This document shows positions 1-64,000 of a stretch of 64,000 bases of DNA, one piece after another. The notes under the pieces were generated by a model. The model was not told the origin of the DNA and made no database searches. It worked only from the letters and a program-made list of their open reading frames with translations. Both the position numbers and the translations under genes were made by a program. Source of the stretch: Betaproteobacteria bacterium (GTDB lineage: Bacteria > Pseudomonadota > Gammaproteobacteria > Burkholderiales > SG8-39); NCBI GenBank assembly GCA_947476535.1, contig CANJRC010000008.1, positions 845 to 64,844 on the forward strand. The letters are read 5' to 3'. The first letter of the stretch is position 1; each line of letters opens with the position of its first letter.

Positions 1-672
1 GAGATCGAGTTCAATGCCGCTGCGCGCCGCTTCCTTGGCATACGCGGTTGCAGTGGGCGGCTTGGCGCCGATGCGCAATGCAACTTTTTCGGCCTCCGTC
101 GCCAGCTGGGTGTTGTCCGCGACCAGGCGGGAAATGGCGCCGATGCGGAATGCCTCCTGCGCATCGATCCGGTCACCGGTGAGCATCAGGTCGAGGGCAC
201 GGCCGAGGCCAACAATGCGCGGCAGGCGTTGCGTGCCGCCGCCGCCGGGAATCAGCCCAAGGCCAGTCTCCGGCAATGCAAAGATGGCGTCGGCCGAGGC
301 GATCCGGATGTCGCAAGCCAGCGCAATCTCGAAGCCGCCCCCCATGCAGATGCCATGTATGGCTGCGATGGTGGGCTTGGTGGCACGCTCGAGCGCGTCG
401 AGGTAGGTGGCCCGCAGCATCCGTCGCCGCGCTTCCACCGGCGTCTCCGCGCCCCGGGCTTCCTTGATGTCGGCACCGGCACAGAATCCTCGCGGCCCCG
501 AACCCGTCAGGACGATGGCGCGCACTTCGGCATCGGCATCGGCCTGCTCCAGCGCCTGCACCAGGCCATTACGGACGTTGTCGTTGATAGCGTTGATCTG
601 GTCGGGGCGCGTGAGCGTGATCCAGGCAACGCTCTCGCGCCTTTCATAGTTGATGGCGTCATTGATGGTCAT
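1..672 (-). CDS. Enoyl-CoA hydratase/isomerase (crotonase), 3' end outside window
   Basis: Hand translation from ATG at 672 (MTINDAINYERRESVAWITLTRPDQINAIND...FCAGADIKE...GGGFEIALACDIRI...FALPETGLGLIPGGGGTQRLPR) shows crotonase motifs; near-copy of 54636..55424. Absent from the ORF track because it runs off the edge. Confidence 0.92.
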   Translation of the reverse strand, partial: MTINDAINYERRESVAWITLTRPDQINAINDNVRNGLVQALEQADADAEVRAIVLTGSGPRGFCAGADIKEARGAETPVEARRRMLRATYLDALERATKPTIAAIHGICMGGGFEIALACDIRIASADAIFALPETGLGLIPGGGGTQRLPRIVGLGRALDLMLTGDRIDAQEAFRIGAISRLVADNTQLATEAEKVALRIGAKPPTATAYAKEAARSGIELDL

Positions 673-762
673 ATTTTCTCCAGGTGTACTCGGCGGAGCA
701 CACCAGCCTGACGGTGGCGCGCTCCGGTTTTCTCAATGCGTCAGCGGACGAGCGTTCGCCGG

Positions 763-1959
763 TCAGGACTTCCAGTTCGCCAACAGCGGATCGACGCGAT
801 AGAAGCCGTGCAGCCAATGCGGTGCAGCCTTCTCCTTGGCGTTCAGCACCTCGATGATCTTCGCGATGCCGTAGTCGGGAATGTAGTCGAAGATGCCCTT
901 GGGCCAGCCGAAGGCCAGGCGCATGGACTTGTTGACGTCCTCCACGCTGCCCACGCCATGGGTCACGCACCAGGCGGCGGCATTCAGGGCCGGGGCCATC
1001 AGCTGCACCGGATCGACCTTGTCCGCCAGTTCCTTCGGGATATCGGGCTTCACGTACTTCTTGCCGGGATACTCATAGAACCCCTTGCCCGTCTTCACGC
1101 CGGACAGGCCCTTGGCCGCCATGTCGGCCCAGACTTCCTTGGCGAGGTATGTGTAGGCATTGCGGAATTCCGGCCATGGCTCGTAGTCGGGGTGTTCTTT
1201 AAGGATTTCCTCGACGGAGGCCAACCCCTTGGGACGGATGTCCACCGCGCCGGTGAAGTCGAGCAACTCGAACTCGCCCATCGGCAGGCCGATCTTGTAG
1301 CGGGTGACCGCGTCCAGCGTCCGGTGGTCGGCGACCCCGGCCAGTTGCATGGCGCAGTTCTCGATGGAAAAACCGACCCGCGCGCGCGCGGCGAGAAAGA
1401 ACCACACATCGCGCTGCGAAATCACCGTCTCCTTGCCGTAGCGCGTGCATAGGTCCAGCGTCGTCTGCAGCGTGGCATCGTCGGTCTTGTTGCTCTTGAT
1501 GATTTCCACCAGTTTCATCAATTGCGGCGGGTTCATCCAGTGCATGCCGATGACCTTTTCCTTGTTCTTGACCTTGCCGGAGATCGCCTGGATCGACAGA
1601 CCGCTGGTATTGGTGCCGAGGATGGTGTCCTTGGGCGCGTGGGCTTCCACTTCCGCCAGCAGGTTGCGCTTGAGGTTGATGTCCTCGAACACGGCTTCAA
1701 CGACATACTGCGCATCGCGAACACCGTCGGCGAGACTCGATGTCGTGCGGATCCGGCCCAGCACGGCTTCCGGGGTGTCCTTGATCCGGCCCTTCTCGGC
1801 GAGGCGCTTCAGGCTGTCGCCCATTTTCTGCCTGGCGAACGCCAGGGCATCCTCGGATTTGTCGATAAGCACCACCGTCTGGCCCGACATCGCAGCCACC
1901 TGCGCAATGCCATGACCCATGAGTCCACTGCCAATTACCGCTACTTTTTCGATTGACAC
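763..1959 (-). CDS. 3-hydroxyacyl-CoA dehydrogenase family protein
   Basis: GSGLMGHGIA Rossmann motif, EAVFED, TNTSGL, GMHWMNPP, LVEII; GTG start with GGGAG upstream. Confidence 0.9.
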   Translation of the reverse strand: MSIEKVAVIGSGLMGHGIAQVAAMSGQTVVLIDKSEDALAFARQKMGDSLKRLAEKGRIKDTPEAVLGRIRTTSSLADGVRDAQYVVEAVFEDINLKRNLLAEVEAHAPKDTILGTNTSGLSIQAISGKVKNKEKVIGMHWMNPPQLMKLVEIIKSNKTDDATLQTTLDLCTRYGKETVISQRDVWFFLAARARVGFSIENCAMQLAGVADHRTLDAVTRYKIGLPMGEFELLDFTGAVDIRPKGLASVEEILKEHPDYEPWPEFRNAYTYLAKEVWADMAAKGLSGVKTGKGFYEYPGKKYVKPDIPKELADKVDPVQLMAPALNAAAWCVTHGVGSVEDVNKSMRLAFGWPKGIFDYIPDYGIAKIIEVLNAKEKAAPHWLHGFYRVDPLLANWKS

Positions 1960-2089
1960 TACTTTCTCCCGTTTCTTCTGATGAATCGAACTGTTGCGAT
2001 CGTGCCTGGCTGCCCCGGCGCCACCGCCGGCCCGCCCGACATGGTCTGAAAAATTCCCATCCTAACGACGCACTACTATAGCCGAGACT

Positions 2090-2956
2090 TCATGGTGGGA
2101 GCGACTCGCCAGCCGCCTTTTCCGCCGCATCCACGGTCTGCGCCATGAGGGTCGCGATGGTCATCGGGCCGACGCCTCCGGGTACCGGCGTGTAGGCCGA
2201 ACAGGTAGCGATGACGGCCGGAATCTCGATGTCGCCAACGCCCCCCGGATGATAGCCGGCGTCCACCACCACGGCGCCCGGCTTGATCCACGCGCCCTTG
2301 ATGAACTGCGGCTTGCCCACCGCCCCCAACACGATGTCGGCCTGGCGAACGAGGTCGGGCAGGCCCTGCGTCCTCGAGTGACAGATCGTGACCGTGGCGT
2401 TGGCATTCAGCAGCATCATGGCCACCGGCTTGCCAAGGATGGGGCTGCGTCCCACCACCACCGCGTGCTTGCCAGCCAGCGTGATCTTGTAATGCGCGAG
2501 CAGACGCATGATGCCGGCTGGCGTGGCCGAACCGTAGGCTGCTTCACCCATGGCCATCTTGCCGAAGCCAAGCACCGTGACGCCGTCCACGTCCTTGGCG
2601 AGCGCAATGCGGTCGAAGCAGGTGCGCTCGTCGATCTGCGAAGGCACCGGGTGTTGCAGCAGGATGCCATGCACGCGCGGATCGGCATTCAGCTTGTCGA
2701 TTTCAGCCAACAATTGTTTCGTGGTGGTGGATTGCGGCAACACGACCTTGCGCGACTCCATGCCCACGCGCTGACAGGCATTGCCTTTCATTTTCACGTA
2801 AGTGGCTGACGCCGGGTCGTCACCGACGAGGATGGTGGCGAGAATCGGCGGCTCATTGCCCCCCTTGCCCCCTGCGCGAAGCGCAGTGACGCGCTTGCCG
2901 AGTTCGGCTTCCATTTCCAGCGACAGGGCCTTGCCATTGAGTACGAGTGCGGGCAT
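2090..2956 (-). CDS. folD: Bifunctional methylene-THF dehydrogenase/cyclohydrolase
   Basis: [49 protein letters not shown] signatures. Confidence 0.96.
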
Positions 2957-3054
2957 TGCAGTTCTTCCCTATTCGATTGGGCGAACCCGTATTTTTGCAC
3001 GAAGCATGCCCGCCGGCCCACTCCCGGCACAGGAATCCTGCCTGTGGCCTTCCG

Positions 3055-3374
3055 CTACAACCCCGCAGGCCCGGGCTTGCGCGCAATGAGGTTCAGGCTG
3101 ATCGCCACGCCCTTGAAGCGATACATGCTGGTGTCCTCGAAGAGGCCGAATGCCGCCGTGCGCTGCACATCGACGAATCCCGCTTCTGCAAGGAACCAGC
3201 CGAGGAGCTCCTCGTTCAACCCCACCGCCTGGTAATCGCATCGAAGGTGCCATCCGGGAATCGCGACAGATCGTTGGCATTGCCCACATGGTTCACATAG
3301 GGCGCGGGGTTGGCGTTGAGCACCTCCCAACCTTCCTTCGCAACAGTGCCGCCGATGTGCAGGCGCCGCGTCAT
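3055..3374 (-). pseudogene. SAM-dependent methyltransferase-like gene with internal deletion and frameshift
   Basis: N-terminal part MTRRLHIGG...GWEVLNA...HVGNANDLSRFPDGTFDA starts in an ATGA overlap with the upstream stop, then switches frame at ~3238 to a C-terminal part DYQAVGLNEELLGWFLAEAGF...ISLNLIARKP. The central core expected between them is missing. Confidence 0.7.
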
Positions 3375-5221
3375 GGCTTTGCCTCCACGAGATGCCCAGG
3401 GGCACTGTCGCGCGCAGCGCACCAGGCGGACCAGGCCTTGCGATATAGCGCCTCCAATGCGCGTGTGAAGGCCGGCCCGTCGCACAGGCCATGCCTTTGT
3501 ATACGATCGCGCAAATCCGCGCGCAACGCGGCGAGGCCCGCGCGCTGCGCCGGCGCCGCCCACTCTCGGGCGATGGCCACAAACCCCTCGGCATCGGCGG
3601 CAATGAACTGCGACAGCCCGATCGCCGTGAGAAGACTGGCCGACGTCCGCGACTGCCCATGGGTTCCCGCCAGTGTGATCACCGGCAACCCGGCCCACAG
3701 CGCCTCGCAGGTGGTGGTGGTCCCGTTGTAGGGATAGGCGTCGAGCACCAGGTCGATTTCCTCGCGAATGCGCCAGAACTCGCGCTCCTCCAGCGCCCCC
3801 ATCACGCGCAGCCGCGCGGGCGCAATGCCTTCGGCGGCGAAAAAGCTGGCGATGCGCTCGCGGCTGCCGGCATCGGTCACGCTGGTCACGGTGAGCTTCG
3901 CTGTGGGCACCTCGCGCAGCACCCGCGCCCACAGGCCCAGCGTCACCGCATTCAGCTTGGACGGGTTGTTGAGGGAGCCGAACATGATGTCCCCGCTACG
4001 CATCGCGGGCAGCGGGCTCACCGCCGGCGCCGTGGGCTTGGGCCGGTAACACCACTGCGAATTCGGTAGGCGCAACAGCTTCTCGGTGTGAAATGCCTCC
4101 GCGACGCCGGGCGGATCGGTTGCCGCATCAGTGATGCGGTAATCCATGCACTCGAGGCCGGTGGTCGCCGGGTAACCGAGGTAACTGATCTGCACCGGCG
4201 CCGGCTTGCGGGCGAACACCGGCAAGCGGTGCCCGAGCGTGTGGCCCGACAGGTCGATGAGGATATCGATGGCATCATCGCGGATGCGTGCAGCCAGCGC
4301 AGCATCATCCAACCCCGCGGCCTCGCACCAGGCATCGCCGGCCGCATCGCAGATTGCGCGCAGCGACTTGCTCTGTACATCGTCGTGCGCGCGCGTGGCA
4401 TAGATAAACACCTCGAACGCGCTGCGATCATGGTTGCGCAGAATCGGTTCGATGAAGTTCGCCACGGCATGGTCGTAGAAATCCCCCGAGCAGTAGCCGA
4501 TGCGCAGCCGCCGCGCCGCGTCACGCACATTGGCATGCGGTCGCACGAGAACGCGCAAGGGTTCCTCGTGCTGCTTCGACCATGCGCGAAATTGCGCAAA
4601 CACCACCTCAGGCGATGCGGTCGGCGAATGCAACAAGGCAAATAGCAGGTTGGTCGCAGCATCCATATTGCCGGGTTCGAGGTGCAGCGCTTTCCGGAAG
4701 CGCACGATGGCCTCGTCCGGCATGCCGCGCCGCTGCAAGGTAAGGCCGATGGCATCGAGGAGTTCGACCCGGCCCGGACCCTGACCGCTGGCGTCGCGTT
4801 GCACATCAGTCGATTTGGGCAATGCCCGCAATGCCGCCTCGTAATGCTCTCCTGCTTCGGTGAACTGGTGCGAGCGCAGGGCAATGGCGCCCAGATTGGC
4901 ATGCGGCGGCTGCCATGACGCATCGAGCCGTCGCAGTGCATCGAAGCAGCGCGCCATGGCGGCGCGATCACCACGCATGGCATGGCAGAGTCCGAGATTG
5001 TTCAGTGCTGGCGCAAGTGTCGGGTCGATGGCAAGCGCCGCCTCGTAAAAACCTGTCGCAGCCAACAGGTCTCCCGCGACGAATGCGCGATCGCCCTGCC
5101 CCGCCTTCGCGGCAGCGTCCGGCTCCATGGACGCCGACGGGTCTTGCGGGCCCGGGTGCTGTTCGCGCGCAAGACCGCGCCCCCCGGCACTGAACAAACC
5201 ACTGAGCAATCGCTTCAGCAT
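3371..5221 (-). CDS. TPR-containing O-GlcNAc transferase-like glycosyltransferase (GT41/SPINDLY-like)
   Basis: N-terminal TPRs; RLRIGYCSGDFYDHAV, DILIDLSGHT, KPAPVQISYLGYPATTG, FGSLNNPSKL, LDAYPYNGTTTTCEALWAGLPV. Start placed at MLKRLL (5221). Confidence 0.9.
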   Translation of the reverse strand: MLKRLLSGLFSAGGRGLAREQHPGPQDPSASMEPDAAAKAGQGDRAFVAGDLLAATGFYEAALAIDPTLAPALNNLGLCHAMRGDRAAMARCFDALRRLDASWQPPHANLGAIALRSHQFTEAGEHYEAALRALPKSTDVQRDASGQGPGRVELLDAIGLTLQRRGMPDEAIVRFRKALHLEPGNMDAATNLLFALLHSPTASPEVVFAQFRAWSKQHEEPLRVLVRPHANVRDAARRLRIGYCSGDFYDHAVANFIEPILRNHDRSAFEVFIYATRAHDDVQSKSLRAICDAAGDAWCEAAGLDDAALAARIRDDAIDILIDLSGHTLGHRLPVFARKPAPVQISYLGYPATTGLECMDYRITDAATDPPGVAEAFHTEKLLRLPNSQWCYRPKPTAPAVSPLPAMRSGDIMFGSLNNPSKLNAVTLGLWARVLREVPTAKLTVTSVTDAGSRERIASFFAAEGIAPARLRVMGALEEREFWRIREEIDLVLDAYPYNGTTTTCEALWAGLPVITLAGTHGQSRTSASLLTAIGLSQFIAADAEGFVAIAREWAAPAQRAGLAALRADLRDRIQRHGLCDGPAFTRALEALYRKAWSAWCAARDSAPGHLVEAKP

Positions 5222-5243
5222 CGGCCTGCCGCGTGCTTCGACG

Positions 5244-5993
5244 TCAGGGCAATTCGGGACGAAGGTAGCCATCCGCCAGGCGCAGCACGCGATTGGCGCT
5301 GGCGGCAAGGCCGGGCTCGTGGGTCACGATGATGAAGCTGGTGCCGCGACGGCGGTTCAAGTCCAGCATGAGTTCATATACCTGCGCCGCGGTCTCGCGA
5401 TCGAGGTTACCGGTGGGCTCGTCGGCAAGCACGCAGGCGGGTTCCGTCACCAGTGCCCGGGCCAGCGCGGCGCGCTGGCGCTCGCCGCCGGACAACTCCC
5501 CCGGCGTGTGCTCGAGACGCTCTCCCAGCCCCACTTCGTGCAGGATGGCCGCGGACGCAGCATATGCTGCGTCCCGCGGCATGCGCCGGATGAGCAGTGG
5601 CATGGCCACATTCTCCAATGCCGTGAACTCGACCAGCAGGTGATGGAACTGGTACACGAAGCCGAGCGAGCGATTGCGAAGGTCTCCCTGCTCTGCCTCC
5701 GACAGCGAATCCATTCGCCGACCCAGCACGGTCACCTCGCCGCCGCTGGGCGCATCCAGCCCGCCCAGCAGGTGGAGCAGCGTGCTTTTTCCTGAACCGG
5801 ATGCCCCGACAATGGCTACCAACTCGCCTTTGGCCACGGAAAAATCCACGCCCCGGAGCACGTGGATCTGTGCGCTGCCCTGCGCGTAGGCCTTGCACAG
5901 GCCACGGCTTTCCAGCACCGGCGTCGCTGCACTTTCCGCGCTTTCCGCGCTTTCCGTACGGTTTGCCGCGACATTGCCCATGGCCTCACTCAT
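5244..5993 (-). CDS. lolD: Lipoprotein-releasing ABC transporter ATP-binding subunit
   Basis: Walker [39 protein letters not shown]; adjacent to lolC/E. Confidence 0.95.
5932..5956. repeat. 9-bp tandem repeat (CTTTCCGCG) in the lolD N-terminus, encoding ESAESAES
   Basis: ctttccgcg ctttccgcg ctttccg read directly. Confidence 0.8.
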
Positions 5994-7257
5994 AGCGCAG
6001 CGCCTCGGCCGGGTTCACGCGTGAAGCGCGCCAGCTTGGGTACAGGGTCGCCAGCAGGCTCAGCACCAGCGACATGACGGCAATCGTCAGCACGTCGGCG
6101 CGCTGCAGGTCCGAAGGCAGTTCGCTGATGTAGTAGATGTCTTTTGCTAGGAACTGCACGCCCAAAAGGCTTTCGATGAACGGCACCACGGTGCTCACAT
6201 TGAGTGCCAGCAGGATGCCGCCCACGACGCCGATCAGCGTGCCGATCACGCCGATCAGCACGCCCTGCACGATGAAGACGCGCATGATGCCGCCCGGGCT
6301 CGCACCCAGCGTGCGCAGGATGGCAATGTCGGCGCGCTTGTCGGCCACCGCCATCACCAGCGTGGACACGATGTTGAACGCCGCCACCGCGACAATCAGC
6401 ATCAGGATGATGAACATGACGTTCTTCTCGATCTGCACGGCGCGAAAGAAATTGGCGTGGCTCTTCGTCCAGTCGGTGATGTACAGCTCCCGGCGCTGCT
6501 CGACCTGCAGGCGGGTCGTCAGCGCCTGCGCCACCTGCCGCGACTGGAACAGGTCGACCAGCTTCAGGCGCACGCCCGACACGCGATCGGCCATGGAGTA
6601 GAGCTTCTGCGCATCCGCCAGATGAACGAGCGCGAGACCCGAGTCGTACTCGAACATGCCGACTTCGAAGACGCCGACCACGCGAAACTGCTTGAGCCGC
6701 GGCAGCACCCCCGCCGGGGTCACCAGGCCCTGAGGGGCAATCAATGTGATGCGCTCGCCGAGCCGCACACCCACCGCGCGTGCCAGCTCCGAACCGAGCA
6801 CGATGCCGAACTCGCCTTCGCGCAGTGCATCGAGCCGGCCGGCGAGCATATGGCTGCCGATGTCGGCGACCTTGGCCTCCTCCTCGGGCAGGATGCCGCG
6901 CACCACGGTGCCGCGCACTGCCGGTCCGGAAGACAGCAGTCCCTGCGCATTCACGTACGGCGCCACGCCAACCACCGCGGCATCGGCTTTTGCCGCGGCG
7001 GCCACGGTCGGCCAGTCCGTGAGTTCCCCCGCCGGGCCCGACACCTGCACATGCGAGGCCACGCCGAGGATGCGCGCGCGCAGCTCCTTCTGGAAGCCGT
7101 TCATCACCGACAGCACCACGATCAGCGCCGCCACGCCCAGCGCAATGCCCAGCATGGAGGTGAAGGAAATGAAGGAAATGAAGCGGTTACCGCCGCTGAC
7201 CTTCTTGCGTGCCCGGGTATAGCGCAGGCCGACGAACAGTTCGTAAGGAAGATTCAC
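5986..7257 (-). CDS. lolC: Lipoprotein-releasing ABC transporter permease (LolC/E family)
   Basis: [75 protein letters not shown]. Confidence 0.93.
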
Positions 7258-7342
7258 CGCCGCAGTGTGCCATATCGGGCAGCCCTAGGGTGGCCTTCGC
7301 CGGTCACTGACTCGCGTCACGCGCCTGTTAGACTCGCCCCAC

Positions 7343-8455
7343 ATGCATGTTCACCTGCTCGTCCCCGACCTCCTGCGCAAGGATTACCTCGCCCCCGACC
7401 GGCGGCATTATCTGCTCCCGGACAGCGACAACACCGCGCCTGCCCTGCCTTGCGCCGAAATGATCTTCGCGCGCGGGCGGCGAACGACCATCGGCGACAG
7501 TCTCTACAGTTGGCTGGCCGCGCGCCATGGGCTGCCGGAGGCGGCGCTCACCGCCGCCACGAGCCTGCTCGGCGACGGCGGCACGCCCGGGACCACACAT
7601 TGGCTGCGTGCCGACCCGGTGCAACTGACCGTCGATCGCGACGCGCTGGTCCTCGCCGATGCGTGCGTGTTCAGCATCACGGCAGACGAAGCCACGGCCC
7701 TCGCCCAAACCGTCAACGCGCACTTCGCGCCGACACTGGCATTCGATGTCACCACGCCGCTGCGCTGGTATGCACGACTGAACGAAGGGTTTGCCGCAAC
7801 GGCGCCCGCAACGGCGATTCAATGGACACCCGTGCACGCGGCGCGCGGCCAGGCGATCCAGGGCAACCTGCCGCAAGGCGCCGAAGCGATGCGCTGGAAC
7901 GCCATCGCCAACGAAGTGCAGATGCTGCTCCACGAACACCCGGTCAACACTGCGCGCGAAGGGCGCGGCGAGCCGGCCATCAACAGCCTGTGGTTCTGGG
8001 GCGCGGGCGGCATTGCCACACCCGAGGCACGCGCCTTCGACCAGGTGCATGCCAACGACCCGGTCATTCGCGGGCTGGTGCAGTCGGCCGGCGGCAATGC
8101 TTCGGTGCTGCCGGCGAGTGCACCCGAATGGTTGCGCATCGCCCGCGACTCGGGGCGCGCGCTCGTCATGCTGGATGGCCTGAGCGGGCCCGCCGCCTAT
8201 GCCGACCACGCGGGCTGGATGACACAGGCGCACCACATCGAACGCGAATGGCTCGATCCACTACTGGAGGCCCTGCGCCGCGGCCGCATCGGCATGCTGA
8301 GCATCACCGCATTGGGCAGCCGCGACAGCTCAGCCAATGAGGAATCAGGTTCGTCGGGGATCGAGGTCGAGGTGGTGCGCGGCGACCTGCGGCGCTTCTG
8401 GCGCCGTATCAAACCCTTGGAACGCTATCTCAACCTCACCGGGGAGCGCACGTGA
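7343..8455 (+). CDS. Phosphoglycerate-mutase-like protein commonly found upstream of recJ in Betaproteobacteria
   Basis: WLRADPVQL, NEVQMLLHEHPVN, INSLWFWGAG motifs; stop overlaps the recJ start. Confidence 0.75.
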   Translation: MHVHLLVPDLLRKDYLAPDRRHYLLPDSDNTAPALPCAEMIFARGRRTTIGDSLYSWLAARHGLPEAALTAATSLLGDGGTPGTTHWLRADPVQLTVDRDALVLADACVFSITADEATALAQTVNAHFAPTLAFDVTTPLRWYARLNEGFAATAPATAIQWTPVHAARGQAIQGNLPQGAEAMRWNAIANEVQMLLHEHPVNTAREGRGEPAINSLWFWGAGGIATPEARAFDQVHANDPVIRGLVQSAGGNASVLPASAPEWLRIARDSGRALVMLDGLSGPAAYADHAGWMTQAHHIEREWLDPLLEALRRGRIGMLSITALGSRDSSANEESGSSGIEVEVVRGDLRRFWRRIKPLERYLNLTGERT

Positions 8456-10188
8456 CAGACGCCCAAGTCTCCGTTCGCAAGGTTCCGTTGCGCGCCGAGG
8501 ACAAGCTGGTGCGCGCCGGCGTGCACCCCATCATCGCGCGATTGGCGGCCGCCCGCGGCATCGCCGACAAGAGCGAGCTTGACGACTCGCTGGCCGGGCT
8601 TATCCCGCCCACCGACCTGAAGGGGGCAGCCGAGGCCGCAACACTGCTCGCCGACGCCATGGAAAAAGGCGAGCGCATCGTCATCGTCGCCGATTACGAC
8701 TGCGACGGCGCGACAGCCTGCGCGGTGGGCGTGCGGGCCATGCGGGCCATGCGCCTCAAGTCCGGGGCGCGCGCCGGCCAGGCGGCTGACGTGCGCTACA
8801 TCGTCCCCGATCGCTTTCGTTTCGGCTACGGACTCACGCCGGAAATCGTGCAGCTCGCGGCCGAACTCAAGCCCAGCCTGCTGGTCACCGTGGACAACGG
8901 CATCGCCAGCGTGGAGGGCGTGGCCGCCGCTAACGCCCTGGGCATCCGCGTCATCGTCACCGACCATCACCTGCCTGGAGCGGAATTGCCCGCGGCCGCA
9001 GCCATCGTCAACCCCAACCAGCCGGGCTGCACGTTCCCGAGCAAGAATCTCGCGGGCGTGGGCGTCATGTTCTACGTCATGCTGGCGCTGCGCGCCGAGC
9101 TGCGGCGGCGCGGCGTGCTCGAGGGCGAAGGGCCCAATCTCGGCGAGCTGCTCGATCTGGTGGCGCTCGGGACCGTCGCCGACGTGGTCGCGCTCGATCG
9201 CAACAACCGCGTGCTGGTGGCGCAGGGACTCAAGCGCATCCGCGCCGGGCGAATGCAGCCGGGACTTCGCGCGCTGTTCGCCGTGGCCGGGCGATCGAGC
9301 ACGCGGGCGGCCTCATTCGACATGGGCTTCCTGCTGGGACCTCGCATCAACGCCGCCGGGCGCCTCGCGGACATGGCACTGGGCATCGAGTGCCTCGTCA
9401 CCGAGGATGCCGGGCGTGCGCTGGAGATTGCCCGCAGCCTCGACGATCTCAACCGCGAGCGGCGCGGCATCGAGGGGGACATGCGCGAGCAGGCCGAGAA
9501 GATGCTCGCCAGCGTCAGCGTCGGGGATTCGTACTCGCTGTCGCTGTTCGATCCGGCCTGGCATCAGGGCGTGGTGGGCATCCTCGCCGGGCGCGTGAAG
9601 GATCGCTGGCACCGGCCCACCATCGCCTTCGCCCGCGCCGAGGACACCGGCGGTGCGCAGGAATTGAAAGGATCGGGCCGCTCCATTCGCGGCCTGCACC
9701 TGCGCGATGCGCTCGATCTTGTCGCCAAGCGCGAGGCGGGCGTGCTGATCCGCTTCGGCGGCCACGCTGCGGCGGCAGGCGTCACCCTCCTCGAATCGGA
9801 ACTGGCGCGATTTTCTGCCGCATTCGAGCAGGCGGTGCGCGACATGCTGCCCCCGGAGGAACTGGCCCACCGCATCGAGACCGACGGCTCGCTCGAGCCC
9901 TCCTACATGAGCCTCGCCACCGCGCGCCTGCTGGAGGACCAGATCTGGGGACAGGCTTTTCCCCAGCCGCTGTTCTGGGACGAGTTCAGCGTGGTGAGCC
10001 AGCGCATCGTCGGAGAGAAACACCTCAAGCTGAAACTTCGGCGCGGCGACCAGACGCTGGAGGCCATGCACTTCAACGCATCCGAACCACTGCCCGCCGC
10101 CGTGAGAGCTGCCTACCGAATATCAGTCAACGAGTACAACGGCGTGCAGAGCCTGCAACTCATCATCGAGCATTGGGAAGTGCCGTGA
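8452..10188 (+). CDS. recJ: Single-stranded-DNA-specific exonuclease RecJ
   Basis: ADYDCDGAT, TVDNGI, TDHH, LAGVGV, GTVADVV, GPRINAAGRL, KGSGRS, FGGHAAAAG. Confidence 0.97.
   Translation: MTDAQVSVRKVPLRAEDKLVRAGVHPIIARLAAARGIADKSELDDSLAGLIPPTDLKGAAEAATLLADAMEKGERIVIVADYDCDGATACAVGVRAMRAMRLKSGARAGQAADVRYIVPDRFRFGYGLTPEIVQLAAELKPSLLVTVDNGIASVEGVAAANALGIRVIVTDHHLPGAELPAAAAIVNPNQPGCTFPSKNLAGVGVMFYVMLALRAELRRRGVLEGEGPNLGELLDLVALGTVADVVALDRNNRVLVAQGLKRIRAGRMQPGLRALFAVAGRSSTRAASFDMGFLLGPRINAAGRLADMALGIECLVTEDAGRALEIARSLDDLNRERRGIEGDMREQAEKMLASVSVGDSYSLSLFDPAWHQGVVGILAGRVKDRWHRPTIAFARAEDTGGAQELKGSGRSIRGLHLRDALDLVAKREAGVLIRFGGHAAAAGVTLLESELARFSAAFEQAVRDMLPPEELAHRIETDGSLEPSYMSLATARLLEDQIWGQAFPQPLFWDEFSVVSQRIVGEKHLKLKLRRGDQTLEAMHFNASEPLPAAVRAAYRISVNEYNGVQSLQLIIEHWEVP
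10120..10188 (+). repeat. Left copy of recJ 3'-end direct repeat (attL-like)
   Basis: 54/69 identical by hand alignment to 57348..57416; exact 25-bp core AGTACAACGGCGTGCAGAGCCTGCA at 10133-10157. Confidence 0.9.
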
Positions 10189-10222
10189 TATGACATTACA
10201 GCGATATTGACAGGCAGCGCCC

Positions 10223-10642
10223 TCAGAGCCCTTTGCTTACACTGCCCAGAGCGATCTTCCAGGCCGAGAAGCGCTCGGCACTGGACGGAAATTTGGGATG
10301 GTTGCAGCGTGCGATCACAAGCGTGCCCCCGTCCGCCGCAAACTCCATTGCCTCGATGAACGACAGTTGCTCCTCATAGGCTTTCCGTTGGTCGTCGCGC
10401 ACCTGCTTTGACTCCTCCGAGGACCACAGCGATTTCCCGCGGAGATTTTCAATCACCTTCTCCACGATCTGTTTCTGCTGTCCACCCGTCGGATCACAAA
10501 GATAAAGGCTGCCGTTCGCCTTGTCGCCCGCGTCATAGGTGATTGCCGTATTGCGAAAAATCGCAGCGCCGTCCCAGGTCGGGGCTGACTGATTTGCTGC
10601 AGCGGCACCGACATCTAGACGGCTTTCTTTTATGTCACTCAT
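10223..10642 (-). CDS. Hypothetical protein (139 aa)
   Basis: AGGAG RBS upstream of the ATG; natural-looking composition; no family recognised. Confidence 0.7.
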   Translation of the reverse strand: MSDIKESRLDVGAAAANQSAPTWDGAAIFRNTAITYDAGDKANGSLYLCDPTGGQQKQIVEKVIENLRGKSLWSSEESKQVRDDQRKAYEEQLSFIEAMEFAADGGTLVIARCNHPKFPSSAERFSAWKIALGSVSKGL

Positions 10643-10713
10643 CTCGCTCTCCTGTGATGCCCGCCCTCATCGAGGTTAGTGCCCCTCCGGTCGGACAATA
10701 CGAACGTTTGTCG

Positions 10714-11733
10714 TTACTGGGGTTCTACGCCTGCCGCCCGCAGGGCCGCTGGCCAGTAGGCGTATTGCTTGGTGAGGAACTCCCCGAATTCACGTGACGT
10801 TCCGCCTTTTACGGAAACGCCATTGCCGGCAAGGCGCTCCCTGGTCTGGGCGTCGTCAAGGACTTTTGCGACGAGCGCATTAAGCCTGTCGACAAATGCA
10901 ACCGGCGTTCCCTTCGGCGCAAGCACCCCCCACCAGGAACCCGCATCCATGATGGACAAATCGACACCCGCCTCCTTGAACGTCGGCACCTCGGGCAGGA
11001 CCGCCGCCCGCGCGGCACCGGTCACGGCCAGCGCTCGCAATTGGCCTGAGAGGATCTGGGCACGGACCACCGTTGCAGAGGCGAAGGTCAATGGCACATG
11101 GCCGCCGACCACATCGGCCAGCGCCGGAGCAGCCCCCTTGTATGGAACCTCGACCATCTTTACACCAGTGCTCTGAAGCAGCGCGACGACCGCGAGATAG
11201 GGAGTACCCGCGCCTGCATGCGCAATGCTGATCGAGCCGGGCTTCGCAGCAGCAAGCGAAATCAGTTCCTTGACCGATGTGGCCGGCAGCGCAGGATGGG
11301 CGACGAGAACCAGCGGCGCCGAGCCGACAAAGGCGATCGGAACCAGGTCCGATTTCGGATCGTAGGCCAGGTTCTTGACCAGGGCGGGGCCAGTGGGCAG
11401 GCCCATATCTCCCAGCAACAGCGTGTATCCGTCGGGCTTTGCCTGCGCGACCAGACGTGTTCCGATGGTGCTGCCAGCACCGCCACGATTGTCGACAAGA
11501 ATCTGCTGCTGGATAAGCTCCGTGAGCTTCGACGCGATGATCCGCGCGACTGAATCTGTCGCCCCACCCGCCGGGTAGGACACCACCAGGGTGATCGGGC
11601 GGGCCGGATAGTCCTCCGCGGGAAAAACCGCTCCTGAAAGCGACCACAACAGGGCAGCGGCCCCGGCCAGCGCGACGCTCCGCCTGTCCATGCGCCCATC
11701 CAACTTCCCTTTCAGCCATTTAACGCACTTCAT
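10714..11733 (-). CDS. Bug/TctC tripartite tricarboxylate transporter substrate-binding protein
   Basis: YPARPITLVVSYPAGGATD, DNRGGAG, PDGYTLL, VPYKGAAPA, PEVPTFKEAG; AAGGAG RBS. Confidence 0.92.
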   Translation of the reverse strand: MKCVKWLKGKLDGRMDRRSVALAGAAALLWSLSGAVFPAEDYPARPITLVVSYPAGGATDSVARIIASKLTELIQQQILVDNRGGAGSTIGTRLVAQAKPDGYTLLLGDMGLPTGPALVKNLAYDPKSDLVPIAFVGSAPLVLVAHPALPATSVKELISLAAAKPGSISIAHAGAGTPYLAVVALLQSTGVKMVEVPYKGAAPALADVVGGHVPLTFASATVVRAQILSGQLRALAVTGAARAAVLPEVPTFKEAGVDLSIMDAGSWWGVLAPKGTPVAFVDRLNALVAKVLDDAQTRERLAGNGVSVKGGTSREFGEFLTKQYAYWPAALRAAGVEPQ

Positions 11734-11844
11734 TGTCCAATCTCCTTAATATTGCGCCGGGAACATACTGGTCATATCATCACAGCAGCATCGCATTACA
11801 GATGGCTTTCTCCTTGCGTCCATACAGTACTCGTGCGCAAGGCC

Positions 11845-12585
11845 CTACTCCTTCGCCGCCATCGGGAACCTCAACAATAGGGCTTCGAGTCCTATCTCAT
11901 CCGCCATCACTTCAATGGCGTCTCCAGCACTAACCCACATCAGTGAGTGCGTTGGAAAACTGTCGCGCCCCGTCACAAGGCAGCCATTGGCGACAAATAT
12001 GTACATCCCGCCGGACTCCGCGGTATCCGGGGTGGGTACCGACATGCCGGCACCCAGGCGCAATACGAAGGCCGCCAACCCGTCGGACTGCGCCTCGAAC
12101 AAGGGTTCAAGGCTGGACTGGTCCCGCGCAGCCCTGACGGGCTCGATACACAGGCTGACGTTGGCAACGGTGTATTGGCGCCTCTTGCCCGGCAGTACCC
12201 GTTGGCGGGATCCTGGTTCATCGCTATAGATAATCCGGCTGTCCTGTCGAGGACGCAGGGTCAGGTAGGAGAAGCCGGTGTTCCCGGCAGCGACGGGGCC
12301 ATAGGCGGAGTGATGATCCGCATAATGCACGCCAAGCTTCGTGATTTCGTGACGCCCGAGACGACCGCAACCGTCGAGAAAAACCTGAAATTGGTCTACT
12401 TCATGAAAATGCGGTTTGGTGACAGTGTCGGCCCCCATGTCGACGCGAAACGCCAATGGCGGCCCGTCTGTCGACGTCACGCCAAATGTCCCGAGATAAT
12501 TCGTGCGCCAGGACGGTCCGGCAATTGCACCCTGGATCCGCGCGCGCCGCTTCGCGACCTCTGCTGCCGAGACTGAAAGAATCAT
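11845..12585 (-). CDS. Hypothetical cupin-like protein
   Basis: PHFHEVDQFQVFLDGCG resembles cupin motif 1; HYADHHSAYGP follows. Confidence 0.6.
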   Translation of the reverse strand: MILSVSAAEVAKRRARIQGAIAGPSWRTNYLGTFGVTSTDGPPLAFRVDMGADTVTKPHFHEVDQFQVFLDGCGRLGRHEITKLGVHYADHHSAYGPVAAGNTGFSYLTLRPRQDSRIIYSDEPGSRQRVLPGKRRQYTVANVSLCIEPVRAARDQSSLEPLFEAQSDGLAAFVLRLGAGMSVPTPDTAESGGMYIFVANGCLVTGRDSFPTHSLMWVSAGDAIEVMADEIGLEALLLRFPMAAKE

Positions 12586-12630
12586 CTTTGCTTGCTGTAT
12601 TTGTTTGTTTTCGAAGACTGACGACCGCGC

Positions 12631-13809
12631 CTATTGTCCCGGAACAGTCGCCCTGGGAGCGAGCAGATCGGGCGTGATGTCGGATATCCGGCCGACCCCG
12701 CACAAATGCATGGTGCGGCGGAGTTCCTCCTCGAGGATAGACAGTGCGCGCGCCGCTCCCGCATCCCGCCCCGCGAAGGCTCCAAACAGCGTGGCACGGC
12801 CGATCAGCACTGCCTGGGCGCCACACGCCAGCGCCTTGAACACGTCTGCACCGTGCCTGATGCCTCCATCCAGCAATACCGCCAGACGGCCACCGGCGGC
12901 CGACACCACCCCCGGCAGCGCATCGATCGATGCGATGCAGCCGTCGAGTTGTCGGCCGCCGTGGTTCGAAACGACCACACCGTCACAGCCCAACCTGACC
13001 AGGGGCTCGACGTCGTCTCCCCGTATAACGCCCTTTACCAGCATCCTGCCCTTCCAGGCGTCACGGATCCCTTTCAGTCCGTCCCAATCAAATGCAGGAT
13101 CGTAGTTGCGGCCGACCGTTGAGGTGACCGCGACGACGTCGCCGCCCGGAACGAAGTCCGTCAGGTTGCCGAGTACCGGCTTACCGTGACGAATCATCGA
13201 CCAGGCCCAGGCAGGGCGGGAGGCAAAATCAGTCACGTTGCGCAGGGTGAACCGGAACGGATCCGCGAAATCGTTGCGCAGGTCCCGCAAGCGCCGGCCG
13301 CCAACCGGCAGGTCCACCGTGACGATCAAACATTCATAGCCAGCATCCTGCGCGCGCTGGATGAGGCTGTGTGTGAAGTCTCGCTGCTTGAACATGTAGC
13401 ACTGGAACCAGAGCCTCCCGCCGACCTGCCGCGCCATCTCCTCAATCGAGGGCGTTGCGGAGGTCGCCAACGAGTAAGGTATCCCGAACTGACGCGCTGC
13501 CTTAGCGATCGCGCAATCGGCTCCGTGCCAGCCCACCCCGGCGTGACCGGTCGGTGCGATCGCAATCGGCATTTCCACGCTCTTGCCGAAAATGTTCGTC
13601 TGCAGGTCCACTTTCGACGCTCCGCTGAGGATCTTAGGCATCAGGCGGATACGCGCAAAAGCAGCGACGTTATCGCGCAGCGTCAGCTCGCGCTCAGAGC
13701 CCCCGTCGAACACGTCAAACACGGCCCGTGGCAGGCGGCGTCGGGCAAGCCCACGCAGGTCTTCGATGCAGTACGCTCTGTCCAGGGATCGGGGCGCGTA
13801 CGAACTCAT
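12631..13809 (-). CDS. FMN-dependent alpha-hydroxy acid dehydrogenase/oxidase
   Basis: PIAIAPTG, LWFQCY, LIVTVDLP, VKGV, VVSNHGGRQLDG, DGGIRHGADVFKALACGA. Confidence 0.92.
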   Translation of the reverse strand: MSSYAPRSLDRAYCIEDLRGLARRRLPRAVFDVFDGGSERELTLRDNVAAFARIRLMPKILSGASKVDLQTNIFGKSVEMPIAIAPTGHAGVGWHGADCAIAKAARQFGIPYSLATSATPSIEEMARQVGGRLWFQCYMFKQRDFTHSLIQRAQDAGYECLIVTVDLPVGGRRLRDLRNDFADPFRFTLRNVTDFASRPAWAWSMIRHGKPVLGNLTDFVPGGDVVAVTSTVGRNYDPAFDWDGLKGIRDAWKGRMLVKGVIRGDDVEPLVRLGCDGVVVSNHGGRQLDGCIASIDALPGVVSAAGGRLAVLLDGGIRHGADVFKALACGAQAVLIGRATLFGAFAGRDAGAARALSILEEELRRTMHLCGVGRISDITPDLLAPRATVPGQ

Positions 13810-13847
13810 CGGCGCGACAGGATATTCACTCTTTGCGTCTTCGTCCG

Positions 13848-14861
13848 CTATTCGGGCTGGACACCGGCGGTCTTCAGCATGCGCGGCCAGTAATCGTACT
13901 GTCCCTCCATGAGACGGGTGAATTCATCGACACTGCTTCCCACCACGGATATGCCTCCCGCTGCATAGCGTTGCCTTACATCAGCATCACGTAGCGTCTC
14001 GTTGACAATGCCGTTCAGTTTCTGGATCACATCTCTTGGCGTTGCGGCCGGCACCATCAGGCCCCACCAAATGCCGGCATCCAGATTAGGCAAGTCGATG
14101 CCACTCTCCTTGAAGGTCGGTACATCGGGCAGGATCGCCGCTCGCTTGAGCCCAGTCATGGCAAGCGCGCGGACCTTGCCGGCCTTGGAGTGCTCGACGA
14201 CTGCATTGCTGATCTGGAACCCGACATGCACCTGGCCACCGATCACATCGGTTAGTGCCGGCCCCGCCCCTTTGTAGGGAACATAAACCATGTTTGTATG
14301 TGTTTCCTGCGCCAGCGCTATCATCGCCAAATAGGACATCCCGCTGCCAGGGTGCGCAAAATTGATCTGCCCCGGCTTGGACTTGGCAAGGGCAACCAGC
14401 TCCTGTACGTTCTTTGCAGGCACGGAAGGATGAGCAACCAATGTCAGCGGCGCAGTGACGACCCATACCACGGGGGCAAAATCTCGCTTCGCATCGAAAC
14501 TGGGATTCTTGAACAGCGCTGGCGTGGTCGGCAGGCTGGGGTCCGCCCAGAGCACGGTATAACCGTCCGCTGCCGCTCTGGCCACTGTTGCGGTGCCGAT
14601 TGTTCCTCCCGCACCGGCCCGGTTGTCCACAATGACTGGACGTCCCACAACATCGCCCATCTTTTGGGCCAGGATCCGTGACGCAGCGTCGCCACCACCG
14701 CCGGCGGGATAGGGCACCACAATGGTGATTTGCCTGCTCGGATAACTCTGTGCCGTGGCCACACCCGCGCCGCAGGCCAGACCGAATCCGGCGATCGACG
14801 CCGCAACGGCGAGAAAAATACTTCTCAACTTCAGGCCACTAACATTAGATCTTGTTCGCAC
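13848..14861 (-). CDS. Bug/TctC substrate-binding protein
   Basis: Signal peptide, YPSRQITIVVPYPAGG, DNRAGAGG, VPYKGAGPA, PDVPTFKESG. Confidence 0.92.
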   Translation of the reverse strand: MRTRSNVSGLKLRSIFLAVAASIAGFGLACGAGVATAQSYPSRQITIVVPYPAGGGGDAASRILAQKMGDVVGRPVIVDNRAGAGGTIGTATVARAAADGYTVLWADPSLPTTPALFKNPSFDAKRDFAPVVWVVTAPLTLVAHPSVPAKNVQELVALAKSKPGQINFAHPGSGMSYLAMIALAQETHTNMVYVPYKGAGPALTDVIGGQVHVGFQISNAVVEHSKAGKVRALAMTGLKRAAILPDVPTFKESGIDLPNLDAGIWWGLMVPAATPRDVIQKLNGIVNETLRDADVRQRYAAGGISVVGSSVDEFTRLMEGQYDYWPRMLKTAGVQPE

Positions 14862-15029
14862 GTTGGACTCCCCTCGCTTCGAATACCGACAATGTTCACC
14901 CTCGCCGGCTCAGGATGCTTGCTGTCGCCCGGTCGAGTTTCCTAGGTGAAGGGATTTTGGCCGCTATTGCCGCGAGAAGAAAGGTCCCCGAACCCACTTT
15001 TCTATTCCTACCAGGCACAAGAGTTGTTC

Positions 15030-16283
15030 TCAACGCGACGCAGACACCGCATCACGCGCCTTCAGTGCCTCTCGTACCGTTCGCGGCACCAGGGCTACCG
15101 TGGCCAGTGGTTTCATCGTTGGGTCCGTACTGCGAGTCGCTTTCTTATAAATTTCAAAAAATACCTGACCCACTGATGTTTCCATCCAGAACCAGTGCTC
15201 AATTTCAGCTGGAGAATGCCGGCCAGGCTGAACAGATTTTGCCTCGTAGTAGTACGCCTTTAATTCATCGGTCGCCAGCTTCAATGCGGCAGCAGCACCA
15301 ACATCAGGCCGATAGGAAGCCAGCTCCTCCTCACTCAATGAAGAGACCAGGAACTCCCCGATTGCCTGCGGTGACAATCCGGTCGCCCCTAGTGTCGTTC
15401 GTCCGCGGTGCCTGACCGATAGGTCATGCCACACCTGTAGCTGCGCGATTTCATCGGAGAGCCGCTCGGCAAGCGTGCCTTCGGACCGCAAGCGTGGAAA
15501 CGTGACGGGGCAGGACAGCCCTTCGGGCTCTGCACCCAGATCCTCATACGGAGCATCCTCGGGAAAATCCTCAAGGATGGGCCCAGCCTCCCGCTCCAGC
15601 AGCGACAGCGCCGCTGTCATCACCTTGCGCTGGAATTCAGAATCGTTTGGCACCCCCAGCGGGCGTCCGAGCATGAACGGCACCCACAGCGCTCGCGGCG
15701 GCTTGATCGCAGCCGTGTGCTCTCGTATCAGGCTGATGGAAACCGTGGGAATTCCCTCTTCTTCCAGGTAGTGCCCAAGTGCGCTCACGGCGCACGTACA
15801 GCGCGGTCAAACAGGTGTCAGCAACACCCCGTCCACATCATCCTCCTTGAGCAGGGCTGCCAGTTCGCGTGCCTTGCCCTCGTAGAGCGTGATTGGTGCG
15901 ATGGCGCCCATGAAAGAGTAGTGAAATGCCCCGACCGCACCCACCACTTTCTCCCGGACCAGTTCCCGCAACCGTTCCAGCGGAAACACGACATTCCAGT
16001 CCGATTGGAAGCCGGAGCGGTCATAGTTGACGGAAACATGGCTCATGATCACGTCTGCAGCGTATGTGCCCTCCGGAATGACCCGGTAATCCATACCCGC
16101 CCCCCCGGAGTCGAACGGGCGGTCGCCGCGCACGCACAGTCCTGCAGTCGTCACGATAGCCACGCGCCGTTGCGCCAGCGGCTTGCCGCGGACCCAGGGT
16201 TGGCCGGGAAGCGGCTGTAGCGTCGGTACTTTGCTGAGATGACTCTCCTGTTCCTCCGGCAACAGATCGGACAAGCGAACCAT
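15030..16283 (-). CDS. GrdB/PrdB-family (glycine/betaine/sarcosine/D-proline reductase component B-like) selenoprotein, Sec at the in-frame TGA 15809-15807; 417 aa
   Basis: The 158-aa and 252-aa ORFs are in one frame, joined as GVLLTPV-TGA-PRCTCAVSALGHYLEEEGIPTVSI (UxxC). Family motifs lie on both sides (RVAIVTTAG, DWNVVFPLERLREL, HYSFMG; EEEGIPTV, PPRALWVPFMLGRPLG). Confidence 0.88.
15779..15806 (-). promoter_or_regulatory. Candidate bacterial SECIS element
   Basis: mRNA reads UGA-CCGCGCUGUAC-GUGCGC-CGUGA-GCGCAC: an 11-nt spacer, then a 6-bp stem with a GU-containing loop. Confidence 0.7.
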
Positions 16284-16308
16284 AGGGTCCTCTCCTCTTT
16301 CGACTGGG

Positions 16309-18012
16309 CTAAGCTTCAGCTAAATGGTGCGTCAATGCCTCAGGATCGATGGTGACACCATAGTCGGTTCGCGCCGCTTCGATCGACACCCGGCCATCGC
16401 GCACATCGGCGATTACACGCTCGGACTCGCGCTCCCTGGGATCACCATAACCACCACCGCCGGGAAGTTCGAGCCGCACGCGGTCACCCGATTTCAGCCG
16501 GCTGGTACTGCCGTGAGCCAGGGGGTTACCGTTCAGTTCGAGGGATGTACCGCGGCCGCTTTTCCCACCGAGAATGCCATTCACGGGGCATAGAGAATCT
16601 TCGCCGCGCGGCGACCCGCGCGCGACCAGAATAACGTCACCAATGGGCGCAATCGACCCCTCGGCTACCTTGAACTCCACAACCTGACCCAACCCGCCGC
16701 GACGGCGCCCCGGCCCACCGGAATCGCACAACAGTTCCTTTCGCAGGTACACCACCGCGCTATCGTTCTCGGTGATTTCGATCGGTATGTTGGCAACATT
16801 GTGCGGATAGCACAGGCAGTCTTTACCGTCGATATTCGCCGAGGCACCGTAGCCGCCCTTGTCCGATTGCAGCGCGAGGAAATCCTGCCCGTCGTAACGA
16901 CGGCCGCGACAAACCACACTGCTGGCCGGCGCCGAACCACAAACGGCAATCACCCGATCCGCCAAAACGCCGGAGAGCGCATCGAACACCATTTCGGGAA
17001 GATAGTGCGAGACGACCGAGCGCCCCCAGGTTGGCGCCGGACGGGTGCAGTTCAGGACACTACCTGGCGGGGCAAAGAATTCGAACGACGCGATGCAACC
17101 ATCATTGTTCGGTATATGGGGGTCCAACAATTGCTTCAATGCATAGTAGGCATAGCCCTTGGCATAATTGATCGGCGAATTCACTGCCGCGGCGATCTCG
17201 GGCGATGAGCCGGTAAAGTCCAGGCGGATGCGATCCTGGCCGACCTCGATGGCCAGCACGAGCGGGATCGGATGGGGGTGGCGGCCGATGGGCGGCAGCA
17301 CAAGGGACGAGCGGTAGGTGCCGGCAGGAATGCTCCGTATTGCAGAGCGCATGCTTTCTTCGGAACGGGCAATGATCCGGTCGGCGATCCCTTCGATCGT
17401 CTCGCCCGGATAATCGTCAAGAATCTTGCCAAGGCTACGCTCGCAGATGTGGAGCGCGGACCGTTGAGCGTGAAGGTCACCATTAACCTTGTGTGGCGTG
17501 CGCACATTCCTCAACAGGAGCTGGACAACGCCATCGTTCTCCTTGCCCGCATCGAGATACTTGAGCGGAGGGATCTGGATACCTTCTTCATACACGTCGC
17601 GCGACTCGATATCCGACATTCGCCCGCCGATGTCGGAATGATGCACGACGCAGACCGCAAACCCGACCAATGCACCACGGTGAAAAAGCGGCCGTGCCAG
17701 GGTGACATCAAGGAGGTGTCCGGTAGCCATCCACGGGTCATTGGTTATGTAGACATCCCCCGGATTCATCGCGCCACTGAAGATGCGAATGAGATCCTGG
17801 ACTAGCGGCGTGATCACACCGATGAATCCGCTGGTCGTATGAGTTGAGTGCCCCAGCAACCGCCCCTTGCGATCGAAGACCCCCACGCAATAGTCGTGAT
17901 ACTCGCGCACATTGGGCGAATAGCACGAGCGCACCAATCCATTGGCTGCTTCGTCTACCGTCGCGATGAGCCGGTTCCAGAGAACGCTGAGACGTATGCT
18001 TTCGACACTCAT
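16309..18012 (-). CDS. Hydantoinase B/5-oxoprolinase family subunit
   Basis: SPNVREYHDYC, PGDVYITNDPWMATGHLLD, HHSDIGG, YEEGIQIPP, DSGGPGRRRGGLG, PGGGGYGDP. Confidence 0.93.
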   Translation of the reverse strand: MSVESIRLSVLWNRLIATVDEAANGLVRSCYSPNVREYHDYCVGVFDRKGRLLGHSTHTTSGFIGVITPLVQDLIRIFSGAMNPGDVYITNDPWMATGHLLDVTLARPLFHRGALVGFAVCVVHHSDIGGRMSDIESRDVYEEGIQIPPLKYLDAGKENDGVVQLLLRNVRTPHKVNGDLHAQRSALHICERSLGKILDDYPGETIEGIADRIIARSEESMRSAIRSIPAGTYRSSLVLPPIGRHPHPIPLVLAIEVGQDRIRLDFTGSSPEIAAAVNSPINYAKGYAYYALKQLLDPHIPNNDGCIASFEFFAPPGSVLNCTRPAPTWGRSVVSHYLPEMVFDALSGVLADRVIAVCGSAPASSVVCRGRRYDGQDFLALQSDKGGYGASANIDGKDCLCYPHNVANIPIEITENDSAVVYLRKELLCDSGGPGRRRGGLGQVVEFKVAEGSIAPIGDVILVARGSPRGEDSLCPVNGILGGKSGRGTSLELNGNPLAHGSTSRLKSGDRVRLELPGGGGYGDPRERESERVIADVRDGRVSIEAARTDYGVTIDPEALTHHLAEA

Positions 18013-18076
18013 AGACTGCCTTCCCGAGTAAAGTAACGCCCGCGGCCGGCGCAGCCCGTGACCCTGCGCTGCGAGT

Positions 18077-20137
18077 TCACGTCGTCAGGCCCACGCTGAT
18101 GATCAGCGCCGACGAAGCGTCGACCACGACGCGATCCCCCGGCCAGATCACGGTGGTCGATTCCCGCTCCTCGATGACTGCGGGACCGACAACCTCATCT
18201 CCCGCTGCGAGCGCACCGCGCTGTATCACTGCCACTGCCTCGCTCTTCTCCCCGAACCGGATAGTTCGCTGGCTCCTTGGCAGCGCATGCTCCGGCTGGA
18301 TGGCGGACCATTTCTGCTCGCATCCGGATTCTGCTGCCACCGCGACCCGAAGCGTCGATATCTCGAGCGGCCCGCCATCACCGCGCCGACCATAACGCCG
18401 CTCATACTCATCGCCAAATCCATCAAGCGCGGCGGAAGCAGTAGCCGCACCTTCCCAATTCCCGGAAATCTCGACCTCCACCGCGGACTCCTGACCGACG
18501 TGCCGGATTTCCACGTACCGTTCGATGACCATCTGGCCCGTAATTCCGCTTCTGGCACGGGTTTCGACCTCGATCTCACCAAACATCCGCTCGATCTCGG
18601 GAATCGCTACGCCCGAAAACGGGATCCTTATGGCACGACTGATTTCAAATGAGCGACGCGCCACCAGCAGTCCAAATGCGGACATGACCCCAGGCATCGG
18701 CGGTACGACCACGGTAGGGACTTCAAGCCGGCGAGCCAGAGCCACCGCATGCACGGGCCCTGCGCCACCGGTAGCAATCAGGGCACAGCGAGAGGGATCC
18801 TGACCATGCTCAGCCAAGTGAAGCCGCGCGGCCGAGGCCATGGTCTCAGTGACGAGATCGAGGATGCCCCATGCCGCTGCCTCGATGGAAATCCCCAGCG
18901 GCGCGGCCACATGGATGTCGATGGCACAGGCCGCGGCTTCACCGTCAAGCACAAATTCGCCACCGAGAAAGGAGGCTGGGCTGATGAACCCGAGAACCAC
19001 GTTCGCATCGGTGACTGTCGGGCGGGTTCCCCCACGGCCATAGCAGGCCGGCCCCGGCTCCGAACCTGCGCTCCGCGGGCCCACGGCGAGCAGGCCCAAC
19101 CCGTCGATGCCCGCGATGCTGCCGCCGCCGGCCCCTATCTCGAGGAGGTCGTACACTTGCACGGCGATCGGATAGCCGCTTCCCTTCCGGTAACGATGCA
19201 CGCGAGCGACTTCGAAGTCGCGAGTCCGCCCCACCTTGCCGTCCCGCACGAGACAGAGTTTTGCTGTAGTACCGCCCATGTCGAACGCCAGCACGCGATC
19301 GAGCCCCAACACGTTTCCGTAGTACCGGGCCGCCTCCACGCCGGCCGCAGGACCGGATTCGACCAACTGAATCGGATAGTCCTTGGCGATGTCGATCGGC
19401 GATATGCCGCCATTCGACAGCATCATCGACAGGGATTTGGCGTACGCGCGCTCATCGAGGCGCTCCTGGAGCCGGTCGATATATCCCGAAATGATCGGCT
19501 TGATGTAGGCGTCCAGGACAGTCGTGGACAGGCGTTCATACTCCCTCGGCCTGGAGACTACCTGATGTGAAAGCGAAACCTGCATGTCGGGTGCGACCGT
19601 CCTGATGACGTCCCGGGCACGCAACTCGTTGGCGGGATTTCTATAGGAGTGCAGGAACATCACAGCAATGGCACGGACTCCCTGGCGCTGGAAATCGCGG
19701 ACAATCCCGGCCAGTTCGTCTTCGTCAAGCGGAATACTCGTACCGTCAACGAAGGTCCGCTCGTGAACGGTGCGGCGCAACGATCGGGGAATGATCGGCT
19801 GCGGAAACTGCGGCTCAAGGTCGTAGACGTAATAGCGGGATTCACGGCCCATCTCCAGAAGGTCGCGAAAGCCCTCGGTCGTGACCAGGCCAGTCGCAGC
19901 TCCCTTGCCCTCGATGATGGCGTTCGTCACGAGGGTGGTGGCATGGACGATGTCGGCAGAGAACGAGGCCCCACCCAAGTCCCGCGCCTCCATCCGCCCG
20001 ATGCCGGTGAGGATCGCCTCTTCCGGATGGCGCGGCGTGGTCAGGCACTTGTCGACTGTGATCGCACCGGTGCCCTCATCGATCACCACGAAATCGGTAA
20101 ACGTCCCGCCTATGTCAACGCCAAGTCGAAGTGTCAT
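18077..20137 (-). CDS. Hydantoinase A/5-oxoprolinase family ATP-binding subunit
   Basis: GVDIGGTFTD, HATTLVTNA, TTEGFRD, ESGPAAG, DMGGTTAK, IGAGGGSIA, GPRSAGSEPGPACYG, PTVTDAN. Start placed at MTLRLG. Confidence 0.93.
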   Translation of the reverse strand: MTLRLGVDIGGTFTDFVVIDEGTGAITVDKCLTTPRHPEEAILTGIGRMEARDLGGASFSADIVHATTLVTNAIIEGKGAATGLVTTEGFRDLLEMGRESRYYVYDLEPQFPQPIIPRSLRRTVHERTFVDGTSIPLDEDELAGIVRDFQRQGVRAIAVMFLHSYRNPANELRARDVIRTVAPDMQVSLSHQVVSRPREYERLSTTVLDAYIKPIISGYIDRLQERLDERAYAKSLSMMLSNGGISPIDIAKDYPIQLVESGPAAGVEAARYYGNVLGLDRVLAFDMGGTTAKLCLVRDGKVGRTRDFEVARVHRYRKGSGYPIAVQVYDLLEIGAGGGSIAGIDGLGLLAVGPRSAGSEPGPACYGRGGTRPTVTDANVVLGFISPASFLGGEFVLDGEAAACAIDIHVAAPLGISIEAAAWGILDLVTETMASAARLHLAEHGQDPSRCALIATGGAGPVHAVALARRLEVPTVVVPPMPGVMSAFGLLVARRSFEISRAIRIPFSGVAIPEIERMFGEIEVETRARSGITGQMVIERYVEIRHVGQESAVEVEISGNWEGAATASAALDGFGDEYERRYGRRGDGGPLEISTLRVAVAAESGCEQKWSAIQPEHALPRSQRTIRFGEKSEAVAVIQRGALAAGDEVVGPAVIEERESTTVIWPGDRVVVDASSALIISVGLTT

Positions 20138-20340
20138 CTGGCCAATCTTTGTCTTCAAAGCACACGCAAAAGGGTCGACGCGCTGCATCGTGTTCGATTA
20201 CCCGTCTTCGCGACGGTAGTCGGGGAGGCTGTCCGCAGAAAGGGGCGAGGTGCCCGTCAGCGCAGGCTCAGACCCATTACAGCGTCAACACCGTCACGAG
20301 AGGACTGGGGCAGCCGGCTTCTACGGAGTATGCTGGCCTG

Positions 20341-21516
20341 TCACACGGGTGGCCGCGTTGTCGCGCGCGGCACTACGCCACTGAAGCGCTTCTCGACTGT
20401 CTCTCTCGCCGCCTCTTTTCTCTGCGAACCATAATCTTCGGCGTTCGCCCGCATGTAATCAAGCGATTCCTGCCGCTCCCACATACGCCCCTCGAACTTC
20501 GGCCGCACGTAGCGCGCGAAGAGTTCGTAGCTGCGTTTGGTCGCCTCGAACTTGGCCCAGTTGATACCGAACATCAGTAGCGTACCGAAACCACCCGTCT
20601 TCTCCCAGTATTTCTCAAGGAATTCTATGGCGTCATCAGGGGTTCCGATGACGATCATGTCGCGGCTCATCACCTCCTCGAGGCTACCCTTGCCGAGGCG
20701 ACCGCCGTCCGGATACAGCGCGGCCATGTAGTCCTGGTACTTGTCGAACCCCCATTTGCAGTTATTGAGCGCCTCCTCGCGGGTCTCCGCGAGGTGAATC
20801 TGGGTCACCACCCGAAGGTCCTGACGATCCATGGTGCGGCCATGCTCCGCTGCCGTCTTGCACGCGACATCCCAATTGACGCCGAGGACGTCGTAGCCGG
20901 CGAACAGCGAGGCGGTGACGCAGAGCATGCCCAAGCCATAGCGACCGGCGAGATAGGCGCCGTTCGGTGTCACGGCGCTCGCCACGGCGACGTGGGGCCG
21001 CGGCCGCGTGTACGGCAGGAGGTGTAGCCGGGCATCCCTGAGCGTGATCCATTCGCTTTCATGGTTAACTGTCTCCCCGGCGAGCAGGCGCAGGATGATC
21101 TCGAGCGACTCTTCCATCCGCTCGCGCGATTTCTTGGGGGGAACGCCGAGCATCATGGCGTCAAGGATGAGGAGGCCAGGTCCGCAGCCAAGCATGGCGC
21201 GGCCGCGTGTCAGGTGGTCCAGTTGCACGAAGCGCTGCGCGACCATGAACGGATTGTGGTACGGCAGCGAGACCACGCCAGTGCCAAGTTTGATGCGCTT
21301 GGTCCGGGCAGCCGCCGTGGCAATGAAGAGCTCGGGGGACCCGATCAATTCGTAGCCACCGGAGTGATGCTCTCCGTACCAGACCTCGTCGTAGCCGAGA
21401 TGTTCGGCCCACTCGGTGAGTTCGAGGTCGCGCTCCATGCAGAGCGTCGGGTCCTCGTCAATCGGATGGTGCGGCGGGATAAAGATACCGGTCCTGAGCT
21501 TTCGAAACTCGTTCAT
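20341..21516 (-). CDS. Luciferase-like flavin-dependent monooxygenase (limonene 1,2-monooxygenase-like)
   Basis: GIFIPPHHP, GYDEVWYGEHHSGGYELIGSPELFIA, LGTGVVSLPYHNP, LDHLTRGR, GGFG. Start placed at MNEFRK. Confidence 0.88.
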   Translation of the reverse strand: MNEFRKLRTGIFIPPHHPIDEDPTLCMERDLELTEWAEHLGYDEVWYGEHHSGGYELIGSPELFIATAAARTKRIKLGTGVVSLPYHNPFMVAQRFVQLDHLTRGRAMLGCGPGLLILDAMMLGVPPKKSRERMEESLEIILRLLAGETVNHESEWITLRDARLHLLPYTRPRPHVAVASAVTPNGAYLAGRYGLGMLCVTASLFAGYDVLGVNWDVACKTAAEHGRTMDRQDLRVVTQIHLAETREEALNNCKWGFDKYQDYMAALYPDGGRLGKGSLEEVMSRDMIVIGTPDDAIEFLEKYWEKTGGFGTLLMFGINWAKFEATKRSYELFARYVRPKFEGRMWERQESLDYMRANAEDYGSQRKEAARETVEKRFSGVVPRATTRPPV

Positions 21517-21842
21517 CCTTCTCTCTCCTCTCGAATTGCATGGGGCTGAGACGCATCCCGACTGGCACCAACGAGGGGCCAAATGGCAACGGGAACGTGC
21601 TAAAAACCTGCCTTCATCAAGGGAGGATCGGCGCGATGCTGTGCCTGACGTCCGATGCCTGATCAAAGCAGCTTCCTGCTGCTGTGTCAGTGTAATTCAA
21701 AGCCCTACCGTCAAAATGAGCAATCCGTGGGGAAGGTGGAAAGACACTTCTTCGTACACGGAAAATTTGGCAGCTGTAAGGACCGCTCCCCGTAAGCGGA
21801 AGATTTGGAAATCCAAGAACGTGGCCAGCCCATTCCCGATCG

Positions 21843-22424
21843 CTAAATTCCCGCGGACTCACCCCGACTCCAGCCGTAGATCTCAACGAGTCCGTACAGT
21901 CCGTTCTGGTAGAACGGCTCGTTGTTGAGATAGGTATCGAAGGCACTCCGATTTTCGACCTCGATAGCCACTGCCGATCCACGCCACGACTGCTGGTCCG
22001 TCGCCAGTATCGGCCCGCGAGCAACAAAATGGTCAGGGTCAAACTTCCGAAAATATGCCGCGTGGGCCGCATGCAAGGCTTCGCGTCTCTGCGGCGCATC
22101 AGGAGTGCCCAGTCCCCACATGAAAAATCCCTGGCGCCCTGGGCGTGGCGGGATATTCACCTGCATCCGATCCAGGCGCGAGCGCCATGGGTGACAGATC
22201 GTATCAGCGGAGCCTGACAGCGGGTCCTCCAGGACGAAGGCCGACATATCCGAAGCCGCATCGTGTCTTGTGAAATACACATATCCCGCAGCCCCTCCAC
22301 CATCCGATGTTAGCGGCCCGAAGGCGATGAGTTGGTCCTTCACCTTGCGCATGAAAGCCCGATGCTCTTCGACTATCGATCCGCTCCAACCGCCCGCGCG
22401 CTTCTGCATGACCAGAAATGACAT
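21843..22424 (-). CDS. YciI-like protein (tandem domains)
   Basis: Two repeats of the H...GPL/GPI...G-S...F...DP/EPF pattern (EHRAF...FGPLTSDGG; RREALHAAHAAYF...RGPILATD...NEPFYQNGL). Confidence 0.75.
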   Translation of the reverse strand: MSFLVMQKRAGGWSGSIVEEHRAFMRKVKDQLIAFGPLTSDGGGAAGYVYFTRHDAASDMSAFVLEDPLSGSADTICHPWRSRLDRMQVNIPPRPGRQGFFMWGLGTPDAPQRREALHAAHAAYFRKFDPDHFVARGPILATDQQSWRGSAVAIEVENRSAFDTYLNNEPFYQNGLYGLVEIYGWSRGESAGI

Positions 22425-22580
22425 CGATCAACTCCATATACTGTTGATGACTTTTGACTTCAACCCTCGCCGGGTAGATACTTTACTTCGCTTCAACCGC
22501 ACTTTAAAGCCCCCCCGGAGACAAGGAAGGAACATCCTCCGGGACTGAAGCCTTAATCCCCATCTCGCGAGAATTTCCCA

Positions 22581-23510
22581 TTGAACAAACTGCAGGCAAT
22601 TAACGTTTTCATTCAAGTGGTGGATAGCGGTGGCTTGTCGGCCGCCGCTATCAAGGTGGGGATCTCATCTTCCGCGGTCACCAAATGCCTTTCGCGGCTT
22701 GAGGAAGACCTCGGCACACTGCTCGTGAATCGATCAACCAGGCGTGTATCGATCACCGAGAATGGACGAAAATATTACGCCCTCTGCAAGCAAATCATTG
22801 CCGACCTGGAACAGGCCGACCTGTCCATGCGACAACAAAGTGACACCGCCTCTGGACTGGTGAGGATGGTCGTGCCTGTTTCGTTTGGTCACGTTACATT
22901 GATTCCCAATCTGCCAGAGTTCTACAAGCGGTATCCGGACATCGTTCTCGATATTCATTTCAGCGACTATGCCGTGGACCTCATCCAAGGGAGCTTTGAT
23001 CTCGCCGTCCGTACGGGCGAGTTGGCGGACTCAGCGCTGGTCCGAAGGATCTTGACCAAGGGCCCGATGATGACGGTCGCTATGCCCGCCTATCTTGCGC
23101 GCCATGGCACGCCGGAATCGCCGGAAGACCTTTCACGCCACAACTGCATCCAGGGTCGACACGGAGGTCCTCGCTGGACATTCCAGCGTGACGGCAGGCT
23201 CTTTGATGTCCCCGTCAGCGGGAACCTGCAAGTGCATAGCGGCGAGGCCGTCCGGGTTGCCGCCTGTAGCGGGATTGGAATCGCCCGCTCGACCTGGTGG
23301 CTGTTCCGCCAGGAACTGCAGACCGGCGTACTGGTTCCAATACTGCAGGCCTTTGCGCCCGAGGAAATACCACTTTCGGTGGTCTATCCAGACAAGCGAC
23401 ATATGTCCAAGAAGATCGTCGCGATGATTGAGTTCCTGATCGAAATCACCAAGGTCAAGTCCCTCAAGGGCAAGGGCGGCACATCGCAGGGGCGTGCCGC
23501 TGCCCGTTGA
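22581..23510 (+). CDS. LysR-family transcriptional regulator
   Basis: N-terminal HTH (FIQVVDSGGLSAAA...SAVTKCLSRLEEDLG..LVNRSTR), DLAVRTG; divergent from the yciI-like gene. Confidence 0.95.
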   Translation: MNKLQAINVFIQVVDSGGLSAAAIKVGISSSAVTKCLSRLEEDLGTLLVNRSTRRVSITENGRKYYALCKQIIADLEQADLSMRQQSDTASGLVRMVVPVSFGHVTLIPNLPEFYKRYPDIVLDIHFSDYAVDLIQGSFDLAVRTGELADSALVRRILTKGPMMTVAMPAYLARHGTPESPEDLSRHNCIQGRHGGPRWTFQRDGRLFDVPVSGNLQVHSGEAVRVAACSGIGIARSTWWLFRQELQTGVLVPILQAFAPEEIPLSVVYPDKRHMSKKIVAMIEFLIEITKVKSLKGKGGTSQGRAAAR

Positions 23511-23644
23511 TTCTCCGAACCTCGTCACGCCACGCTGCCTCAACTTGCACGAAAGTACCTGACTCCACACGTACCGGTCAGCAGCTTCTGTCCGTCGCGA
23601 GTTCGATCGGTTCGGCTCTCGCGTACCATGGGTCGCGGCATTAA

Positions 23645-24613
23645 TTACTCCACCTTGATATTGGCCGACGCGGCGACCGCCCGATACGTCGCAAGGGTGC
23701 TTGCGATCAGGGCTGAGAACTCCTCCGAGGTTGAACCCACCGGGGTCAACGCGGTTTTCTGGAAGAAGTCGACGGCCTTGGGCTGCTTGAGGGCTTTTGC
23801 GACAGCTTGCTGAATGGTGGCGACCAGGGCTGGTGGCATGCTCTTCGGCCCCCAAATTCCGTACCAACTCGTCGCTTCGAACGACGGATACCCCGCTTCC
23901 GCGACAGTCATTACATTCGGTAACTGCTCCATGCGCTTCAATCCTGTCACACCAATTGCCTTGATCTTGCCGGCCAGAACTTGCGGAATGGCGGTGGTAG
24001 GAGGGGCCAATACGGCGTCAATCTCGCCCGCGAGGAGGCCGACCATTTGTGGGCCAGCACCCTTGTAAGGAACGATCAGGGCCTTGGTGCCAATCGTATT
24101 GATGAAAATCGCAGAGGCGAAATGGTCACCGCTGCCAAACTGTGAAATGCCCCAGTTCAGCTCTTTCGTCCGGGCAAATCCTGCAAGCTCCTTCGCGTTG
24201 TTTGCCGTTATCCGGTGGCTGACCGCCATGATGTAGGCCGTTTCACCGACAAGGGTAATGGGCGTGAGGTCCGTCGTGATGTCGTAGGACGCTTTCGGAT
24301 TGGCTACCTGGTTGGTCACCGCAATGGAGGCGGTGAACAGAAGCGTGTGGCCGTCGGGCTCCGCCCGCTTGACGACGTCTATACCGATTGCACCGGAGCC
24401 GCCGACAACGTTCTCAACTACAACGGGCCTGCCAAGAATCTCCTGCAGGCCCAGGAAGATCACTCGCCCCGTGGAGTCGCTGCCACCTCCGGGCGGCTGG
24501 TTCACAATGATCCTCACTGGCTTGGATGGATAGGATTGGGCGATTGCAGCATTTCCAGCAACCAATCCCGCACCAACCAGGCCTGCAACAACAACCGATC
24601 TGAGTCCAATCAC
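23645..24613 (-). CDS. Bug/TctC substrate-binding protein
   Basis: YPSKPVRIIVNQPPGG, VPYKGAGP, SWYGIWGP; GTG start at 24613 chosen from a GAAGGGG RBS. Confidence 0.9.
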   Translation of the reverse strand: MIGLRSVVVAGLVGAGLVAGNAAIAQSYPSKPVRIIVNQPPGGGSDSTGRVIFLGLQEILGRPVVVENVVGGSGAIGIDVVKRAEPDGHTLLFTASIAVTNQVANPKASYDITTDLTPITLVGETAYIMAVSHRITANNAKELAGFARTKELNWGISQFGSGDHFASAIFINTIGTKALIVPYKGAGPQMVGLLAGEIDAVLAPPTTAIPQVLAGKIKAIGVTGLKRMEQLPNVMTVAEAGYPSFEATSWYGIWGPKSMPPALVATIQQAVAKALKQPKAVDFFQKTALTPVGSTSEEFSALIASTLATYRAVAASANIKVE

Positions 24614-24774
24614 GATATCCCCTTCACAAATGCCATCGCTGGCTGTTCGAGTCAAGATGCGTCTTGATCACTCCACCCCGTGTCGCCAATTCCGTCACCA
24701 GCTTTCACAGCCGAAGCATTCGACATTGTGGTTGGGCACCGGCTTCCGGACCCGGCCGGCCACCGAGGCAATCT

Positions 24775-26418
24775 TCACATCAACCTTTTGTCATCCTCGA
24801 GGATCATCGTCGCGCCTTTTTCCGCGATCATCATCACTGTGGCGTTGGGATTGGCTGCGACGATTCGTGGCATCACCGAGGCGTCGATCACGCGCAGGCC
24901 CCCAACGCCGCGAACGCGAAGCCGCGGTTCCACGACGGCATCCTCGCCCACCCCCATTCGACAACTCCCGGCCGCGTGGTGGAAGGATTTCCCGCTCTCG
25001 CGGCAAAAGGCAATGATTTCTTCGTCGCTCACGCAGTCTGCGCCGGGGGCCCGCTCCCCCTTCACGTAGGGAATCATCGCGGGCATCGACATGAGCCGGC
25101 GCACCAGCCGGACAGCCTCGACTAATGTCTTCCTGTCACGATCCGATTGGAAGAAATTGAACCGGATCTCCGGTGGCACCGCGCTGTCCGCGCTCCTGCT
25201 TCGAACGCTCCCGCGACTTTCCGGATACTGCAGCGAATTGAGGATGCTGAAGCCGGAATAGGCATCCAGGCCCATGCGGTGACGATGGGCCTGCAGCCCC
25301 GTCGCCGAACGCGCCCAAAGTGCCAGTTTGAGTCGAACCTCGGACTCGGGAACTTGCGAGTCGGTTTGCACGGCCGCCCCGACGAAGCTTGCATTCGTGG
25401 TCATCAATCCACGGCGGAACAACAGGTACTCCAGTCCCATGAGGATGCGACGGAACGGGTTGTTGACCATGTCGTTAATGGTGATCGGCCGCGTGCACTC
25501 GTAGGCCAGCGCCGTCCCGAAGTGGTCCTGCAGGTTTGCGCCGACCCCGGGCAGATCGGCGATAACCGGGATGCCGAGCGACTTGAGCAATTCTGCCGGT
25601 CCGACACCGGACAACTGAAGCAGCTGAGGCGAATTGAACGCGCCGGCACACAGGATCACCTCTTTGCGCGCCCGCACCGTCCGTAGCTGGCTACCTTGGC
25701 GAAAGACCACGCCGTCTGCATTGCCGTGGCGGAGCGCAATCCGGGTGGCATGCGCGTTGGTCAGAACGCAGAGATTGCCCCGCTTGCGCGCCGGTTTCAG
25801 GTAAGCATCTGCTGCGCTCCAGCGACGGCCCTTCCAGATCGTCGACTGGTTGTATCCGAAGCCATCGCTCCTCTCCCCGTTGCAGTCATGATTTTCCGGA
25901 AACCCGGCCTGCAGCCCCGCCTGGACGAATGCGTCGCACAGCTCATGACGCGGGTTGTTGGACACCTTCAGGGGGCCACCCGCGCCGTGATACTCGCTCG
26001 GCCCCATCTCATTGCCTTCCCCCTTCTTGAAGAAAGGCAGCACGTCCCGGAAACCCCAGCCGGTATTCCCGAGCCGCTCCCAGTCGTCGTAGTCTTTCGG
26101 CTTGCCCCTCACATAGGCACTGCCGTTGATCGATCCGGTCCCGCCCAGGACCTTTCCGCGAGGCTGGTACCCGCGCGCACCATTCAGTTCGGGCTCCGGC
26201 TCGCCGTCGTACATCCAGTTGTATCTGGGATCATCATGTAGCTTCCCGTATCCCAGTGGTACGCGGATCCAGAAGCTATCGTCCTCCCCACCGGACTCGA
26301 TCAGTGCAACCTGGTGTTGGCCCGACTCGCTCAAGCGCGCGGCGACTACACATCCGGCGGATCCTGCCCCGACGACGACGTAGTCAAACTTCTGATCCTC
26401 AATCGGTCGGCGCCCCAT
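24775..26418 (-). CDS. GMC oxidoreductase (choline dehydrogenase-like)
   Basis: VVGAGSAGCV, RGKVLGGTGSING, AGAFNSPQLLQLSG, VGANLQDH, HAAGSCRMG, LRVIDASVMP. Confidence 0.93.
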   Translation of the reverse strand: MGRRPIEDQKFDYVVVGAGSAGCVVAARLSESGQHQVALIESGGEDDSFWIRVPLGYGKLHDDPRYNWMYDGEPEPELNGARGYQPRGKVLGGTGSINGSAYVRGKPKDYDDWERLGNTGWGFRDVLPFFKKGEGNEMGPSEYHGAGGPLKVSNNPRHELCDAFVQAGLQAGFPENHDCNGERSDGFGYNQSTIWKGRRWSAADAYLKPARKRGNLCVLTNAHATRIALRHGNADGVVFRQGSQLRTVRARKEVILCAGAFNSPQLLQLSGVGPAELLKSLGIPVIADLPGVGANLQDHFGTALAYECTRPITINDMVNNPFRRILMGLEYLLFRRGLMTTNASFVGAAVQTDSQVPESEVRLKLALWARSATGLQAHRHRMGLDAYSGFSILNSLQYPESRGSVRSRSADSAVPPEIRFNFFQSDRDRKTLVEAVRLVRRLMSMPAMIPYVKGERAPGADCVSDEEIIAFCRESGKSFHHAAGSCRMGVGEDAVVEPRLRVRGVGGLRVIDASVMPRIVAANPNATVMMIAEKGATMILEDDKRLM

Positions 26419-26432
26419 CGCGCTGGGCCTTG

Positions 26433-27503
26433 CTATCGACCGAGATAGAGAAGTTCGCGAGGCACTTCGGCCACATTTCCCACGCCGGACAAGCGCATCG
26501 CACGCGACAGTTCCGTCCTAAGGATGGCGAGAGCCCGCTCCACACCCTCCTGACCGCCCGCCGTCAACGGCCAAATCAGTCCGCGCCCAATCAGAACGGC
26601 GCGCGCCCCTGCCGCAAGTGCCTTCAGCACGTCTTCGCCGCTGCGAACGCCGCCATCCATCAGCACTTCAATCTGCGAGCCAACCGCATCGACAACGTCG
26701 ACCAGCGTATCGAGCGTGCCACGCAGGCTATGGAGCGCGTGCCCCCCGTGATTGGAGACAATAAGACCGTTAAGACCGTGTTCGACGCATAGCTTGGCAT
26801 CGGCCACGCTCTGGATTCCCTTGACCAGGATCGGCAGCGATGTGTACTTGCGCAACCGCAGGATGTCCTTCCAGCCCACGTGGCGGTGAACCAGTTCAAA
26901 GCAATCGCCCGATGCCGGCACCTTCCCAGGAATAGTTTCGGTCAAGTTTCGCCACGGGATTGTTCGCGACCCACGATAGAAGCGGGCGAGCCGCTCCGAT
27001 GAACTGATCCCGGCATTATCTACCGTAACGAGGAGCGCCTTGAAGCCGGCTGCTTCCGCGCGCTGCACGAGCAGCTTGTTCAGCTCATCATCGGCAAGAT
27101 AATACAGTTGCATCCACTTGGGGCCGGATGATGCATCAGCGACCTCTTCGATCGTGAAATGTGCGCCGGTCGGCAGCGTGAATACAGTACCCGCCGCCGC
27201 AGCGGCACGGGACGATCCGATTTCCCCGTCGGAATGAAAGCGGATCTGGCCACCGACTGCCCCGAGAAGAACGGGCAATTCCACTCGGGTGCCCACCACC
27301 GTTGTCGATAGGGTCTGCTCGCCGATCCCGGAGAGAACCCGGGGAACCAGCCTTGTCCTCTCGAAGGCCTGCCGATTCGCAATGGCCGCCTGATGCTCAT
27401 GACCGGGACCGCCAAACCAAGCGGTGAAAAGATGCGGAGGTAGGTTGGCGATCGCCTGGCGTTCGAAATCACCAATACTTGAAAAATTCTCGCTATTCAA
27501 CAC
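26433..27503 (-). CDS. FMN-dependent alpha-hydroxy acid oxidase family protein (divergent active site)
   Basis: WMQLY, LVTVD, VKGI, VSNHGGH, DGGVRSGEDVLKALAAGA; GTG start with GGAGG RBS. Confidence 0.85.
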   Translation of the reverse strand: MLNSENFSSIGDFERQAIANLPPHLFTAWFGGPGHEHQAAIANRQAFERTRLVPRVLSGIGEQTLSTTVVGTRVELPVLLGAVGGQIRFHSDGEIGSSRAAAAAGTVFTLPTGAHFTIEEVADASSGPKWMQLYYLADDELNKLLVQRAEAAGFKALLVTVDNAGISSSERLARFYRGSRTIPWRNLTETIPGKVPASGDCFELVHRHVGWKDILRLRKYTSLPILVKGIQSVADAKLCVEHGLNGLIVSNHGGHALHSLRGTLDTLVDVVDAVGSQIEVLMDGGVRSGEDVLKALAAGARAVLIGRGLIWPLTAGGQEGVERALAILRTELSRAMRLSGVGNVAEVPRELLYLGR

Positions 27504-27596
27504 ACCGCCTCCTCGGAAATACAACCTGGGGGAATACAGCGGCCGATACGACCACGGCACTCCCGATCCTGAATCACGAAGCCACGTCCCGCAGCC

Positions 27597-28565
27597 CTAC
27601 TCCACCGTGATGTTGGCCGCTTTTGCCACCGCCCGATAAGAGGTCAAAGTCTTCGCTATCAACGCCGCGAAGTCGTCCGGCTTTGAGCCAACGGGGATTG
27701 TCGCAGCCCTGTTAAAAAAATCGACGGTCCTCGGTTGCTTGAGCGCGCTAACCACGGCTTGCTGGATGCTGTTGACGAGGGCTGGCGACATGCCCCTGGG
27801 CCCCCACATGCCGAACCAGGTGGTCTGGTCGTAGCCGGGGAATCCCGCTTCTGCGACTGTCATCACGTTGGGAAGCACATCCATCCGCTTTGATCCGGTC
27901 ACCCCAACAGCCTTGACCTTGCCGGCTGAAACCTGCGGAATAATGACGGAGGGAGGGGATATCAGGACATCGATGTCGCCGGAGATCAGGGCCGTGATTG
28001 CCTGGCCGGCGCCCTTGAACGGAACGATCAGCGCCTTCGCACCGCTGGCGTTGACGAATTGGGCGGAAGCAAAGTGGTCGCCACCACCAAATTGCGATAT
28101 TCCCCAATTCAACTCCCTAGTGTGGGCATAAGCAGCGAGTTCCCGCGCATTATTCGCAGGGATCTGCGGCTTGATCGCCATGATGTAGGGCGCCTCGCCC
28201 ACCAGGGTAATCGGCGCAAGATCTGTTGTGATGTCGTAGGCGGCCTTCGGATTGGCCGCCTGGTTGGTTACCGCAATGGAAGCGGTGAAGAGCAGCGTGT
28301 GGCCATCGGCCTCCGCCCGCTTCACGACATCGATACCAATCGCGCCGGACGCGCCGACAACATTCTCAACGATGAAGGGCTTCCCCAAAATCTCCTGCAG
28401 GCCCTGTGCGATGACCCGGCCCGTTGCGTCTGTACCTCCGGCTGCCGGCTGGTTCACGATGATCCTCACCGGCTTCGACGGATATGATTGTGCAACGGCC
28501 ATATTCCCTGTCAGCAGTGTCACACCGACCAAGCCTGCGCCGAGTACGGATTTCAAATCAACCAT
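27597..28565 (-). CDS. Bug/TctC substrate-binding protein
   Basis: Close paralog of 23645..24613 (YPSKPVRIIVNQP, ELNWGISQFG). Confidence 0.9.
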   Translation of the reverse strand: MVDLKSVLGAGLVGVTLLTGNMAVAQSYPSKPVRIIVNQPAAGGTDATGRVIAQGLQEILGKPFIVENVVGASGAIGIDVVKRAEADGHTLLFTASIAVTNQAANPKAAYDITTDLAPITLVGEAPYIMAIKPQIPANNARELAAYAHTRELNWGISQFGGGDHFASAQFVNASGAKALIVPFKGAGQAITALISGDIDVLISPPSVIIPQVSAGKVKAVGVTGSKRMDVLPNVMTVAEAGFPGYDQTTWFGMWGPRGMSPALVNSIQQAVVSALKQPRTVDFFNRAATIPVGSKPDDFAALIAKTLTSYRAVAKAANITVE

Positions 28566-28827
28566 GATCCAGCCCCCCCCTGATGTACTGCTTCTGATAG
28601 CCCGCGCCGAGTTGCCGATGTCCACCATCCGGGCTATGGCTGTAGACCCAGATTTTCAGACTATCACGCACCGACGCAACGACATTTACACGCCCGGAAC
28701 AACAGTTATGAATCGAAGATCTTCTGCCATTTAATGGCAAACCGGCGCCGCACGATGGCCGGGCATCACGCGGATTGCCAACTTCCATAGTTCCCTGCCC
28801 CCCCCCCCGCGAATCCTCGCCCACGCA

Positions 28828-29514
28828 CTACCCTGCGACCCTAGGATCGCCATAGGGCATGTGGAATACCCGGTTCACGAAGATACCCGGCGTGACCACC
28901 TTCTCCGGGTCCAGGGCGCCCAGTTCCACGAGGTGCTGAACCTGGGCGATCGTCAGATCGCTTGCCGTTGCCATCACCGGATTAAAATTGCGGCCTGCAG
29001 CCTTGTACGTGAGATTGCCCCAGCGATCGCCCTCCCACGCCTCCACCAAAGCCAGGTCGCCATGCAATGCGCGCTCCAGCACATAGGTACGCCCGTCGAT
29101 ATCGCGAATTTCCTTCCCTGCCGCCAATTTGGTACCAACCGCCGTGGGGGTAAAGAAGGCCGGGATCCCGGCGCCAGCCGCGCGGATACGTTCTGCGAGG
29201 GTTCCCTGAGGAACAATTTCAAGCTCAATCTTCCGGGCGCTGTAGAGTTCGACGAACACCACTGGATCGGATGTGCGGGGGAATGAGCAGCAGATCTTCC
29301 TAACCCGCCCTAGCTCAAGCAACCTCGCCAACCCCGTCCGGCCGACGCCCGGATTGTTCGAGACAACCGTCAGATCCTTGGCGCCCTGCTCGATCAAGCC
29401 ATCAATCAGGTAAAGCGGCTGGCCAACAGAACCGAAGCCGCCTACCATGACTGTTGAGCCGTCCTTGATGCCAGCCATGGCATCGGCCAGGGACTGGATA
29501 ATCTTGTTGATCAT
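28828..29514 (-). CDS. 3-oxoacid CoA-transferase subunit A (PcaI/ScoA-like)
   Basis: GGFG, SNNPG, PQGTLAERIRAAGAGIPAFFTPT, DRWGNL, RNFNP. Confidence 0.92.
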   Translation of the reverse strand: MINKIIQSLADAMAGIKDGSTVMVGGFGSVGQPLYLIDGLIEQGAKDLTVVSNNPGVGRTGLARLLELGRVRKICCSFPRTSDPVVFVELYSARKIELEIVPQGTLAERIRAAGAGIPAFFTPTAVGTKLAAGKEIRDIDGRTYVLERALHGDLALVEAWEGDRWGNLTYKAAGRNFNPVMATASDLTIAQVQHLVELGALDPEKVVTPGIFVNRVFHMPYGDPRVAG

Positions 29515-29550
29515 CCTGAGGCTCCTAGTCTGGTCGCCACTTTACCGCCC

Positions 29551-30315
29551 CTAAGCGTCGATGAACTTGTCGATGATCGACGCCAGGGATTCCGGGTCAT
29601 CAAGCATGGGGAAATGTCCACAGTCGTCCATCATCACGAGCGGGGCATTGGGCATGGCCGCCTCAAATATCGGCGCGCTGGCACCAACCTGGCTCTTCTT
29701 GCCGAACACCAGCATCGTCTTCGCGTTGACTTTTTTCATCGCCGTCTGGATGTCATATTCGCGGAGCGCCCACATGACATCGAGCATCGTCCATGCGCCC
29801 GCCTTGTTGCGGTCGATGTTCCACCGGTCCAGAACCTCCGGGGTGACATTGCGCAGTCGCGCTTTGACCTGGTCGAGCGTCTGAACCGGGTAGCAATAAT
29901 TCTGCTCAGTGTTTAGCCATCGTCCGGCCCAGCCATCCACGGTACGCACGGCCGCCTCGCAAACAAATAGCTTCTTGAGCCGGTTGGCGTGGCGGTGTCC
30001 GAGATCAACGGCAATTGCACCGCCGATAGAGCCGCCAAAAACGTGTGCCTTTTCAAGGCCGAGAGCTGACATGAATTCCACGACGGCATCGCCATAGTCT
30101 TCAACACTATAGTGCCGAATCATTCGATCCGAATCACCGTGGCCGGGCTGGTCCCAGGCGATCACGCGCCGCGTTTTCCCGAGCGTCTTGATGACGCTGT
30201 CGTATTCGTAAGCGGAGCTGCCGTTGGTGTGGAGAAGGATCACCGGCTCACCCACTCCGTACTCGAGGTAATGAACCCGATTGTGATTCTTTAGAGAGAC
30301 AAAATGGTCTTGCAT
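29551..30315 (-). CDS. Alpha/beta hydrolase
   Basis: DQPGHGDS, GGSIGG nucleophile elbow, C-terminal CGHFP. Confidence 0.88.
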   Translation of the reverse strand: MQDHFVSLKNHNRVHYLEYGVGEPVILLHTNGSSAYEYDSVIKTLGKTRRVIAWDQPGHGDSDRMIRHYSVEDYGDAVVEFMSALGLEKAHVFGGSIGGAIAVDLGHRHANRLKKLFVCEAAVRTVDGWAGRWLNTEQNYCYPVQTLDQVKARLRNVTPEVLDRWNIDRNKAGAWTMLDVMWALREYDIQTAMKKVNAKTMLVFGKKSQVGASAPIFEAAMPNAPLVMMDDCGHFPMLDDPESLASIIDKFIDA

Positions 30316-30352
30316 GGATACCCCTTCAGTTCCCGGTGATCGGTATGGCTGT

Positions 30353-31396
30353 CTATACGGCTGGGCTTACATTCTTGGTCGATGTTGCCGGCGCTCTTCC
30401 AGCGAACACAGGCATCACGTCCTTCGCGAAACGGCGCAGATTCTCGCGTATCCCCCCGCCCGTCAGAAGGAGGTAGCGCACTCCCAGTTGCTCCAGACGC
30501 GAAATCTTGGCACAAATCTCGTCCGGCAATCCGTAGAGCGCACTTTCTTCGCTGGCCTGGCGTGTGTCGGAAAACGACAGGATGCTTGCCTTGTTGTCCC
30601 CCGTGGGCGTCTGGGAAATGGTGGTAAGCCGGCGCTGCGCCTTCAGGCGCCGCTCATGGGCCGCTTCCTTTTCCGCGCTGTTGTTCGCGACGTAGAAAGC
30701 CCGTGCGACGGCGACGGTGTCCGCATCGAACACGCGCCCCCGCTTCTCGACCTCGTTCCTGAAGAAGGCAAACTTCTCACCGATCGCCTCAATCGGCGTG
30801 AACTGATCGAGCAGCAAATTCGCGCCCAACTCCGCCACCCGGCGAATCGACGATTCACTGCCCGCCCCCATCCAGATCGGCGGATGCGGCCGCTGCATGA
30901 CACCAGGTTCGACGACGATGTCCTTGTAGCGCCAGTACTTGCCTTCGTGTGAAAAGCGATCCATCGACGTCCAGGCCTTCTTGATGACGGCGATAGACTC
31001 TTCGAACCGCGCATCCGCTTCCTCCATGGGAATGCAGAAGCCGTCGAACTCATTGTAGCGGTAGCCTTTGCCGACTCCGAAATCCAGCCGGCCATTGGTC
31101 AACAGATCCAGTGTTGCGGTTTGTTCCGCAATCAGCACCGGGTTGTGCCACGGCAGCACGAGCACCGCAGTTCCGAGCCGAAGGGTTGTCGTCTTGGCCC
31201 CCAGCCAAGTCAGGAAATTCAGGCTCGCAGATACTTGCCCGAAACCCGTGAAGTGGTGCTCGACCATGAAAGTCGAGTGGTAACCGAGTGCCTCGGCTTC
31301 GATGTTGTACTCGATGAATTCGTTATAGCCTTGCGCGCTATCGACATCCGGACCGACACGGGCGGCGGTGGCCCCGCCGAATAGACCGAACTTCAT
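30353..31396 (-). CDS. Luciferase-like (LLM) flavin-dependent oxidoreductase
   Basis: EHHF, LRLGTAVLVLPWHNP, LDLLTNGRLDFGVGKGY, PPIWMG. Confidence 0.9.
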   Translation of the reverse strand: MKFGLFGGATAARVGPDVDSAQGYNEFIEYNIEAEALGYHSTFMVEHHFTGFGQVSASLNFLTWLGAKTTTLRLGTAVLVLPWHNPVLIAEQTATLDLLTNGRLDFGVGKGYRYNEFDGFCIPMEEADARFEESIAVIKKAWTSMDRFSHEGKYWRYKDIVVEPGVMQRPHPPIWMGAGSESSIRRVAELGANLLLDQFTPIEAIGEKFAFFRNEVEKRGRVFDADTVAVARAFYVANNSAEKEAAHERRLKAQRRLTTISQTPTGDNKASILSFSDTRQASEESALYGLPDEICAKISRLEQLGVRYLLLTGGGIRENLRRFAKDVMPVFAGRAPATSTKNVSPAV

Positions 31397-31703
31397 GTGC
31401 TGCCTCCTGGAGACTTAGAGCCGGTGCCGAACCAGTCCGACTGCGGCGAAATCCGCTCATGCAAGAAAATTCTACTGGAGCAAGGCGCTGAGTAGAGCAA
31501 CGAATTGGAAATGCAGTGGTTCCGAAAATTCTGCAATTTGGCCGCACACGCCAAAGGTGGTCGTTCATAATTCGTTGCGTAAGGCGGTGATGCTTTATCA
31601 GGCGTCAACATTGCGGACGGCCACACATAAGGGGCCGGCATCGTTGGCGATCAAGGGCAGCGCCCCAATGCCGAAAGACATTCGCTACAAGGAATCAGAA
31701 GCA

Positions 31704-32861
31704 ATGGAATACAAACATCGATTCAGAAGCGGCATTTTTCTTCCACCTCACCACCCGATTGAAGAAAACACGACGCTCGCCATCCAGCGAGACCTGGAGT
31801 TGATCGATTTTCTGGACGCTATTGGGTATGACGAGGCCTGGGTGGGAGAGCATCATTCAGGCGGCTACGAGATCATCGGTTCACCAGAAATATTCATTGC
31901 CGCGGCCGCCGAGCGCACGCGCCGGATCATGTTGGGTACCGGCGTCGTCTCTCTTCCCTACCATCACCCGTTCTTGGTCGCTGATCGCATGCTTCAGCTG
32001 GACCACCAGACCAAGGGGCGCGTTCTGTTCGGCGTCGGCCCGGGGCTGCTTGCGTCTGATTCGAAAATGCTCGGTCTTTCGACCGACAAGGCACGCGAGA
32101 GAATGGAAGAGGCCGTTGAGGTCATCCTGAAGCTCTTCGCCGGCGAGACAGTCACCAGGAAGAGCGATTGGTTTACTCTTCAGGATGGCAAGCTCCAGCT
32201 CCAACCCTACACCCGGCCGTGGCCGCACATCGCGGTGGCCAGCGCACGCACGCCGTCAGGTGCCGTCCTGGCAGGTCGCCTGGGGCTCGGCATATTGTGC
32301 GTGGCTGCCTCCAGCGGAGCCGGCTACGACGTGCTCGACGTCAACTGGGGCATCGCCCAGAAGCATGCCGCCGAAAACGGTCACGAGATGAGTCGGGAGA
32401 ATTTCCGCATCGTCGCCCCCTTCCACATCGCGGAAGACCGCGACAAGGCGCGCGCCAACGTGCGCTGGGGTTTCGACAAGTGGCAGGACTATGCGCTCGC
32501 CGTCAATCCGAATGGAGGCTTTTTTGGAATGGGCGGACTGGACGATGCCGTCAAGAACGGCCGCGCCGTGGTCGGGACTCCGGATGACGCAGTCGAGTTT
32601 CTCGAACGCTACTGGAACAAGACTGGTGGCTTCGGCTGCATGCTTCAGATGGCGCACAACTGGGCACCGTTCGAAGAGACAAAGAAATCCTACGAACTCT
32701 ACCTGCGTTACGTTGTTCCGAAGTTCGAGGCCCGAAACCGGGCCCGACAACAGTCATTTGACTGGCTTAAAGACAACAGCGCCGAGTTTAGTGGCGCGCG
32801 TGACGCAGCATCCAAGAAGGCAATCCAGAAGTACGAGGACAAGATGCCTGGAAAAAAGTAG
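31704..32861 (+). CDS. Luciferase-like flavin-dependent monooxygenase (limonene 1,2-monooxygenase-like)
   Basis: Paralog of 20341..21516: GIFLPPHHP, GEHHSGGYEIIGSPEIFIA, LGTGVVSLPYHHP. Confidence 0.88.
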   Translation: MEYKHRFRSGIFLPPHHPIEENTTLAIQRDLELIDFLDAIGYDEAWVGEHHSGGYEIIGSPEIFIAAAAERTRRIMLGTGVVSLPYHHPFLVADRMLQLDHQTKGRVLFGVGPGLLASDSKMLGLSTDKARERMEEAVEVILKLFAGETVTRKSDWFTLQDGKLQLQPYTRPWPHIAVASARTPSGAVLAGRLGLGILCVAASSGAGYDVLDVNWGIAQKHAAENGHEMSRENFRIVAPFHIAEDRDKARANVRWGFDKWQDYALAVNPNGGFFGMGGLDDAVKNGRAVVGTPDDAVEFLERYWNKTGGFGCMLQMAHNWAPFEETKKSYELYLRYVVPKFEARNRARQQSFDWLKDNSAEFSGARDAASKKAIQKYEDKMPGKK

Positions 32862-32975
32862 TCAGGTAAGCCGCATATATTAATAGATAAGACCGGCTTG
32901 CCGCACTGTTGAGGAGTAGCAGTCTCCAAAATACCCGGGGATTGAATTCACTGAAGGCCCGACAAGGAGAAGTGG

Positions 32976-33476
32976 ATGATTCGTTTTTCCCAGCTTGCGA
33001 AAAACGACCGTGAATTGCGGGATGCTTATGGCAGATTCCCTAGCGGCGTCACGGCACTGGCCGCACTCGTCAATGGAGTCCCGGTTGGAATGACTGCCAG
33101 CGCGTTTGTACCCGTTTCACTCAGCCCGCCACTGGTGTCGGTATGCATGCAAAGCAGTTCATCCACTTGGCCGCGACTAAAGTCGGCCGGACGCATTGGA
33201 ATAAGTTTTCTCGGGCAGAATCACGACATCGTGGCGCGACAGCTTGCCGCAAAGACTGGCGACCGATTCGCCGGAATTGCCTGGGACTCCGCGGATGATG
33301 GTGCCATCTTCATGGAAGGTGCGACTGCTTGGCTTGATTGCACGGTGGAGAGCGAGATCACTGCCGGTGACCATGAAATCGTGCTTTTCCGCGTTCATCA
33401 CCTCACGACTCACCAGCACGTCAACCCTTTGGTTTTCCACGGCAGCAAGTTCCACCAATTGCAGCCAATCCTGTAA
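32976..33476 (+). CDS. Flavin reductase (HpaC/RutF-like)
   Basis: FPSGVTA, GMTASAF, VSLSPPLV, AGDHEI, PLVF; directly after an LLM monooxygenase. Confidence 0.92.
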   Translation: MIRFSQLAKNDRELRDAYGRFPSGVTALAALVNGVPVGMTASAFVPVSLSPPLVSVCMQSSSSTWPRLKSAGRIGISFLGQNHDIVARQLAAKTGDRFAGIAWDSADDGAIFMEGATAWLDCTVESEITAGDHEIVLFRVHHLTTHQHVNPLVFHGSKFHQLQPIL

Positions 33477-33493
33477 TTGGCGCAGGCTTCCAG

Positions 33494-34114
33494 ATGATCA
33501 TCGAGATGCTGCAATACCACTTGAAACCCCGACGCATTGGGCTGGTTGAGCAATTATTTTCGGAAAGTATCACGGAACGCGCCAAGATTTCACCTCTGGG
33601 GGGATGCTGGCGCGTTGATGTCGGAACGCTGAACCAGATGATCCAAGTCTGGCCGTATGAGGATATCGCGGCTAGGGACAAAGCCAATGCGGCTGCAGCC
33701 AATCTTGCCAACTGGCCACCGGACATCGGCAAGCATCTGGTGGATTGCGAGAGCAAGATAGTGGTGCCGGCCCCGTTCTCGCCGCCCATGGACGCGCGCA
33801 ATCTTGGCAGCGTCTATGAAATGCGCGTCTACACCTACACCGAGGCTGCCATTCCAATCGTCATAGAGCGCTGGCAGGAGAAACTGGAAAAACGGTTGAA
33901 ACTCTCGCCGCTCGTTGGCGCCTGGTATTCGGCGTCCGGCAAGGAAAGGGACTGGATCCACGTCTGGGCATATCGCGATGCGCTGGAACGGGAGAGAATT
34001 CGAAAACAAGCCCTGGCCGACCGGATTTGGCCACCTGAAACACATGACGAGAACATGATGATCCGGCAGCACAGCATGCTGCTCACCGCAGCAGCATTCT
34101 CGCCACTGAGATAG
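33494..34114 (+). CDS. NIPSNAP-family protein
   Basis: Two NIPSNAP-like halves (GTLNQMIQVWPYED; YEMRVYTY...HVWAYRD), ending FSPLR. Confidence 0.85.
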   Translation: MIIEMLQYHLKPRRIGLVEQLFSESITERAKISPLGGCWRVDVGTLNQMIQVWPYEDIAARDKANAAAANLANWPPDIGKHLVDCESKIVVPAPFSPPMDARNLGSVYEMRVYTYTEAAIPIVIERWQEKLEKRLKLSPLVGAWYSASGKERDWIHVWAYRDALERERIRKQALADRIWPPETHDENMMIRQHSMLLTAAAFSPLR

Positions 34115-34124
34115 GGAGTTTGCA

Positions 34125-34676
34125 TTGCCACGATTGCCCTTGGTCGACCCGAAGATGCTGACGCCTGCCCAAGCCGACGTTTACAAGGCTATCGCCAGCG
34201 GCCCGAGAGGACGCGTCGGCGGCCCTTTTGCAGTGCTGTTGCACAGCCCCGGCCTCGCGCAATGGGTCGAAAAAGTGGGCGCGTACCTGCGTTACGAATC
34301 ACAACTCCCGGCCCGTCTTCGGGAACTGGCAATCACCGTAGTTGCAGCGCATTGGAAGGCCGATACAGAATGGAATACCCATGCACCGCTGGCGCTGAAG
34401 CACGGCGTGCCGACTGACGTCATGGACGACATCGGAAAGAACCTTCCACCGCGCTTTTCCGACGAAGCTGATTGCGTCGCGTACAACTATGCACGGGAGC
34501 TGCTTGCCAGCTCAAATCCGTCAGACGCCACATTTCAAGCTGCGCACCGGCTTCTGGGCAACGAAGGCATTGTTGACCTTACTGGTGTAGTTGGCTATTA
34601 CTCCATGCTTGCGATGATGCTGAACTCAGCCCAGGTTCGCCCCGCAAACGCGAATATTCCATGGCGCACAGACTGA
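34125..34676 (+). CDS. Carboxymuconolactone decarboxylase-family protein
   Basis: GPFAVLLHSP, LRELAI, EWNTH, DLTGVVGYY. Confidence 0.85.
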   Translation: MPRLPLVDPKMLTPAQADVYKAIASGPRGRVGGPFAVLLHSPGLAQWVEKVGAYLRYESQLPARLRELAITVVAAHWKADTEWNTHAPLALKHGVPTDVMDDIGKNLPPRFSDEADCVAYNYARELLASSNPSDATFQAAHRLLGNEGIVDLTGVVGYYSMLAMMLNSAQVRPANANIPWRTD

Positions 34677-34766
34677 GTGAGGCGATTTCGCAAGCCGTCA
34701 TGCTGGAAGCTTGGGAAACCGCGTAATCCATCTTCTCATTAGAACCACAGCCATTCGAGGCAAGTC

Positions 34767-35426
34767 ATGTCGCAAGCAGACTGGAAACCACTGACCCGCA
34801 AGGAAATGGCCGCCCGCGCCGCCGCGGATATCCCGGAAGGCTGGTATGTCAATCTAGGAATAGGCATGCCGACGCTAGTCGCCGACAACGTTCCTGCCGG
34901 CCGGGAGGTGATTTTTCACTCCGAGAACGGCATCCTCGGAATGGGCCCTTCTCCCGCGACCGAACAAATCAACCCTTGGTTGGTAAACGCGGGAAAGAAG
35001 TATGTCACCGTATTGCCGGGCGGGTCCTTCTTTCATCATGCTGACAGTTTCGCGCTCATACGTGGCGGTCACCTCGACCTGTGCGTGCTTGGCGCATTCG
35101 AGGTCGCCGAGAATGGCGATATCGCCAACTGGGCGACCTCCGATGAAGACGACGCACCCGCGGTCGGAGGTGCGATGGATCTTGCGGTCGGGGCGAAACG
35201 GCTGTGGGTCTTGATGGATCACATCACCAAGGAAGGAAAACCGAAACTTGTCGAGCGGTGCAGTTACCCTTTGACGGCATTGGGTGCCGTCAAGCGCATC
35301 TACACGAACATGGCGGTGATCGACGTCACGTCCAAGGGCTTCTCGGTCATAGACATGGTGCCCGGACTGACGCTACATGCGCTGCAACAACTGACTGCCG
35401 CACCATTGGAGATGGCTACGCGCTGA
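34767..35426 (+). CDS. 3-oxoacid CoA-transferase subunit B (PcaJ/ScoB-like)
   Basis: VNLGIGMPT, HSENG (catalytic Glu), RGGHLD, GGAMDL. Confidence 0.92.
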   Translation: MSQADWKPLTRKEMAARAAADIPEGWYVNLGIGMPTLVADNVPAGREVIFHSENGILGMGPSPATEQINPWLVNAGKKYVTVLPGGSFFHHADSFALIRGGHLDLCVLGAFEVAENGDIANWATSDEDDAPAVGGAMDLAVGAKRLWVLMDHITKEGKPKLVERCSYPLTALGAVKRIYTNMAVIDVTSKGFSVIDMVPGLTLHALQQLTAAPLEMATR

Positions 35427-35576
35427 CAATCGACCCGAGCCTCCGGGTGCCACTCGGATCCGCAACGCCACAATTGAACGCCCGGCACATGAATGGAGAC
35501 ACCGCCCTAGAGGGCACCGGCTTCATCATCCTAGCTGCCAAGCTCACTTGATCGCCTCGCCCCACAGGAAGAAACA

Positions 35577-36932
35577 TTGAACATCGTCGAACAGTATGCA
35601 GCATTCGCTATCAGCTACCGCTCGCAAACGATCGGCGCGGACGTCATGCACCACGCCAAGCGTGCGGTCATAGACTGGTTTGCCGCACTTCTACCGGGCG
35701 CCGTCATTGCGCCAGCCACGCTGCTGGAAAAGGCGCTCTCGGACGAACTCGGGCGCGGCAAGGCGCGCCTCGCACTTGGCGGCGCAGCTTCTGCGCGCCT
35801 TGCGGCACTGATCAATGGCAGCGCCGCCCATACGGTTGAAGTCGACGACATCTTTCGCGATGGTATTTACCATCCCGGCGCACCAACCATCGCCGCCGCG
35901 CTTGCCTTGGCACAGGCACGCGGGTGCTCCGGCGCAGACTTCCTGCGCGCTGTCATCATCGGCTACGAGATCTCTACCCGCATCGGCGCGGCGATGGGGC
36001 GCAACCATTACCGCTACTTTCACAACACGGGAACCATCGGCTGTTTTGGGGCCGCCGCCGCCGCTGCCGAGTTGCTCAACCTTGATGCCATGCGCTTCGC
36101 CCATGCACTTGCGACCGTGGCAACTTTTTCTGCAGCACTCCAGCAAGCCTTTCGCATGGACTCCATGTCCAAGCCCCTGCACGCTGGCCGCGCCGCAGAA
36201 GCTGGCGTACTCGCCGCCCTCGCCGCTGCCGAAGGCGTCACCGGGTCGCTTGACGTACTCGAAGGCGCCTCCGGATACGGCAACGCCCTGTCGCACGGCA
36301 ACCAGGGGCCGAACTGGAGCAAATCGCTTGCCACCCTTGGCCGAGAATTCCATATCACCCAAATGACGTTCAAGAACCACGCCTGCTGCGGACACACATT
36401 TGCCGCCATCGATGGCGCATTGGCGCTCAAGGCAAGCATGGGCATCCGCGCAAACGACATCAAGCGCATTCGAGTCAGCGCCTACCGCGCCACGCTGGAG
36501 GTTGCAGGAATTGAAAACCCAAGGACGCCTGCGGAGGGGCGTTTCTCGGTCAAGTACTGCGTCGCAACTGCACTGACCCACGGCAGCGTGCGCCTTGCGG
36601 CCTTCGAAACCGAGCGCATGAACGACCCCGAGACCCGTGACCTGGCCGAAAGAACCGAGCTTGTCGTCTGCCCGGAGATCGATGCGACATTCCCCGGTCA
36701 GCGCGCGGCGCGCGTGCAGCTGGAAACCTACGATGGCCGCGTGGAGGAGCGATTTCAGCCGACACGCAAAGGCGACCCGGATGCACCGTTGAGCGACCGC
36801 GAACTCGAGGAAAAATACACCGAGCTTGCCACCCCCGTGCTTGGCAGCGCGCCGGCGCAGACGTTGCTCGCGCGCCTGTGGGCGCTTGACTCCCAGCGCG
36901 ACCTTACTATCCTCACTGCGCCCCAATCATGA
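35577..36932 (+). CDS. MmgE/PrpD family protein
   Basis: AALINGSAAHTVEVDD, YHPGAP, KPLHAG, FKNHACC, KGDP. Confidence 0.9.
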   Translation: MNIVEQYAAFAISYRSQTIGADVMHHAKRAVIDWFAALLPGAVIAPATLLEKALSDELGRGKARLALGGAASARLAALINGSAAHTVEVDDIFRDGIYHPGAPTIAAALALAQARGCSGADFLRAVIIGYEISTRIGAAMGRNHYRYFHNTGTIGCFGAAAAAAELLNLDAMRFAHALATVATFSAALQQAFRMDSMSKPLHAGRAAEAGVLAALAAAEGVTGSLDVLEGASGYGNALSHGNQGPNWSKSLATLGREFHITQMTFKNHACCGHTFAAIDGALALKASMGIRANDIKRIRVSAYRATLEVAGIENPRTPAEGRFSVKYCVATALTHGSVRLAAFETERMNDPETRDLAERTELVVCPEIDATFPGQRAARVQLETYDGRVEERFQPTRKGDPDAPLSDRELEEKYTELATPVLGSAPAQTLLARLWALDSQRDLTILTAPQS

Positions 36933-39025
36933 ACACAGAACTTGCACGCTGCCTGTTTGCACCGCGCACCGTGGCCCTGGTGGGCGCCTCGGGTGACGAA
37001 TCGAAAAACACAGCGCGCCCGCAGCGCTTCCTGAAAAAGCACGGCTATGCTGGCACTGTAGTGCCGATCAATCCCACGCGTAATGAAATATTCGGTGTCA
37101 AGGCCTACCCGACACTGGCCGCCGCCCACGCTGCGCTGGGCGCCATCGACCATGCCTACGTGATGGCCCCAGGCGACGCGGTCGAGCAAGCAGTCATCGA
37201 CTGCGGCGCCTGCCGCATCCCAGTCGTTTCCATCTTCAGTGACGGTTTTTCGGAAGTGGGCCCCACTGGCGCGGCACGCCAGGCCCGCCTGCTCGAAAGC
37301 GCCCGCGCGGCCGGGGTGCGTCTGCTGGGCCCCAACAGCATGGGGGTGATTGACGTGCCAGGCCGGGTTGCCATCACGGTCAATGCAGTGCTCGAGGGAG
37401 AAATACCCCCTTCTGGCAACACCAGCGTAATTTCGCAAAGCGGCACCATGCTTGGAACCCTGCTCTCGCGTGGGGCCGCGCGTGGAATAGGCTTCGCCAA
37501 GCTGGTGGCGGTCGGCAACGAGTCGGATCTGGGCGTTGGTGAGCTCATGGACCTGCTGGTTGAGGACCCCGACACGCAAGTCATTGCGCTGTTCCTGGAA
37601 ACGGTGCGCGATGCCGAACGGGTCGCCCGCGCCGCACGTCGCGCCCATGCCGCAGGCAAGCCCATAGTCACCTACAAGCTCGGACGATCAGAGTTGGGCG
37701 AGGCGATGGCACGTTCGCACACCGGCGCCTTGGCGGGCGCGGATGCAGCAGTGGACGCCTTTTTGCGCGACTGCGGCATCGTGCGCGTGGACATGCTTGA
37801 AACCTTGCTCGAGATCGGCCCCCTGTTGCGCGGACGGGCACCTACACGGCTTGCGCGCAAGCCACGCGTGGCTGTGGTCACGACAACCGGTGGTGGTGCG
37901 GCCAGCGTGGTTGATCGGCTGGGACTGTTGGGCATGGAGGCGATGAGTCCGTCAGCTGGTTTGAAAGCTGAATTGGGTGCCCATGGCGTGCGCGTATCTG
38001 ACTCGCCTATCCTTGACCTGACCATGGCCGGTTCGGCCAAAACCTACGGTGCAGTGCTGGATTCGCTCCTAGCCGCCCCGGATTGTGATGCTGTACTGGC
38101 GGTCGTCGGCTCGTCGGCACAATTCCACCCCCAGATTGCGGTTGACCCCATACTCCGTTCCACGCGTGGCGCCAAACCGCTTGCGGCGTTCCTGACGCCG
38201 CAAGCAGACCGTTCGCTCGCACTGCTCGCGCAGGCGGGCATCGCGGCGTTTCGCACGCCTGAAGCCTGCGCCGACGCGCTGGCCAGTTTTTTCCGCTGGC
38301 GCGCACCGCGGCCCATTGCAGCCCCCTCGGCAGTACCTACTGGGGCGCGACTTCCGGCAACCGCCACGCCGGATGAAGCCGACGCACTCGCGCTGTTCGC
38401 ATCGCTAGGGGTTCCGGTAGTACGCTCGGCCAGCGCAGTTGCGCCGGAGTTTGCGCATGACGTGCCCTACCCGGTAGTCGCCAAGGTGCGCTCGAAAGAC
38501 ATTGCCCACAAGACTGAAGCCGGCGGCGTGCTGCTCGGCATCGCCAATCGCGCCGAATTCTCCGCCCGTGTGCCAGCCATGCTGGCCGCCGTCGCCAGCG
38601 TGCAGCCGCAGGCGCAGATCGCCGGCGTGCTGGTGCAACACATGGAAAAAGGCCTGGCCGAAGTGATCATCGGCTATCGCCGTGACCCGCTGGTGGGACC
38701 GGTAGTCATGGTTGGTGCCGGTGGCACGCTGGCCGAGATCTATCAGGACACGAGCTTGCGCCTTGCGCCAGTGAGCGAAGTAGACGCGCTGGAAATGATC
38801 GGCGAAGTGCGCGGTCTTGCGCCGATTCGCGGCTATCGCAAGATGCCGCAGGGCGATATTGCCGCATTGTCTCGTGCAATCGCAGCCTTTTCCAGGCTCG
38901 CCCTGATCCCTGGCCTACCCATTGCAGAAGCGGAAATCAACCCGCTCATCGTCAAGCGTGAAGGGGTGGTCGCGGTCGATGGTCTGATCGTAATGGGGCA
39001 TCCCCACGAGACCGACCTGCGATGA
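36929..39025 (+). CDS. Acyl-CoA synthetase (NDP-forming), acetate-CoA ligase family
   Basis: ALVGAS, LLGPNSMG, ISQSG, GNESD, SHTGALAG (phospho-His), HKTEAGGV, EINPL. Confidence 0.92.
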   Translation: MNTELARCLFAPRTVALVGASGDESKNTARPQRFLKKHGYAGTVVPINPTRNEIFGVKAYPTLAAAHAALGAIDHAYVMAPGDAVEQAVIDCGACRIPVVSIFSDGFSEVGPTGAARQARLLESARAAGVRLLGPNSMGVIDVPGRVAITVNAVLEGEIPPSGNTSVISQSGTMLGTLLSRGAARGIGFAKLVAVGNESDLGVGELMDLLVEDPDTQVIALFLETVRDAERVARAARRAHAAGKPIVTYKLGRSELGEAMARSHTGALAGADAAVDAFLRDCGIVRVDMLETLLEIGPLLRGRAPTRLARKPRVAVVTTTGGGAASVVDRLGLLGMEAMSPSAGLKAELGAHGVRVSDSPILDLTMAGSAKTYGAVLDSLLAAPDCDAVLAVVGSSAQFHPQIAVDPILRSTRGAKPLAAFLTPQADRSLALLAQAGIAAFRTPEACADALASFFRWRAPRPIAAPSAVPTGARLPATATPDEADALALFASLGVPVVRSASAVAPEFAHDVPYPVVAKVRSKDIAHKTEAGGVLLGIANRAEFSARVPAMLAAVASVQPQAQIAGVLVQHMEKGLAEVIIGYRRDPLVGPVVMVGAGGTLAEIYQDTSLRLAPVSEVDALEMIGEVRGLAPIRGYRKMPQGDIAALSRAIAAFSRLALIPGLPIAEAEINPLIVKREGVVAVDGLIVMGHPHETDLR

Positions 39026-39089
39026 ATACCGGACGGACAAATACGCCTGCCCCGGACCACCGTGGAACAGGTATGACAAAGGAGGGGCC

Positions 39090-40235
39090 GTGAATTTTCT
39101 GCTTACCGAAGACCAGCAAGCTTTTCGAACGAGCGTCTTGCGCCTGTCGGACAAGCACCTGAGAGCGGGTGCACGCGACCGTGCCCACGCGCTTGACTAC
39201 CCTTGGGACGTCGCGCGTTTGTTTGCAGCCAACGGACTCCTGGGCATCACTATCAGCGAGAAGGATGGCGGGCAGGGCGGCTCGCTCATGGATGCCGTGA
39301 TGGCGATCGAGGCGGTAGCGTCAGTGTGCCCGCGCAGCGCGGACGTGATCCAGGCCGGCAGTTTCGGGCCGATTCGCGTGTTTGCCGAATACGGCACGCC
39401 CCAGCAAAAGGAGCGTTACCTCAAGAAGATCCTGGCAGGCGAGGCAGTCATTTCTGTCGGGATGACCGAACCCGAAGCCGGGTCCGCCGTCACCGACCTC
39501 GCCACCAGCGCCACACCCGACGGCGATGGCTATCGCGTCAACGGAACCAAGGTGTTCTCCACGCACTCGATCTATGCCGACGTACTCCTTGTCTATGTGC
39601 GTTTCGGCCCGGGAGTGGGCGGCATCGGCTCGGTGTTGATCGACACCAAGGCCGAAGGGGTTCGCTTCGGCAAGCACTCCTCGTTCATGTCAGGCGAGGA
39701 GTGGGCGCAGATCTATTTCGACAATGTCCGAGTACCGCCCGAGATGGTGGTCCTCAAGGAAGGCGGCTTCAAGAAGCAGATTGCAGGCTTCAATGTGGAG
39801 CGCATCGGCAACACCGCGCGCTCGCTCGCGCTGGGGCGCTACGCGTACGAGGAAGCACGCCAGTGGGCCCTGCAGCGCAAGCAGTTCGGGCGCCTCTTGT
39901 GCGAATTCCAGGGCCTGCAATGGAAGTTCGCAGACATGAAGATGAAGCTCGATGCCGGCCAGCTCCTGCTCTACCGCGCCGCCTGCAACGCGGACAACGG
40001 CTTCCCATCCGCGGAGGAAACCTCCATCGCCAAGGCGTATTGCAATCAGGCGGGCTTCGAAATCGCAAACGAAGCGATACAGGTGATGGGGGCCCTGGGC
40101 TACAGCCAGGAATCACTGGTGGAATACTGCATGCGGCGCTGCCGCGGCTGGATGATTGCCGGCGGCTCGGTCGAAATCCTCAAGAACCGTATCGCCGAGG
40201 GGGTGTTCGAGCGCTCGTTTTCACAGCGGCCATGA
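39090..40235 (+). CDS. Acyl-CoA dehydrogenase
   Basis: MTEPEAGS, NGTKVF, RKQFG, QWKFADM, QVMGALGY, IAGGSVEI. Confidence 0.92.
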   Translation: MNFLLTEDQQAFRTSVLRLSDKHLRAGARDRAHALDYPWDVARLFAANGLLGITISEKDGGQGGSLMDAVMAIEAVASVCPRSADVIQAGSFGPIRVFAEYGTPQQKERYLKKILAGEAVISVGMTEPEAGSAVTDLATSATPDGDGYRVNGTKVFSTHSIYADVLLVYVRFGPGVGGIGSVLIDTKAEGVRFGKHSSFMSGEEWAQIYFDNVRVPPEMVVLKEGGFKKQIAGFNVERIGNTARSLALGRYAYEEARQWALQRKQFGRLLCEFQGLQWKFADMKMKLDAGQLLLYRAACNADNGFPSAEETSIAKAYCNQAGFEIANEAIQVMGALGYSQESLVEYCMRRCRGWMIAGGSVEILKNRIAEGVFERSFSQRP

Positions 40236-40277
40236 GCTGGAACTGAATATCTGCAAACAACCGGGAGCAATGTAACG

Positions 40278-41447
40278 ATGAGCATCAAGGGCAAGGCATA
40301 CATCGCAGGGGCATTCGAGCATCCGACCCGAAAGGCGACGAACATATCGGTGGCCCAACTGCACGCGGAGTGCGCCAAGGGCGCGCTGGCCGACGCCGGC
40401 CTGTCGCTGAAGGACGTCGACGGTTATTTTTGCGCCGGTGATGCGCCGGGGTTGTCCGGCCCGATGACCATGTCTGACTACATGGGATTGAGGCCGCGAC
40501 ACATTGACTCCACGGACGCCGGCGGTTCCTCCTACCTGGTCCATGTGAGTCACGCCGCGCAGGCCATTGCCATGGGCAAGTGCAACGTGGCCTTGATCAC
40601 GCTGGCTGGCCGGCCCCGCTCGGAGGGCCACAGCGGTACCAAGCCGCGCGTGGTCGGAGCCAATTTTCCGGATGCGCCATTCGAGTCGCCCTATGGCCCG
40701 GTCACGGTCAATCTCTATGCCATGGCGGCCATGCGCCACATGCACCAATTCGGCACAACGAGCGAGCAACTCGCCTGGATCAAGGTCGCCGCGTCGCACC
40801 ACGCACAACACAATCCCCTCGCCATGCTGCGCGACGTCGTGACGGTGGAGGATGTGGTCGGCTCGCCGATGGTCGCCGACCCACTGCACCGCCTGGATTG
40901 CTGCGTCGTGAGCGACGGGGGCGGCGCACTGATCGTAGTCCGGCCGGAGATTGCACGCAGCCTCAAACGGCCGCTGGTCAAGGTCATCGGCGCAGGCGAA
41001 GCACCGAAGGGACAGCGCGGCGGCGAAGTCGATCTGACCTACACCGGCGCGGCCTGGTCGGGGCCCGCCGCATTCAGTGAGGCCGGAGTTACACCATCGG
41101 ACATCAAATATGCATCCATCTATGACAGTTTCACCATTACAGTGCTGCTGCAACTTGAGGACTTGGGCTTCTGCAAGAAGGGCGAAGGTGGCAAATTCGT
41201 TTCTGACGGCAACCTGATTTCAGGCAGCGGCCGGCTACCCTTCAACACCGATGGCGGCGGGCTATGCAACAACCATCCCGCCAATCGTGGCGGGATGACC
41301 AAGATCATCGAGTGCGTACGCCAACTGCGCGGTGAAGCGCATCCCCGGGTGCAGGTGAAGAATTGCGATGTCGCCCTGGCTCAGGGGATCGGCGGTCTGT
41401 TGAGTACCCGCCACAACAGCGCCACGCTGATCATGGAAAGAGAATAG
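40278..41447 (+). CDS. Thiolase-like (SCP2/Ltp2-type) protein
   Basis: LDCCVVSDGGGA, IYDSFT, LEDLGFC, NTDGGGL; adjacent to a DUF35 gene. Confidence 0.88.
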   Translation: MSIKGKAYIAGAFEHPTRKATNISVAQLHAECAKGALADAGLSLKDVDGYFCAGDAPGLSGPMTMSDYMGLRPRHIDSTDAGGSSYLVHVSHAAQAIAMGKCNVALITLAGRPRSEGHSGTKPRVVGANFPDAPFESPYGPVTVNLYAMAAMRHMHQFGTTSEQLAWIKVAASHHAQHNPLAMLRDVVTVEDVVGSPMVADPLHRLDCCVVSDGGGALIVVRPEIARSLKRPLVKVIGAGEAPKGQRGGEVDLTYTGAAWSGPAAFSEAGVTPSDIKYASIYDSFTITVLLQLEDLGFCKKGEGGKFVSDGNLISGSGRLPFNTDGGGLCNNHPANRGGMTKIIECVRQLRGEAHPRVQVKNCDVALAQGIGGLLSTRHNSATLIMERE

Positions 41448-41523
41448 AAACGGCACCTCCGTGCCCACCCCAATCATGGCACCCTAGGGGATCGTCCCCG
41501 AACCGGGTGAGGAGATCGAGAAT

Positions 41524-41925
41524 ATGGCAACCCCCTACCAAGACAGGATCATCAAAGCACCCGCCCTCAACATCGGTGACGAGATCTATTACGACGCCGC
41601 GTCCCAAGGACGGCTTTTGGTCAAGCAATGCGCCGATTGTAAGAAGTACCACCACTACCCCCGGGCGCTCTGCCCGTTCTGTTTCAGCGACAAGACGGAA
41701 TGGAAGGAAGCGAAGGGGACCGGCACGATCTACACCTACAGCGTGACGCGCCGCGCCGGCCCGGATGTCTACACCATCGCATATGTCACCCTTGACGAGG
41801 GCGTGAGCATGCTGACCAATATCGTCGATTGCGATCACGACGCGATTCGCATTGGCCAGAAGGTAAAAGTGGTGTTCAAGCCAGCCGAAGGCGGCATGGC
41901 CATTCCGATGTTCGCACCGGCCTGA
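41524..41925 (+). CDS. Zn-ribbon/OB-fold (DUF35) protein
   Basis: CxxC...YPR..CPFC, GTIYTYS, V.LDEG...TNIV, IGQKVKVVF. Confidence 0.9.
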   Translation: MATPYQDRIIKAPALNIGDEIYYDAASQGRLLVKQCADCKKYHHYPRALCPFCFSDKTEWKEAKGTGTIYTYSVTRRAGPDVYTIAYVTLDEGVSMLTNIVDCDHDAIRIGQKVKVVFKPAEGGMAIPMFAPA

Positions 41926-41976
41926 CGACTCCGATCACGCGCCCCACCGCGCCCTCCCGACTCCCCGAACGCATGT

Positions 41977-42936
41977 TTATCGGGCATGGGCCGGGTGGTG
42001 GGCATGACTGGTGACCATCTCCAGTACGATGCGGCGATTCTGATCGGTGACCCGGGTCTGCACTACGCCCACCGTCCTGCCCTTCTGAAGCACGGCGGAC
42101 CTCAGATGCAGGCGATCGCCCATGCCGGCGCTGATATACCAGGCCGAGGCGCCGGTAAGGACGTATTCCGACGGAAGTGCAGCCACCGCTGTGCCCGCCG
42201 CCATGCCGAACAGCACGCCCCCGTGCACGTGGCCCACCCGGTTGCCGGTATGCGCGCCCAGCCTAACGGTATTGCTCGCGCCGCCACTCTTGAGCCGCCT
42301 CGCCGCTTGTCCCCAGAAGTGTTCGATGAACGAACCATGTCGGGAGCGCACCCGGAGTGCTGCCTTTGCCCTGGCAATCGATGACCGCTCGGTGGCATCC
42401 ATGTGCGATACCTCAAGGAGCGGGCGGTCTGGCGCAAACGGCGCGTTGTCCCAGGCAATGGGAACGAGCTTGATGCCCGCGGGCACAGGCGGACTGGCAA
42501 AGGTGCCGCTAGCCTGGCAGATCAACTCGCCCGACGAATAGAGCGCCCCGATGGAGCGACCCTGGATTGCCGAGGCCTCCCTGAAAAATCCGTCGAACCG
42601 GGTCTTCGCATGAAGCTCATGGCGAGCGGTTGCGCCCGTGAACTGGAGATGCAGCGTCAGCGTGGCCATGCGCTGCATCTCGCCAAGATGCGCTCGAATG
42701 GCCACGCTCAAGCCCATGTCTGCAAGCGCGGCAATGGCTGCAATATTGATGCTTCCATCAACGTTCGCGCAATGTGGGCCGTACTGCAGGGCAAGCTCGG
42801 CGCCAGCTTTATTGATGCCACGGGAATGGAACCCCAGAAAATGCGCAGGGAAGTGCAGTCCGGGCTTCCGGTTAGCCGCGATCGTGCGATTCACGTGCTC
42901 GAGCATGGACTGGTCGTCGTTGTCAGGTCTTTTCAT
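41977..42936 (-). CDS. Double hot-dog fold (PaaI-like) thioesterase
   Basis: NVDGSINIAAIAALAD in the first half, NRVGHVHGGVLFG in the second. Confidence 0.75.
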   Translation of the reverse strand: MKRPDNDDQSMLEHVNRTIAANRKPGLHFPAHFLGFHSRGINKAGAELALQYGPHCANVDGSINIAAIAALADMGLSVAIRAHLGEMQRMATLTLHLQFTGATARHELHAKTRFDGFFREASAIQGRSIGALYSSGELICQASGTFASPPVPAGIKLVPIAWDNAPFAPDRPLLEVSHMDATERSSIARAKAALRVRSRHGSFIEHFWGQAARRLKSGGASNTVRLGAHTGNRVGHVHGGVLFGMAAGTAVAALPSEYVLTGASAWYISAGMGDRLHLRSAVLQKGRTVGVVQTRVTDQNRRIVLEMVTSHAHHPAHAR

Positions 42937-43195
42937 GAATTGATTCGAGTGAATATTGACTTGTCTATATGGGCCGCGCGGCGGTCGACGCAGCCACCGC
43001 ATGCGCACCCTCGCACACGACTCTTGACGGCGGGGAAGCAGTCCATTTCCGATTCAGTCCCATACTTCGGAGATGGCGTTGATACACTGGAATGATCACC
43101 TTTCTCACGTCTCCTGTTCCGGCTTCCCCATTGAAGAGGTAAACAGCCGCTATGCCCCACTTCCATGACCGTCCGCCACTCTTCGTGAGTCCAGC

Positions 43196-43870
43196 ATGAT
43201 CAACAAAATAGTCCAGTCGATGGCCGACGCATTGGCAGGAATAAAGGATGGCGCCACCATCCTGGTCGGCGGCTTCGGCGTAATGGGGCAACCTGTGCAT
43301 CTTATCAAGGGACTGATCGAAACCGGGGTCAAGGATCTCATCGTGATTGCCAACAATCCGGGCGTGGGCCGAGCCGGCCTGGCCCACCTGCTCGCAGCCG
43401 GGCGGGTCAGCAAGGTCTTCTGCTCGTTTCCACGCACTTCGGAACCATTCGTCGAACTATCCCGAGCCGGCAAAATCGAGTTCGAGATCGTGCCGCAGGG
43501 AACCCTTGCCGAGCGGGTCCGGGCTGGGGGGGCCGGGATCAAGGCTTTTTACACGCCGACTGCGGTCGGCACCCGGCTGGCCCGCGGCAAGGAACAGCGC
43601 GACATCGGCGGGAGAACGTATGTGCTGGAAAAGGCATTGCGGGGGGACGTGGCCTTGCTGGAGGCCTGGCAAGGTGACCGCTGGGGCAACCTGACCTACA
43701 AGTCCTCTGCGCGCAACTTCAATCCCATCATGGCGGCGGCTGCCGACCTGACCATCGTCCAGGTGCAGCATCTGGAAGAACTGGGTGCGATCGACCCCGA
43801 GGCTGTCATCACGCCCGGAATTTATGTCAATCGTGTGCTCCATGTCCCGTACGGGTTGCCGATTGGGTGA
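43196..43870 (+). CDS. 3-oxoacid CoA-transferase subunit A
   Basis: Paralog of 28828..29514 (PQGTLAERVRAGGAG, DRWGNL, RNFNP). Confidence 0.92.
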   Translation: MINKIVQSMADALAGIKDGATILVGGFGVMGQPVHLIKGLIETGVKDLIVIANNPGVGRAGLAHLLAAGRVSKVFCSFPRTSEPFVELSRAGKIEFEIVPQGTLAERVRAGGAGIKAFYTPTAVGTRLARGKEQRDIGGRTYVLEKALRGDVALLEAWQGDRWGNLTYKSSARNFNPIMAAAADLTIVQVQHLEELGAIDPEAVITPGIYVNRVLHVPYGLPIG

Positions 43871-43901
43871 GGCGACCGACAGCCCGGCGCAAGCGCGACG
43901 C

Positions 43902-44561
43902 TCATATCGCTGAAGCATTCGCTTCGAGGACGCCCGTGAACTTGAGGTTCTGATCCTCCGGCGGAACAGCCAGGCAGTCGTGCAGCGTATTAAGGAACTT
44001 CCAGTAGGCAACCACCGCCGCCAACTCGACGACCTGCGCGGGTGACAGCGCCTTGGCGAGACGCGCGCGCAACTCGTCGGGGACACCGCCGGGTTCGTGC
44101 GATGCCTTGCGCGCAAACTCAAGGCACAGGCGCTCGAAGTCACTCGAAGATGTCTCGCGTCCGTCAATGAGCTCGTGGACCTCCTTCATGGACAAGCCCC
44201 AGCCCTCGGCCTCGCCCAGCCCGGCACGGGGACGGGTCAGGAACTGGCACTGATGCGTGGTGCAATACACGCAGCCATTGGCCGCACTGCAGACCACGGC
44301 GAGCTTGCGCCGCAATACGCGGTCCAGCGTGCCATCGGGATTGGACGAAATGTTGTCAATCATCGCCAGGATGGCGCGCAGGACGCCGGCATTGTGCAGG
44401 TAGAACTTGTGGGAATTGGCGACGAAGCCCAGCCGTCCGATGAGGGCATCGAGAGCGGGCTTCACGTCGGGCGGGCAGCTCGACAGATCCGCATAGGGAA
44501 TGAAGGGCTCCCAACTGGAGTCGAACTTCTGCTTTGGAACGTTTGCATCAGGAGCATTCAT
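43902..44561 (-). CDS. AhpD/CMD-family protein with CxxC
   Basis: VCSAANGCVYCTTH, QVVELAAVVAYWKFLN. Confidence 0.8.
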   Translation of the reverse strand: MNAPDANVPKQKFDSSWEPFIPYADLSSCPPDVKPALDALIGRLGFVANSHKFYLHNAGVLRAILAMIDNISSNPDGTLDRVLRRKLAVVCSAANGCVYCTTHQCQFLTRPRAGLGEAEGWGLSMKEVHELIDGRETSSSDFERLCLEFARKASHEPGGVPDELRARLAKALSPAQVVELAAVVAYWKFLNTLHDCLAVPPEDQNLKFTGVLEANASAI

Positions 44562-44581
44562 TGCCGGCACCCTAAGAATAG

Positions 44582-45574
44582 TCAATCGGCCAGTTTCAGT
44601 TTCAGTTCCTCGACAATCCTCTTCCAGACTGCGTTTTCCTCCTTGATGATGTTGGCCAGCTCGCCGGGCGTCGACCCCACGCGTTCGTGGCCGAATGGCT
44701 TGAGCCGCTCGATGACATCCGCATCATTCATGATGGCGGCCAGCTCCTTGCTGAGCCTATCGACGATCACCGCGGGGGTGCCCGCCGTAGTAACAATCCC
44801 GTACCAGACGCGAATATCGAAACCGGGATAGCCCTGTTCCGCCACGGTCATGAGGGTCTTGTCGGGATCGAGGCGCATCGGCGCCGCGCTGGCGATGCCC
44901 CTCAGCTTGCCGGCCCTGATCATCGGGAGCGGCGCCGGCATCAGCTGATAGGAGAAATCAATCTGCCCGCCGAGCAGCGCCGCTGTTTGCGCCGCGGAGC
45001 CCGGGTATGGAATATGCGCCACATCGATGCCCGCCGCCTTCTTCAGGTGCTCTAGCGCGACGTGCGTGTTGGTGCCCACACCATCCGAGCTAAAGTTCAG
45101 CTTGCCGGGGTTGGCTTTCGCGTAGGCGACCAGTTCCTTCAAATTGTGAATGGGCAAGGAGGTGCGCCCAATGAGCCAGATTGGCGGGTTGTAAACAACC
45201 AGGCTGATCGGCGCGAAGCTCTTGATCCCATCGTAGCCCAGATTGGGCCGCAGGTTCGGCAGCGCGGCAAACCCGGTCTGCGATGCGATAAGCAGCGTGT
45301 GTCCATCGGGAGCCGCGCGCGCGACGATAACCGCTCCCGTGGCACCGCTTGCGCCGGGGCGATTCTCCACCAAGACAGTCTGGCCAAGCCGGGGCCCCAG
45401 CTTCTCAGCCACGATGCGTGTGAAGGCATCGATGTTGCCACCTGGGGGAAACGGGACGACGATCGAGACGGGACGTGACGGGTAGGTCTGCGCGCCCGCA
45501 TCGCTCGATCCTGCTGCCACCGATACAAGAAACGCAGCAAGCACCGCGCTCTTCATGGCCGAGATTCCCTTCAT
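44582..45574 (-). CDS. Bug/TctC substrate-binding protein
   Basis: YPSRPVSIVVPFPPGG, ENRPGASG, YAKANPGKLNF, HIPY; GGAGGTG RBS before ATG 45574. Confidence 0.92.
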   Translation of the reverse strand: MKGISAMKSAVLAAFLVSVAAGSSDAGAQTYPSRPVSIVVPFPPGGNIDAFTRIVAEKLGPRLGQTVLVENRPGASGATGAVIVARAAPDGHTLLIASQTGFAALPNLRPNLGYDGIKSFAPISLVVYNPPIWLIGRTSLPIHNLKELVAYAKANPGKLNFSSDGVGTNTHVALEHLKKAAGIDVAHIPYPGSAAQTAALLGGQIDFSYQLMPAPLPMIRAGKLRGIASAAPMRLDPDKTLMTVAEQGYPGFDIRVWYGIVTTAGTPAVIVDRLSKELAAIMNDADVIERLKPFGHERVGSTPGELANIIKEENAVWKRIVEELKLKLAD

Positions 45575-45612
45575 ATTCACCTCCCTGGATTTGTCAAAGC
45601 GGCCGATCGCAA

Positions 45613-45665
45613 GCCGTGCCGCAGCTTAGGCGCCGTGCCGCAGCTTAGGCGCCGCTAGCGGCGCC
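45613..45665. repeat. 19-bp tandem duplication overlapping an 18-bp perfect palindrome
   Basis: GCCGTGCCGCAGCTTAGGC twice (45613-45650); GGCGCCGCTAGCGGCGCC (45648-45665). Confidence 0.85.
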
Positions 45666-45667
45666 GC

Positions 45668-45712
45668 ACAATCGGTTTGCCGGAAACAGTCCTCGTCCAA
45701 AAACTCCATGAT
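45668..45712 (-). promoter_or_regulatory. Conserved 45-bp upstream element, copy 1
   Basis: 37/45 identical to 47701..47745; both lie upstream of paralogous Bug genes. Confidence 0.6.
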
Positions 45713-45862
45713 CGTCCGGCGACGTGCATGAACCAGAAAACCTCGCAGGCGCAATCGTCCTTCCCACCAGGCGCAACGACGCAGCAGCCATGACGAACGG
45801 GGACGGCGCCGACCAGGTGGAAAATCCCGTGCGTCAGCGAGCACCTCCCAGATCAGACACTC

Positions 45863-46489
45863 TCAGCCACCGTGCTTGCCGGCATCCCACCCATGGGGCT
45901 GGAGGAATTTCTCGCCAACGCCCATTGGTTTCGCCTCCAGCGGCGTCGCCATCGTGTCATTCCAGCGGTTGAGGAAACCAAACAATGAGATTACGGCGAC
46001 AATTTCAACGATCTGATCGTCGTTCCAGTACCTGCGCAGATCGTCGAACATCTCGTCGGTGACATCATTGGGAACCGATCCTGCGGCCAGCGCAAAATCC
46101 AGCGCCATCCTTTCCGCATCAGTGAACAGCGGGCTGGATCGATAGTCCCAGATCGCCGCAAGCCGCTGCTCCTCGATACCGTTGAGCAGGGAACTGCCCG
46201 CCGTATGAGCCATGCAATAGCGGCATCCGGCTGCCTGGCTCGCGACATGCCCGATCAGCCGCTTGAATCCGCCATGTACCGCCCCCTCCGGATCGAATAC
46301 TGCCGCCCTGAGATTGCCAAGCGCCTGGACCAGCTTGGGGCGTCGCTGCATGATCAGCTCGCTGTTGGGCATGAAGCCCAGCGTGTTCTGATAACTCTGA
46401 AAAATGGGGAGCAGTTCAGGAGCATGTCCGACCGGTAACGGATCCATGCGAGGCTTTGGAACTGCTCTTGGGCGCTTCACGATCGACAC
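45863..46489 (-). CDS. AhpD/CMD-family (peroxidase-related) protein with CxxC
   Basis: LGFMPNS, VASQAAGCRYCMAH, FTDAERMALDFA, FGFLNRWNDTMATPLE. Confidence 0.85.
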   Translation of the reverse strand: MSIVKRPRAVPKPRMDPLPVGHAPELLPIFQSYQNTLGFMPNSELIMQRRPKLVQALGNLRAAVFDPEGAVHGGFKRLIGHVASQAAGCRYCMAHTAGSSLLNGIEEQRLAAIWDYRSSPLFTDAERMALDFALAAGSVPNDVTDEMFDDLRRYWNDDQIVEIVAVISLFGFLNRWNDTMATPLEAKPMGVGEKFLQPHGWDAGKHGG

Positions 46490-46625
46490 CTAGCCAGTTT
46501 CCGGCCCGCAGCCACGAAGAGGAAACGCGCAGCCACAAACGTCAACTGCACAGGCGAGACTCTCTTCATACTCTCGTCCCTGTTCGAGCTTTGCGCATAT
46601 ATTTGCGTGCCCTTGGTGCATCCAT

Positions 46626-47618
46626 CTAGTTGGACTGCTTCAAATTCAGGTCCGCGACGATCTTCTTCCACGCTGTGAATTCCTCTCGAATCGCATCGGC
46701 GAGCACATTCGGCGGGGTGCCGGCGACTTCGAAGCCGAAGGGCTTGATCCGCTGGATGAGGTCCGCATCGTTCATCACGGTGACCAGTTCCCTGTTCAGT
46801 CTGTCGACAACGTTCTTCGGCGTGCCGGCGGGGGCAACGATCCCGTACCAGCCGCGGTAGTCGAAACCGGGGTAGCCCTGCTCCGCCACCGTCATGAGGT
46901 TCTTGTCGGGATCCACGCGCGTGGGTGCCGCACTGGCGATCGCCTTCAACTTGCCGGACCTGATCTGTTCAAGCGGTCCTGGCAGCAGCACGTAGGCCAT
47001 CTCGATCTGCCCCCCCAGCAGCGCCGTCATCATCGGGGCGGTGCCCTGATAGGGAATATGGACGATATCGATGCCAGCCGCCTTCTTCAGGTGTTCGAAA
47101 TTGACATGCGTCGATGTCCCTAGGCCGTCCGAGCCGAAGTTCAGTTTCCCGGGATTTGCCTTTGCGTAGGCAACCAGTTCCTTCAAATTGCTGACTGGTA
47201 TCGAGGCGCGCGCCACAAGCCAAATCGGCGGGTTGTAGGCTACCAGGCTGATCGGCGCGAAGCTCTTGAGCGGATCGTAGCCCACGTCGGGCCGCAGGTT
47301 CGGTAGCGCTGCGTATTGTGTCTGGGCCGCATTGAGCAACGTATATCCGTCCGGCGCAGCGCGCGCCACCGAGGCCGTGCCAGTGCCGCCGCTGGCACCG
47401 GCGCGATTCTCCACCACGACACTCTGCCCTAGCCGCGGAGACAGCTTTTCAGCAACAACGCGCACGAAGGCATCCATGTTGCCGCCGGCTGGAAACGGGA
47501 CAACGATCGCAATCGGTCTGGACGGATAAGTCTGCGCAACCGATATGCCCCAGCCCGCAAAGCCAGAAACAAGCAGCGAAGCCAGCAACGCCCCCTTCGC
47601 AAACGCCATGAAATTCAT
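46626..47618 (-). CDS. Bug/TctC substrate-binding protein
   Basis: Close paralog of 44582..45574 (YNPPIWL, LMTVAEQGYPGFD); GGAGGTG RBS. Confidence 0.92.
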   Translation of the reverse strand: MNFMAFAKGALLASLLVSGFAGWGISVAQTYPSRPIAIVVPFPAGGNMDAFVRVVAEKLSPRLGQSVVVENRAGASGGTGTASVARAAPDGYTLLNAAQTQYAALPNLRPDVGYDPLKSFAPISLVAYNPPIWLVARASIPVSNLKELVAYAKANPGKLNFGSDGLGTSTHVNFEHLKKAAGIDIVHIPYQGTAPMMTALLGGQIEMAYVLLPGPLEQIRSGKLKAIASAAPTRVDPDKNLMTVAEQGYPGFDYRGWYGIVAPAGTPKNVVDRLNRELVTVMNDADLIQRIKPFGFEVAGTPPNVLADAIREEFTAWKKIVADLNLKQSN

Positions 47619-47700
47619 TTTCACCTCCACGTTTTTTCGCCACGACATCCCTGCCTCACGCATGACTTACGGCGCAATTATCTGCCAGCCTCTATGCTAA

Positions 47701-47745
47701 ACAATGCGCTTACTGGAAACAGACCTCGTCCTAAAACTCCACGAT
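47701..47745 (-). promoter_or_regulatory. Conserved 45-bp upstream element, copy 2
   Basis: Matches 45668..45712 at 37/45 positions. Confidence 0.6.
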
Positions 47746-47935
47746 GGGCTGTCGTTGTTTCGTCGGGCCGGCGCCCGCACCCTTGCTCTTTTTTCCAAGG
47801 TGAGTTTCCGAATACGGGTTGGACCCGAGCGAGCGCGACGCTAAACTCGGCCACGACTTTCGGGTATGACCGCGCCGACATTCTTGCGGCCTCGAATCAT
47901 TGCCATCCAGGTACAGACGACTAAAGGGCCGAGCC

Positions 47936-48832
47936 ATGCGCTTGTGTGAAGGACGCGTTGCGATCGTGACTGGCGCCGGCCGCGGCGTCGGGCGCGCACA
48001 CGCGATGATGCTGGCCGCGCACGGCGCCAGGGTGATCGTCAACGACCTTGGCGCCACGCTCCAGGGCGACGGCAACGATCCGACGCCCGCCGCCGCGGTC
48101 GTTGACCTGATCCGCAAGAACGGGGGCGACGCCGTGGCGAACGGCGACGATGTCAGCAATTGGGAGGGAGCGAGGCGCCTCGTCGCCCATGCCGTGGATA
48201 CCTACGGGGGGCTCGACGTGCTCGTCAACAATGCCGGCATCCTGCGTGACCGGTTTCTCACCAACATGACCGAAGACGAGTGGGATGCCGTGGTGAAGGT
48301 CCATTTGAAGGGAACCTTCGCCCCGATGCGGCATGCCATCGACCACTGGCGCGCACGGCACAAGCTGACCGGCGAACCGGTCAATGCCCGCATCATCAAC
48401 ACCACTTCGATCTCGGGCCTGTTCGGCAACCCGAGCCAGGCCAACTACGGTGCCGCCAAGGCCGGCGTTGCCGCGCTGACCATCATCGCCGCGCGCGAAT
48501 TGGGCCGCCTCGGCGTGACCTGCAATGCGATATCACCCTTCGCCATGACGCGCATGACCGAGGGACTTGGCCAGATCACGCCCGAGCAGCGGCGCCTCGG
48601 CGATCCGGCCAACAATTCTCCCGTCGTGGCCTGGCTGGCGAGTACCGACTCCCAGGACATCACCGGCAGGATATTCCGTATCGGCAGCGGCTTTGTATCG
48701 GTTATGGAAGGTTGGGAAAACGGCCCGCGCTTCGACCCGATCGACGACGCGGCGGCGCTCGGCGCAGTCATCCGCACACACATCGCGAAAGCACGCAAGA
48801 ACACCGGCCCCAAGGGCACCCCACTCGACTAG
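47936..48832 (+). CDS. Short-chain dehydrogenase/reductase
   Basis: TGAGRGVG, VNDLG, NNAGILRD, NYGAAK (YxxxK). Confidence 0.93.
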   Translation: MRLCEGRVAIVTGAGRGVGRAHAMMLAAHGARVIVNDLGATLQGDGNDPTPAAAVVDLIRKNGGDAVANGDDVSNWEGARRLVAHAVDTYGGLDVLVNNAGILRDRFLTNMTEDEWDAVVKVHLKGTFAPMRHAIDHWRARHKLTGEPVNARIINTTSISGLFGNPSQANYGAAKAGVAALTIIAARELGRLGVTCNAISPFAMTRMTEGLGQITPEQRRLGDPANNSPVVAWLASTDSQDITGRIFRIGSGFVSVMEGWENGPRFDPIDDAAALGAVIRTHIAKARKNTGPKGTPLD

Positions 48833-48918
48833 ACCGCGCCAGACGAACACCGAGGAGAGTCCCCAGCGGCGCTCTGGGGCCTGAAACGGCAGCGTCACAA
48901 CAATCACGGAGCTCATCC

Positions 48919-50115
48919 ATCGCCACCGACCCGGATTCAATCGAAGCGTTCCGCGAAGAAGTGCGGGTATTCCTGCGCGCGAGCGTGACGCCCGCGCTGC
49001 GCGAGCGCGTCCAGGCCGGCAACTACCTGCAGAAAGACGAGTACTTGGCGTGGCAAAAGGCGCTCGGCGCTCGGGGCTGGGGCGCGCCGAACTGGCCGGT
49101 CGAGCATGGCGGCGCGGGCTGGTCCGCCCTGCAGAAATATGTGTTCGAGGATGAGTCGGCTCGAATGGAGGCGCCGATCCCGGTGTACCTGCGCAACGGA
49201 CTGCACATCGTCGGGCCATTGGTCATCCGCTTCGGACGCGACGATCAGAAAGCCCGCTACCTGCCCCGCATCCTCAATGGCGACGAGTTGTGGGCACAGG
49301 GTTTCTCGGAGCCTGGCGCTGGCTCCGACCTGGCCGCCCTTCGTTGCGCTGCCAGCCTGGAGGGCGAAGCGTACATCGTCAACGGCACCAAGATCTGGAC
49401 GAGCCTTGCCCATCTCTCCGCACATTGCCTGCTGCTGGTGCGGACCAGTTCCCATGGCTCAAAGCACGACGGCATCACGATATTGCTGGTGGACCTGAGC
49501 CTGCCCGGCATCACCATCCGGCCAATCAATGCCATCGATGGCTACCACCACCTCAACCAGGTGACCTTCGACAATGTCCGCGTGCCCGTCGACTGCAGGC
49601 TCGGCGAGGAAGGAAACGCATGGAAGATGATCGGGGTCGGCCTGGATGCCGAGCGGCTCTTCCTGGCCGACATCGGCCTGTCCAAAAGCCTTTTGCGAAG
49701 GCTGCGAACCATTGCGGCGCACATGCCGCACGGCGACGGAATTCTCTCCGGGCAGACATGGTTCGGCGATCGTCTCTCCCGCCTCGAGATCCGCCTGATC
49801 GCGCTGGACGGCATGGTCCTGCGTCTCCTCCACGCGCCCGACAGGATCACCTCGAAGGAAGCCTCGATGCTGAAGCTGCGCGGCACCGAACTCGCGCAGG
49901 ACATCAGCCAATTGATGAGCGAGGCCGCCGGCATGCACGCGCTGCCCTACCATCACGACGTGCTGGGAGGCGGCTGGCAGGGGAAGCCAATCGGCCCGGC
50001 ATTTGCCACAACACTGACCCCGTTCTTTCTCTTCTGGCGCAAGGCCACGATCTCAGGGGGCACCAGTGAAATCCAGAAGAACATCATTGCCCGATCCCTC
50101 TTCGGTGCGAAATGA
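48919..50115 (+). CDS. Acyl-CoA dehydrogenase (PimC-like large subunit); start uncertain (ATC at 48919 or GTG at 48961)
   Basis: AFREEVRVFL, WPVEHGG, WAQGFSEPGAGSDLA, NGTKIWTS, TISGGTSEIQKNII. Confidence 0.85.
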   Translation: MATDPDSIEAFREEVRVFLRASVTPALRERVQAGNYLQKDEYLAWQKALGARGWGAPNWPVEHGGAGWSALQKYVFEDESARMEAPIPVYLRNGLHIVGPLVIRFGRDDQKARYLPRILNGDELWAQGFSEPGAGSDLAALRCAASLEGEAYIVNGTKIWTSLAHLSAHCLLLVRTSSHGSKHDGITILLVDLSLPGITIRPINAIDGYHHLNQVTFDNVRVPVDCRLGEEGNAWKMIGVGLDAERLFLADIGLSKSLLRRLRTIAAHMPHGDGILSGQTWFGDRLSRLEIRLIALDGMVLRLLHAPDRITSKEASMLKLRGTELAQDISQLMSEAAGMHALPYHHDVLGGGWQGKPIGPAFATTLTPFFLFWRKATISGGTSEIQKNIIARSLFGAK

Positions 50116-50118
50116 CGC

Positions 50119-51264
50119 ATGAACACCATGATCACTGACGAACAGACCCTGCTGCATGACACGGCGTTACGCTTTGTGCGCGAGCAATATGGGCTGCGCG
50201 ACCGGCAGGCGTCGATCGACAGCCCCGGAGGATGCCGCCCGGCGATCTGGCACCAGTTCACCGAACTGGGGTGGCTCGGACTGCCCTTCCCCGCCCGCCA
50301 TGGCGGCTTTGACGGCACCCCGCTCGACGTGCTGCATCTGATGCAGGCCTTCGGCCGGGGACTGGTCGTGGAGCCTTACCTGTCATCGGTAATCCTATCC
50401 GGTGGCGTGATTCTGAGTGGCGGTAGCGAAGGCCAGAAGGAACGGTACCTGCCACCGCTGATCAGTGGCGGGTTCCGGCTGGCTTCGGGATTCCATGAGG
50501 AAGGCAGCGGCGGTTCAACCGCTCATGTGTCAACGACGGCGCGCCCAACACAGGACGGCTATTGCCTGGATGGGCAAAAGTCCGTCGTCCTGGGGGCAAC
50601 CGGCACCGATGCCCTCATCGTCAGCGCCCGCACGCAGGGCAACACGCGCGATGACGGCGGCATCTCGCTGTTCCTGCTCGATGCGCGCACGCAGGGCGTA
50701 ACGCTGCGCCCGTACATCCTGATCGACGGCCGCCATGCCGCCGATGTGACCCTGAGGAATGTTCGCGTCCCTAACGATGCGATTCTCGGGCCTGTGGGCC
50801 AAGGCAAGGCCCTCGTCGAGCAGGCAATCGACGATGCAACGCTCGCCTGTGTTGGTGAGGCTGTGGGCGTCCTTGAGCGTGCCCTCGAGATGACCATCGA
50901 CTACCTGAAAACCCGCCAGCAGTTCGGCCAGCCACTGTCGGCATTCCAGGTGTTGAAGCACCGGGTCGTCGATATTTACATTGCCCTGGAGGAACTGCGC
51001 TCGCTCGCCCTGTCCGCAGCGAGCGAGCGCGACCCGCTCGAGCGGTCAAAGGCCATTTCAGCCGCAAAGGTCCATATCGGAGAAGGCGGCACCCGAGCGA
51101 TCCTCGACACTATCCAGCTGCACGGCGCGATCGGAATGACCGAAGATTACGCGCTGGGTCACTATGTCCGCCGATTCACTGCCATTGACCGGCTGTTTGG
51201 CGGCGCGGCAGAGCACCTGACGCGATACCGGCGCAGTCCCGGCGATGCGGGTCATGCCGCCTGA
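50119..51264 (+). CDS. Acyl-CoA dehydrogenase (PimD-like small subunit)
   Basis: ELGWLGL, GRGLVVEPY, YLKTRQQFGQP, FQVLKHR, IQLHGAIGMTED. Confidence 0.9.
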   Translation: MNTMITDEQTLLHDTALRFVREQYGLRDRQASIDSPGGCRPAIWHQFTELGWLGLPFPARHGGFDGTPLDVLHLMQAFGRGLVVEPYLSSVILSGGVILSGGSEGQKERYLPPLISGGFRLASGFHEEGSGGSTAHVSTTARPTQDGYCLDGQKSVVLGATGTDALIVSARTQGNTRDDGGISLFLLDARTQGVTLRPYILIDGRHAADVTLRNVRVPNDAILGPVGQGKALVEQAIDDATLACVGEAVGVLERALEMTIDYLKTRQQFGQPLSAFQVLKHRVVDIYIALEELRSLALSAASERDPLERSKAISAAKVHIGEGGTRAILDTIQLHGAIGMTEDYALGHYVRRFTAIDRLFGGAAEHLTRYRRSPGDAGHAA

Positions 51265-51339
51265 CCGGCAGACCGCGAGCGCGATCAGTGACAACAAAGC
51301 CAAACCCGGCCCTGGAGGCCCAATGAGGAGGGGAGATCA

Positions 51340-51996
51340 ATGCCAGACGACGACTTCAGGGCGTTGACACGGATCGAGATGGCGCAGCGGATCGCACGGG
51401 ACATTCCCGAGGGCTGGTTCGTGAACCTGGGTTTTGGCATGCCGACGAGCGTGGCCGATCACGTGCCGCTCGAGCGTGAAGTCATCTTCCATTCCGAACA
51501 GGGCGTGATCGGCATGGGCCCGGCACCCGGGCCGGGTGAACTGAACCCGTGGCTGCTCAACGCCAGCAAGCAGCACGTCACCTTGCGCACGGGTGGCTCC
51601 TACGTGCACCACGCCGAGAGCTTCGCCATGGTCAGGGGCGGGCATATCGACCTGTGCGTTCTCGGCGCATACGAAGTCTCCGAGGCAGGCGACCTTTCCA
51701 ACTGGACGACTTCCGAAGACGACATCGCTCCCTCGGTCGGCGGCGCCATGGATCTCGCTGCCGGTGCGAAACGGCTGTGGGTCCTGATGGACCATGTCAC
51801 CAAGCAAGGCAGACCCAAGCTGGTCAGGCAATGCACGTATCCGCTTACGGCACTGGCCGCGGTCGACCGCATCTATACCAACCTGGCCGTCATCGACGTG
51901 ACGCCCAAGGGCCTGGCCGTGGTCGAGATGGTGCCCGGCATGACCCTGGACACACTACAAGCCATGACAGGGGCGCCCTTGCGGTTAGATAAGTGA
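51340..51996 (+). CDS. 3-oxoacid CoA-transferase subunit B
   Basis: Paralog of 34767..35426 (VNLGFGMPT, HSEQG, GGAMDL). Confidence 0.9.
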   Translation: MPDDDFRALTRIEMAQRIARDIPEGWFVNLGFGMPTSVADHVPLEREVIFHSEQGVIGMGPAPGPGELNPWLLNASKQHVTLRTGGSYVHHAESFAMVRGGHIDLCVLGAYEVSEAGDLSNWTTSEDDIAPSVGGAMDLAAGAKRLWVLMDHVTKQGRPKLVRQCTYPLTALAAVDRIYTNLAVIDVTPKGLAVVEMVPGMTLDTLQAMTGAPLRLDK

Positions 51997-52057
51997 ACTT
52001 TCTTCAGCAAACCGTGCCAATGGATATTTTGATCATACAAAATCGGAGAGGATCGCA

Positions 52058-53296
52058 ATGAAACCGGGCATCTTAACGGGATTTCGGGTACTGGACCTCA
52101 GCCGCGTGCTGGCCGGCCCCTGGGCGTGCCAGATACTGGCCGACCTTGGCGCGGAAGTCATCAAGGTCGAGCGGCCTGGAGAGGGCGACGGGTCGCGCGT
52201 GTTCGGCCCGCCGTTCCTCCAATCGACGGACGGACGCGAACTGAACCAGACGGCCATCTACCTCGCCGCGAACCGCAACAAGAAATCGATTGCCATCGAC
52301 ATCGCAAAAAAGGAAGGACAGGAACTGATACGGAAATTGGCGGCGCGATGCGATGTACTGGTGGAAAACTACAAGGTGGGTGATCTGGCGCGCTATGGGC
52401 TCGACTATGACGCCATCAAGGCCGTCAACCCCGGCATTGTCTATTGCTCCATCACCGGATTCGGCCAGACCGGGCCGTACCGGAACCGGCTCGGCTACGA
52501 CACGGTCTTCCAAGCCATGAGCGGCCTCATGGAATCGACCGGGCCCGCGATTGGCGCTCCGGGAGGAGGCCCGACAAAGGCCGGCCCCAGCATATCGGAT
52601 CTCTTCGGCGGCTTGTATGCCGACGTCGCCATCCTGTCTGCGCTGCTCAATCGTCAGCGCAATGGCGGTGATGGCGGTGAATACATCGACCTCTCGCTGC
52701 TGGACTGTTCAGTTGCGGCAATGACCAGCATTGCCATGCAATACATGATGACGGGCAATGTGCCGGAGCGGCTTGGCAACGGTGGAAATGGCGGTGTTCC
52801 CGCGGATGTCTTCGAATGCCAGGGCGGCAGCATCTACATGATCTCCGGCAACGATCAGCAGTACTACCGCATGTGCGAGGCGCTCAAGCGGCCGGACCTG
52901 GCACAGGACGAACGCTACCGGCTGCAGCGCGGGCGCATCGCGCGCCGCCACGAGATCGTTGCGACCTTCAGAGACGTGCTCAGGCCGCTCCCTATCAGGG
53001 ATGTGCTGGATGCTCTCGAGAAGGCCGGTGTTCCCGCCGCACCGATCTACAACCAGAAGGAAGTGTTCGAAGACCCGCATATCCGCGAGCGCGGCATGCA
53101 AGTGGAAATCCCGCATCCCGATGCCGGAAAGCTTTCCTTGGTGGCCAACCCCATCCGTTTTAGAGAACATCCCATCACCGAGTACACGGCACCACCCCAC
53201 ATCGGCGAGCACACGGAGGACATTCTTTCCACCCAACTGGGGCTCGACAAAGCGGCTATCGAGGGCCTAATCGCCGCGGGCGTGGTGGCCGCATGA
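52058..53296 (+). CDS. CaiB/BaiF family III CoA-transferase
   Basis: RVLDLSRVLAGP, ADLGAEVIKVE, NRNKKSI, SITGFGQTGP, GYD. Confidence 0.94.
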   Translation: MKPGILTGFRVLDLSRVLAGPWACQILADLGAEVIKVERPGEGDGSRVFGPPFLQSTDGRELNQTAIYLAANRNKKSIAIDIAKKEGQELIRKLAARCDVLVENYKVGDLARYGLDYDAIKAVNPGIVYCSITGFGQTGPYRNRLGYDTVFQAMSGLMESTGPAIGAPGGGPTKAGPSISDLFGGLYADVAILSALLNRQRNGGDGGEYIDLSLLDCSVAAMTSIAMQYMMTGNVPERLGNGGNGGVPADVFECQGGSIYMISGNDQQYYRMCEALKRPDLAQDERYRLQRGRIARRHEIVATFRDVLRPLPIRDVLDALEKAGVPAAPIYNQKEVFEDPHIRERGMQVEIPHPDAGKLSLVANPIRFREHPITEYTAPPHIGEHTEDILSTQLGLDKAAIEGLIAAGVVAA

Positions 53297-53414
53297 CCGT
53301 CCCGGGAACCGGCATGGCCGCGGTACGAGGCAATGGCAAACGAATCATCGCCGGAGCAGACCCTCAACCGGCACAACACATCGAATTCATCATCGGAAAA
53401 ATCCGGAGGCAAAG

Positions 53415-54611
53415 GTGTCAATAGAGAAAGTCGCAGTCATCGGAAGCGGGCTCATGGGCCATGGCATTGCGCAGGTTGCCGCAATGACGGGCCAGACCGT
53501 AGTGCTCATCGACAAATCGGAATCTGCGCTGGCGTTCGCCAGTCAGAAAATGGGCGAAAGCCTGAAGAAGCTGGCCGAGAAAGGCCGGATCAAGGAGACG
53601 CCGGAAGCCGTGCTGGGCCGGATCCGGACCACGTCGAGCCTCGCCGACGGCGTTCGCGATGCACAATTTGTCATTGAGGCGGTATTCGAGGAAATCAACC
53701 TGAAGCGCAACCTCATTGCCGAAGTCGAAGTCCTCGCGCCAAAGGACACCATCCTCGCCACCAACACCAGCGGCCTGTCGATCCGGGCGATATCCGGCAA
53801 GGCCAAGAACAAGGCGAAGATCATCGGCATGCACTGGATGAACCCGCCGCAACTCATGAAGCTGGTGGAACTCATCAGGAGCGACAAGACCGACGACAAC
53901 ACGCTGCAGACGACGCTGGATCTGTGTACACGCTACGGCAAGGAAACGATCATCGCGCAGCGCGATGTGTGGTGCTTTCTCTCCGGGCGCGCTCGCATGG
54001 GATTTTCCATGGAGAACTGCATCATGCACCTGGCGAACGTAGCCGACCACAGGACGCTGGACGCGGTCACGCGCTACAAGCTCGGGTTGCCGATGGGCGA
54101 GTTCGAACTGCTCGATTTCACCGGCTCCATGGACATCCGCCCCAGGAGCCTAGAATCGCTTGGCGAAATTCTCAAGGACTACCCGGACTTCGAGCCATGG
54201 CCTGAATTCCGCACCGCCTACTCCCATCTAGCCAGGGGCGTCTGGACCGACATGTCATCCAGAGGCCTGTCCGGCGTGAAGTCGGGACAGGGCTACTACC
54301 CTTATCCCGGCAACAAGTACCTCAAGCCCGATATCCAGAAGGAACTCGCCAACACGATCGATCCCGTGCAATTGATGGCACCGGGCCTCAACTGCGCTGC
54401 CTGGTGTGTCACCAACGGTGTGGGCAGCGTGGCGGACATCAACAAGGCCAATCGCCTCGCCTTCGGCTGGCCGAAGGGCATCTTCGACTACATTCCGGAC
54501 TATGGCATCGCCAGGATCATCGAGGTGCTCAACGCCAAGGAAGCCGCGGCGCCCAACTGGCTGCGCGGCTTCTATCGCGTTGATCCGCTACTGGCAAACT
54601 GGAAAGCCTGA
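53415..54611 (+). CDS. 3-hydroxyacyl-CoA dehydrogenase family protein (paralog of 763..1959)
   Basis: Same 398-aa length; about 82% identical by hand count. Confidence 0.9.
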   Translation: MSIEKVAVIGSGLMGHGIAQVAAMTGQTVVLIDKSESALAFASQKMGESLKKLAEKGRIKETPEAVLGRIRTTSSLADGVRDAQFVIEAVFEEINLKRNLIAEVEVLAPKDTILATNTSGLSIRAISGKAKNKAKIIGMHWMNPPQLMKLVELIRSDKTDDNTLQTTLDLCTRYGKETIIAQRDVWCFLSGRARMGFSMENCIMHLANVADHRTLDAVTRYKLGLPMGEFELLDFTGSMDIRPRSLESLGEILKDYPDFEPWPEFRTAYSHLARGVWTDMSSRGLSGVKSGQGYYPYPGNKYLKPDIQKELANTIDPVQLMAPGLNCAAWCVTNGVGSVADINKANRLAFGWPKGIFDYIPDYGIARIIEVLNAKEAAAPNWLRGFYRVDPLLANWKA

Positions 54612-54635
54612 CCTAGAAGAACGGTGAGGGAAAAC

Positions 54636-55424
54636 ATGATCATGAATAACGCCATCAAATACGAACAGCGTGGGACCGTTGCGTGGATCACGCTGAACCG
54701 CCCAGACCAGATCAATGCCGTCAACGACGGCATCCGCAACGGCCTCGTACAGGCGCTCGATCAGGCGGAGACCGATGATGCGGTGCGCGCAATCGTGCTC
54801 ACTGGTGCAGGTCCGCGCGGGTTCTGTGCCGGCGCAGACATCAAGGAGTCTCGCGGACCTGAGACCCCCGTGGAAGCGCGACGCAGGATGCTGCGAAACA
54901 CGCATTTCGACGCCCTCGAGCGCGCCACGAAGCCTGTGATCGCCGCAATCCATGGCGTGTGCATGGGGGGCGGCTTTGAGATTGCACTCGCCTGCGATAT
55001 TCGAATTGCGTCCCCGGACGCCGTATTCGCGCTGCCCGAAACCGGGCTGGGCATCATTCCCGGTGGCGGTGGCACTCAGCGGCTCCCGCGCATCGTCGGT
55101 CTTGGCCGGGCCCTCGACTTGATCCTGACCGGCGACCGGATCGATGCCCAGGAAGCCTTGCGCATCGGTGCGATTTCCCGGCTCGTCACGGATAATGCGC
55201 AGCTGATCCCCGAAACGGAAAAACTCGCGCAGCGAATTTGCGGCAAGCCGCCCACGGCCACCGCTTACGCCAAGGAGTCTGCACGCGGCGGAATGGAGAT
55301 AGACCTGAAGGCGGGACTGCAACTGGAGAAAACGCTGTTCACGATGCTTCTAACGACCGAGGACCGCCGTGAAGCATCCACTGCATTCAAGGAAAAGCGC
55401 ATACCGGTTTTTACGGGGAGATAA
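54636..55424 (+). CDS. Enoyl-CoA hydratase/isomerase (paralog of 1..672)
   Basis: FCAGADIKE, GGGFEIALACDIRI, PETGLGIIPGGGGTQRLPR. Confidence 0.93.
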   Translation: MIMNNAIKYEQRGTVAWITLNRPDQINAVNDGIRNGLVQALDQAETDDAVRAIVLTGAGPRGFCAGADIKESRGPETPVEARRRMLRNTHFDALERATKPVIAAIHGVCMGGGFEIALACDIRIASPDAVFALPETGLGIIPGGGGTQRLPRIVGLGRALDLILTGDRIDAQEALRIGAISRLVTDNAQLIPETEKLAQRICGKPPTATAYAKESARGGMEIDLKAGLQLEKTLFTMLLTTEDRREASTAFKEKRIPVFTGR

Positions 55425-55579
55425 GCCCCTGCCGACGACAAAACACAGGCGGAATCGGGAAATCATCATTTGCCTGTGACAGTAATATGCCTTGACACTC
55501 AATGCTGATAATGGACTATTTAATATTTTGTCAGTAATTAAGTGGATATACGCCGGAAAATTGCAAAGTGAGGCCACGC

Positions 55580-57304
55580 ATGGAAAAGAAGACAATTATC
55601 GGCACGGGCGGCGAACTGCTCATGCACCAGCTGGTTGCACAGGGCGTCGAACACGCCTTCATGAACACGGGCAGCGCGGAAGCGGGCTTCTACGACGCCT
55701 TCCTCACCGTTCCCGGCGTGCAGCCGATCCTCCTGCTGGCCGAATCGCTGGTGTTGTCGGCCGCCGACGGCTATGCCAAGGCCTCCGGGCGCACGGCGTT
55801 CGTGAACGTGCATCTCGCGGCCGGCACCCGCCAAGGCTCGGGCCAACTGCAGAATGCCTGGTTCGACGGCACGCCGATGGTGGTGACCGCCGCGATGAAG
55901 GACTCGGGCTCCTTCGGCGATCACAACACGGTGGCCTCTTCAGCCGGGTTCTCACAAACAGCCGCAATCGAGGACATCACCAAGAGACGCTGGGAGGTGA
56001 CGGACGCGCGCGGCATCCCGATGGCCACTCGCCGAGCCTTCAAGGAAGCGATGACCCTGCCCACCGGCCCGGTCTATCTCGCACTCTCGACCGCCGCCCT
56101 GGATGCAAAAGGGGTCGAAGGCACAATCCAGGCGGCCCGCCCGCTGGAGATGGCGCAGGTGCCGAATGGCACGACCATCGAGAAGATCCACGCTGCACTG
56201 CTCAACGCAGAGCGGCCGCTTCTGCTCGTCGGCCCGGACGTCCGGGCAGCCGGCGCACAACGCGAACTGCTGGCGCTATCAGAAAACTACGCGCTGCCCA
56301 CTGCGGTCGGGTATTTCGATTACGGCGGCTTCCCGCTGAAGCATCCCCACTACATCGGCATGATCGACGACCTTCCGGACAGGGGCTACGACGTCGTCTG
56401 CTGCATCGGCTACCGCCAGAACACCCGTGCCAACCCGGCAGACGAGAAATTTACCGACGCCGGCACCATCATCGCCATCGGCCACGACCCGGCGATGATG
56501 GGCAACACCTTTGCGCTTGACCTCGATGTCTGGGGCAACGTGCGGCACACCCTGACAGCACTCAATGCGCTTTGGACAGCAGAACAGGCAAAGCTGCCAC
56601 ACATCAACAAGCGCAAGCTGGTTCTGGCGGCACAGAGCCAGGCCCGGCTCGCGCTACAGAGAGAGCAGGCGCTCCGGTTGGCAAAGGACAATCCGATCCA
56701 CCCGGCCCTCCTCGGCGATTCGATGGCGCGCAACCTGGCGAAGAACACCCTGCTCGTCTCCGAGAATTTCCGTGCCTGCGACGATCTCCTGCCCTTTGGC
56801 TACGGAGAAAGCGACTGGCAAATGATACGGACTTATGGCGGCGGCCTTGGCCACGGCGTGGGCGCCGCAGTCGGCGCGCAACTCGGCGCGCCGGGCCGCC
56901 CGGTCGTGCTCAGCCTCGGCGACGGGGCGGTGATGTATAGCGCGTCCGGATTCTGGACCATGGCGCGCTACGGCCTGCCCATCCTCACCATCATCTGGAA
57001 CAACCTCCAGTACCAGACCGTACGCGCCAACTTCGCCGCCTGGGGCGGCAGCTTCAAGTCGCAGAACCGCTACCCGGAGACCTTCCTGGGCGATCCGGAG
57101 ATCGACTTCGTGATGCTCGCCAAGGCGCAAGGCATCGAAGGCATGCTCGTGCGCGAACCTGGGGAACTGGATGCCGCGATCCGGCGCGGCAAAGAAGCGC
57201 AGGCTGCCGGGCAGCCGTTCGTGATTGACGTCCGCATCGCCAACGTCGGGGCGGGGGCGGACCAGAACTGGCACATGCGCTACGCATTGCCGACGGCGCA
57301 TTGA
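55580..57304 (+). CDS. Thiamine-diphosphate-dependent enzyme (benzoylformate decarboxylase/acetolactate synthase superfamily)
   Basis: ESLVLSAADGYA (catalytic Glu), PTGPVYL, GDGAVMY...WNN ThDP motif. Confidence 0.88.
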   Translation: MEKKTIIGTGGELLMHQLVAQGVEHAFMNTGSAEAGFYDAFLTVPGVQPILLLAESLVLSAADGYAKASGRTAFVNVHLAAGTRQGSGQLQNAWFDGTPMVVTAAMKDSGSFGDHNTVASSAGFSQTAAIEDITKRRWEVTDARGIPMATRRAFKEAMTLPTGPVYLALSTAALDAKGVEGTIQAARPLEMAQVPNGTTIEKIHAALLNAERPLLLVGPDVRAAGAQRELLALSENYALPTAVGYFDYGGFPLKHPHYIGMIDDLPDRGYDVVCCIGYRQNTRANPADEKFTDAGTIIAIGHDPAMMGNTFALDLDVWGNVRHTLTALNALWTAEQAKLPHINKRKLVLAAQSQARLALQREQALRLAKDNPIHPALLGDSMARNLAKNTLLVSENFRACDDLLPFGYGESDWQMIRTYGGGLGHGVGAAVGAQLGAPGRPVVLSLGDGAVMYSASGFWTMARYGLPILTIIWNNLQYQTVRANFAAWGGSFKSQNRYPETFLGDPEIDFVMLAKAQGIEGMLVREPGELDAAIRRGKEAQAAGQPFVIDVRIANVGAGADQNWHMRYALPTAH

Positions 57305-57347
57305 AGCTGGCGAACTTGCCGGACTGTGTTGCAGTACCGCTTCCTGG

Positions 57348-57416
57348 ATATCCGTAAACAAGTACAACGGCGTGCAGAGCCTGCAGGTGCTGATCGAGCA
57401 CTGGGAGAAACGCTGA
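57348..57416 (+). repeat. Displaced recJ 3' fragment (attR-like right repeat)
   Basis: Encodes ISVNKYNGVQSLQVLIEHWEKR* versus recJ ISVNEYNGVQSLQLIIEHWEVP*; exact core at 57361-57385. Confidence 0.9.
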
Positions 57417-57539
57417 TTTGAGCTCCCATAATTACTATCATGAATCCATGCGGCAGGACATCCGTCGGATAGTAACGTGGACATTATTATCAATAATGTG
57501 GCGCAGGATAAGGTGGGGACCTCAATTTTCGGGAACTTT

Positions 57540-57857
57540 TCAGATGCCCGTAATGACCAGGTCAATCGCCGCGATGATGGCCTGACGGTGCTTGGAGAGA
57601 TTTCCCACACAATCGCCAAGCACTTTTCTCGACACACCAGCCAGTTCGGGCGCGAGCAATACGAATTTGCGCCCCTCCACTTCCAGGACGGGGTTCAGCC
57701 GTTCGGCGAGCTTGCCATTGAGCACCTCGGGTTTGCACAAGGGCACGACGACCCGCGTGCTTAACATGTCGAGCAGATCCGACTGGATATCGAGCAAGTA
57801 GGGGACGCGCGACTTCGAGCCCGGGTTGGCGTTGCGGTAGACGTCGAATTGCGCCAT
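57540..57857 (-). CDS. ccdB: CcdB family toxin
   Basis: MAQFDVYRN...PYLLDIQSDLL...TRVVVPL...RLNP...IIAAIDLVITGI. Confidence 0.92.
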   Translation of the reverse strand: MAQFDVYRNANPGSKSRVPYLLDIQSDLLDMLSTRVVVPLCKPEVLNGKLAERLNPVLEVEGRKFVLLAPELAGVSRKVLGDCVGNLSKHRQAIIAAIDLVITGI

Positions 57858-57860
57858 GAA

Positions 57861-58109
57861 TCAGAATGTTCGCAATCCATCGCTGAACACGCCGTGCTTT
57901 TCCACATGCTCGTTGTAGGCCTCGAGGGCGGCGCGGTTTCTCTCCAGCCATTGCACGCGTTCATGCTGGCGAATGGCGTCAACCAGGCCGGCTTCGAGCA
58001 CCTGCGACAAGTTCAGCCTGAGCCGCCTCGCTTGATCGATCAGGCCACCGTCAATGCTGAGGTTGGTCGCCTTCTTGCGTTGGCGGGGAGCTTTTGCCTG
58101 GGTTTGCAT
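57861..58109 (-). CDS. ccdA: CcdA family antitoxin
   Basis: KKATNLSID...NLS...WLERNRAALEAYNEHVEKHGVFSDGLRTF; GGGAG RBS. Confidence 0.92.
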   Translation of the reverse strand: MQTQAKAPRQRKKATNLSIDGGLIDQARRLRLNLSQVLEAGLVDAIRQHERVQWLERNRAALEAYNEHVEKHGVFSDGLRTF

Positions 58110-58129
58110 CAAGCGACTCCCTACAGATG

Positions 58130-58152
58130 AATGCGCACAGTTTATGCGCATT
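58130..58152. promoter_or_regulatory. Inverted repeat upstream of ccdA (candidate autoregulatory operator)
   Basis: AATGCGCA-N7-TGCGCATT about 20 bp upstream of the ccdA start. Confidence 0.55.
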
Positions 58153-58192
58153 TAATCACAATGGCAACGGTCGCGCCCCCGGGCCGGAGCCA

Positions 58193-58972
58193 CTACTCCC
58201 CGGTGAACACCGGCTTGCGCTTGGCGAGAAACGCCGCGACGGCTTCTGCGTGGTCCTTGGTCGACATCAGCACCGGCTGGAAGTTCACCTCGGCTTGCAA
58301 CCCCTCCTCCAGCGAGCCGCTGCCCGTGGCCAGCGAAGCCTTGATCAGCGCCATGGCAAGCGGCGGATTCTCGGTGTAGCGGCGCGCCACCTCCATTGCC
58401 ACGCCCAGCGCCTGCCCGGGTTCGACCACGCGATTGGCGATACCGAGGCGCCCCGCTTCGACACCATCGATCTTGTCGCCGAGCATGGCCATTTCCGCCG
58501 CCTTGGCGGGGCTCACGCGCCGCTGCAGCGACCACAGCCCCGCGTAATCCGGGTGCAACCCGACCTTGACGAAGGCGCAACTCACCGTCGCGTTCGAGGC
58601 CATCACCACATAGTCACAGGCCATGGCCAGCGAGAGGCCGGCGCCGACGGCGAAGCCTTCGACCGCAGCGACCACGGGCTTTGGGCTTGCAATCACCAGG
58701 CGCACCAGTGCAGCCGACTTCTCGAAGCGCCGGCGGTTTTCCATTAGCGTTCCCTGACCCAGGGTGGTGATGTCCCCGCCCGAGGAAAACACGCCGGCCG
58801 CCCCGGTGAGGACGATGGCGCGGCAGCTGGCATCGTCGTTCAGCGAGGCGAACGCATCCCCGAGGCCAGCCTTGATCTCGGGCGACATGGCATTGCGCCG
58901 CTTCGGGTTGTTGATGGTGACGATGGCGATGGCGCCATCCCGGTTCATGAGCACTGGAGCATTCGATGTCAT
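58193..58972 (-). CDS. Enoyl-CoA hydratase/isomerase family protein
   Basis: FSSGGD, AAVEGFAVGAGLSLAMACD, FVKVGLHPD, AFLAKRKPVFTG. Confidence 0.9.
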   Translation of the reverse strand: MTSNAPVLMNRDGAIAIVTINNPKRRNAMSPEIKAGLGDAFASLNDDASCRAIVLTGAAGVFSSGGDITTLGQGTLMENRRRFEKSAALVRLVIASPKPVVAAVEGFAVGAGLSLAMACDYVVMASNATVSCAFVKVGLHPDYAGLWSLQRRVSPAKAAEMAMLGDKIDGVEAGRLGIANRVVEPGQALGVAMEVARRYTENPPLAMALIKASLATGSGSLEEGLQAEVNFQPVLMSTKDHAEAVAAFLAKRKPVFTGE

Positions 58973-59027
58973 TACGCGTAATCCCCTTTTTTCAATTCAG
59001 TTCGGCAATACCGTCCTGCGATTCGAT

Positions 59028-59771
59028 TCAATACTGATTGGGCACAATGTAGAGAGGGCCCTGCGGACGCGCGGCAGGATCGAAGGCGATCTTCAGCATA
59101 TGCCCGGCCACATGCGCCGGGCTGTTGAATTTCCCGAGCGCCGCGGCGCGCCGGTTGCTCTCCGATGCCGGCATGCGCTCGACCGGCATCGAACGCACCA
59201 CCGCCTGCGTGCCGCTGTCCACCATGCCCGGTGACAAGACCATCGCCACGATGCCAGCATCCTTCTCCTCCTCGGCCACTGCTTCGGTGAGCCGGTCGAT
59301 CGCCGCCTTAGATGACGAATAGGCCGACATACCAGCCCGCGCCTGGCGCGCCGCAGCCGACGACAGGTTGATCAACACCGACTCGGCCTCGCGCCGAGGC
59401 TGCCCGCGCACATGGCCGATGAAGGCGCGGGAGCCATGCACCACGCCCATGAGGTTGATCTGGTGGTTGCGGGCGAACGCCTTCAGGTCGAGATCGCGCA
59501 GCATGCCGATCGGCTCGACCACGCCGGCATTGTTCACCCAAAGGTCGATGCGCCCGAAGCGCTGCGCCACCTCCTCGGCGAAGCGAATAACCGCCGCCTC
59601 GTCGGCAACGTCCACGCTGCGCGACAGCACATTCGGCCCCTCCTCGAGCACCGGCGCGCGCCGTGAACACAGGCCCACCCGCATGCCCTGCTCGACGAAA
59701 TGGCGCGCCAGCCCGGCGCCGATGCCGCTGCTGGCGCCGGTAATGACGGCGACTTTCCCCTTGAGATCCAT
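59028..59771 (-). CDS. Short-chain dehydrogenase/reductase
   Basis: MDLKGKVAVITGASSGIG, NNAG, AYSSSK; the longer upstream extension of the ORF is antisense to 59844..60308. Confidence 0.88.
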   Translation of the reverse strand: MDLKGKVAVITGASSGIGAGLARHFVEQGMRVGLCSRRAPVLEEGPNVLSRSVDVADEAAVIRFAEEVAQRFGRIDLWVNNAGVVEPIGMLRDLDLKAFARNHQINLMGVVHGSRAFIGHVRGQPRREAESVLINLSSAAARQARAGMSAYSSSKAAIDRLTEAVAEEEKDAGIVAMVLSPGMVDSGTQAVVRSMPVERMPASESNRRAAALGKFNSPAHVAGHMLKIAFDPAARPQGPLYIVPNQY

Positions 59772-59843
59772 TGGCCCCTCCCCTTTGGTATGAACGCAAT
59801 ATACTTTGGCTTTCCCCAAATCACCAACTCGCAAGGACCCGCC

Positions 59844-60308
59844 ATGACCGCGAAGAACCTGCAGGACCTCTTGGACATAGAAGCCATTCGCAACACCGAA
59901 TCTGAATACTGCGAAGCCATCGACGAATTCGACCTCGAACGCGTGATCGCGACCTTCACCGAAGACTGCGTCACCGATTACGGTGCCGCCCGCGGTGGCG
60001 CCGAAGTCGGGCACGACGCGCTGCGCCGGCGCTGGCAGGGCCAGACCGGCGGCGCGAAGCACACCCATCATCAACTCGGGCAGGTACGCGTGGCGCTGCG
60101 CGGCGACGAGGCCGACTGCGTCGCCTACGCCATTGCCGACCACGAAAAGAAGGACGCCAGCCGCATCACCTTCCGCTACCAGTACCGCGACACGCTGCGC
60201 CGCACGCCGCAGGGCTGGCGCATTTCGCATCGCCGCCTGCTCTTCACCGTCGTGGATGGCGGGGCTGGGGATCGCGACTGGCTGGCGCGAAAGGACCCGC
60301 GCGCCTGA
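59844..60308 (+). CDS. NTF2-like/SnoaL-domain protein
   Basis: LLDIEAIRN...YCEAID...FTED...THHQLG...YRDTLRRTPQGWRISHR; AAGGA RBS. Confidence 0.85.
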   Translation: MTAKNLQDLLDIEAIRNTESEYCEAIDEFDLERVIATFTEDCVTDYGAARGGAEVGHDALRRRWQGQTGGAKHTHHQLGQVRVALRGDEADCVAYAIADHEKKDASRITFRYQYRDTLRRTPQGWRISHRRLLFTVVDGGAGDRDWLARKDPRA

Positions 60309-60317
60309 TGCGCCGTG

Positions 60318-60351
60318 CGACGGTGCCGAGGTAAAGGACTCGGCACCGTCG
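60318..60351. terminator. 13-bp perfect stem-loop after the SnoaL-domain gene (terminator or REP-like)
   Basis: CGACGGTGCCGAG-gtaaagga-CTCGGCACCGTCG; no clear U-tract. Confidence 0.5.
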
Positions 60352-60527
60352 ATATCCTGCAGTGGAGACCCATTCGCGCATCCCACTTGGTATATGATTC
60401 CCGCGCACCAGAATGTGTCGTGATCAAGGCCATTTCGCGCGGGACCGATTAACCGCTGCGTCACATCGCTGCGACCCCGAAAACGATGCTGCCATGGTTT
60501 TTTGAGCCCGCAGCCCTAGGAGATGCA

Positions 60528-61400
60528 ATGGCAGTCGGTTTCACCCTGTACAGCAACCGCCCCGAAGAAGTGGTGCCGATCTGCCAGCAGGCCGAAGCGC
60601 TCGGGTTCGAGGGCGTGTGGGTCGGCGACCACGTGGTCGCGCCCGAAGTCATGGGCATGGAGCACCCCTACTCCACGCGCGTACCCATGGTGCTCTCGGG
60701 CGACGAGCGCATGTACGACTCCTGGGTGACCATCGGCGCCATCATCGGCGCGACCACGCAGCTCATGGTCTCTTCAGGCGTGTACCTGCTGCCGCTGCGC
60801 CACCCCATCCTCACGGCACGCGCCTGTCTATCAGCACACAAGATGTCCGGCGGACGGTTTCGCTTCGGCGTGGGTGTGGGTTGGCTCGCCGACGAGTTCC
60901 AGGCCCTGGGCGTGCCCTTCAAGGAGCGGGCCAGGCACTTCGAGGAAATGCTGGACATCCTGCCCAAGCTCTTTGCTGGCAACGGCCCGGTGGCGCACGC
61001 AGGCCCACTGTATCCGTTCCCGTCCCTGCAATTGACCAAGGAGCCGGCGCGCATCCCCTTGCTCTTCGGCGGCACCAAGCTACCGGCCATCCGACGGGCG
61101 GCAATCCGTGGCGATGGCTGGTACGGCACCACGATTCCGCTTGAAGAATGCATTGCCATCAAGCAGGAAATCGAGCGCATCCGCCTGGAACATGGCCTGG
61201 ACAAGAAACCCTACGAATTCATCGGCCGCCCGGTCGGGCCCGTGACCAACGAGAACCTCGACCGCTACCGCGCCGCAGGATTTCACAACCTGGTGCTACC
61301 GTGGGAGTCCATTCATCCCTCCGGGCAGGCCGACATGTCGGTCGGCGGCAAGCTCAAATCCATGGAGCGCGTGGCCAGGACGCTGGGCCTAAAGCCCTGA
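60528..61400 (+). CDS. LLM-class oxidoreductase, probably F420-dependent
   Basis: AEALGFEGVWVGDHVV, LPLRHPIL, SGGRFRFGVGVGWLADEF, RAAIRGDGW; immediately upstream of fbiC. Confidence 0.85.
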   Translation: MAVGFTLYSNRPEEVVPICQQAEALGFEGVWVGDHVVAPEVMGMEHPYSTRVPMVLSGDERMYDSWVTIGAIIGATTQLMVSSGVYLLPLRHPILTARACLSAHKMSGGRFRFGVGVGWLADEFQALGVPFKERARHFEEMLDILPKLFAGNGPVAHAGPLYPFPSLQLTKEPARIPLLFGGTKLPAIRRAAIRGDGWYGTTIPLEECIAIKQEIERIRLEHGLDKKPYEFIGRPVGPVTNENLDRYRAAGFHNLVLPWESIHPSGQADMSVGGKLKSMERVARTLGLKP

Positions 61401-61424
61401 CCCTGACCCTGACGCTGACCCCGA
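61395..61424. repeat. Hexamer tandem repeat (CCCTGA x3 plus two degenerate units) starting at the LLM stop codon
   Basis: ccctga ccctga ccctga cgctga ccccga. Confidence 0.7.
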
Positions 61425-61439
61425 CGCCATCGCCACCTT

Positions 61440-63854
61440 ATGGGAAAGCCTGAATTGACCAACACCGCCACGCTCAGGGCGCACTTGCTGTCCGCCCCGC
61501 TCACGCAGTTGCTTGCCGAGGCATCGGCCCTGCGCGACCAGGGGCATGGCCACATCGTCAGCTACTCGCCCAAGGTCTTCATCCCGCTGACGCGCCTGTG
61601 CCGCGATGTCTGCCACTACTGCACCTTCGCCAAGTCACCGAGCAAGCTGGAAAAGCTCTACCTCGACCCCGAAGATGTGCTGGCCATTGCCCGCGCCGGG
61701 CAGGCTGCCGGCTGCCACGAGGCGCTGTTCACGCTGGGCGACAAGCCGGAACTGCGTTGGCGCGAGGCGCGCGAATGGCTCGACGCGCATGGCTATGCGA
61801 GCACCATCGATTACCTGGCCGCCATGTGCGCGCTGGTCCTGAAGGAAACGCAGTTGCTGCCGCATGCGAACCCTGGTGTGATGAGCCGTGAGGAACTGGC
61901 GAAACTACGCAAGGTATCGGCCAGCCAGGGTCTGATGCTGGAGACTGCGTCACCACGGCTCACCGAAAAAGGCCAGGTGCATTTCGGTTCACCGGACAAG
62001 GAACCTGCCGCTCGCCTGGAAACCATCCGGCTCGCCGGTGAACTGGCCATCCCCTACACCAGCGGCATCCTCATCGGCATCGGCGAGACGCGCGACGAGC
62101 GGATCGACTCGCTCATCGCGCTCAAGGACCTGCACGATCGCCATGGCCACGTGCAGGAAATCATCATCCAGAACTTCCGCGCCAAGGACGACACCAAGCT
62201 CGCCGGCGCGGACGAACCGGGACTCGCGGACCTGCAGTGGACCATCGCTGCCGCGCGCATCCTCTTCGGCGCGGCGATGAACATCCAGGCGCCGCCGAAC
62301 CTCAGCGCCAACGAATACCAGGAACTGATCGCCGCCGGCATCAACGACTGGGGTGGCGTGTCGCCGGTCACGGCCGACCATGTCAATCCGGAATGCGCCT
62401 GGCCCGCACTGGAGGCCCTGCGCATAGCCACCCATCGCCAGGGCAAAGTGCTGGTGCCGCGCCTGCCGGTGTATCCCGACTACCTCGAGGCCCGCTGGAT
62501 GGAGCCCGCCGTCTATACGCAGGCCCTGCGCGCCAGCGACGGCGAAAGATTCGCCCGCGAGGACACCTGGGTCGTCGGCACGCCCGACACACCGCGACTG
62601 CCCGCAGCGCTGGACCCGAATCACGGGGCGGCATCGTCGGTGGCCGCAATCATTGCCCGCGCACAGGATGGCAAGCGCCTCGAACTGAAAGAAGTGGAAA
62701 GCCTGTTCCGCGCGCGCGGGCGCGATTTCGAGCGCGTGTGCGCGGCAGCCGACGCGCTTCGCCAGGCAGCCAATGGCGACACCGTGAGCTACGTGGTCAA
62801 CCGCAACATCAACTACACCAATGTGTGCGGGTATCGCTGCCAGTTCTGCGCCTTCTCCAAGGGGCGCATGGCCGAGAGCCTGCGCGGCGACCCGTACGAC
62901 CTGCCGGTCGAGGAAGTGGTGCGCCGCGCACAGGAGGCCTGGGCGCGCGGCGCGACCGAAGTCTGCCTGCAGGGCGGCATCCATCCCGACTACACCGGGG
63001 AAACCTATCTGGCGATTTCCCGCGAGATCAAGGCGGCGCTGCCGGACATGCACATCCACGCCTTCTCGCCGCTGGAGGTCACCCAGGGCGCGAGCACGCT
63101 CGGCCTTGGCGTCGGCGAGTTCCTGCGCGAACTCTCGCAGGCGGGGCTTGCCACGCTGCCGGGTACCGCCGCGGAAATCCTCTGCGACGATGTGCGTGCC
63201 ATCCTGTGCCCGGACAAGATTTCCAGCGGCGCCTGGCTCTCCGTCATGGAGACGGCGCACCGCCTCGGCCTGCGCACCACGGCCACCATCATGTTCGGCC
63301 ACATGGAGCGCTATGAGCACTGGGCGCGGCACCTGCTCGCCGTCCGCGACCTGCAGGCATCCACCGGCGGCTTCACGGAATTCGTGCCCCTGCCCTTCGT
63401 CGCGGCTGAAGCCCCGCTGTTCATGAAGGGCCGGGCGCGGCGCGGACCGACGCTGCGCGAAGCGATTCTGATGCATGCCGTGGCGCGCCTCGCGTTGCAC
63501 CCGCTCATCCCCAACATCCAGGCCTCGTGGGTCAAGCTCGGCCCCGAAGGCGTAAAGCTCGCGCTCGCCGCGGGCGTCAACGACTTGGGTGGCACGCTGA
63601 TGAACGAGAGCATCTCACGCGCCGCTGGCTCCCAACACGGCCAGGAAATGCCGCCCGAGGCGATGGACGAATTGATCCGCTCGATCGGCCGTGTGCCACG
63701 CCAGCGCTCCACGCTGTATGGCTCGCCGGCCGCGGAGCAGGTGGCGCACAGCTACGGTGCAGCACCGCTCACCAAGACCGTGGAACCGCGGGCCGGGAAA
63801 TTCGCCCGTACCGGCTCCACGCGATCCAAGACTTTTCAATTGACGCAGGCATAG
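61440..63854 (+). CDS. fbiC: FO synthase (CofG-CofH fusion), F420 biosynthesis
   Basis: Two radical-SAM motifs (LTRLCRDVCHYCTF; NRNINYTNVCGYRCQFCAF), YSPKVFIPL, GINDWGGVSP, GVNDLGGTLMNESISRAAG. Confidence 0.95.
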   Translation: MGKPELTNTATLRAHLLSAPLTQLLAEASALRDQGHGHIVSYSPKVFIPLTRLCRDVCHYCTFAKSPSKLEKLYLDPEDVLAIARAGQAAGCHEALFTLGDKPELRWREAREWLDAHGYASTIDYLAAMCALVLKETQLLPHANPGVMSREELAKLRKVSASQGLMLETASPRLTEKGQVHFGSPDKEPAARLETIRLAGELAIPYTSGILIGIGETRDERIDSLIALKDLHDRHGHVQEIIIQNFRAKDDTKLAGADEPGLADLQWTIAAARILFGAAMNIQAPPNLSANEYQELIAAGINDWGGVSPVTADHVNPECAWPALEALRIATHRQGKVLVPRLPVYPDYLEARWMEPAVYTQALRASDGERFAREDTWVVGTPDTPRLPAALDPNHGAASSVAAIIARAQDGKRLELKEVESLFRARGRDFERVCAAADALRQAANGDTVSYVVNRNINYTNVCGYRCQFCAFSKGRMAESLRGDPYDLPVEEVVRRAQEAWARGATEVCLQGGIHPDYTGETYLAISREIKAALPDMHIHAFSPLEVTQGASTLGLGVGEFLRELSQAGLATLPGTAAEILCDDVRAILCPDKISSGAWLSVMETAHRLGLRTTATIMFGHMERYEHWARHLLAVRDLQASTGGFTEFVPLPFVAAEAPLFMKGRARRGPTLREAILMHAVARLALHPLIPNIQASWVKLGPEGVKLALAAGVNDLGGTLMNESISRAAGSQHGQEMPPEAMDELIRSIGRVPRQRSTLYGSPAAEQVAHSYGAAPLTKTVEPRAGKFARTGSTRSKTFQLTQA

Positions 63855-63863
63855 ACAGGGAAC

Positions 63864-64000
63864 ATGGCAAAGACAATCGCAGTACTGGGGGGCACGGGTG
63901 CCGAAGGTGGCGGACTGGCAGTTCGCTGGGCCAACGCCGGTTACAAGGTGATCCTCGGCTCGCGCTCCAAGGAACGCGCCGATGCGTCGGCGGCGCAGAT
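63864..64000 (+). CDS. npdG: NADPH-dependent F420 reductase, 5' part only
   Basis: Hand translation [39 protein letters not shown] has the GGTG..G.GLA.RW and GSR Fno signature; follows fbiC. Confidence 0.85.

Follow-up and report, generated by a model that had tools for sequence, protein, structure and literature searches.

A 47-kb metabolic block lies inserted behind recJ in a lake bacterium, together with a new recJ 3' end

How did some 47 kb of metabolic genes come to lie between the end of recJ and a second copy of that same end, and which of the two ends is the original one? We addressed this in a window of 64,000 nucleotides (the whole stretch of DNA analysed, positions 845 to 64,844 of contig CANJRC010000008.1, assembly GCA_947476535.1) from a Betaproteobacteria bacterium of the Burkholderiales, referred to here as G000. 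The host is a lake bacterium, and the block sits directly after recJ. The features are as follows, in window positions.

8452-10188, plus strand: recJ, intact, 578 amino acids, ending ...LIIEHWEVP and stop (Pfam DHH, DHHA1 and RecJ_OB).
10080-10188, plus strand: diverged, probably donor-type 'L' tract within recJ, starting upstream of the repeat (G000-specific sites).
10111-10193, plus strand: left copy of the direct repeat (10120-10188 in the first-pass annotation; core 10133-10157).
10189-57338, no strand assigned: inserted block of about 47.2 kb, metabolic genes (Pfam scans).
10223-10642, minus strand: orf139, a conserved hypothetical protein adjoining the left junction; absent at this place in relative G004.
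55568-57304, plus strand: last island gene, a TPP-dependent enzyme (Pfam TPP_enzyme N, M and C domains).
57339-57421, plus strand: right copy of the repeat, the displaced ancestral recJ end (...VLIEHWEKR and stop), non-functional; core 57361-57385; bridged by contigs of two studies.
57540-58151, minus strand: toxin-antitoxin pair right of the displaced tail, ccdB (57540-57857) and ccdA (57861-58151) (Pfam, NCBIfam).
58193-63854, no strand assigned: ancestral right flank, with enoyl-CoA hydratase, SDR, luciferase-like oxidoreductase and FbiC; it follows recJ in relative G009, and the SDR follows recJ in relative G003.

The recJ product scored 452 bits against the NCBIfam RecJ model TIGR00644 (cut-off 397). 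As the first-pass annotation had claimed, the last 23 codons of the gene (10120-10188, the L copy) are repeated in direct orientation at 57348-57416 (the R copy; offset 47228), with 54/69 positions identical (10/13, then the 25/25 of an exact core at 10133-10157 and 57361-57385, then 19/31) and both TGA stops aligned in register. An independent repeat search recovered the pair as an 83-nt direct repeat (10111-10193 and 57339-57421, 76%), and a BLAST search of all 204 contigs of the assembly with the R region found two places only, the second at E 4.7e-12. Thus, a direct repeat derived from the target gene is present at both island ends (69-83 nt, with the 25-bp exact core), and these are its sole two copies in the genome. 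In the 18 nt to the left of the core, L and R match at 12/18 positions, a level that random-offset 18-mers reached in 0.035% of 20000 trials; farther left, identity falls to 6/18, close to that at other offsets (10-16 of 45). An anchored-extension test gave P ~ 0.001 for the entire left side and P = 0.13 for its distal part alone.

Could the contig itself be at fault? The genome is a 204-contig MAG, and a unitig break (57378-57407) may point to variants present side by side, so that a chimeric contig might have joined strains at the shared 25-bp core. Set against this, Logan contigs from two studies cross the right junction without a difference: run X1, which may be the source sample (56239-57407 and 57378-57909), and run X12 of another study (57319-57507). 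The 25-bp repeat is moreover shorter than the 31-mers of the assembler behind these bridging contigs. Finally, G004 independently has recJ beside the first TctC gene (TctC1), and G009 independently has an L tail beside the end of the TPP gene. The right junction is not an assembly artefact, and we regard a chimeric contig as extremely improbable.

Relatives reveal the direction of the event. The first-pass annotation had proposed looking for an empty site, and an unoccupied (empty or near-empty) one was found in G009 and in G003. In G009, recJ ends in an R-type tail followed by sequence like 57417-57455 and then by the second enoyl-CoA hydratase gene (ECH2), SDR, the luciferase-like gene (LLM) and FbiC, at 92-93% DNA identity; in G003, recJ has an R-like tail, with an SDR gene within ~0.7 kb. 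Segment 57339-57421 matches these functional tails, so that the orphaned resident 3' end lies directly behind the insert, and over the 31 nt after the core the R copy is identical to them at 28/31 to 29/31 positions (manual alignment count). G004, by contrast with both, has an L-type stop-proximal recJ end and both island ends. It follows that the right copy is the original recJ end, that the left tail is a newcomer contiguous with the island, and that the 47.2 kb are an insertion relative to close relatives.

The opposite polarity, in which recJ(L) and the metabolic block are the older arrangement and the right flank (recJ-tail fragment, intergenic DNA, ccdAB, ECH2, SDR and onwards) was imported with the right copy as its truncated left end, would fit the native order of recJ(R), intergenic DNA and ECH in G009, as well as the flanking-gene fragments that remain at joints of this locus, such as an ECH 3' remnant at the joint in G009. 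Since an R-like tail with the SDR gene beside recJ is the state of the outgroup G003, however, that arrangement is ancestral; the L tail is derived and contiguous with the island, and a second event would still be needed. We therefore give this reading little credence.

In addition to its near-empty site, G009 holds remnants of the island. At its locus L023, positions 7746-7885 correspond to window 57172-57311 at 94%, placing the final 140 bp of the TPP gene in fusion with an L-type recJ remnant. This remnant begins ~1.1 kb into the gene (61 bp + 151 bp) and carries an internal TAG; given where it begins, it cannot come from a crossover at an att core. The tails themselves are mosaic: G000 is L-type from the core on; in G004, 21 R-type nt precede a final 10 nt of L-type; and the G009 fragment represents a third version.

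We then located where the foreign DNA begins within recJ. Sites at which G000 differs from both G004 and G009 number 6 in the 46 bp of 10080-10125 and 7 in the tail, with none in the core, as against 1 in the 265 bp of 9806-10070. The whole tract 10080-10188 has ~18 differences in 109 nt from R-lineage alleles (manual count), versus ~5% elsewhere in recJ. Three of the six upstream sites (10080, 10122 and 10125) are shared by the recJ pseudo-fragment of G009, and 10080 is the only marker outside the repeat common to G000 and this independent L-type copy. Because the G000-specific sites cluster from 10080 on, left of the core and partly outside the 10111-10193 repeat, the imported tract appears to begin near 10080, over 30 nt away from the duplicated segment, a start read from three genomes in which one comparison allele, or both, could be recombinant in its own right. 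The same three-genome cluster points away from an exchange confined to the core: a single crossover inside the repeat cannot produce a tract that starts outside it. From this start, the donor-type tract in the anchor gene runs contiguously into the new DNA.

The block consists of 40-odd ORFs, all metabolic or of unknown function. Pfam identified 7 TctC/Bug receptors, hydantoinase A/B, 3 luciferase-like monooxygenases with a flavin reductase, 2 FMN-dependent dehydrogenases, a GMC oxidoreductase, a LysR regulator, CoA-transferases, 3 acyl-CoA dehydrogenases, a PrpD-like protein, an ADP-forming acyl-CoA synthetase, a thiolase-like protein with ChsH2-OB, 3HCDH, an enoyl-CoA hydratase and the TPP enzyme. 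At the left junction, orf139 has no Pfam or NCBIfam family match, and none of its 31 homologues has a name beyond 'hypothetical'; a paralogue lies on contig C60 of the same genome, and in G004 the recJ-TctC1 spacer is 97 bp long, without orf139. To the right of the displaced tail, CcdB and CcdA were recognised by Pfam at 9.7e-35 and 1.6e-25, respectively, and CcdB also by NCBIfam.

The first-pass annotation had read the locus as Campbell-type integration of an element that supplied a new recJ tail and displaced the old one. The insertion, the new tail and the displacement all stand; the integrative element and the core crossover are not supported, given the lack of a recombinase, the native composition and a tract apparently running from ~10080. 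In a profile search, the tyrosine recombinase family PF00589 had 10 matches in the genome, none of them on the island contig (C8), and the serine recombinase/resolvase family PF00239 had 1, on contig C130. Pfam scans of the ORFs found no recombinase in the island or next to it, and no gene for mobility, phage functions or conjugation; nor did we find a tRNA or a second direct repeat. Insertion by a transposon or IS is not supported either: the scanned ORFs hold no transposase domain, and a comparison of the two island ends gave no terminal inverted repeat (score 16; mean of the shuffles 18). The codon contrast reported earlier is real (CAA, CAT and GAA in L; CAG, CAC and GAG in R), but the composition profile proposed alongside it did not set the island apart. 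The island has a GC content of 0.610 (genome, 0.625), which puts it at the 16th percentile of 47-kb windows; 31% of windows have a greater tetranucleotide distance, and the island's codon usage is that of the genome; the argument for 'element codons' hence rests on three codons.

A decayed version of such an element, in which a recombinase integrated a circle with a recJ-like attP tail at the 25-bp core before its gene was lost and the island remodelled, seems unlikely to us. The repeat is att-like in size (69-83 bp), has an exact core and ends at a stop codon; the new tail stays in frame and preserves most of the amino acids, and phage 21 and e14 in icd provide a precedent for a replacement gene end. 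Furthermore, the right copy has, in the 18-22 nt to the left of its core, a sequence that resembles recJ (12/18) without being like any recJ of the genus, which is what one would expect of an attP arm. Apart from the missing recombinase and mobility genes and the points of composition, tract start and varying mosaics given above, this reading is opposed by the lack of room for a recombinase at the ends (34 bp from the recJ stop to orf139, and 43 bp from the TPP stop to the right copy at 57348) and by duplications of other lengths, with unrelated cargo, elsewhere. No excised circle or empty-site joint was seen among the contigs listed, which are assembled contigs and weak data for this purpose.

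As to route and donor, we infer, on balance, that ordinary, integrase-independent recombination anchored in recJ probably brought the ~47.2 kb of chromosomal DNA from a related donor together with the donor's recJ 3' end, displacing the resident end. A homologous crossover within recJ at ~10042-10079 would have come first, and a second joint would have formed just upstream of the recipient's last ~25 codons, at ~57339-57360; the original tail would then have survived, without function, to the right of the new DNA, leaving recJ intact with the donor tail. Two kinds of second joint come into question: an illegitimate or microhomology-guided one, on the pattern of homology-facilitated illegitimate recombination, or another homologous crossover, placed in the 25-bp core, for which the donor's island would already have had an older recJ remnant at its side. 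The patch left of the core bears on this choice: its 12/18 match exceeds the usual similarity at illegitimate joints, and being recJ-like yet an exact match to neither the recipient type nor the donor type, it is not predicted by a plain illegitimate joint, whereas an older remnant would explain it as well as the 'P arm' of an element. A search of 200 family genomes for a donor in which these genes follow a native L-type recJ found none, and two exact-pattern scans of a metagenome contig collection gave no match at all, hence neither a donor nor an excision joint. The assembly, at 87% completeness, yielded no ComEC (PF03772), leaving uptake by transformation unsupported.

Is the site used repeatedly? 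A search for other recJ-tail duplications, which the first-pass annotation had suggested, was positive at 2/80 loci in other lineages, with other lengths and unrelated cargo: a duplicate of ~285 bp at L051, where the insert is two lipoprotein genes, and one of ~130 bp at L065, where it is a DUF4143-type ATPase. Within the genus, the upstream neighbour of recJ is conserved, while the downstream one is a different gene in almost all members. Downstream of the conserved core block (lolCD, phosphomutase-like, recJ) thus lies a segment whose content varies in nearly every genus genome. The DNA just downstream of recJ is, in our preferred reading, a hot spot at which gene-end displacement has been repeated. 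A brief literature search turned up no paper in which recJ is given as an attachment site. More tentatively, and with considerable doubt, the recJ 3' end, as the last gene end of this core block, might be a recurrent integrase-free entry point across Burkholderiales and Rhodocyclales, where incoming DNA brings its own tail and shunts the resident tail downstream, double homologous recombination at the resulting repeat moves whole islands (47 kb in this case) from strain to strain, and toxin-antitoxin pairs gather beside the orphaned tails. If so, 'C-terminal displacement' would extend from polymorphic toxins to housekeeping genes, as a general route to flexible islands.

Large metabolic islands of uncultured freshwater bacteria are usually called 'mobile elements' or left unexplained. 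Here, the scar of a displaced gene end shows which way the event ran, and also that a functional substitute for the end of a core gene arrived with the new DNA, achieved without a recombinase of the island's own; for recJ itself nothing changes, the gene being intact. Should the pattern be general, duplicated core-gene ends could be a simple marker with which to find and date integrase-independent island gain in metagenome-assembled genomes, and to separate such gains from true integrative elements.

Three known systems invite comparison. Flexible genomic islands are exchanged by homologous recombination in flanking core genes and, as here, a conserved core block borders a variable segment with metabolic and transport cargo; they are usually swapped without a duplicated gene end, whereas a displaced tail marks the joint at recJ. 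Integrase-borne replacement of gene ends is known from phage 21 and e14 in icd and from tRNA-gene islands. The recJ locus shares with these a direct repeat of the gene's 3' end, the original end at the far junction, and an incoming copy with synonymous or conservative differences that keeps the gene intact, but it differs in having no integrase, excisionase or mobile-element genes, a foreign tract not confined to the repeat and a native-like composition. C-terminal displacement is known from Rhs, CDI and T6SS effector loci. Kirchberger et al. 2017 (PMC5361080), whose references include Jackson et al. 2009, explain the displacement of 3' ends by incoming DNA at these loci by homology-facilitated illegitimate recombination. 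Compared with that system, recJ is a housekeeping exonuclease rather than a polymorphic toxin, its new and old tails encode nearly the same peptide with no new tail function, and its cargo is a 47-kb metabolic block instead of an effector-immunity pair. The likeness lies in a conserved 5' part of the gene serving as anchor, a new 3' end joined to new downstream genes, an old 3' end orphaned downstream, the absence of a recombinase, and repeated events at the locus.

The recJ gene, whose product scores above the cut-off of the NCBIfam RecJ equivalog, is followed in the window by a block of about 47.2 kb (the island, 10189-57338), behind which the end of the gene occurs a second time. The main features of this region are as follows.

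8452-10188: recJ, with DHH, DHHA1 and RecJ_OB domains
10120-10188: the L copy, the last 23 codons of recJ
10223-10642, minus strand: orf139, a hypothetical gene at the left junction
55568-57304: gene for a TPP enzyme, the last of the island, with its stop 43 bp upstream of the R copy (57348)
57348-57416, same orientation as recJ: the R copy, a second copy of the final 23 codons
57540-58151: ccdB/ccdA
58193-63854: ECH2 (enoyl-CoA hydratase), SDR, LLM (luciferase-like oxidoreductase) and FbiC

The repeat described in the first-pass annotation was confirmed: the two copies agree at 54 of 69 positions (10/13, then an exact 25-bp core at 10133-10157 and 57361-57385, then 19/31) with their TGA stops in register, and the pair was also recovered by an independent repeat search (83 nt, 76%). 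These are the only two copies of the recJ tail in the entire 204-contig assembly. Left of the core, the similarity is real over about 18-22 nt (12/18 matches, reached by 0.035% of random offsets; P about 0.001 in an anchored test). The idea that the two junctions share more homology than this, either before 10111 or past the stop, was rejected (6/18 per block ungapped; anchored distal P = 0.13 with gaps). In public runs from lake and fresh water, contigs cross the right junction without difference, and one of these runs is of a study not marked as the possible source; this junction is therefore not an assembly artefact. A chimeric assembly as the source of the arrangement is extremely improbable, since these independent contigs and the relatives G004 and G009 all speak against it. 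In the Logan unitigs of one metagenome run with contigs over this junction (X1), there is a break with a 30-nt overlap at 57378-57407, exactly within the R copy, whose left edge adjoins 57377, a site that differs in the working recJ of G009, a hint that the sample also contains strains in which the recJ tail has another context.

Across the genus, the phosphomutase-like upstream neighbour is kept with recJ and the downstream neighbour varies in nearly every genome. A PrpD-like gene follows recJ in G007 and G010, acyl-CoA dehydrogenases in G006, a thioesterase and an SDR in G003, toxin-antitoxin genes and then ECH2, SDR, LLM and FbiC in G009, and the island in G004 and in the genome studied here (G000). 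The flanks in G009 are about 92% identical to those in the window, and the bases directly after its recJ resemble 57417-57455; the short contig of G003 covers only a 360-bp 3' part of recJ, where identity is 85%. In both, the recJ tail is of the R-copy type (EKR.., ENR and stop). In G004, recJ is about 95% identical and is followed directly by TctC1, orf246, the FMN dehydrogenase and TctC2 onward at 73-90% DNA identity, while a second contig matches 48474-56992 at 92-95%. Because R-type tails and the right flank lie beside recJ in G009 and G003, and the island in G004, the right-flank arrangement is the older one. The L tail thus arrived with the inserted DNA, and the R copy is the original recJ end, which bears out the earlier proposal of a 47-kb insertion bringing a new recJ tail that displaced the original. 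That the right flank was instead the part that moved is quite improbable, being disfavoured by the outgroup G003.

Two further observations concern this right flank. Its FbiC-type gene (a CofG/CofH fusion, radical SAM) adjoins the luciferase-like oxidoreductase (60486-63854) and has a counterpart of 97% protein identity in G009; its presence implies that this Burkholderiales MAG from fresh water has a predicted capacity to make F420. The AT-rich intergenic stretch after the R-type recJ stop (57417-57520) carries two boxes with TATCA, spaced by about 50-60 nt, a pattern without an Rfam match that also occurs twice at the G009 locus, L023 (8890-8970 and 6880-6990).

Judged by Pfam, all the sizeable ORFs of the island are metabolic, regulatory or without known family. 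Besides the TPP enzyme, they encode seven TctC/Bug solute receptors, hydantoinase/oxoprolinase A and B, luciferase-like monooxygenases and a flavin reductase, FMN-dependent dehydrogenases and a GMC oxidoreductase, a LysR regulator, CoA-transferases, acyl-CoA dehydrogenases, a PrpD-like protein, an ADP-forming acyl-CoA synthetase, thiolase-like and ChsH2-OB proteins, a 3-hydroxyacyl-CoA dehydrogenase and an enoyl-CoA hydratase. The last two form a pair that is present twice, in the conserved left flank (1-1959) and in the island (53415-55424); G009 has the pair only left of recJ, in a version whose DNA is about 77-81% identical to that in the island. A 611-aa acyl-CoA dehydrogenase has no Pfam match over its first ~220 residues (48280-48940), a part that is largely kept in G004 (tblastn from about residue 66, where the contig begins). 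The frame orf142 (47731-48159), rich in Ala, Pro, Ser and Arg, has the look of a spurious one and was set aside.

Signs of mobility were absent. The phage-integrase family has 10 matches genome-wide and the resolvase family one, none of them on the contig with the island; the island and its junctions contain no tRNA and no Rfam match, and the island ends carry neither inverted repeats nor further direct repeats. Promoter and terminator scans of both junctions gave a single signal above shuffle expectation, a promoter-like site of ccdA. As a hidden recombinase, orf139 was rejected: it has no assigned family, its 31 homologues are all hypothetical, and it has paralogues within other metabolic clusters. 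A foreign origin is likewise not read from composition, as the island is no outlier in GC (0.610, with 0.625 genome-wide, which places it at the 16th percentile among 47-kb windows) or in tetranucleotide distance (exceeded by 31% of windows). The 'element codons' noted earlier in the L copy are limited to three codons, and the island's choice of Gln, His and Glu codons is that of the genome.

The left limit of the foreign tract was placed with a three-way recJ alignment of G000, G004 and G009. Of sites at which G000 alone differs, there is one in the 265 bp up to 10070; beyond it there are six in 10080-10125, none in the core and seven in the tail, and three of those six are shared with an independent L-type copy in G009. 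Since these sites cluster from 10080, the foreign tract would begin at about that position, over 30 nt before the repeat, and no single crossover inside the repeat could yield that. The tails, moreover, are mosaic: that of G000 is L-type from the core on, that of G004 has 21 nt of R-type followed by a last 10 nt of L-type (...VLIEHWEMP and stop), and the recJ fragment of G009 is a third version. Campbell integration by crossover in the core is therefore not supported, and the Campbell-type element proposed with it lacks both a recombinase and the space for one at either island end. A decayed integrase-driven element has in its favour that the repeat's size, exact core and recJ-like left arm of the R copy resemble an att site, and that recombinase genes can be lost; we regard it as unlikely, if still the strongest rival.

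The G009 locus (L023, on G009:C72, 6800-9000) has been rebuilt. Downstream of its working recJ, which has an R tail and a stop changed to TCA that gives a 5-codon extension, lies a dead recJ piece. It joins 61 bp that lie about 1.1 kb ahead of the end of the gene to the last 151 bp, with an internal deletion between two RRRG-coding repeats and an internal TAG. At its stop codon, the piece is fused with the final 140 bp of the TPP gene from the island, and the fusion remnant is bracketed by two PIN-type toxin-antitoxin pairs and sits between an orphaned ECH2 3' scrap (~50 bp) and the intact ECH2. The full order is recJ, the intergenic stretch, the ECH2 scrap, PIN with a MazE/AbrB-type antitoxin, the recJ pseudo-fragment, the TPP end, an antitoxin with PIN, the intergenic stretch once more and the intact ECH2. 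As read from these remnants, the locus once held the island ends and was reshaped by events that cut genes off at arbitrary points and left their ends behind.

Scars of the same kind with different cargo were found at two of 80 more distant recJ loci, both on Burkholderiales/Rhodocyclales MAG contigs, with the fragments 0.4-1.3 kb downstream of recJ. One (L051, 11340-13320) has a ~285-bp copy of the recJ 3' end at ~93% identity behind two lipoprotein genes, with a RelE-like/HTH pair after the fragment; the other (L065, 11480-12320) has a ~130-bp copy at ~95%, with a DUF4143-type ATPase and a duplicated fragment of a transporter next to it. In both, the differences are mostly synonymous, the recJ stop codon or a point just beyond it marks where the similarity stops, and none of the inserted genes is related to the island. 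A survey of 401 genomes of the order, whose tallies alone take in four unpublished genomes (G397, G314, G227 and G049), gave a RecJ-tail match in 379 and two matches in 11, including G000; five of the other ten were rechecked and proved to be one separate fragment (G400), one paralogue and three split alignments. The search for other recJ-tail duplications thus succeeded at L051 and L065, with differing lengths and cargo, and in G400, and from the two distant loci and the one separate fragment among five we take the scar to be rare but recurrent. A toxin-antitoxin pair adjoins the orphaned recJ fragment at three loci: ccdAB in the window, the two PIN pairs in G009 and the RelE-like pair in L051.

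Searches for a donor, by the relatives of the TPP enzyme and by the left-end genes, brought none to light. Outside the genus, the TPP enzyme has its closest relatives in Alphaproteobacteria MAGs (70-80% amino-acid identity), and in six of six such loci no neighbouring genes are shared. Among 200 sampled genomes of the family, the left-end genes rise above paralogue level only in G004. Two exact-pattern scans of metagenome contigs for circle or empty-site forms returned 0 stretches each, and no joint or loose end at the repeat was among those listed for the contigs of four runs, which drop rare variants. ComEC was not found in the 87%-complete assembly.

We propose that linear DNA of a related donor, ~83% identical to the recipient in the imported tract, recombined through a homologous crossover within recJ, around 10042-10079, and through a second joint just upstream of the recipient's last 25 or so codons. 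Because the donor segment would have carried a complete recJ end, the gene would have stayed whole and the resident end been orphaned. By manual count on the alignment, the core and tail of the R copy are identical to the working recJ of G009 at 52 of 56 positions and, over the core and the R-type part of the tail, to the recJ of G004 at 46 of 46; the 22 nt to their left differ at about seven positions (also counted manually) from any recJ of the clade. Such a diverged stretch beside a conserved core and tail is expected of a donor whose island was already followed by an ancient, decayed remnant of recJ, in which case the second crossover may also have been homologous, in the 25-bp core, with that remnant. 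This refinement fits the left-arm detail better than a plain illegitimate joint would, and under it the island, flanked by repeats, would have passed from strain to strain as a cassette that needs no dedicated enzyme. We lean modestly towards an integrase-independent route, both variants taken together.

In sum, the insertion is real and supplied a replacement for the end of the gene, and site-specific integration is improbable. The earlier reading thus stands in its insertion and its replacement recJ end, and is not borne out as to a mobile element with Campbell-type integration. A precedent for the integrase-borne replacement of a gene end is phage 21 and e14 in icd, and the concept of the flexible island, exchanged by homologous recombination in flanking core genes, is also close. 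For the displacement of effectors at T6SS, Rhs and CDI loci, homology-facilitated illegitimate recombination has been proposed (PMC5361080), and the recJ case would follow the same logic. Gene-end displacement is thus already known; here it is seen at a housekeeping gene and with a large metabolic cargo.

Follow-up and report, generated by a model that had tools for sequence, protein, structure and literature searches.

The gene at positions 15030-16283 of the window (the whole 64,000-nucleotide stretch of DNA analyzed here) is predicted to encode a 417-residue selenoprotein of a long, orphan branch of the PrdB/GrdB superfamily. In the reading that we consider probable, this protein would function as a self-contained selenol/thiol reductase, and its position behind a pair of hydantoinase genes would be a local and recent arrangement. 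A first-pass annotation of the same DNA had described a PrdB/GrdB-superfamily selenoprotein lacking its canonical partners, which stands, and had taken the hydantoinase linkage to point to a new pathway, which is not supported.

Organization of the locus

The window derives from an 87% complete assembly (G000), and the gene lies within a co-directional run with the following features:

22581..23510, plus strand, LysR-type regulator (PF03466 and PF00126), divergent from the cluster
21843..22424, minus strand, YCII-domain ORF 5' of the LLM gene (PF03795 at residues 107-185; a later true start is probable)
20341..21516, minus strand, luciferase-like (LLM) oxidoreductase (PF00296, 171 bits; ATG at 21516)
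18077..20188, minus strand, hydantoinase/oxoprolinase subunit A (PF05378, PF01968 and PF19278)
16309..18012, minus strand, hydantoinase/oxoprolinase subunit B (PF02538, 446.8 bits)
16289..16297, minus strand, Shine-Dalgarno-like GAGGAGAGG, read from the sequence, 5 nt 5' of the ATG at 16283
15030..16283, minus strand, predicted selenoprotein gene (417 codons plus stop, with an in-frame TGA)
15807..15809, minus strand, in-frame TGA, predicted Sec159, in the motif V-U-P-R-C-T-C
15798..15800, minus strand, Cys162, the invariant partner of Sec in U-x-x-C (alignments A1, A2, A4 and A5)
15779..15795, minus strand, SECIS-like hairpin with a stem of 6-7 bp, starting 11 nt after the TGA
15510..15512, minus strand, Cys258, nearly invariant (at least 90% conserved in alignment A2), in the interdomain loop
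13848..14861, minus strand, Bug/TctC solute-binding protein (PF03401)
12631..13809, minus strand, FMN-dependent alpha-hydroxy-acid dehydrogenase, LldD-like (PF01070, 420 bits)
11845..12585, minus strand, 246-aa ORF of no named family, initially labeled a cupin
10714..11733, minus strand, second Bug/TctC solute-binding protein (PF03401), the end of the co-directional run

Pfam matches and coordinates confirm the gene order and families originally reported for this minus-strand run. The exception is the supposed cupin, for which neither Pfam, even at E<=1, nor NCBIfam gave a match, and of which an 84%-identical copy is present in a related locus (L020). The second Bug/TctC gene is followed by recJ on the plus strand, while the first has 144 paralogous places in the genome. 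The ATG of the LLM gene corresponds to residue 51 of a longer TTG-initiated ORF, and every NCBIfam model scored below its own cut-off on the LLM product; the FMN-dependent dehydrogenase likewise scored 342 bits against NF008398, under the cut-off of 376. The two hydantoinase subunits show full-length Pfam matches (PF01968, 287.8 bits; PF02538, 446.8 bits). Their best NCBIfam models are those of the caprolactamase alpha and beta subunits (NF050156/NF050157; 478.9 and 241.5 bits), but these scores fall far under the equivalog cut-offs of 1000 and an assignment as CapA/CapB was rejected. A search of 300 genomes of the order recovered no orthologue of this hydantoinase, and the top match was 41% identical. 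The cluster is an ordinary catabolic cluster. The gap of 25 nt and the ribosome-binding site previously noted for the selenoprotein gene are both present, GAGGAGAGG lying inside this gap after the stop codon of subunit B; given the short gap and the shared strand, the selenoprotein and hydantoinase genes are probably co-transcribed.

Domain architecture and a potential catalytic mechanism

The protein comprises an α/β PrdB/GrdB-like domain (approximately residues 33-240), a flexible loop (249-260) and a helical domain (271-416); searches with the C-terminal 185 residues, which include the latter, recovered no informative match. Sequence profile analysis of the N-terminal domain recovered a significant hit to PF07355 (33.7 bits against a gathering score of 22), with residues 34-156 aligning to profile positions 221-345. 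The D-proline reductase model PrdB (TIGR04483) aligns over residues 33-230, corresponding to positions 24-219 of its 238, scoring 93.9 bits where the cut-off is 300; TIGR01918 ('various_sel_PB', 48.5 bits against 65.45) and the glycine reductase model GrdB (TIGR01917, 42.5 bits against 602.2) also remain below their thresholds. Both equivalog assignments were rejected, that of PrdB also in view of the lack of a PrdA match in the 87% complete genome, and that of GrdB in view of the unmatched PF04723 and PF09338. As judged from these profile relationships, the protein is a member of a widespread long, orphan branch of the superfamily. It shares with PrdB the homologous domain and the Sec residue in a UxxC motif but, at 417 residues against a 238-position profile, is distinguished by the added helical domain; its host is an aerobic-type Burkholderiales genome assembled from metagenomic data, judged from the names of related records. 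In the case of GrdB, GrdF and GrdH it is the C-terminal region of PF07355 that is shared, again with Sec in a Cys-rich motif; this domain is N-terminal here, whereas in the GrdB-type profiles the matching part is C-terminal. The motif itself reads UxxCxC in this gene, with Pro after Sec (U-P-x-C), and UxxC in the family at large, as against UxxCxxC in the description of GrdB given in PMC13188914.

The predicted structure (pLDDT 83.1, with loop residues 249-260 below 50) places U159 directly before the helix 160-175 of a Rossmann-like α/β domain, with Cys162 following three residues later and the Cys258 loop leading into the family-specific helical domain. The Prx-like, Trx-like and AhpD-like UxxC selenoproteins likewise have a redox pair of Sec and Cys where a helix begins. 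Genes for UxxC thiol-oxidoreductase-like proteins adjoin the family gene in several genomes (e.g. at locus L026), and two such candidates occur in the present genome. However, the present protein does not have a thioredoxin-like fold. Structure comparison found nothing better than generic Rossmann-like domains with Z<=8.3, at the noise level of the tool. Among the many invariant polar residues are D54, S84, N86, D88, R89, D95, N97, H121, Y122, R187, R197 and W200, and their conservation points to a specific substrate pocket in preference to a general thiol oxidoreductase.

Taken at the level of sequence and predicted structure, these features make a self-contained selenol/thiol reductase the most likely identity of the protein. 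In such an enzyme Sec159 would attack an electrophilic atom of a small substrate, and Cys162 would resolve the adduct as a selenenylsulfide, which might then be re-reduced by the thiol systems of the cell, possibly via Cys258; the roles of both cysteines are inferred from their conservation and the predicted model. Neither a pyruvoyl partner (PrdA/GrdE) nor GrdA would be needed. In this lineage the gene would have come to lie downstream of a hydantoinase A/B pair, as part of a catabolic cluster beside a LysR gene.

Association with hydantoinase genes across the family

Relatives of the gene in species genomes number at least 585, and neighborhoods were counted in 211 distinct loci. Hydantoinase genes occur within 5 kb of the family member in 12 of these, within 2 kb in nine and within 0.5 kb in five, against chance expectations of at least 4.8, 3.4 and 2.65, respectively. 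The expectations derive from the density of Hydantoinase_B matches in 100 host genomes (215 in one set of 50 and at least 484 in the other, where ten genomes have at least 23), and are lower bounds since these genomes are rich in paralogs and the densest counts are themselves minima. On the family tree the 12 linked loci require 10 state changes, implying that the link is not inherited within clades. A test of the excess in terms of events, picked after the data had been seen, gave P=0.27 at 0.5 kb, 0.058 at 2 kb and 0.025 at 5 kb. Of the 20 relatives recovered first, which are 46-85% identical, the closest alone (L020, 85%) shares the arrangement. Elsewhere, a Hydantoinase_B gene (544 bits) lies about 230 nt upstream on the same strand at L089, and at L146 a hydantoinase fused into one protein of 1220 aa is encoded about 110 nt downstream on the same strand; further copies within 5 kb are seen at L048/L059, L108, L116, L198, L216/L225 and L232. 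The hydantoinases at these loci are distinct paralogs (24-39% identity), and their orientation varies.

It is conceivable, though on the whole unlikely, that here and in a few other lineages the selenoprotein works with an ATP-dependent hydantoinase/oxoprolinase-type enzyme, such that Sec159 reduces or cleaves the opened product of a lactam or cyclic amide, or else a related N-heterocycle. The tight same-strand spacing with a ribosome-binding site of its own, the persistence of the arrangement in L020, and the same-strand direct neighbors in the two unrelated lineages of L089 and L146 would be in keeping with such a coupling, as would the counts above expectation at 2 and 5 kb, the recurrence of adjacency in about ten lineages (10 events against at least 4.8 within 5 kb, nominally in excess) and the action of PrdB on a five-membered N-heterocycle, as described in the passages on this enzyme in PMC13188914. 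Against this, 199 of the 211 loci lack a hydantoinase gene within 5 kb, the association does not persist in clades (L102, 76% identical to L089, is without one), the host genomes are replete with Hydantoinase_B paralogs, the partners are dissimilar and differently oriented, and the event-based probabilities come from a test chosen post hoc. Across the family, pairing is about as common as expected by chance and does not resemble a conserved pathway; any coupling to the hydantoinase appears weak, and the position of the gene behind it is best seen as a local, recent arrangement and not a property of the family. The neighborhood comparison that the first-pass annotation had suggested as a check of its pathway has in essence shown the linkage not to be conserved elsewhere.

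A more elaborate proposal, which we offer as a speculation with little chance of being correct in full, is that the long PrdB-like proteins form a partner-independent selenoenzyme class of aerobic bacteria, in which the helical domain and the Cys258 loop replace the PrdA/GrdE and GrdA of the Stickland reductases, and that the present member might have been recruited into a lactam-catabolic operon, reductively cleaving the ring-opened product of the hydantoinase or a related N-heterocycle.

Recurrent neighbors and selenium handling

The sole clearly non-random neighbor is selB, found within 5 kb in 16 of the 211 loci against 0.51 expected, with 13 changes on the tree; selA is found in 11. Within the same distance there is a TetR gene in 18 loci (always on the same strand, and upstream in 17), a GST in 14, an AhpD-like gene in 12 and a pyridine-nucleotide disulfide oxidoreductase in 11. 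Genes for AhpD-like and Prx-like selenoproteins recur beside family members, and at L026 the gene is the first in a run of three selenoprotein genes adjoining selB. The frequent adjacency of selA and selB would be accounted for if the protein had a role in selenium handling instead of catabolism, e.g. by reducing or carrying selenium for SelD. We regard this as very unlikely: sel genes are commonly found clustered with the selenoprotein genes that are their clients, selA and selB are on another contig in this genome, and the existence of 13 Cys forms implies a chemistry that has no need of selenium in the protein. Adjacency to selB is to be expected of any principal selenoprotein gene and carries little information on chemistry. 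Of the two activities originally put forward, Sec-dependent C-N cleavage or thiol redox chemistry, the latter fits these recurrent neighbors better. Together, the sel, AhpD-like, Prx-like, GST, disulfide reductase and upstream TetR genes offer a cleaner experimental starting point than the hydantoinase hypothesis.

Absence of the canonical partners and relationship to the survey family

Searches of the whole 87% complete genome recovered no match to PF09338 (PrdA/GrdE), nor, in a search run without a positive control, to PF04723 (GrdA). PF09338 is likewise missing from 46 of 50 host genomes carrying the family and is found in the other four, and the search is therefore able to detect PrdA/GrdE. 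The lack of both partners initially noted for the window consequently extends to the entire assembly, and the nine thioredoxin-family matches of the genome all lie outside the contig of the window, in agreement with the first reading. The label 'orphan' is therefore right, with PrdA/GrdE and GrdA both undetected in this genome and PrdA/GrdE also missing from those 46. Homology to PrdB over nearly the whole profile, in a genome that is just 87% complete, might be taken to indicate a canonical Stickland-type subunit whose pyruvoyl partner is unrecognized or encoded in the unassembled 13%. This is highly improbable given the distribution of PF09338, the distance of the score from the PrdB cut-off and the extra 185-residue domain.

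The gene very probably belongs to the family named 'proline reductase PrdB' in the Sargasso Sea (2005) and GOS (2008) surveys, to which it was matched by family (pfam07355) and UxxC motif description. In the survey passages (PMC1088965, PMC2398784) this family is among the most abundant selenoprotein families of these ocean samplings, with Sec and Cys forms at 42 to 1 (Sargasso) and 235 to 110 (GOS); it is abundant in aerobic aquatic bacteria and listed with thiol-redox selenoproteins. These passages name the family after D-proline reductase and are silent on the C-terminal domain, the missing PrdA and gene neighborhoods. The name 'proline reductase' is contradicted by the architecture of the family and its missing partners; what is now added is that the protein is an orphan, has two domains and is overwhelmingly Sec-using.

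Evidence for selenocysteine at the in-frame UGA

The column of Sec159 holds TGA in 198 and Cys (TGC/TGT) in 13 of the 211 loci. The TGA at 15807-15809 is not an error, as contigs from two further public runs (X5, X7) span it without a difference. The downstream hairpin is present in the minimum-free-energy structure and carries an invariant GU in its loop. In an alignment of 75 distinct rows, 86.9% of its cells are paired and 23 cells show changes on both sides, two of the base pairs varying in a compensatory manner (in 5 and 16 rows); the covariation of 0.129 compares with 0.049 in shuffles, none of 500 of which reached the observed value. When a library of 1.84 billion representatives was searched with the ORF following the UGA, 1194 clusters at 50% identity were found with E<=0.001, and among the best 150 cluster representatives 149 are fragments of 149-281 aa that begin just after the UGA. 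The genome encodes SelA, SelB and SelD, each scoring over its cut-off; ARAGORN and RF01852 found no tRNA-Sec in the 87% complete genome, the best RF01852 match, at 41.9 bits, falling short of the gathering score of 47.

On these comparative grounds UGA159 is read as Sec, probably with the aid of the conserved hairpin 3' of it, and the gene is a real selenoprotein gene, as first proposed. That gene callers split it, 118 of the 120 homologues listed being C-terminal fragments of 241-256 aa, could suggest two separate ORFs or a stop-split pseudogene, but this can be dismissed with near certainty, as both halves are conserved in a single frame in the 211 loci, full-length Cys forms are known (P0116, P0121; 13 loci), the hairpin shows covariation, and selA, selB and selD are encoded in the genome. 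Two more candidate Sec genes were detected in this genome, with the motifs WUPYC and WUSTC.

A conserved selenoprotein gene and its relatives

When the TGA at 15807-15809, within the minus-strand gene at 15030-16283, is read as selenocysteine (Sec), the product is 417 residues long and carries the motif V-U-P-R-C-T-C. Relatives were recovered in three scans using one genome per species, which confirmed at least 563, 585 and 579 of them, respectively. The best 80 of each scan yielded 211 distinct loci including the window, a sample biased toward the three lead sequences; identifiers repeating a contig, 14 in all (4 in the second scan and 10 in the third), were dropped before counting (L105, L128, L135, L136, L197, L202, L207, L209, L211, L218, L222, L234, L237, L239). 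At the aligned position, 198 of these 211 sampled loci have TGA and the other 13 have TGC or TGT. Eleven nucleotides past the TGA lies a hairpin (15779-15795) with an invariant G and U in its loop. Across 75 distinct sequences, 86.9% of its cells are paired and compensatory changes occur at two pairs, in 5 and 16 rows, respectively; its covariation score is 0.129 versus 0.049 for shuffled alignments and was matched by none of 500 shuffles and by no slid control.

The source genome, an 87%-complete MAG of 204 contigs, encodes selA, selB and selD; a tRNA-Sec was searched for in the same incomplete assembly and not found. The same TGA is present on contigs from two other public runs. Judged from the conserved TGA, the covarying hairpin and the Sec machinery genes, the gene encodes a real selenoprotein, and this part of the first-pass annotation stands. 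Gene callers tend to split it: among the matches listed, 118 of 120 homologues are fragments beginning just past the UGA, as are 149 of the best 150 cluster representatives, which indicates that Sec forms dominate the family. The 13 Cys forms (V-C-P-N-C-T/S-R; L174-L178, L181, L182, L184-L188 and L193), from hosts including Limnohabitans, SAR86, Luminiphilus, Halioglobus and Parvibaculaceae, cluster among the relatives of the Cys-form lead sequence, so that Sec and Cys forms follow clades.

Domain architecture and predicted structure

Residues 33-230 score 93.9 bits with the PrdB model TIGR04483, whose cut-off is 300, and also match the PF07355 profile in its C-terminal part (33.7 bits versus 22); residues 232-417 matched no family. 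In an AlphaFold model (24 sequences; pLDDT 83.1, pTM 0.82) the protein comprises an alpha/beta domain at approximately 35-240, in which U159 directly precedes the helix 160-175, a low-confidence loop (249-260) with the almost invariant Cys258, and, at 271-416, a helical domain that reached a pLDDT of 92.0 when modelled alone. A Foldseek search of the PDB with the whole model returned nothing at E ≤ 0.001, and a wide VIA comparison gave a top Z of 8.3 (rmsd 3.5, 143 aligned positions) to LacI/SDR-type Rossmann domains, restricted to residues 34-253 and rated as noise level. With the C-terminal domain alone neither Foldseek (best E 1.3) nor the wide VIA comparison (best Z 5.5) was informative. 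The protein sequence itself recovered a single chance-level match in the PDB (E 0.073), so apparently no PrdB or GrdB structure is near enough to be detected.

Within the family U159, C162 and T163 are invariant, as is a polar set (D54, S84, N86, D88, R89, D95, N97, H121, Y122, R187, R197 and W200) that, in the alignment, looks like a substrate pocket. The second Cys of the CTC stretch is not conserved, and the family motif is therefore U-P-x-C. Some loci carry tandem copies: in L098 (10001-11823) a second N-terminal half begins about 150 nt past the first gene, and in L114 and L115 (on the same contigs as L207 and L211) another C-terminal half follows downstream at a distance of about 1.2 kb.

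An orphan member of the PrdB-like selenoprotein family

The protein fits the family termed 'proline reductase PrdB' (pfam07355, UxxC) in passages of earlier metagenomic surveys. There it ranks among the most abundant selenoprotein families in the Sargasso Sea, with 42 Sec genes and 1 Cys homologue (PMC1088965), and is represented by 235 Sec and 110 Cys forms in the GOS data (PMC2398784). These survey passages also place it with the thiol-redox selenoproteins and record a 'proline reductase' in Anaeromyxobacter and Geobacter (PMC1088965, PMC2398784, PMC1794560). The gene very probably belongs to an already known family, which is still uncharacterised. In contrast to true PrdB and GrdB, it fails the curated models for these proteins and its genome lacks their partners; hence, it should not be filed as a D-proline or glycine reductase.

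The absence of these partners, namely the pyruvoyl proprotein PrdA/GrdE (PF09338) and selenoprotein A (GrdA, PF04723), had been remarked on for the window, and genome-wide searches of the 87%-complete MAG for both families were likewise empty. Among 50 other genomes carrying the long PrdB-like gene, PF09338 was found in four (Desulfobacterales, Dehalococcoidia, SAR202 and one Desulfocapsa), indicating that the search works, and was absent from the remaining 46. The claim that the window is devoid of thioredoxin genes also agrees with our results, as no thioredoxin-family match was obtained on its contig. The selenoprotein is an orphan in this sense.

The analysis shows Sec decoding, a U-x-x-C pair positioned where a helix begins, and a flexible loop that carries another conserved Cys, the third; the pyruvoyl and GrdA partners are absent. 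By analogy with PrdB/GrdB and UxxC oxidoreductase chemistry, as given in passages of PMC13188914, Sec159 would be the nucleophile attacking a small substrate and might then pair with Cys162 as a selenenylsulfide, which thiol systems could re-reduce, perhaps via Cys258.

The gene cluster and its hydantoinase association

In the window the gene is the fifth in a run of nine minus-strand genes, which is faced by a divergent regulator gene.

Genes of the run and the facing regulator, in the order of transcription of the run
22581-23510, plus strand: LysR regulator, facing the run
Before the LLM oxidoreductase, minus strand: YCII-domain ORF, first of the run
20341-21516, minus strand: LLM oxidoreductase
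18077-20188, minus strand: hydantoinase/oxoprolinase A
16309-18012, minus strand: hydantoinase/oxoprolinase B
15030-16283, minus strand: TGA-containing Sec gene, ATG at 16283
13848-14861, minus strand: Bug/TctC
12631-13809, minus strand: FMN-dependent dehydrogenase
Between the FMN-dependent dehydrogenase and the second Bug, minus strand: 246-aa ORF with no Pfam match
10714-11733, minus strand: second Bug, last of the run, followed by recJ on the other strand

The co-directional run was borne out, as was the 25-nt gap that separates the stop codon of hydantoinase B from the ATG at 16283 and within which GAGGAGAGG is found; the label 'cupin' is unconfirmed, as the ORF concerned is the 246-aa one lacking a Pfam match. 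Scanning for promoters and terminators yielded fewer sites than shuffled sequence did, and none of those found settles the operon question. The sole Rfam match at the Sec gene, a sub-threshold KDPG-aldolase RNA (E 0.14), was taken as chance. The top-scoring models for the hydantoinase pair are caprolactamases, though far under their cut-offs. Upstream of the LysR gene, on the minus strand at 23645-27560, are another Bug/TctC, a GMC oxidoreductase (24775-26418) and a second FMN-dependent dehydrogenase (26433-27560); the region is a mosaic of catabolic genes. A GMC oxidoreductase also precedes hydantoinase B in L089.

The first-pass annotation had proposed a pathway in which the Sec protein is coupled to the ATP-dependent hydantoinase/oxoprolinase A+B, with recurrence of the linkage in other genomes as its test. 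Among the first 21 loci, hydantoinase B is upstream only in L020, the closest relative (85% identical). Using tblastn with fixed queries for the final neighbor counts (other ORF calls being GC3-filtered), a hydantoinase A or B homologue was found within 5 kb of the Sec gene in 12 of the 211 sampled loci, a number that falls to 9 at 2 kb and to 5 at 0.5 kb.

Arrangement of the hydantoinase in the linked loci
Window, L020: same arrangement
L048, L059: convergent
L089: Hydantoinase_B directly upstream, same strand
L146: fused 1220-aa hydantoinase directly downstream, same strand
L232: divergent
L216, L225, L108, L198: within 5 kb
L116: within 5 kb, weak

On a FastTree phylogeny of 209 proteins (the 211 rows less two with under 300 aa) these 12 loci require 10 state changes, implying that the link appears at the tips of the tree and is not retained. 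L102, 76% identical to L089, has no such link, and the partner hydantoinases are different paralogs that share 24-39% identity with the hydantoinases of the window. When orthologues of the window's hydantoinase B were sought in 300 genomes from the same order, only paralogues were recovered, at most 41% identical. No paper in the literature searched, judged partly by title and the opening of the abstract, connects the PrdB-like selenoprotein family to hydantoinases; some of those retrieved dealt with a GrdB-like protein of Synergistota, and others were general surveys.

Hydantoinases are also abundant in the host genomes. In the 4.1-Mb source genome hydantoinase A has 9 matching places and hydantoinase B has 11. 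For Hydantoinase_B, 50 host genomes from the first sample give 215 matches and 50 from the other samples give at least 484, with ten of the latter genomes having at least 23 each; some alphaproteobacterial hosts of the family have at least 23. From such densities, based on genome sums of 204 and 217.6 Mb (sums of rounded figures), chance alone should give a hydantoinase within 0.5, 2 and 5 kb in at least 2.65, 3.4 and 4.8 loci, respectively, against 4, 7 and 10 linkage events (excess P = 0.27, 0.058 and 0.025, in a test framed post hoc with the expectation as a lower bound). A 4- to 6-fold enrichment, obtained when the density was taken from just the first 50 genomes, was dropped, as the second genome set is at least twice as rich. 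The unpublished genome G046, which hosts L065, accounts for 9 of the 215 matches and 4.5 of the 204 Mb. It is also among the 50 genomes of the PF09338 search, supplies a single locus to the 211 and adds a row to each of the alignments A2, A3 and A6; no conclusion rests on it.

The association is thus read as chance-level or two-fold at most, and the hydantoinase-coupled pathway is not upheld as a conserved feature: it concerns 12 of 211 sampled loci, with 10 changes on the tree and at least 4.8 loci expected. Co-transcription with the hydantoinase genes is probable; a local functional link with the hydantoinase, confined to the window's own lineage, seems rather unlikely to us. Bug genes lie within 5 kb in 36 of the 211 sampled loci, which the 144 Bug/TctC places in the source genome likewise account for.

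Recurrent neighbors and further selenoprotein candidates

Within 5 kb, selB occurs in 16 of the 211 sampled loci versus 0.51 expected (13 changes on the tree) and selA in 11. A TetR gene is similarly close in 18, always on the same strand and upstream in 17, with 16 loci within 2 kb and 9 within 0.5 kb. The upstream same-strand TetR is the most regular arrangement seen, being directly upstream in several unrelated lineages (L042, L043, L077, L082, L083, L216, L225, L233 and others), and might provide a handle on the inducer. Other genes within 5 kb in this sample encode GSTs (14 loci), CMD/AhpD-like proteins (12) and pyridine-nucleotide disulfide oxidoreductases (11), one example of the latter being fused to a VTT domain. 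Each single partner covers at most about 9% of the 211 sampled loci, which fits an autonomous enzyme operating in a range of contexts, whether redox, detoxification or catabolic.

A selenoprotein island is seen at L026 (10001-15124), where the PrdB-like gene is followed by an AhpD-like gene (C-S-Y-U), its Sec-free paralogue and a Prx-like gene (W-U-P-Y-C), and then, on the opposite strand, by selB and selA; comparable runs are present in L021, L025, L035 and L039. The source genome (G000) has a Prx-like ORF outside the window, on the minus strand of contig C138 (about 4215-4640); its W-U-P-Y-C motif contains an in-frame TGA and its C-terminal part is 62% identical to the Prx-like selenoprotein of L026, making it a second candidate selenoprotein of this organism. 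A third candidate, also outside the window, is a thioredoxin-family match on the minus strand of contig C156 (about 5100-5450), with one internal TGA (W-U-S-T-C) and a hydrophobic N-terminus; it is possibly secreted. The selD match of the same genome (contig C1, 84723-85649; L009) lies inside a 759-aa open frame, compared with 311 positions of the selD profile, which may represent a fusion or a long open stretch upstream.
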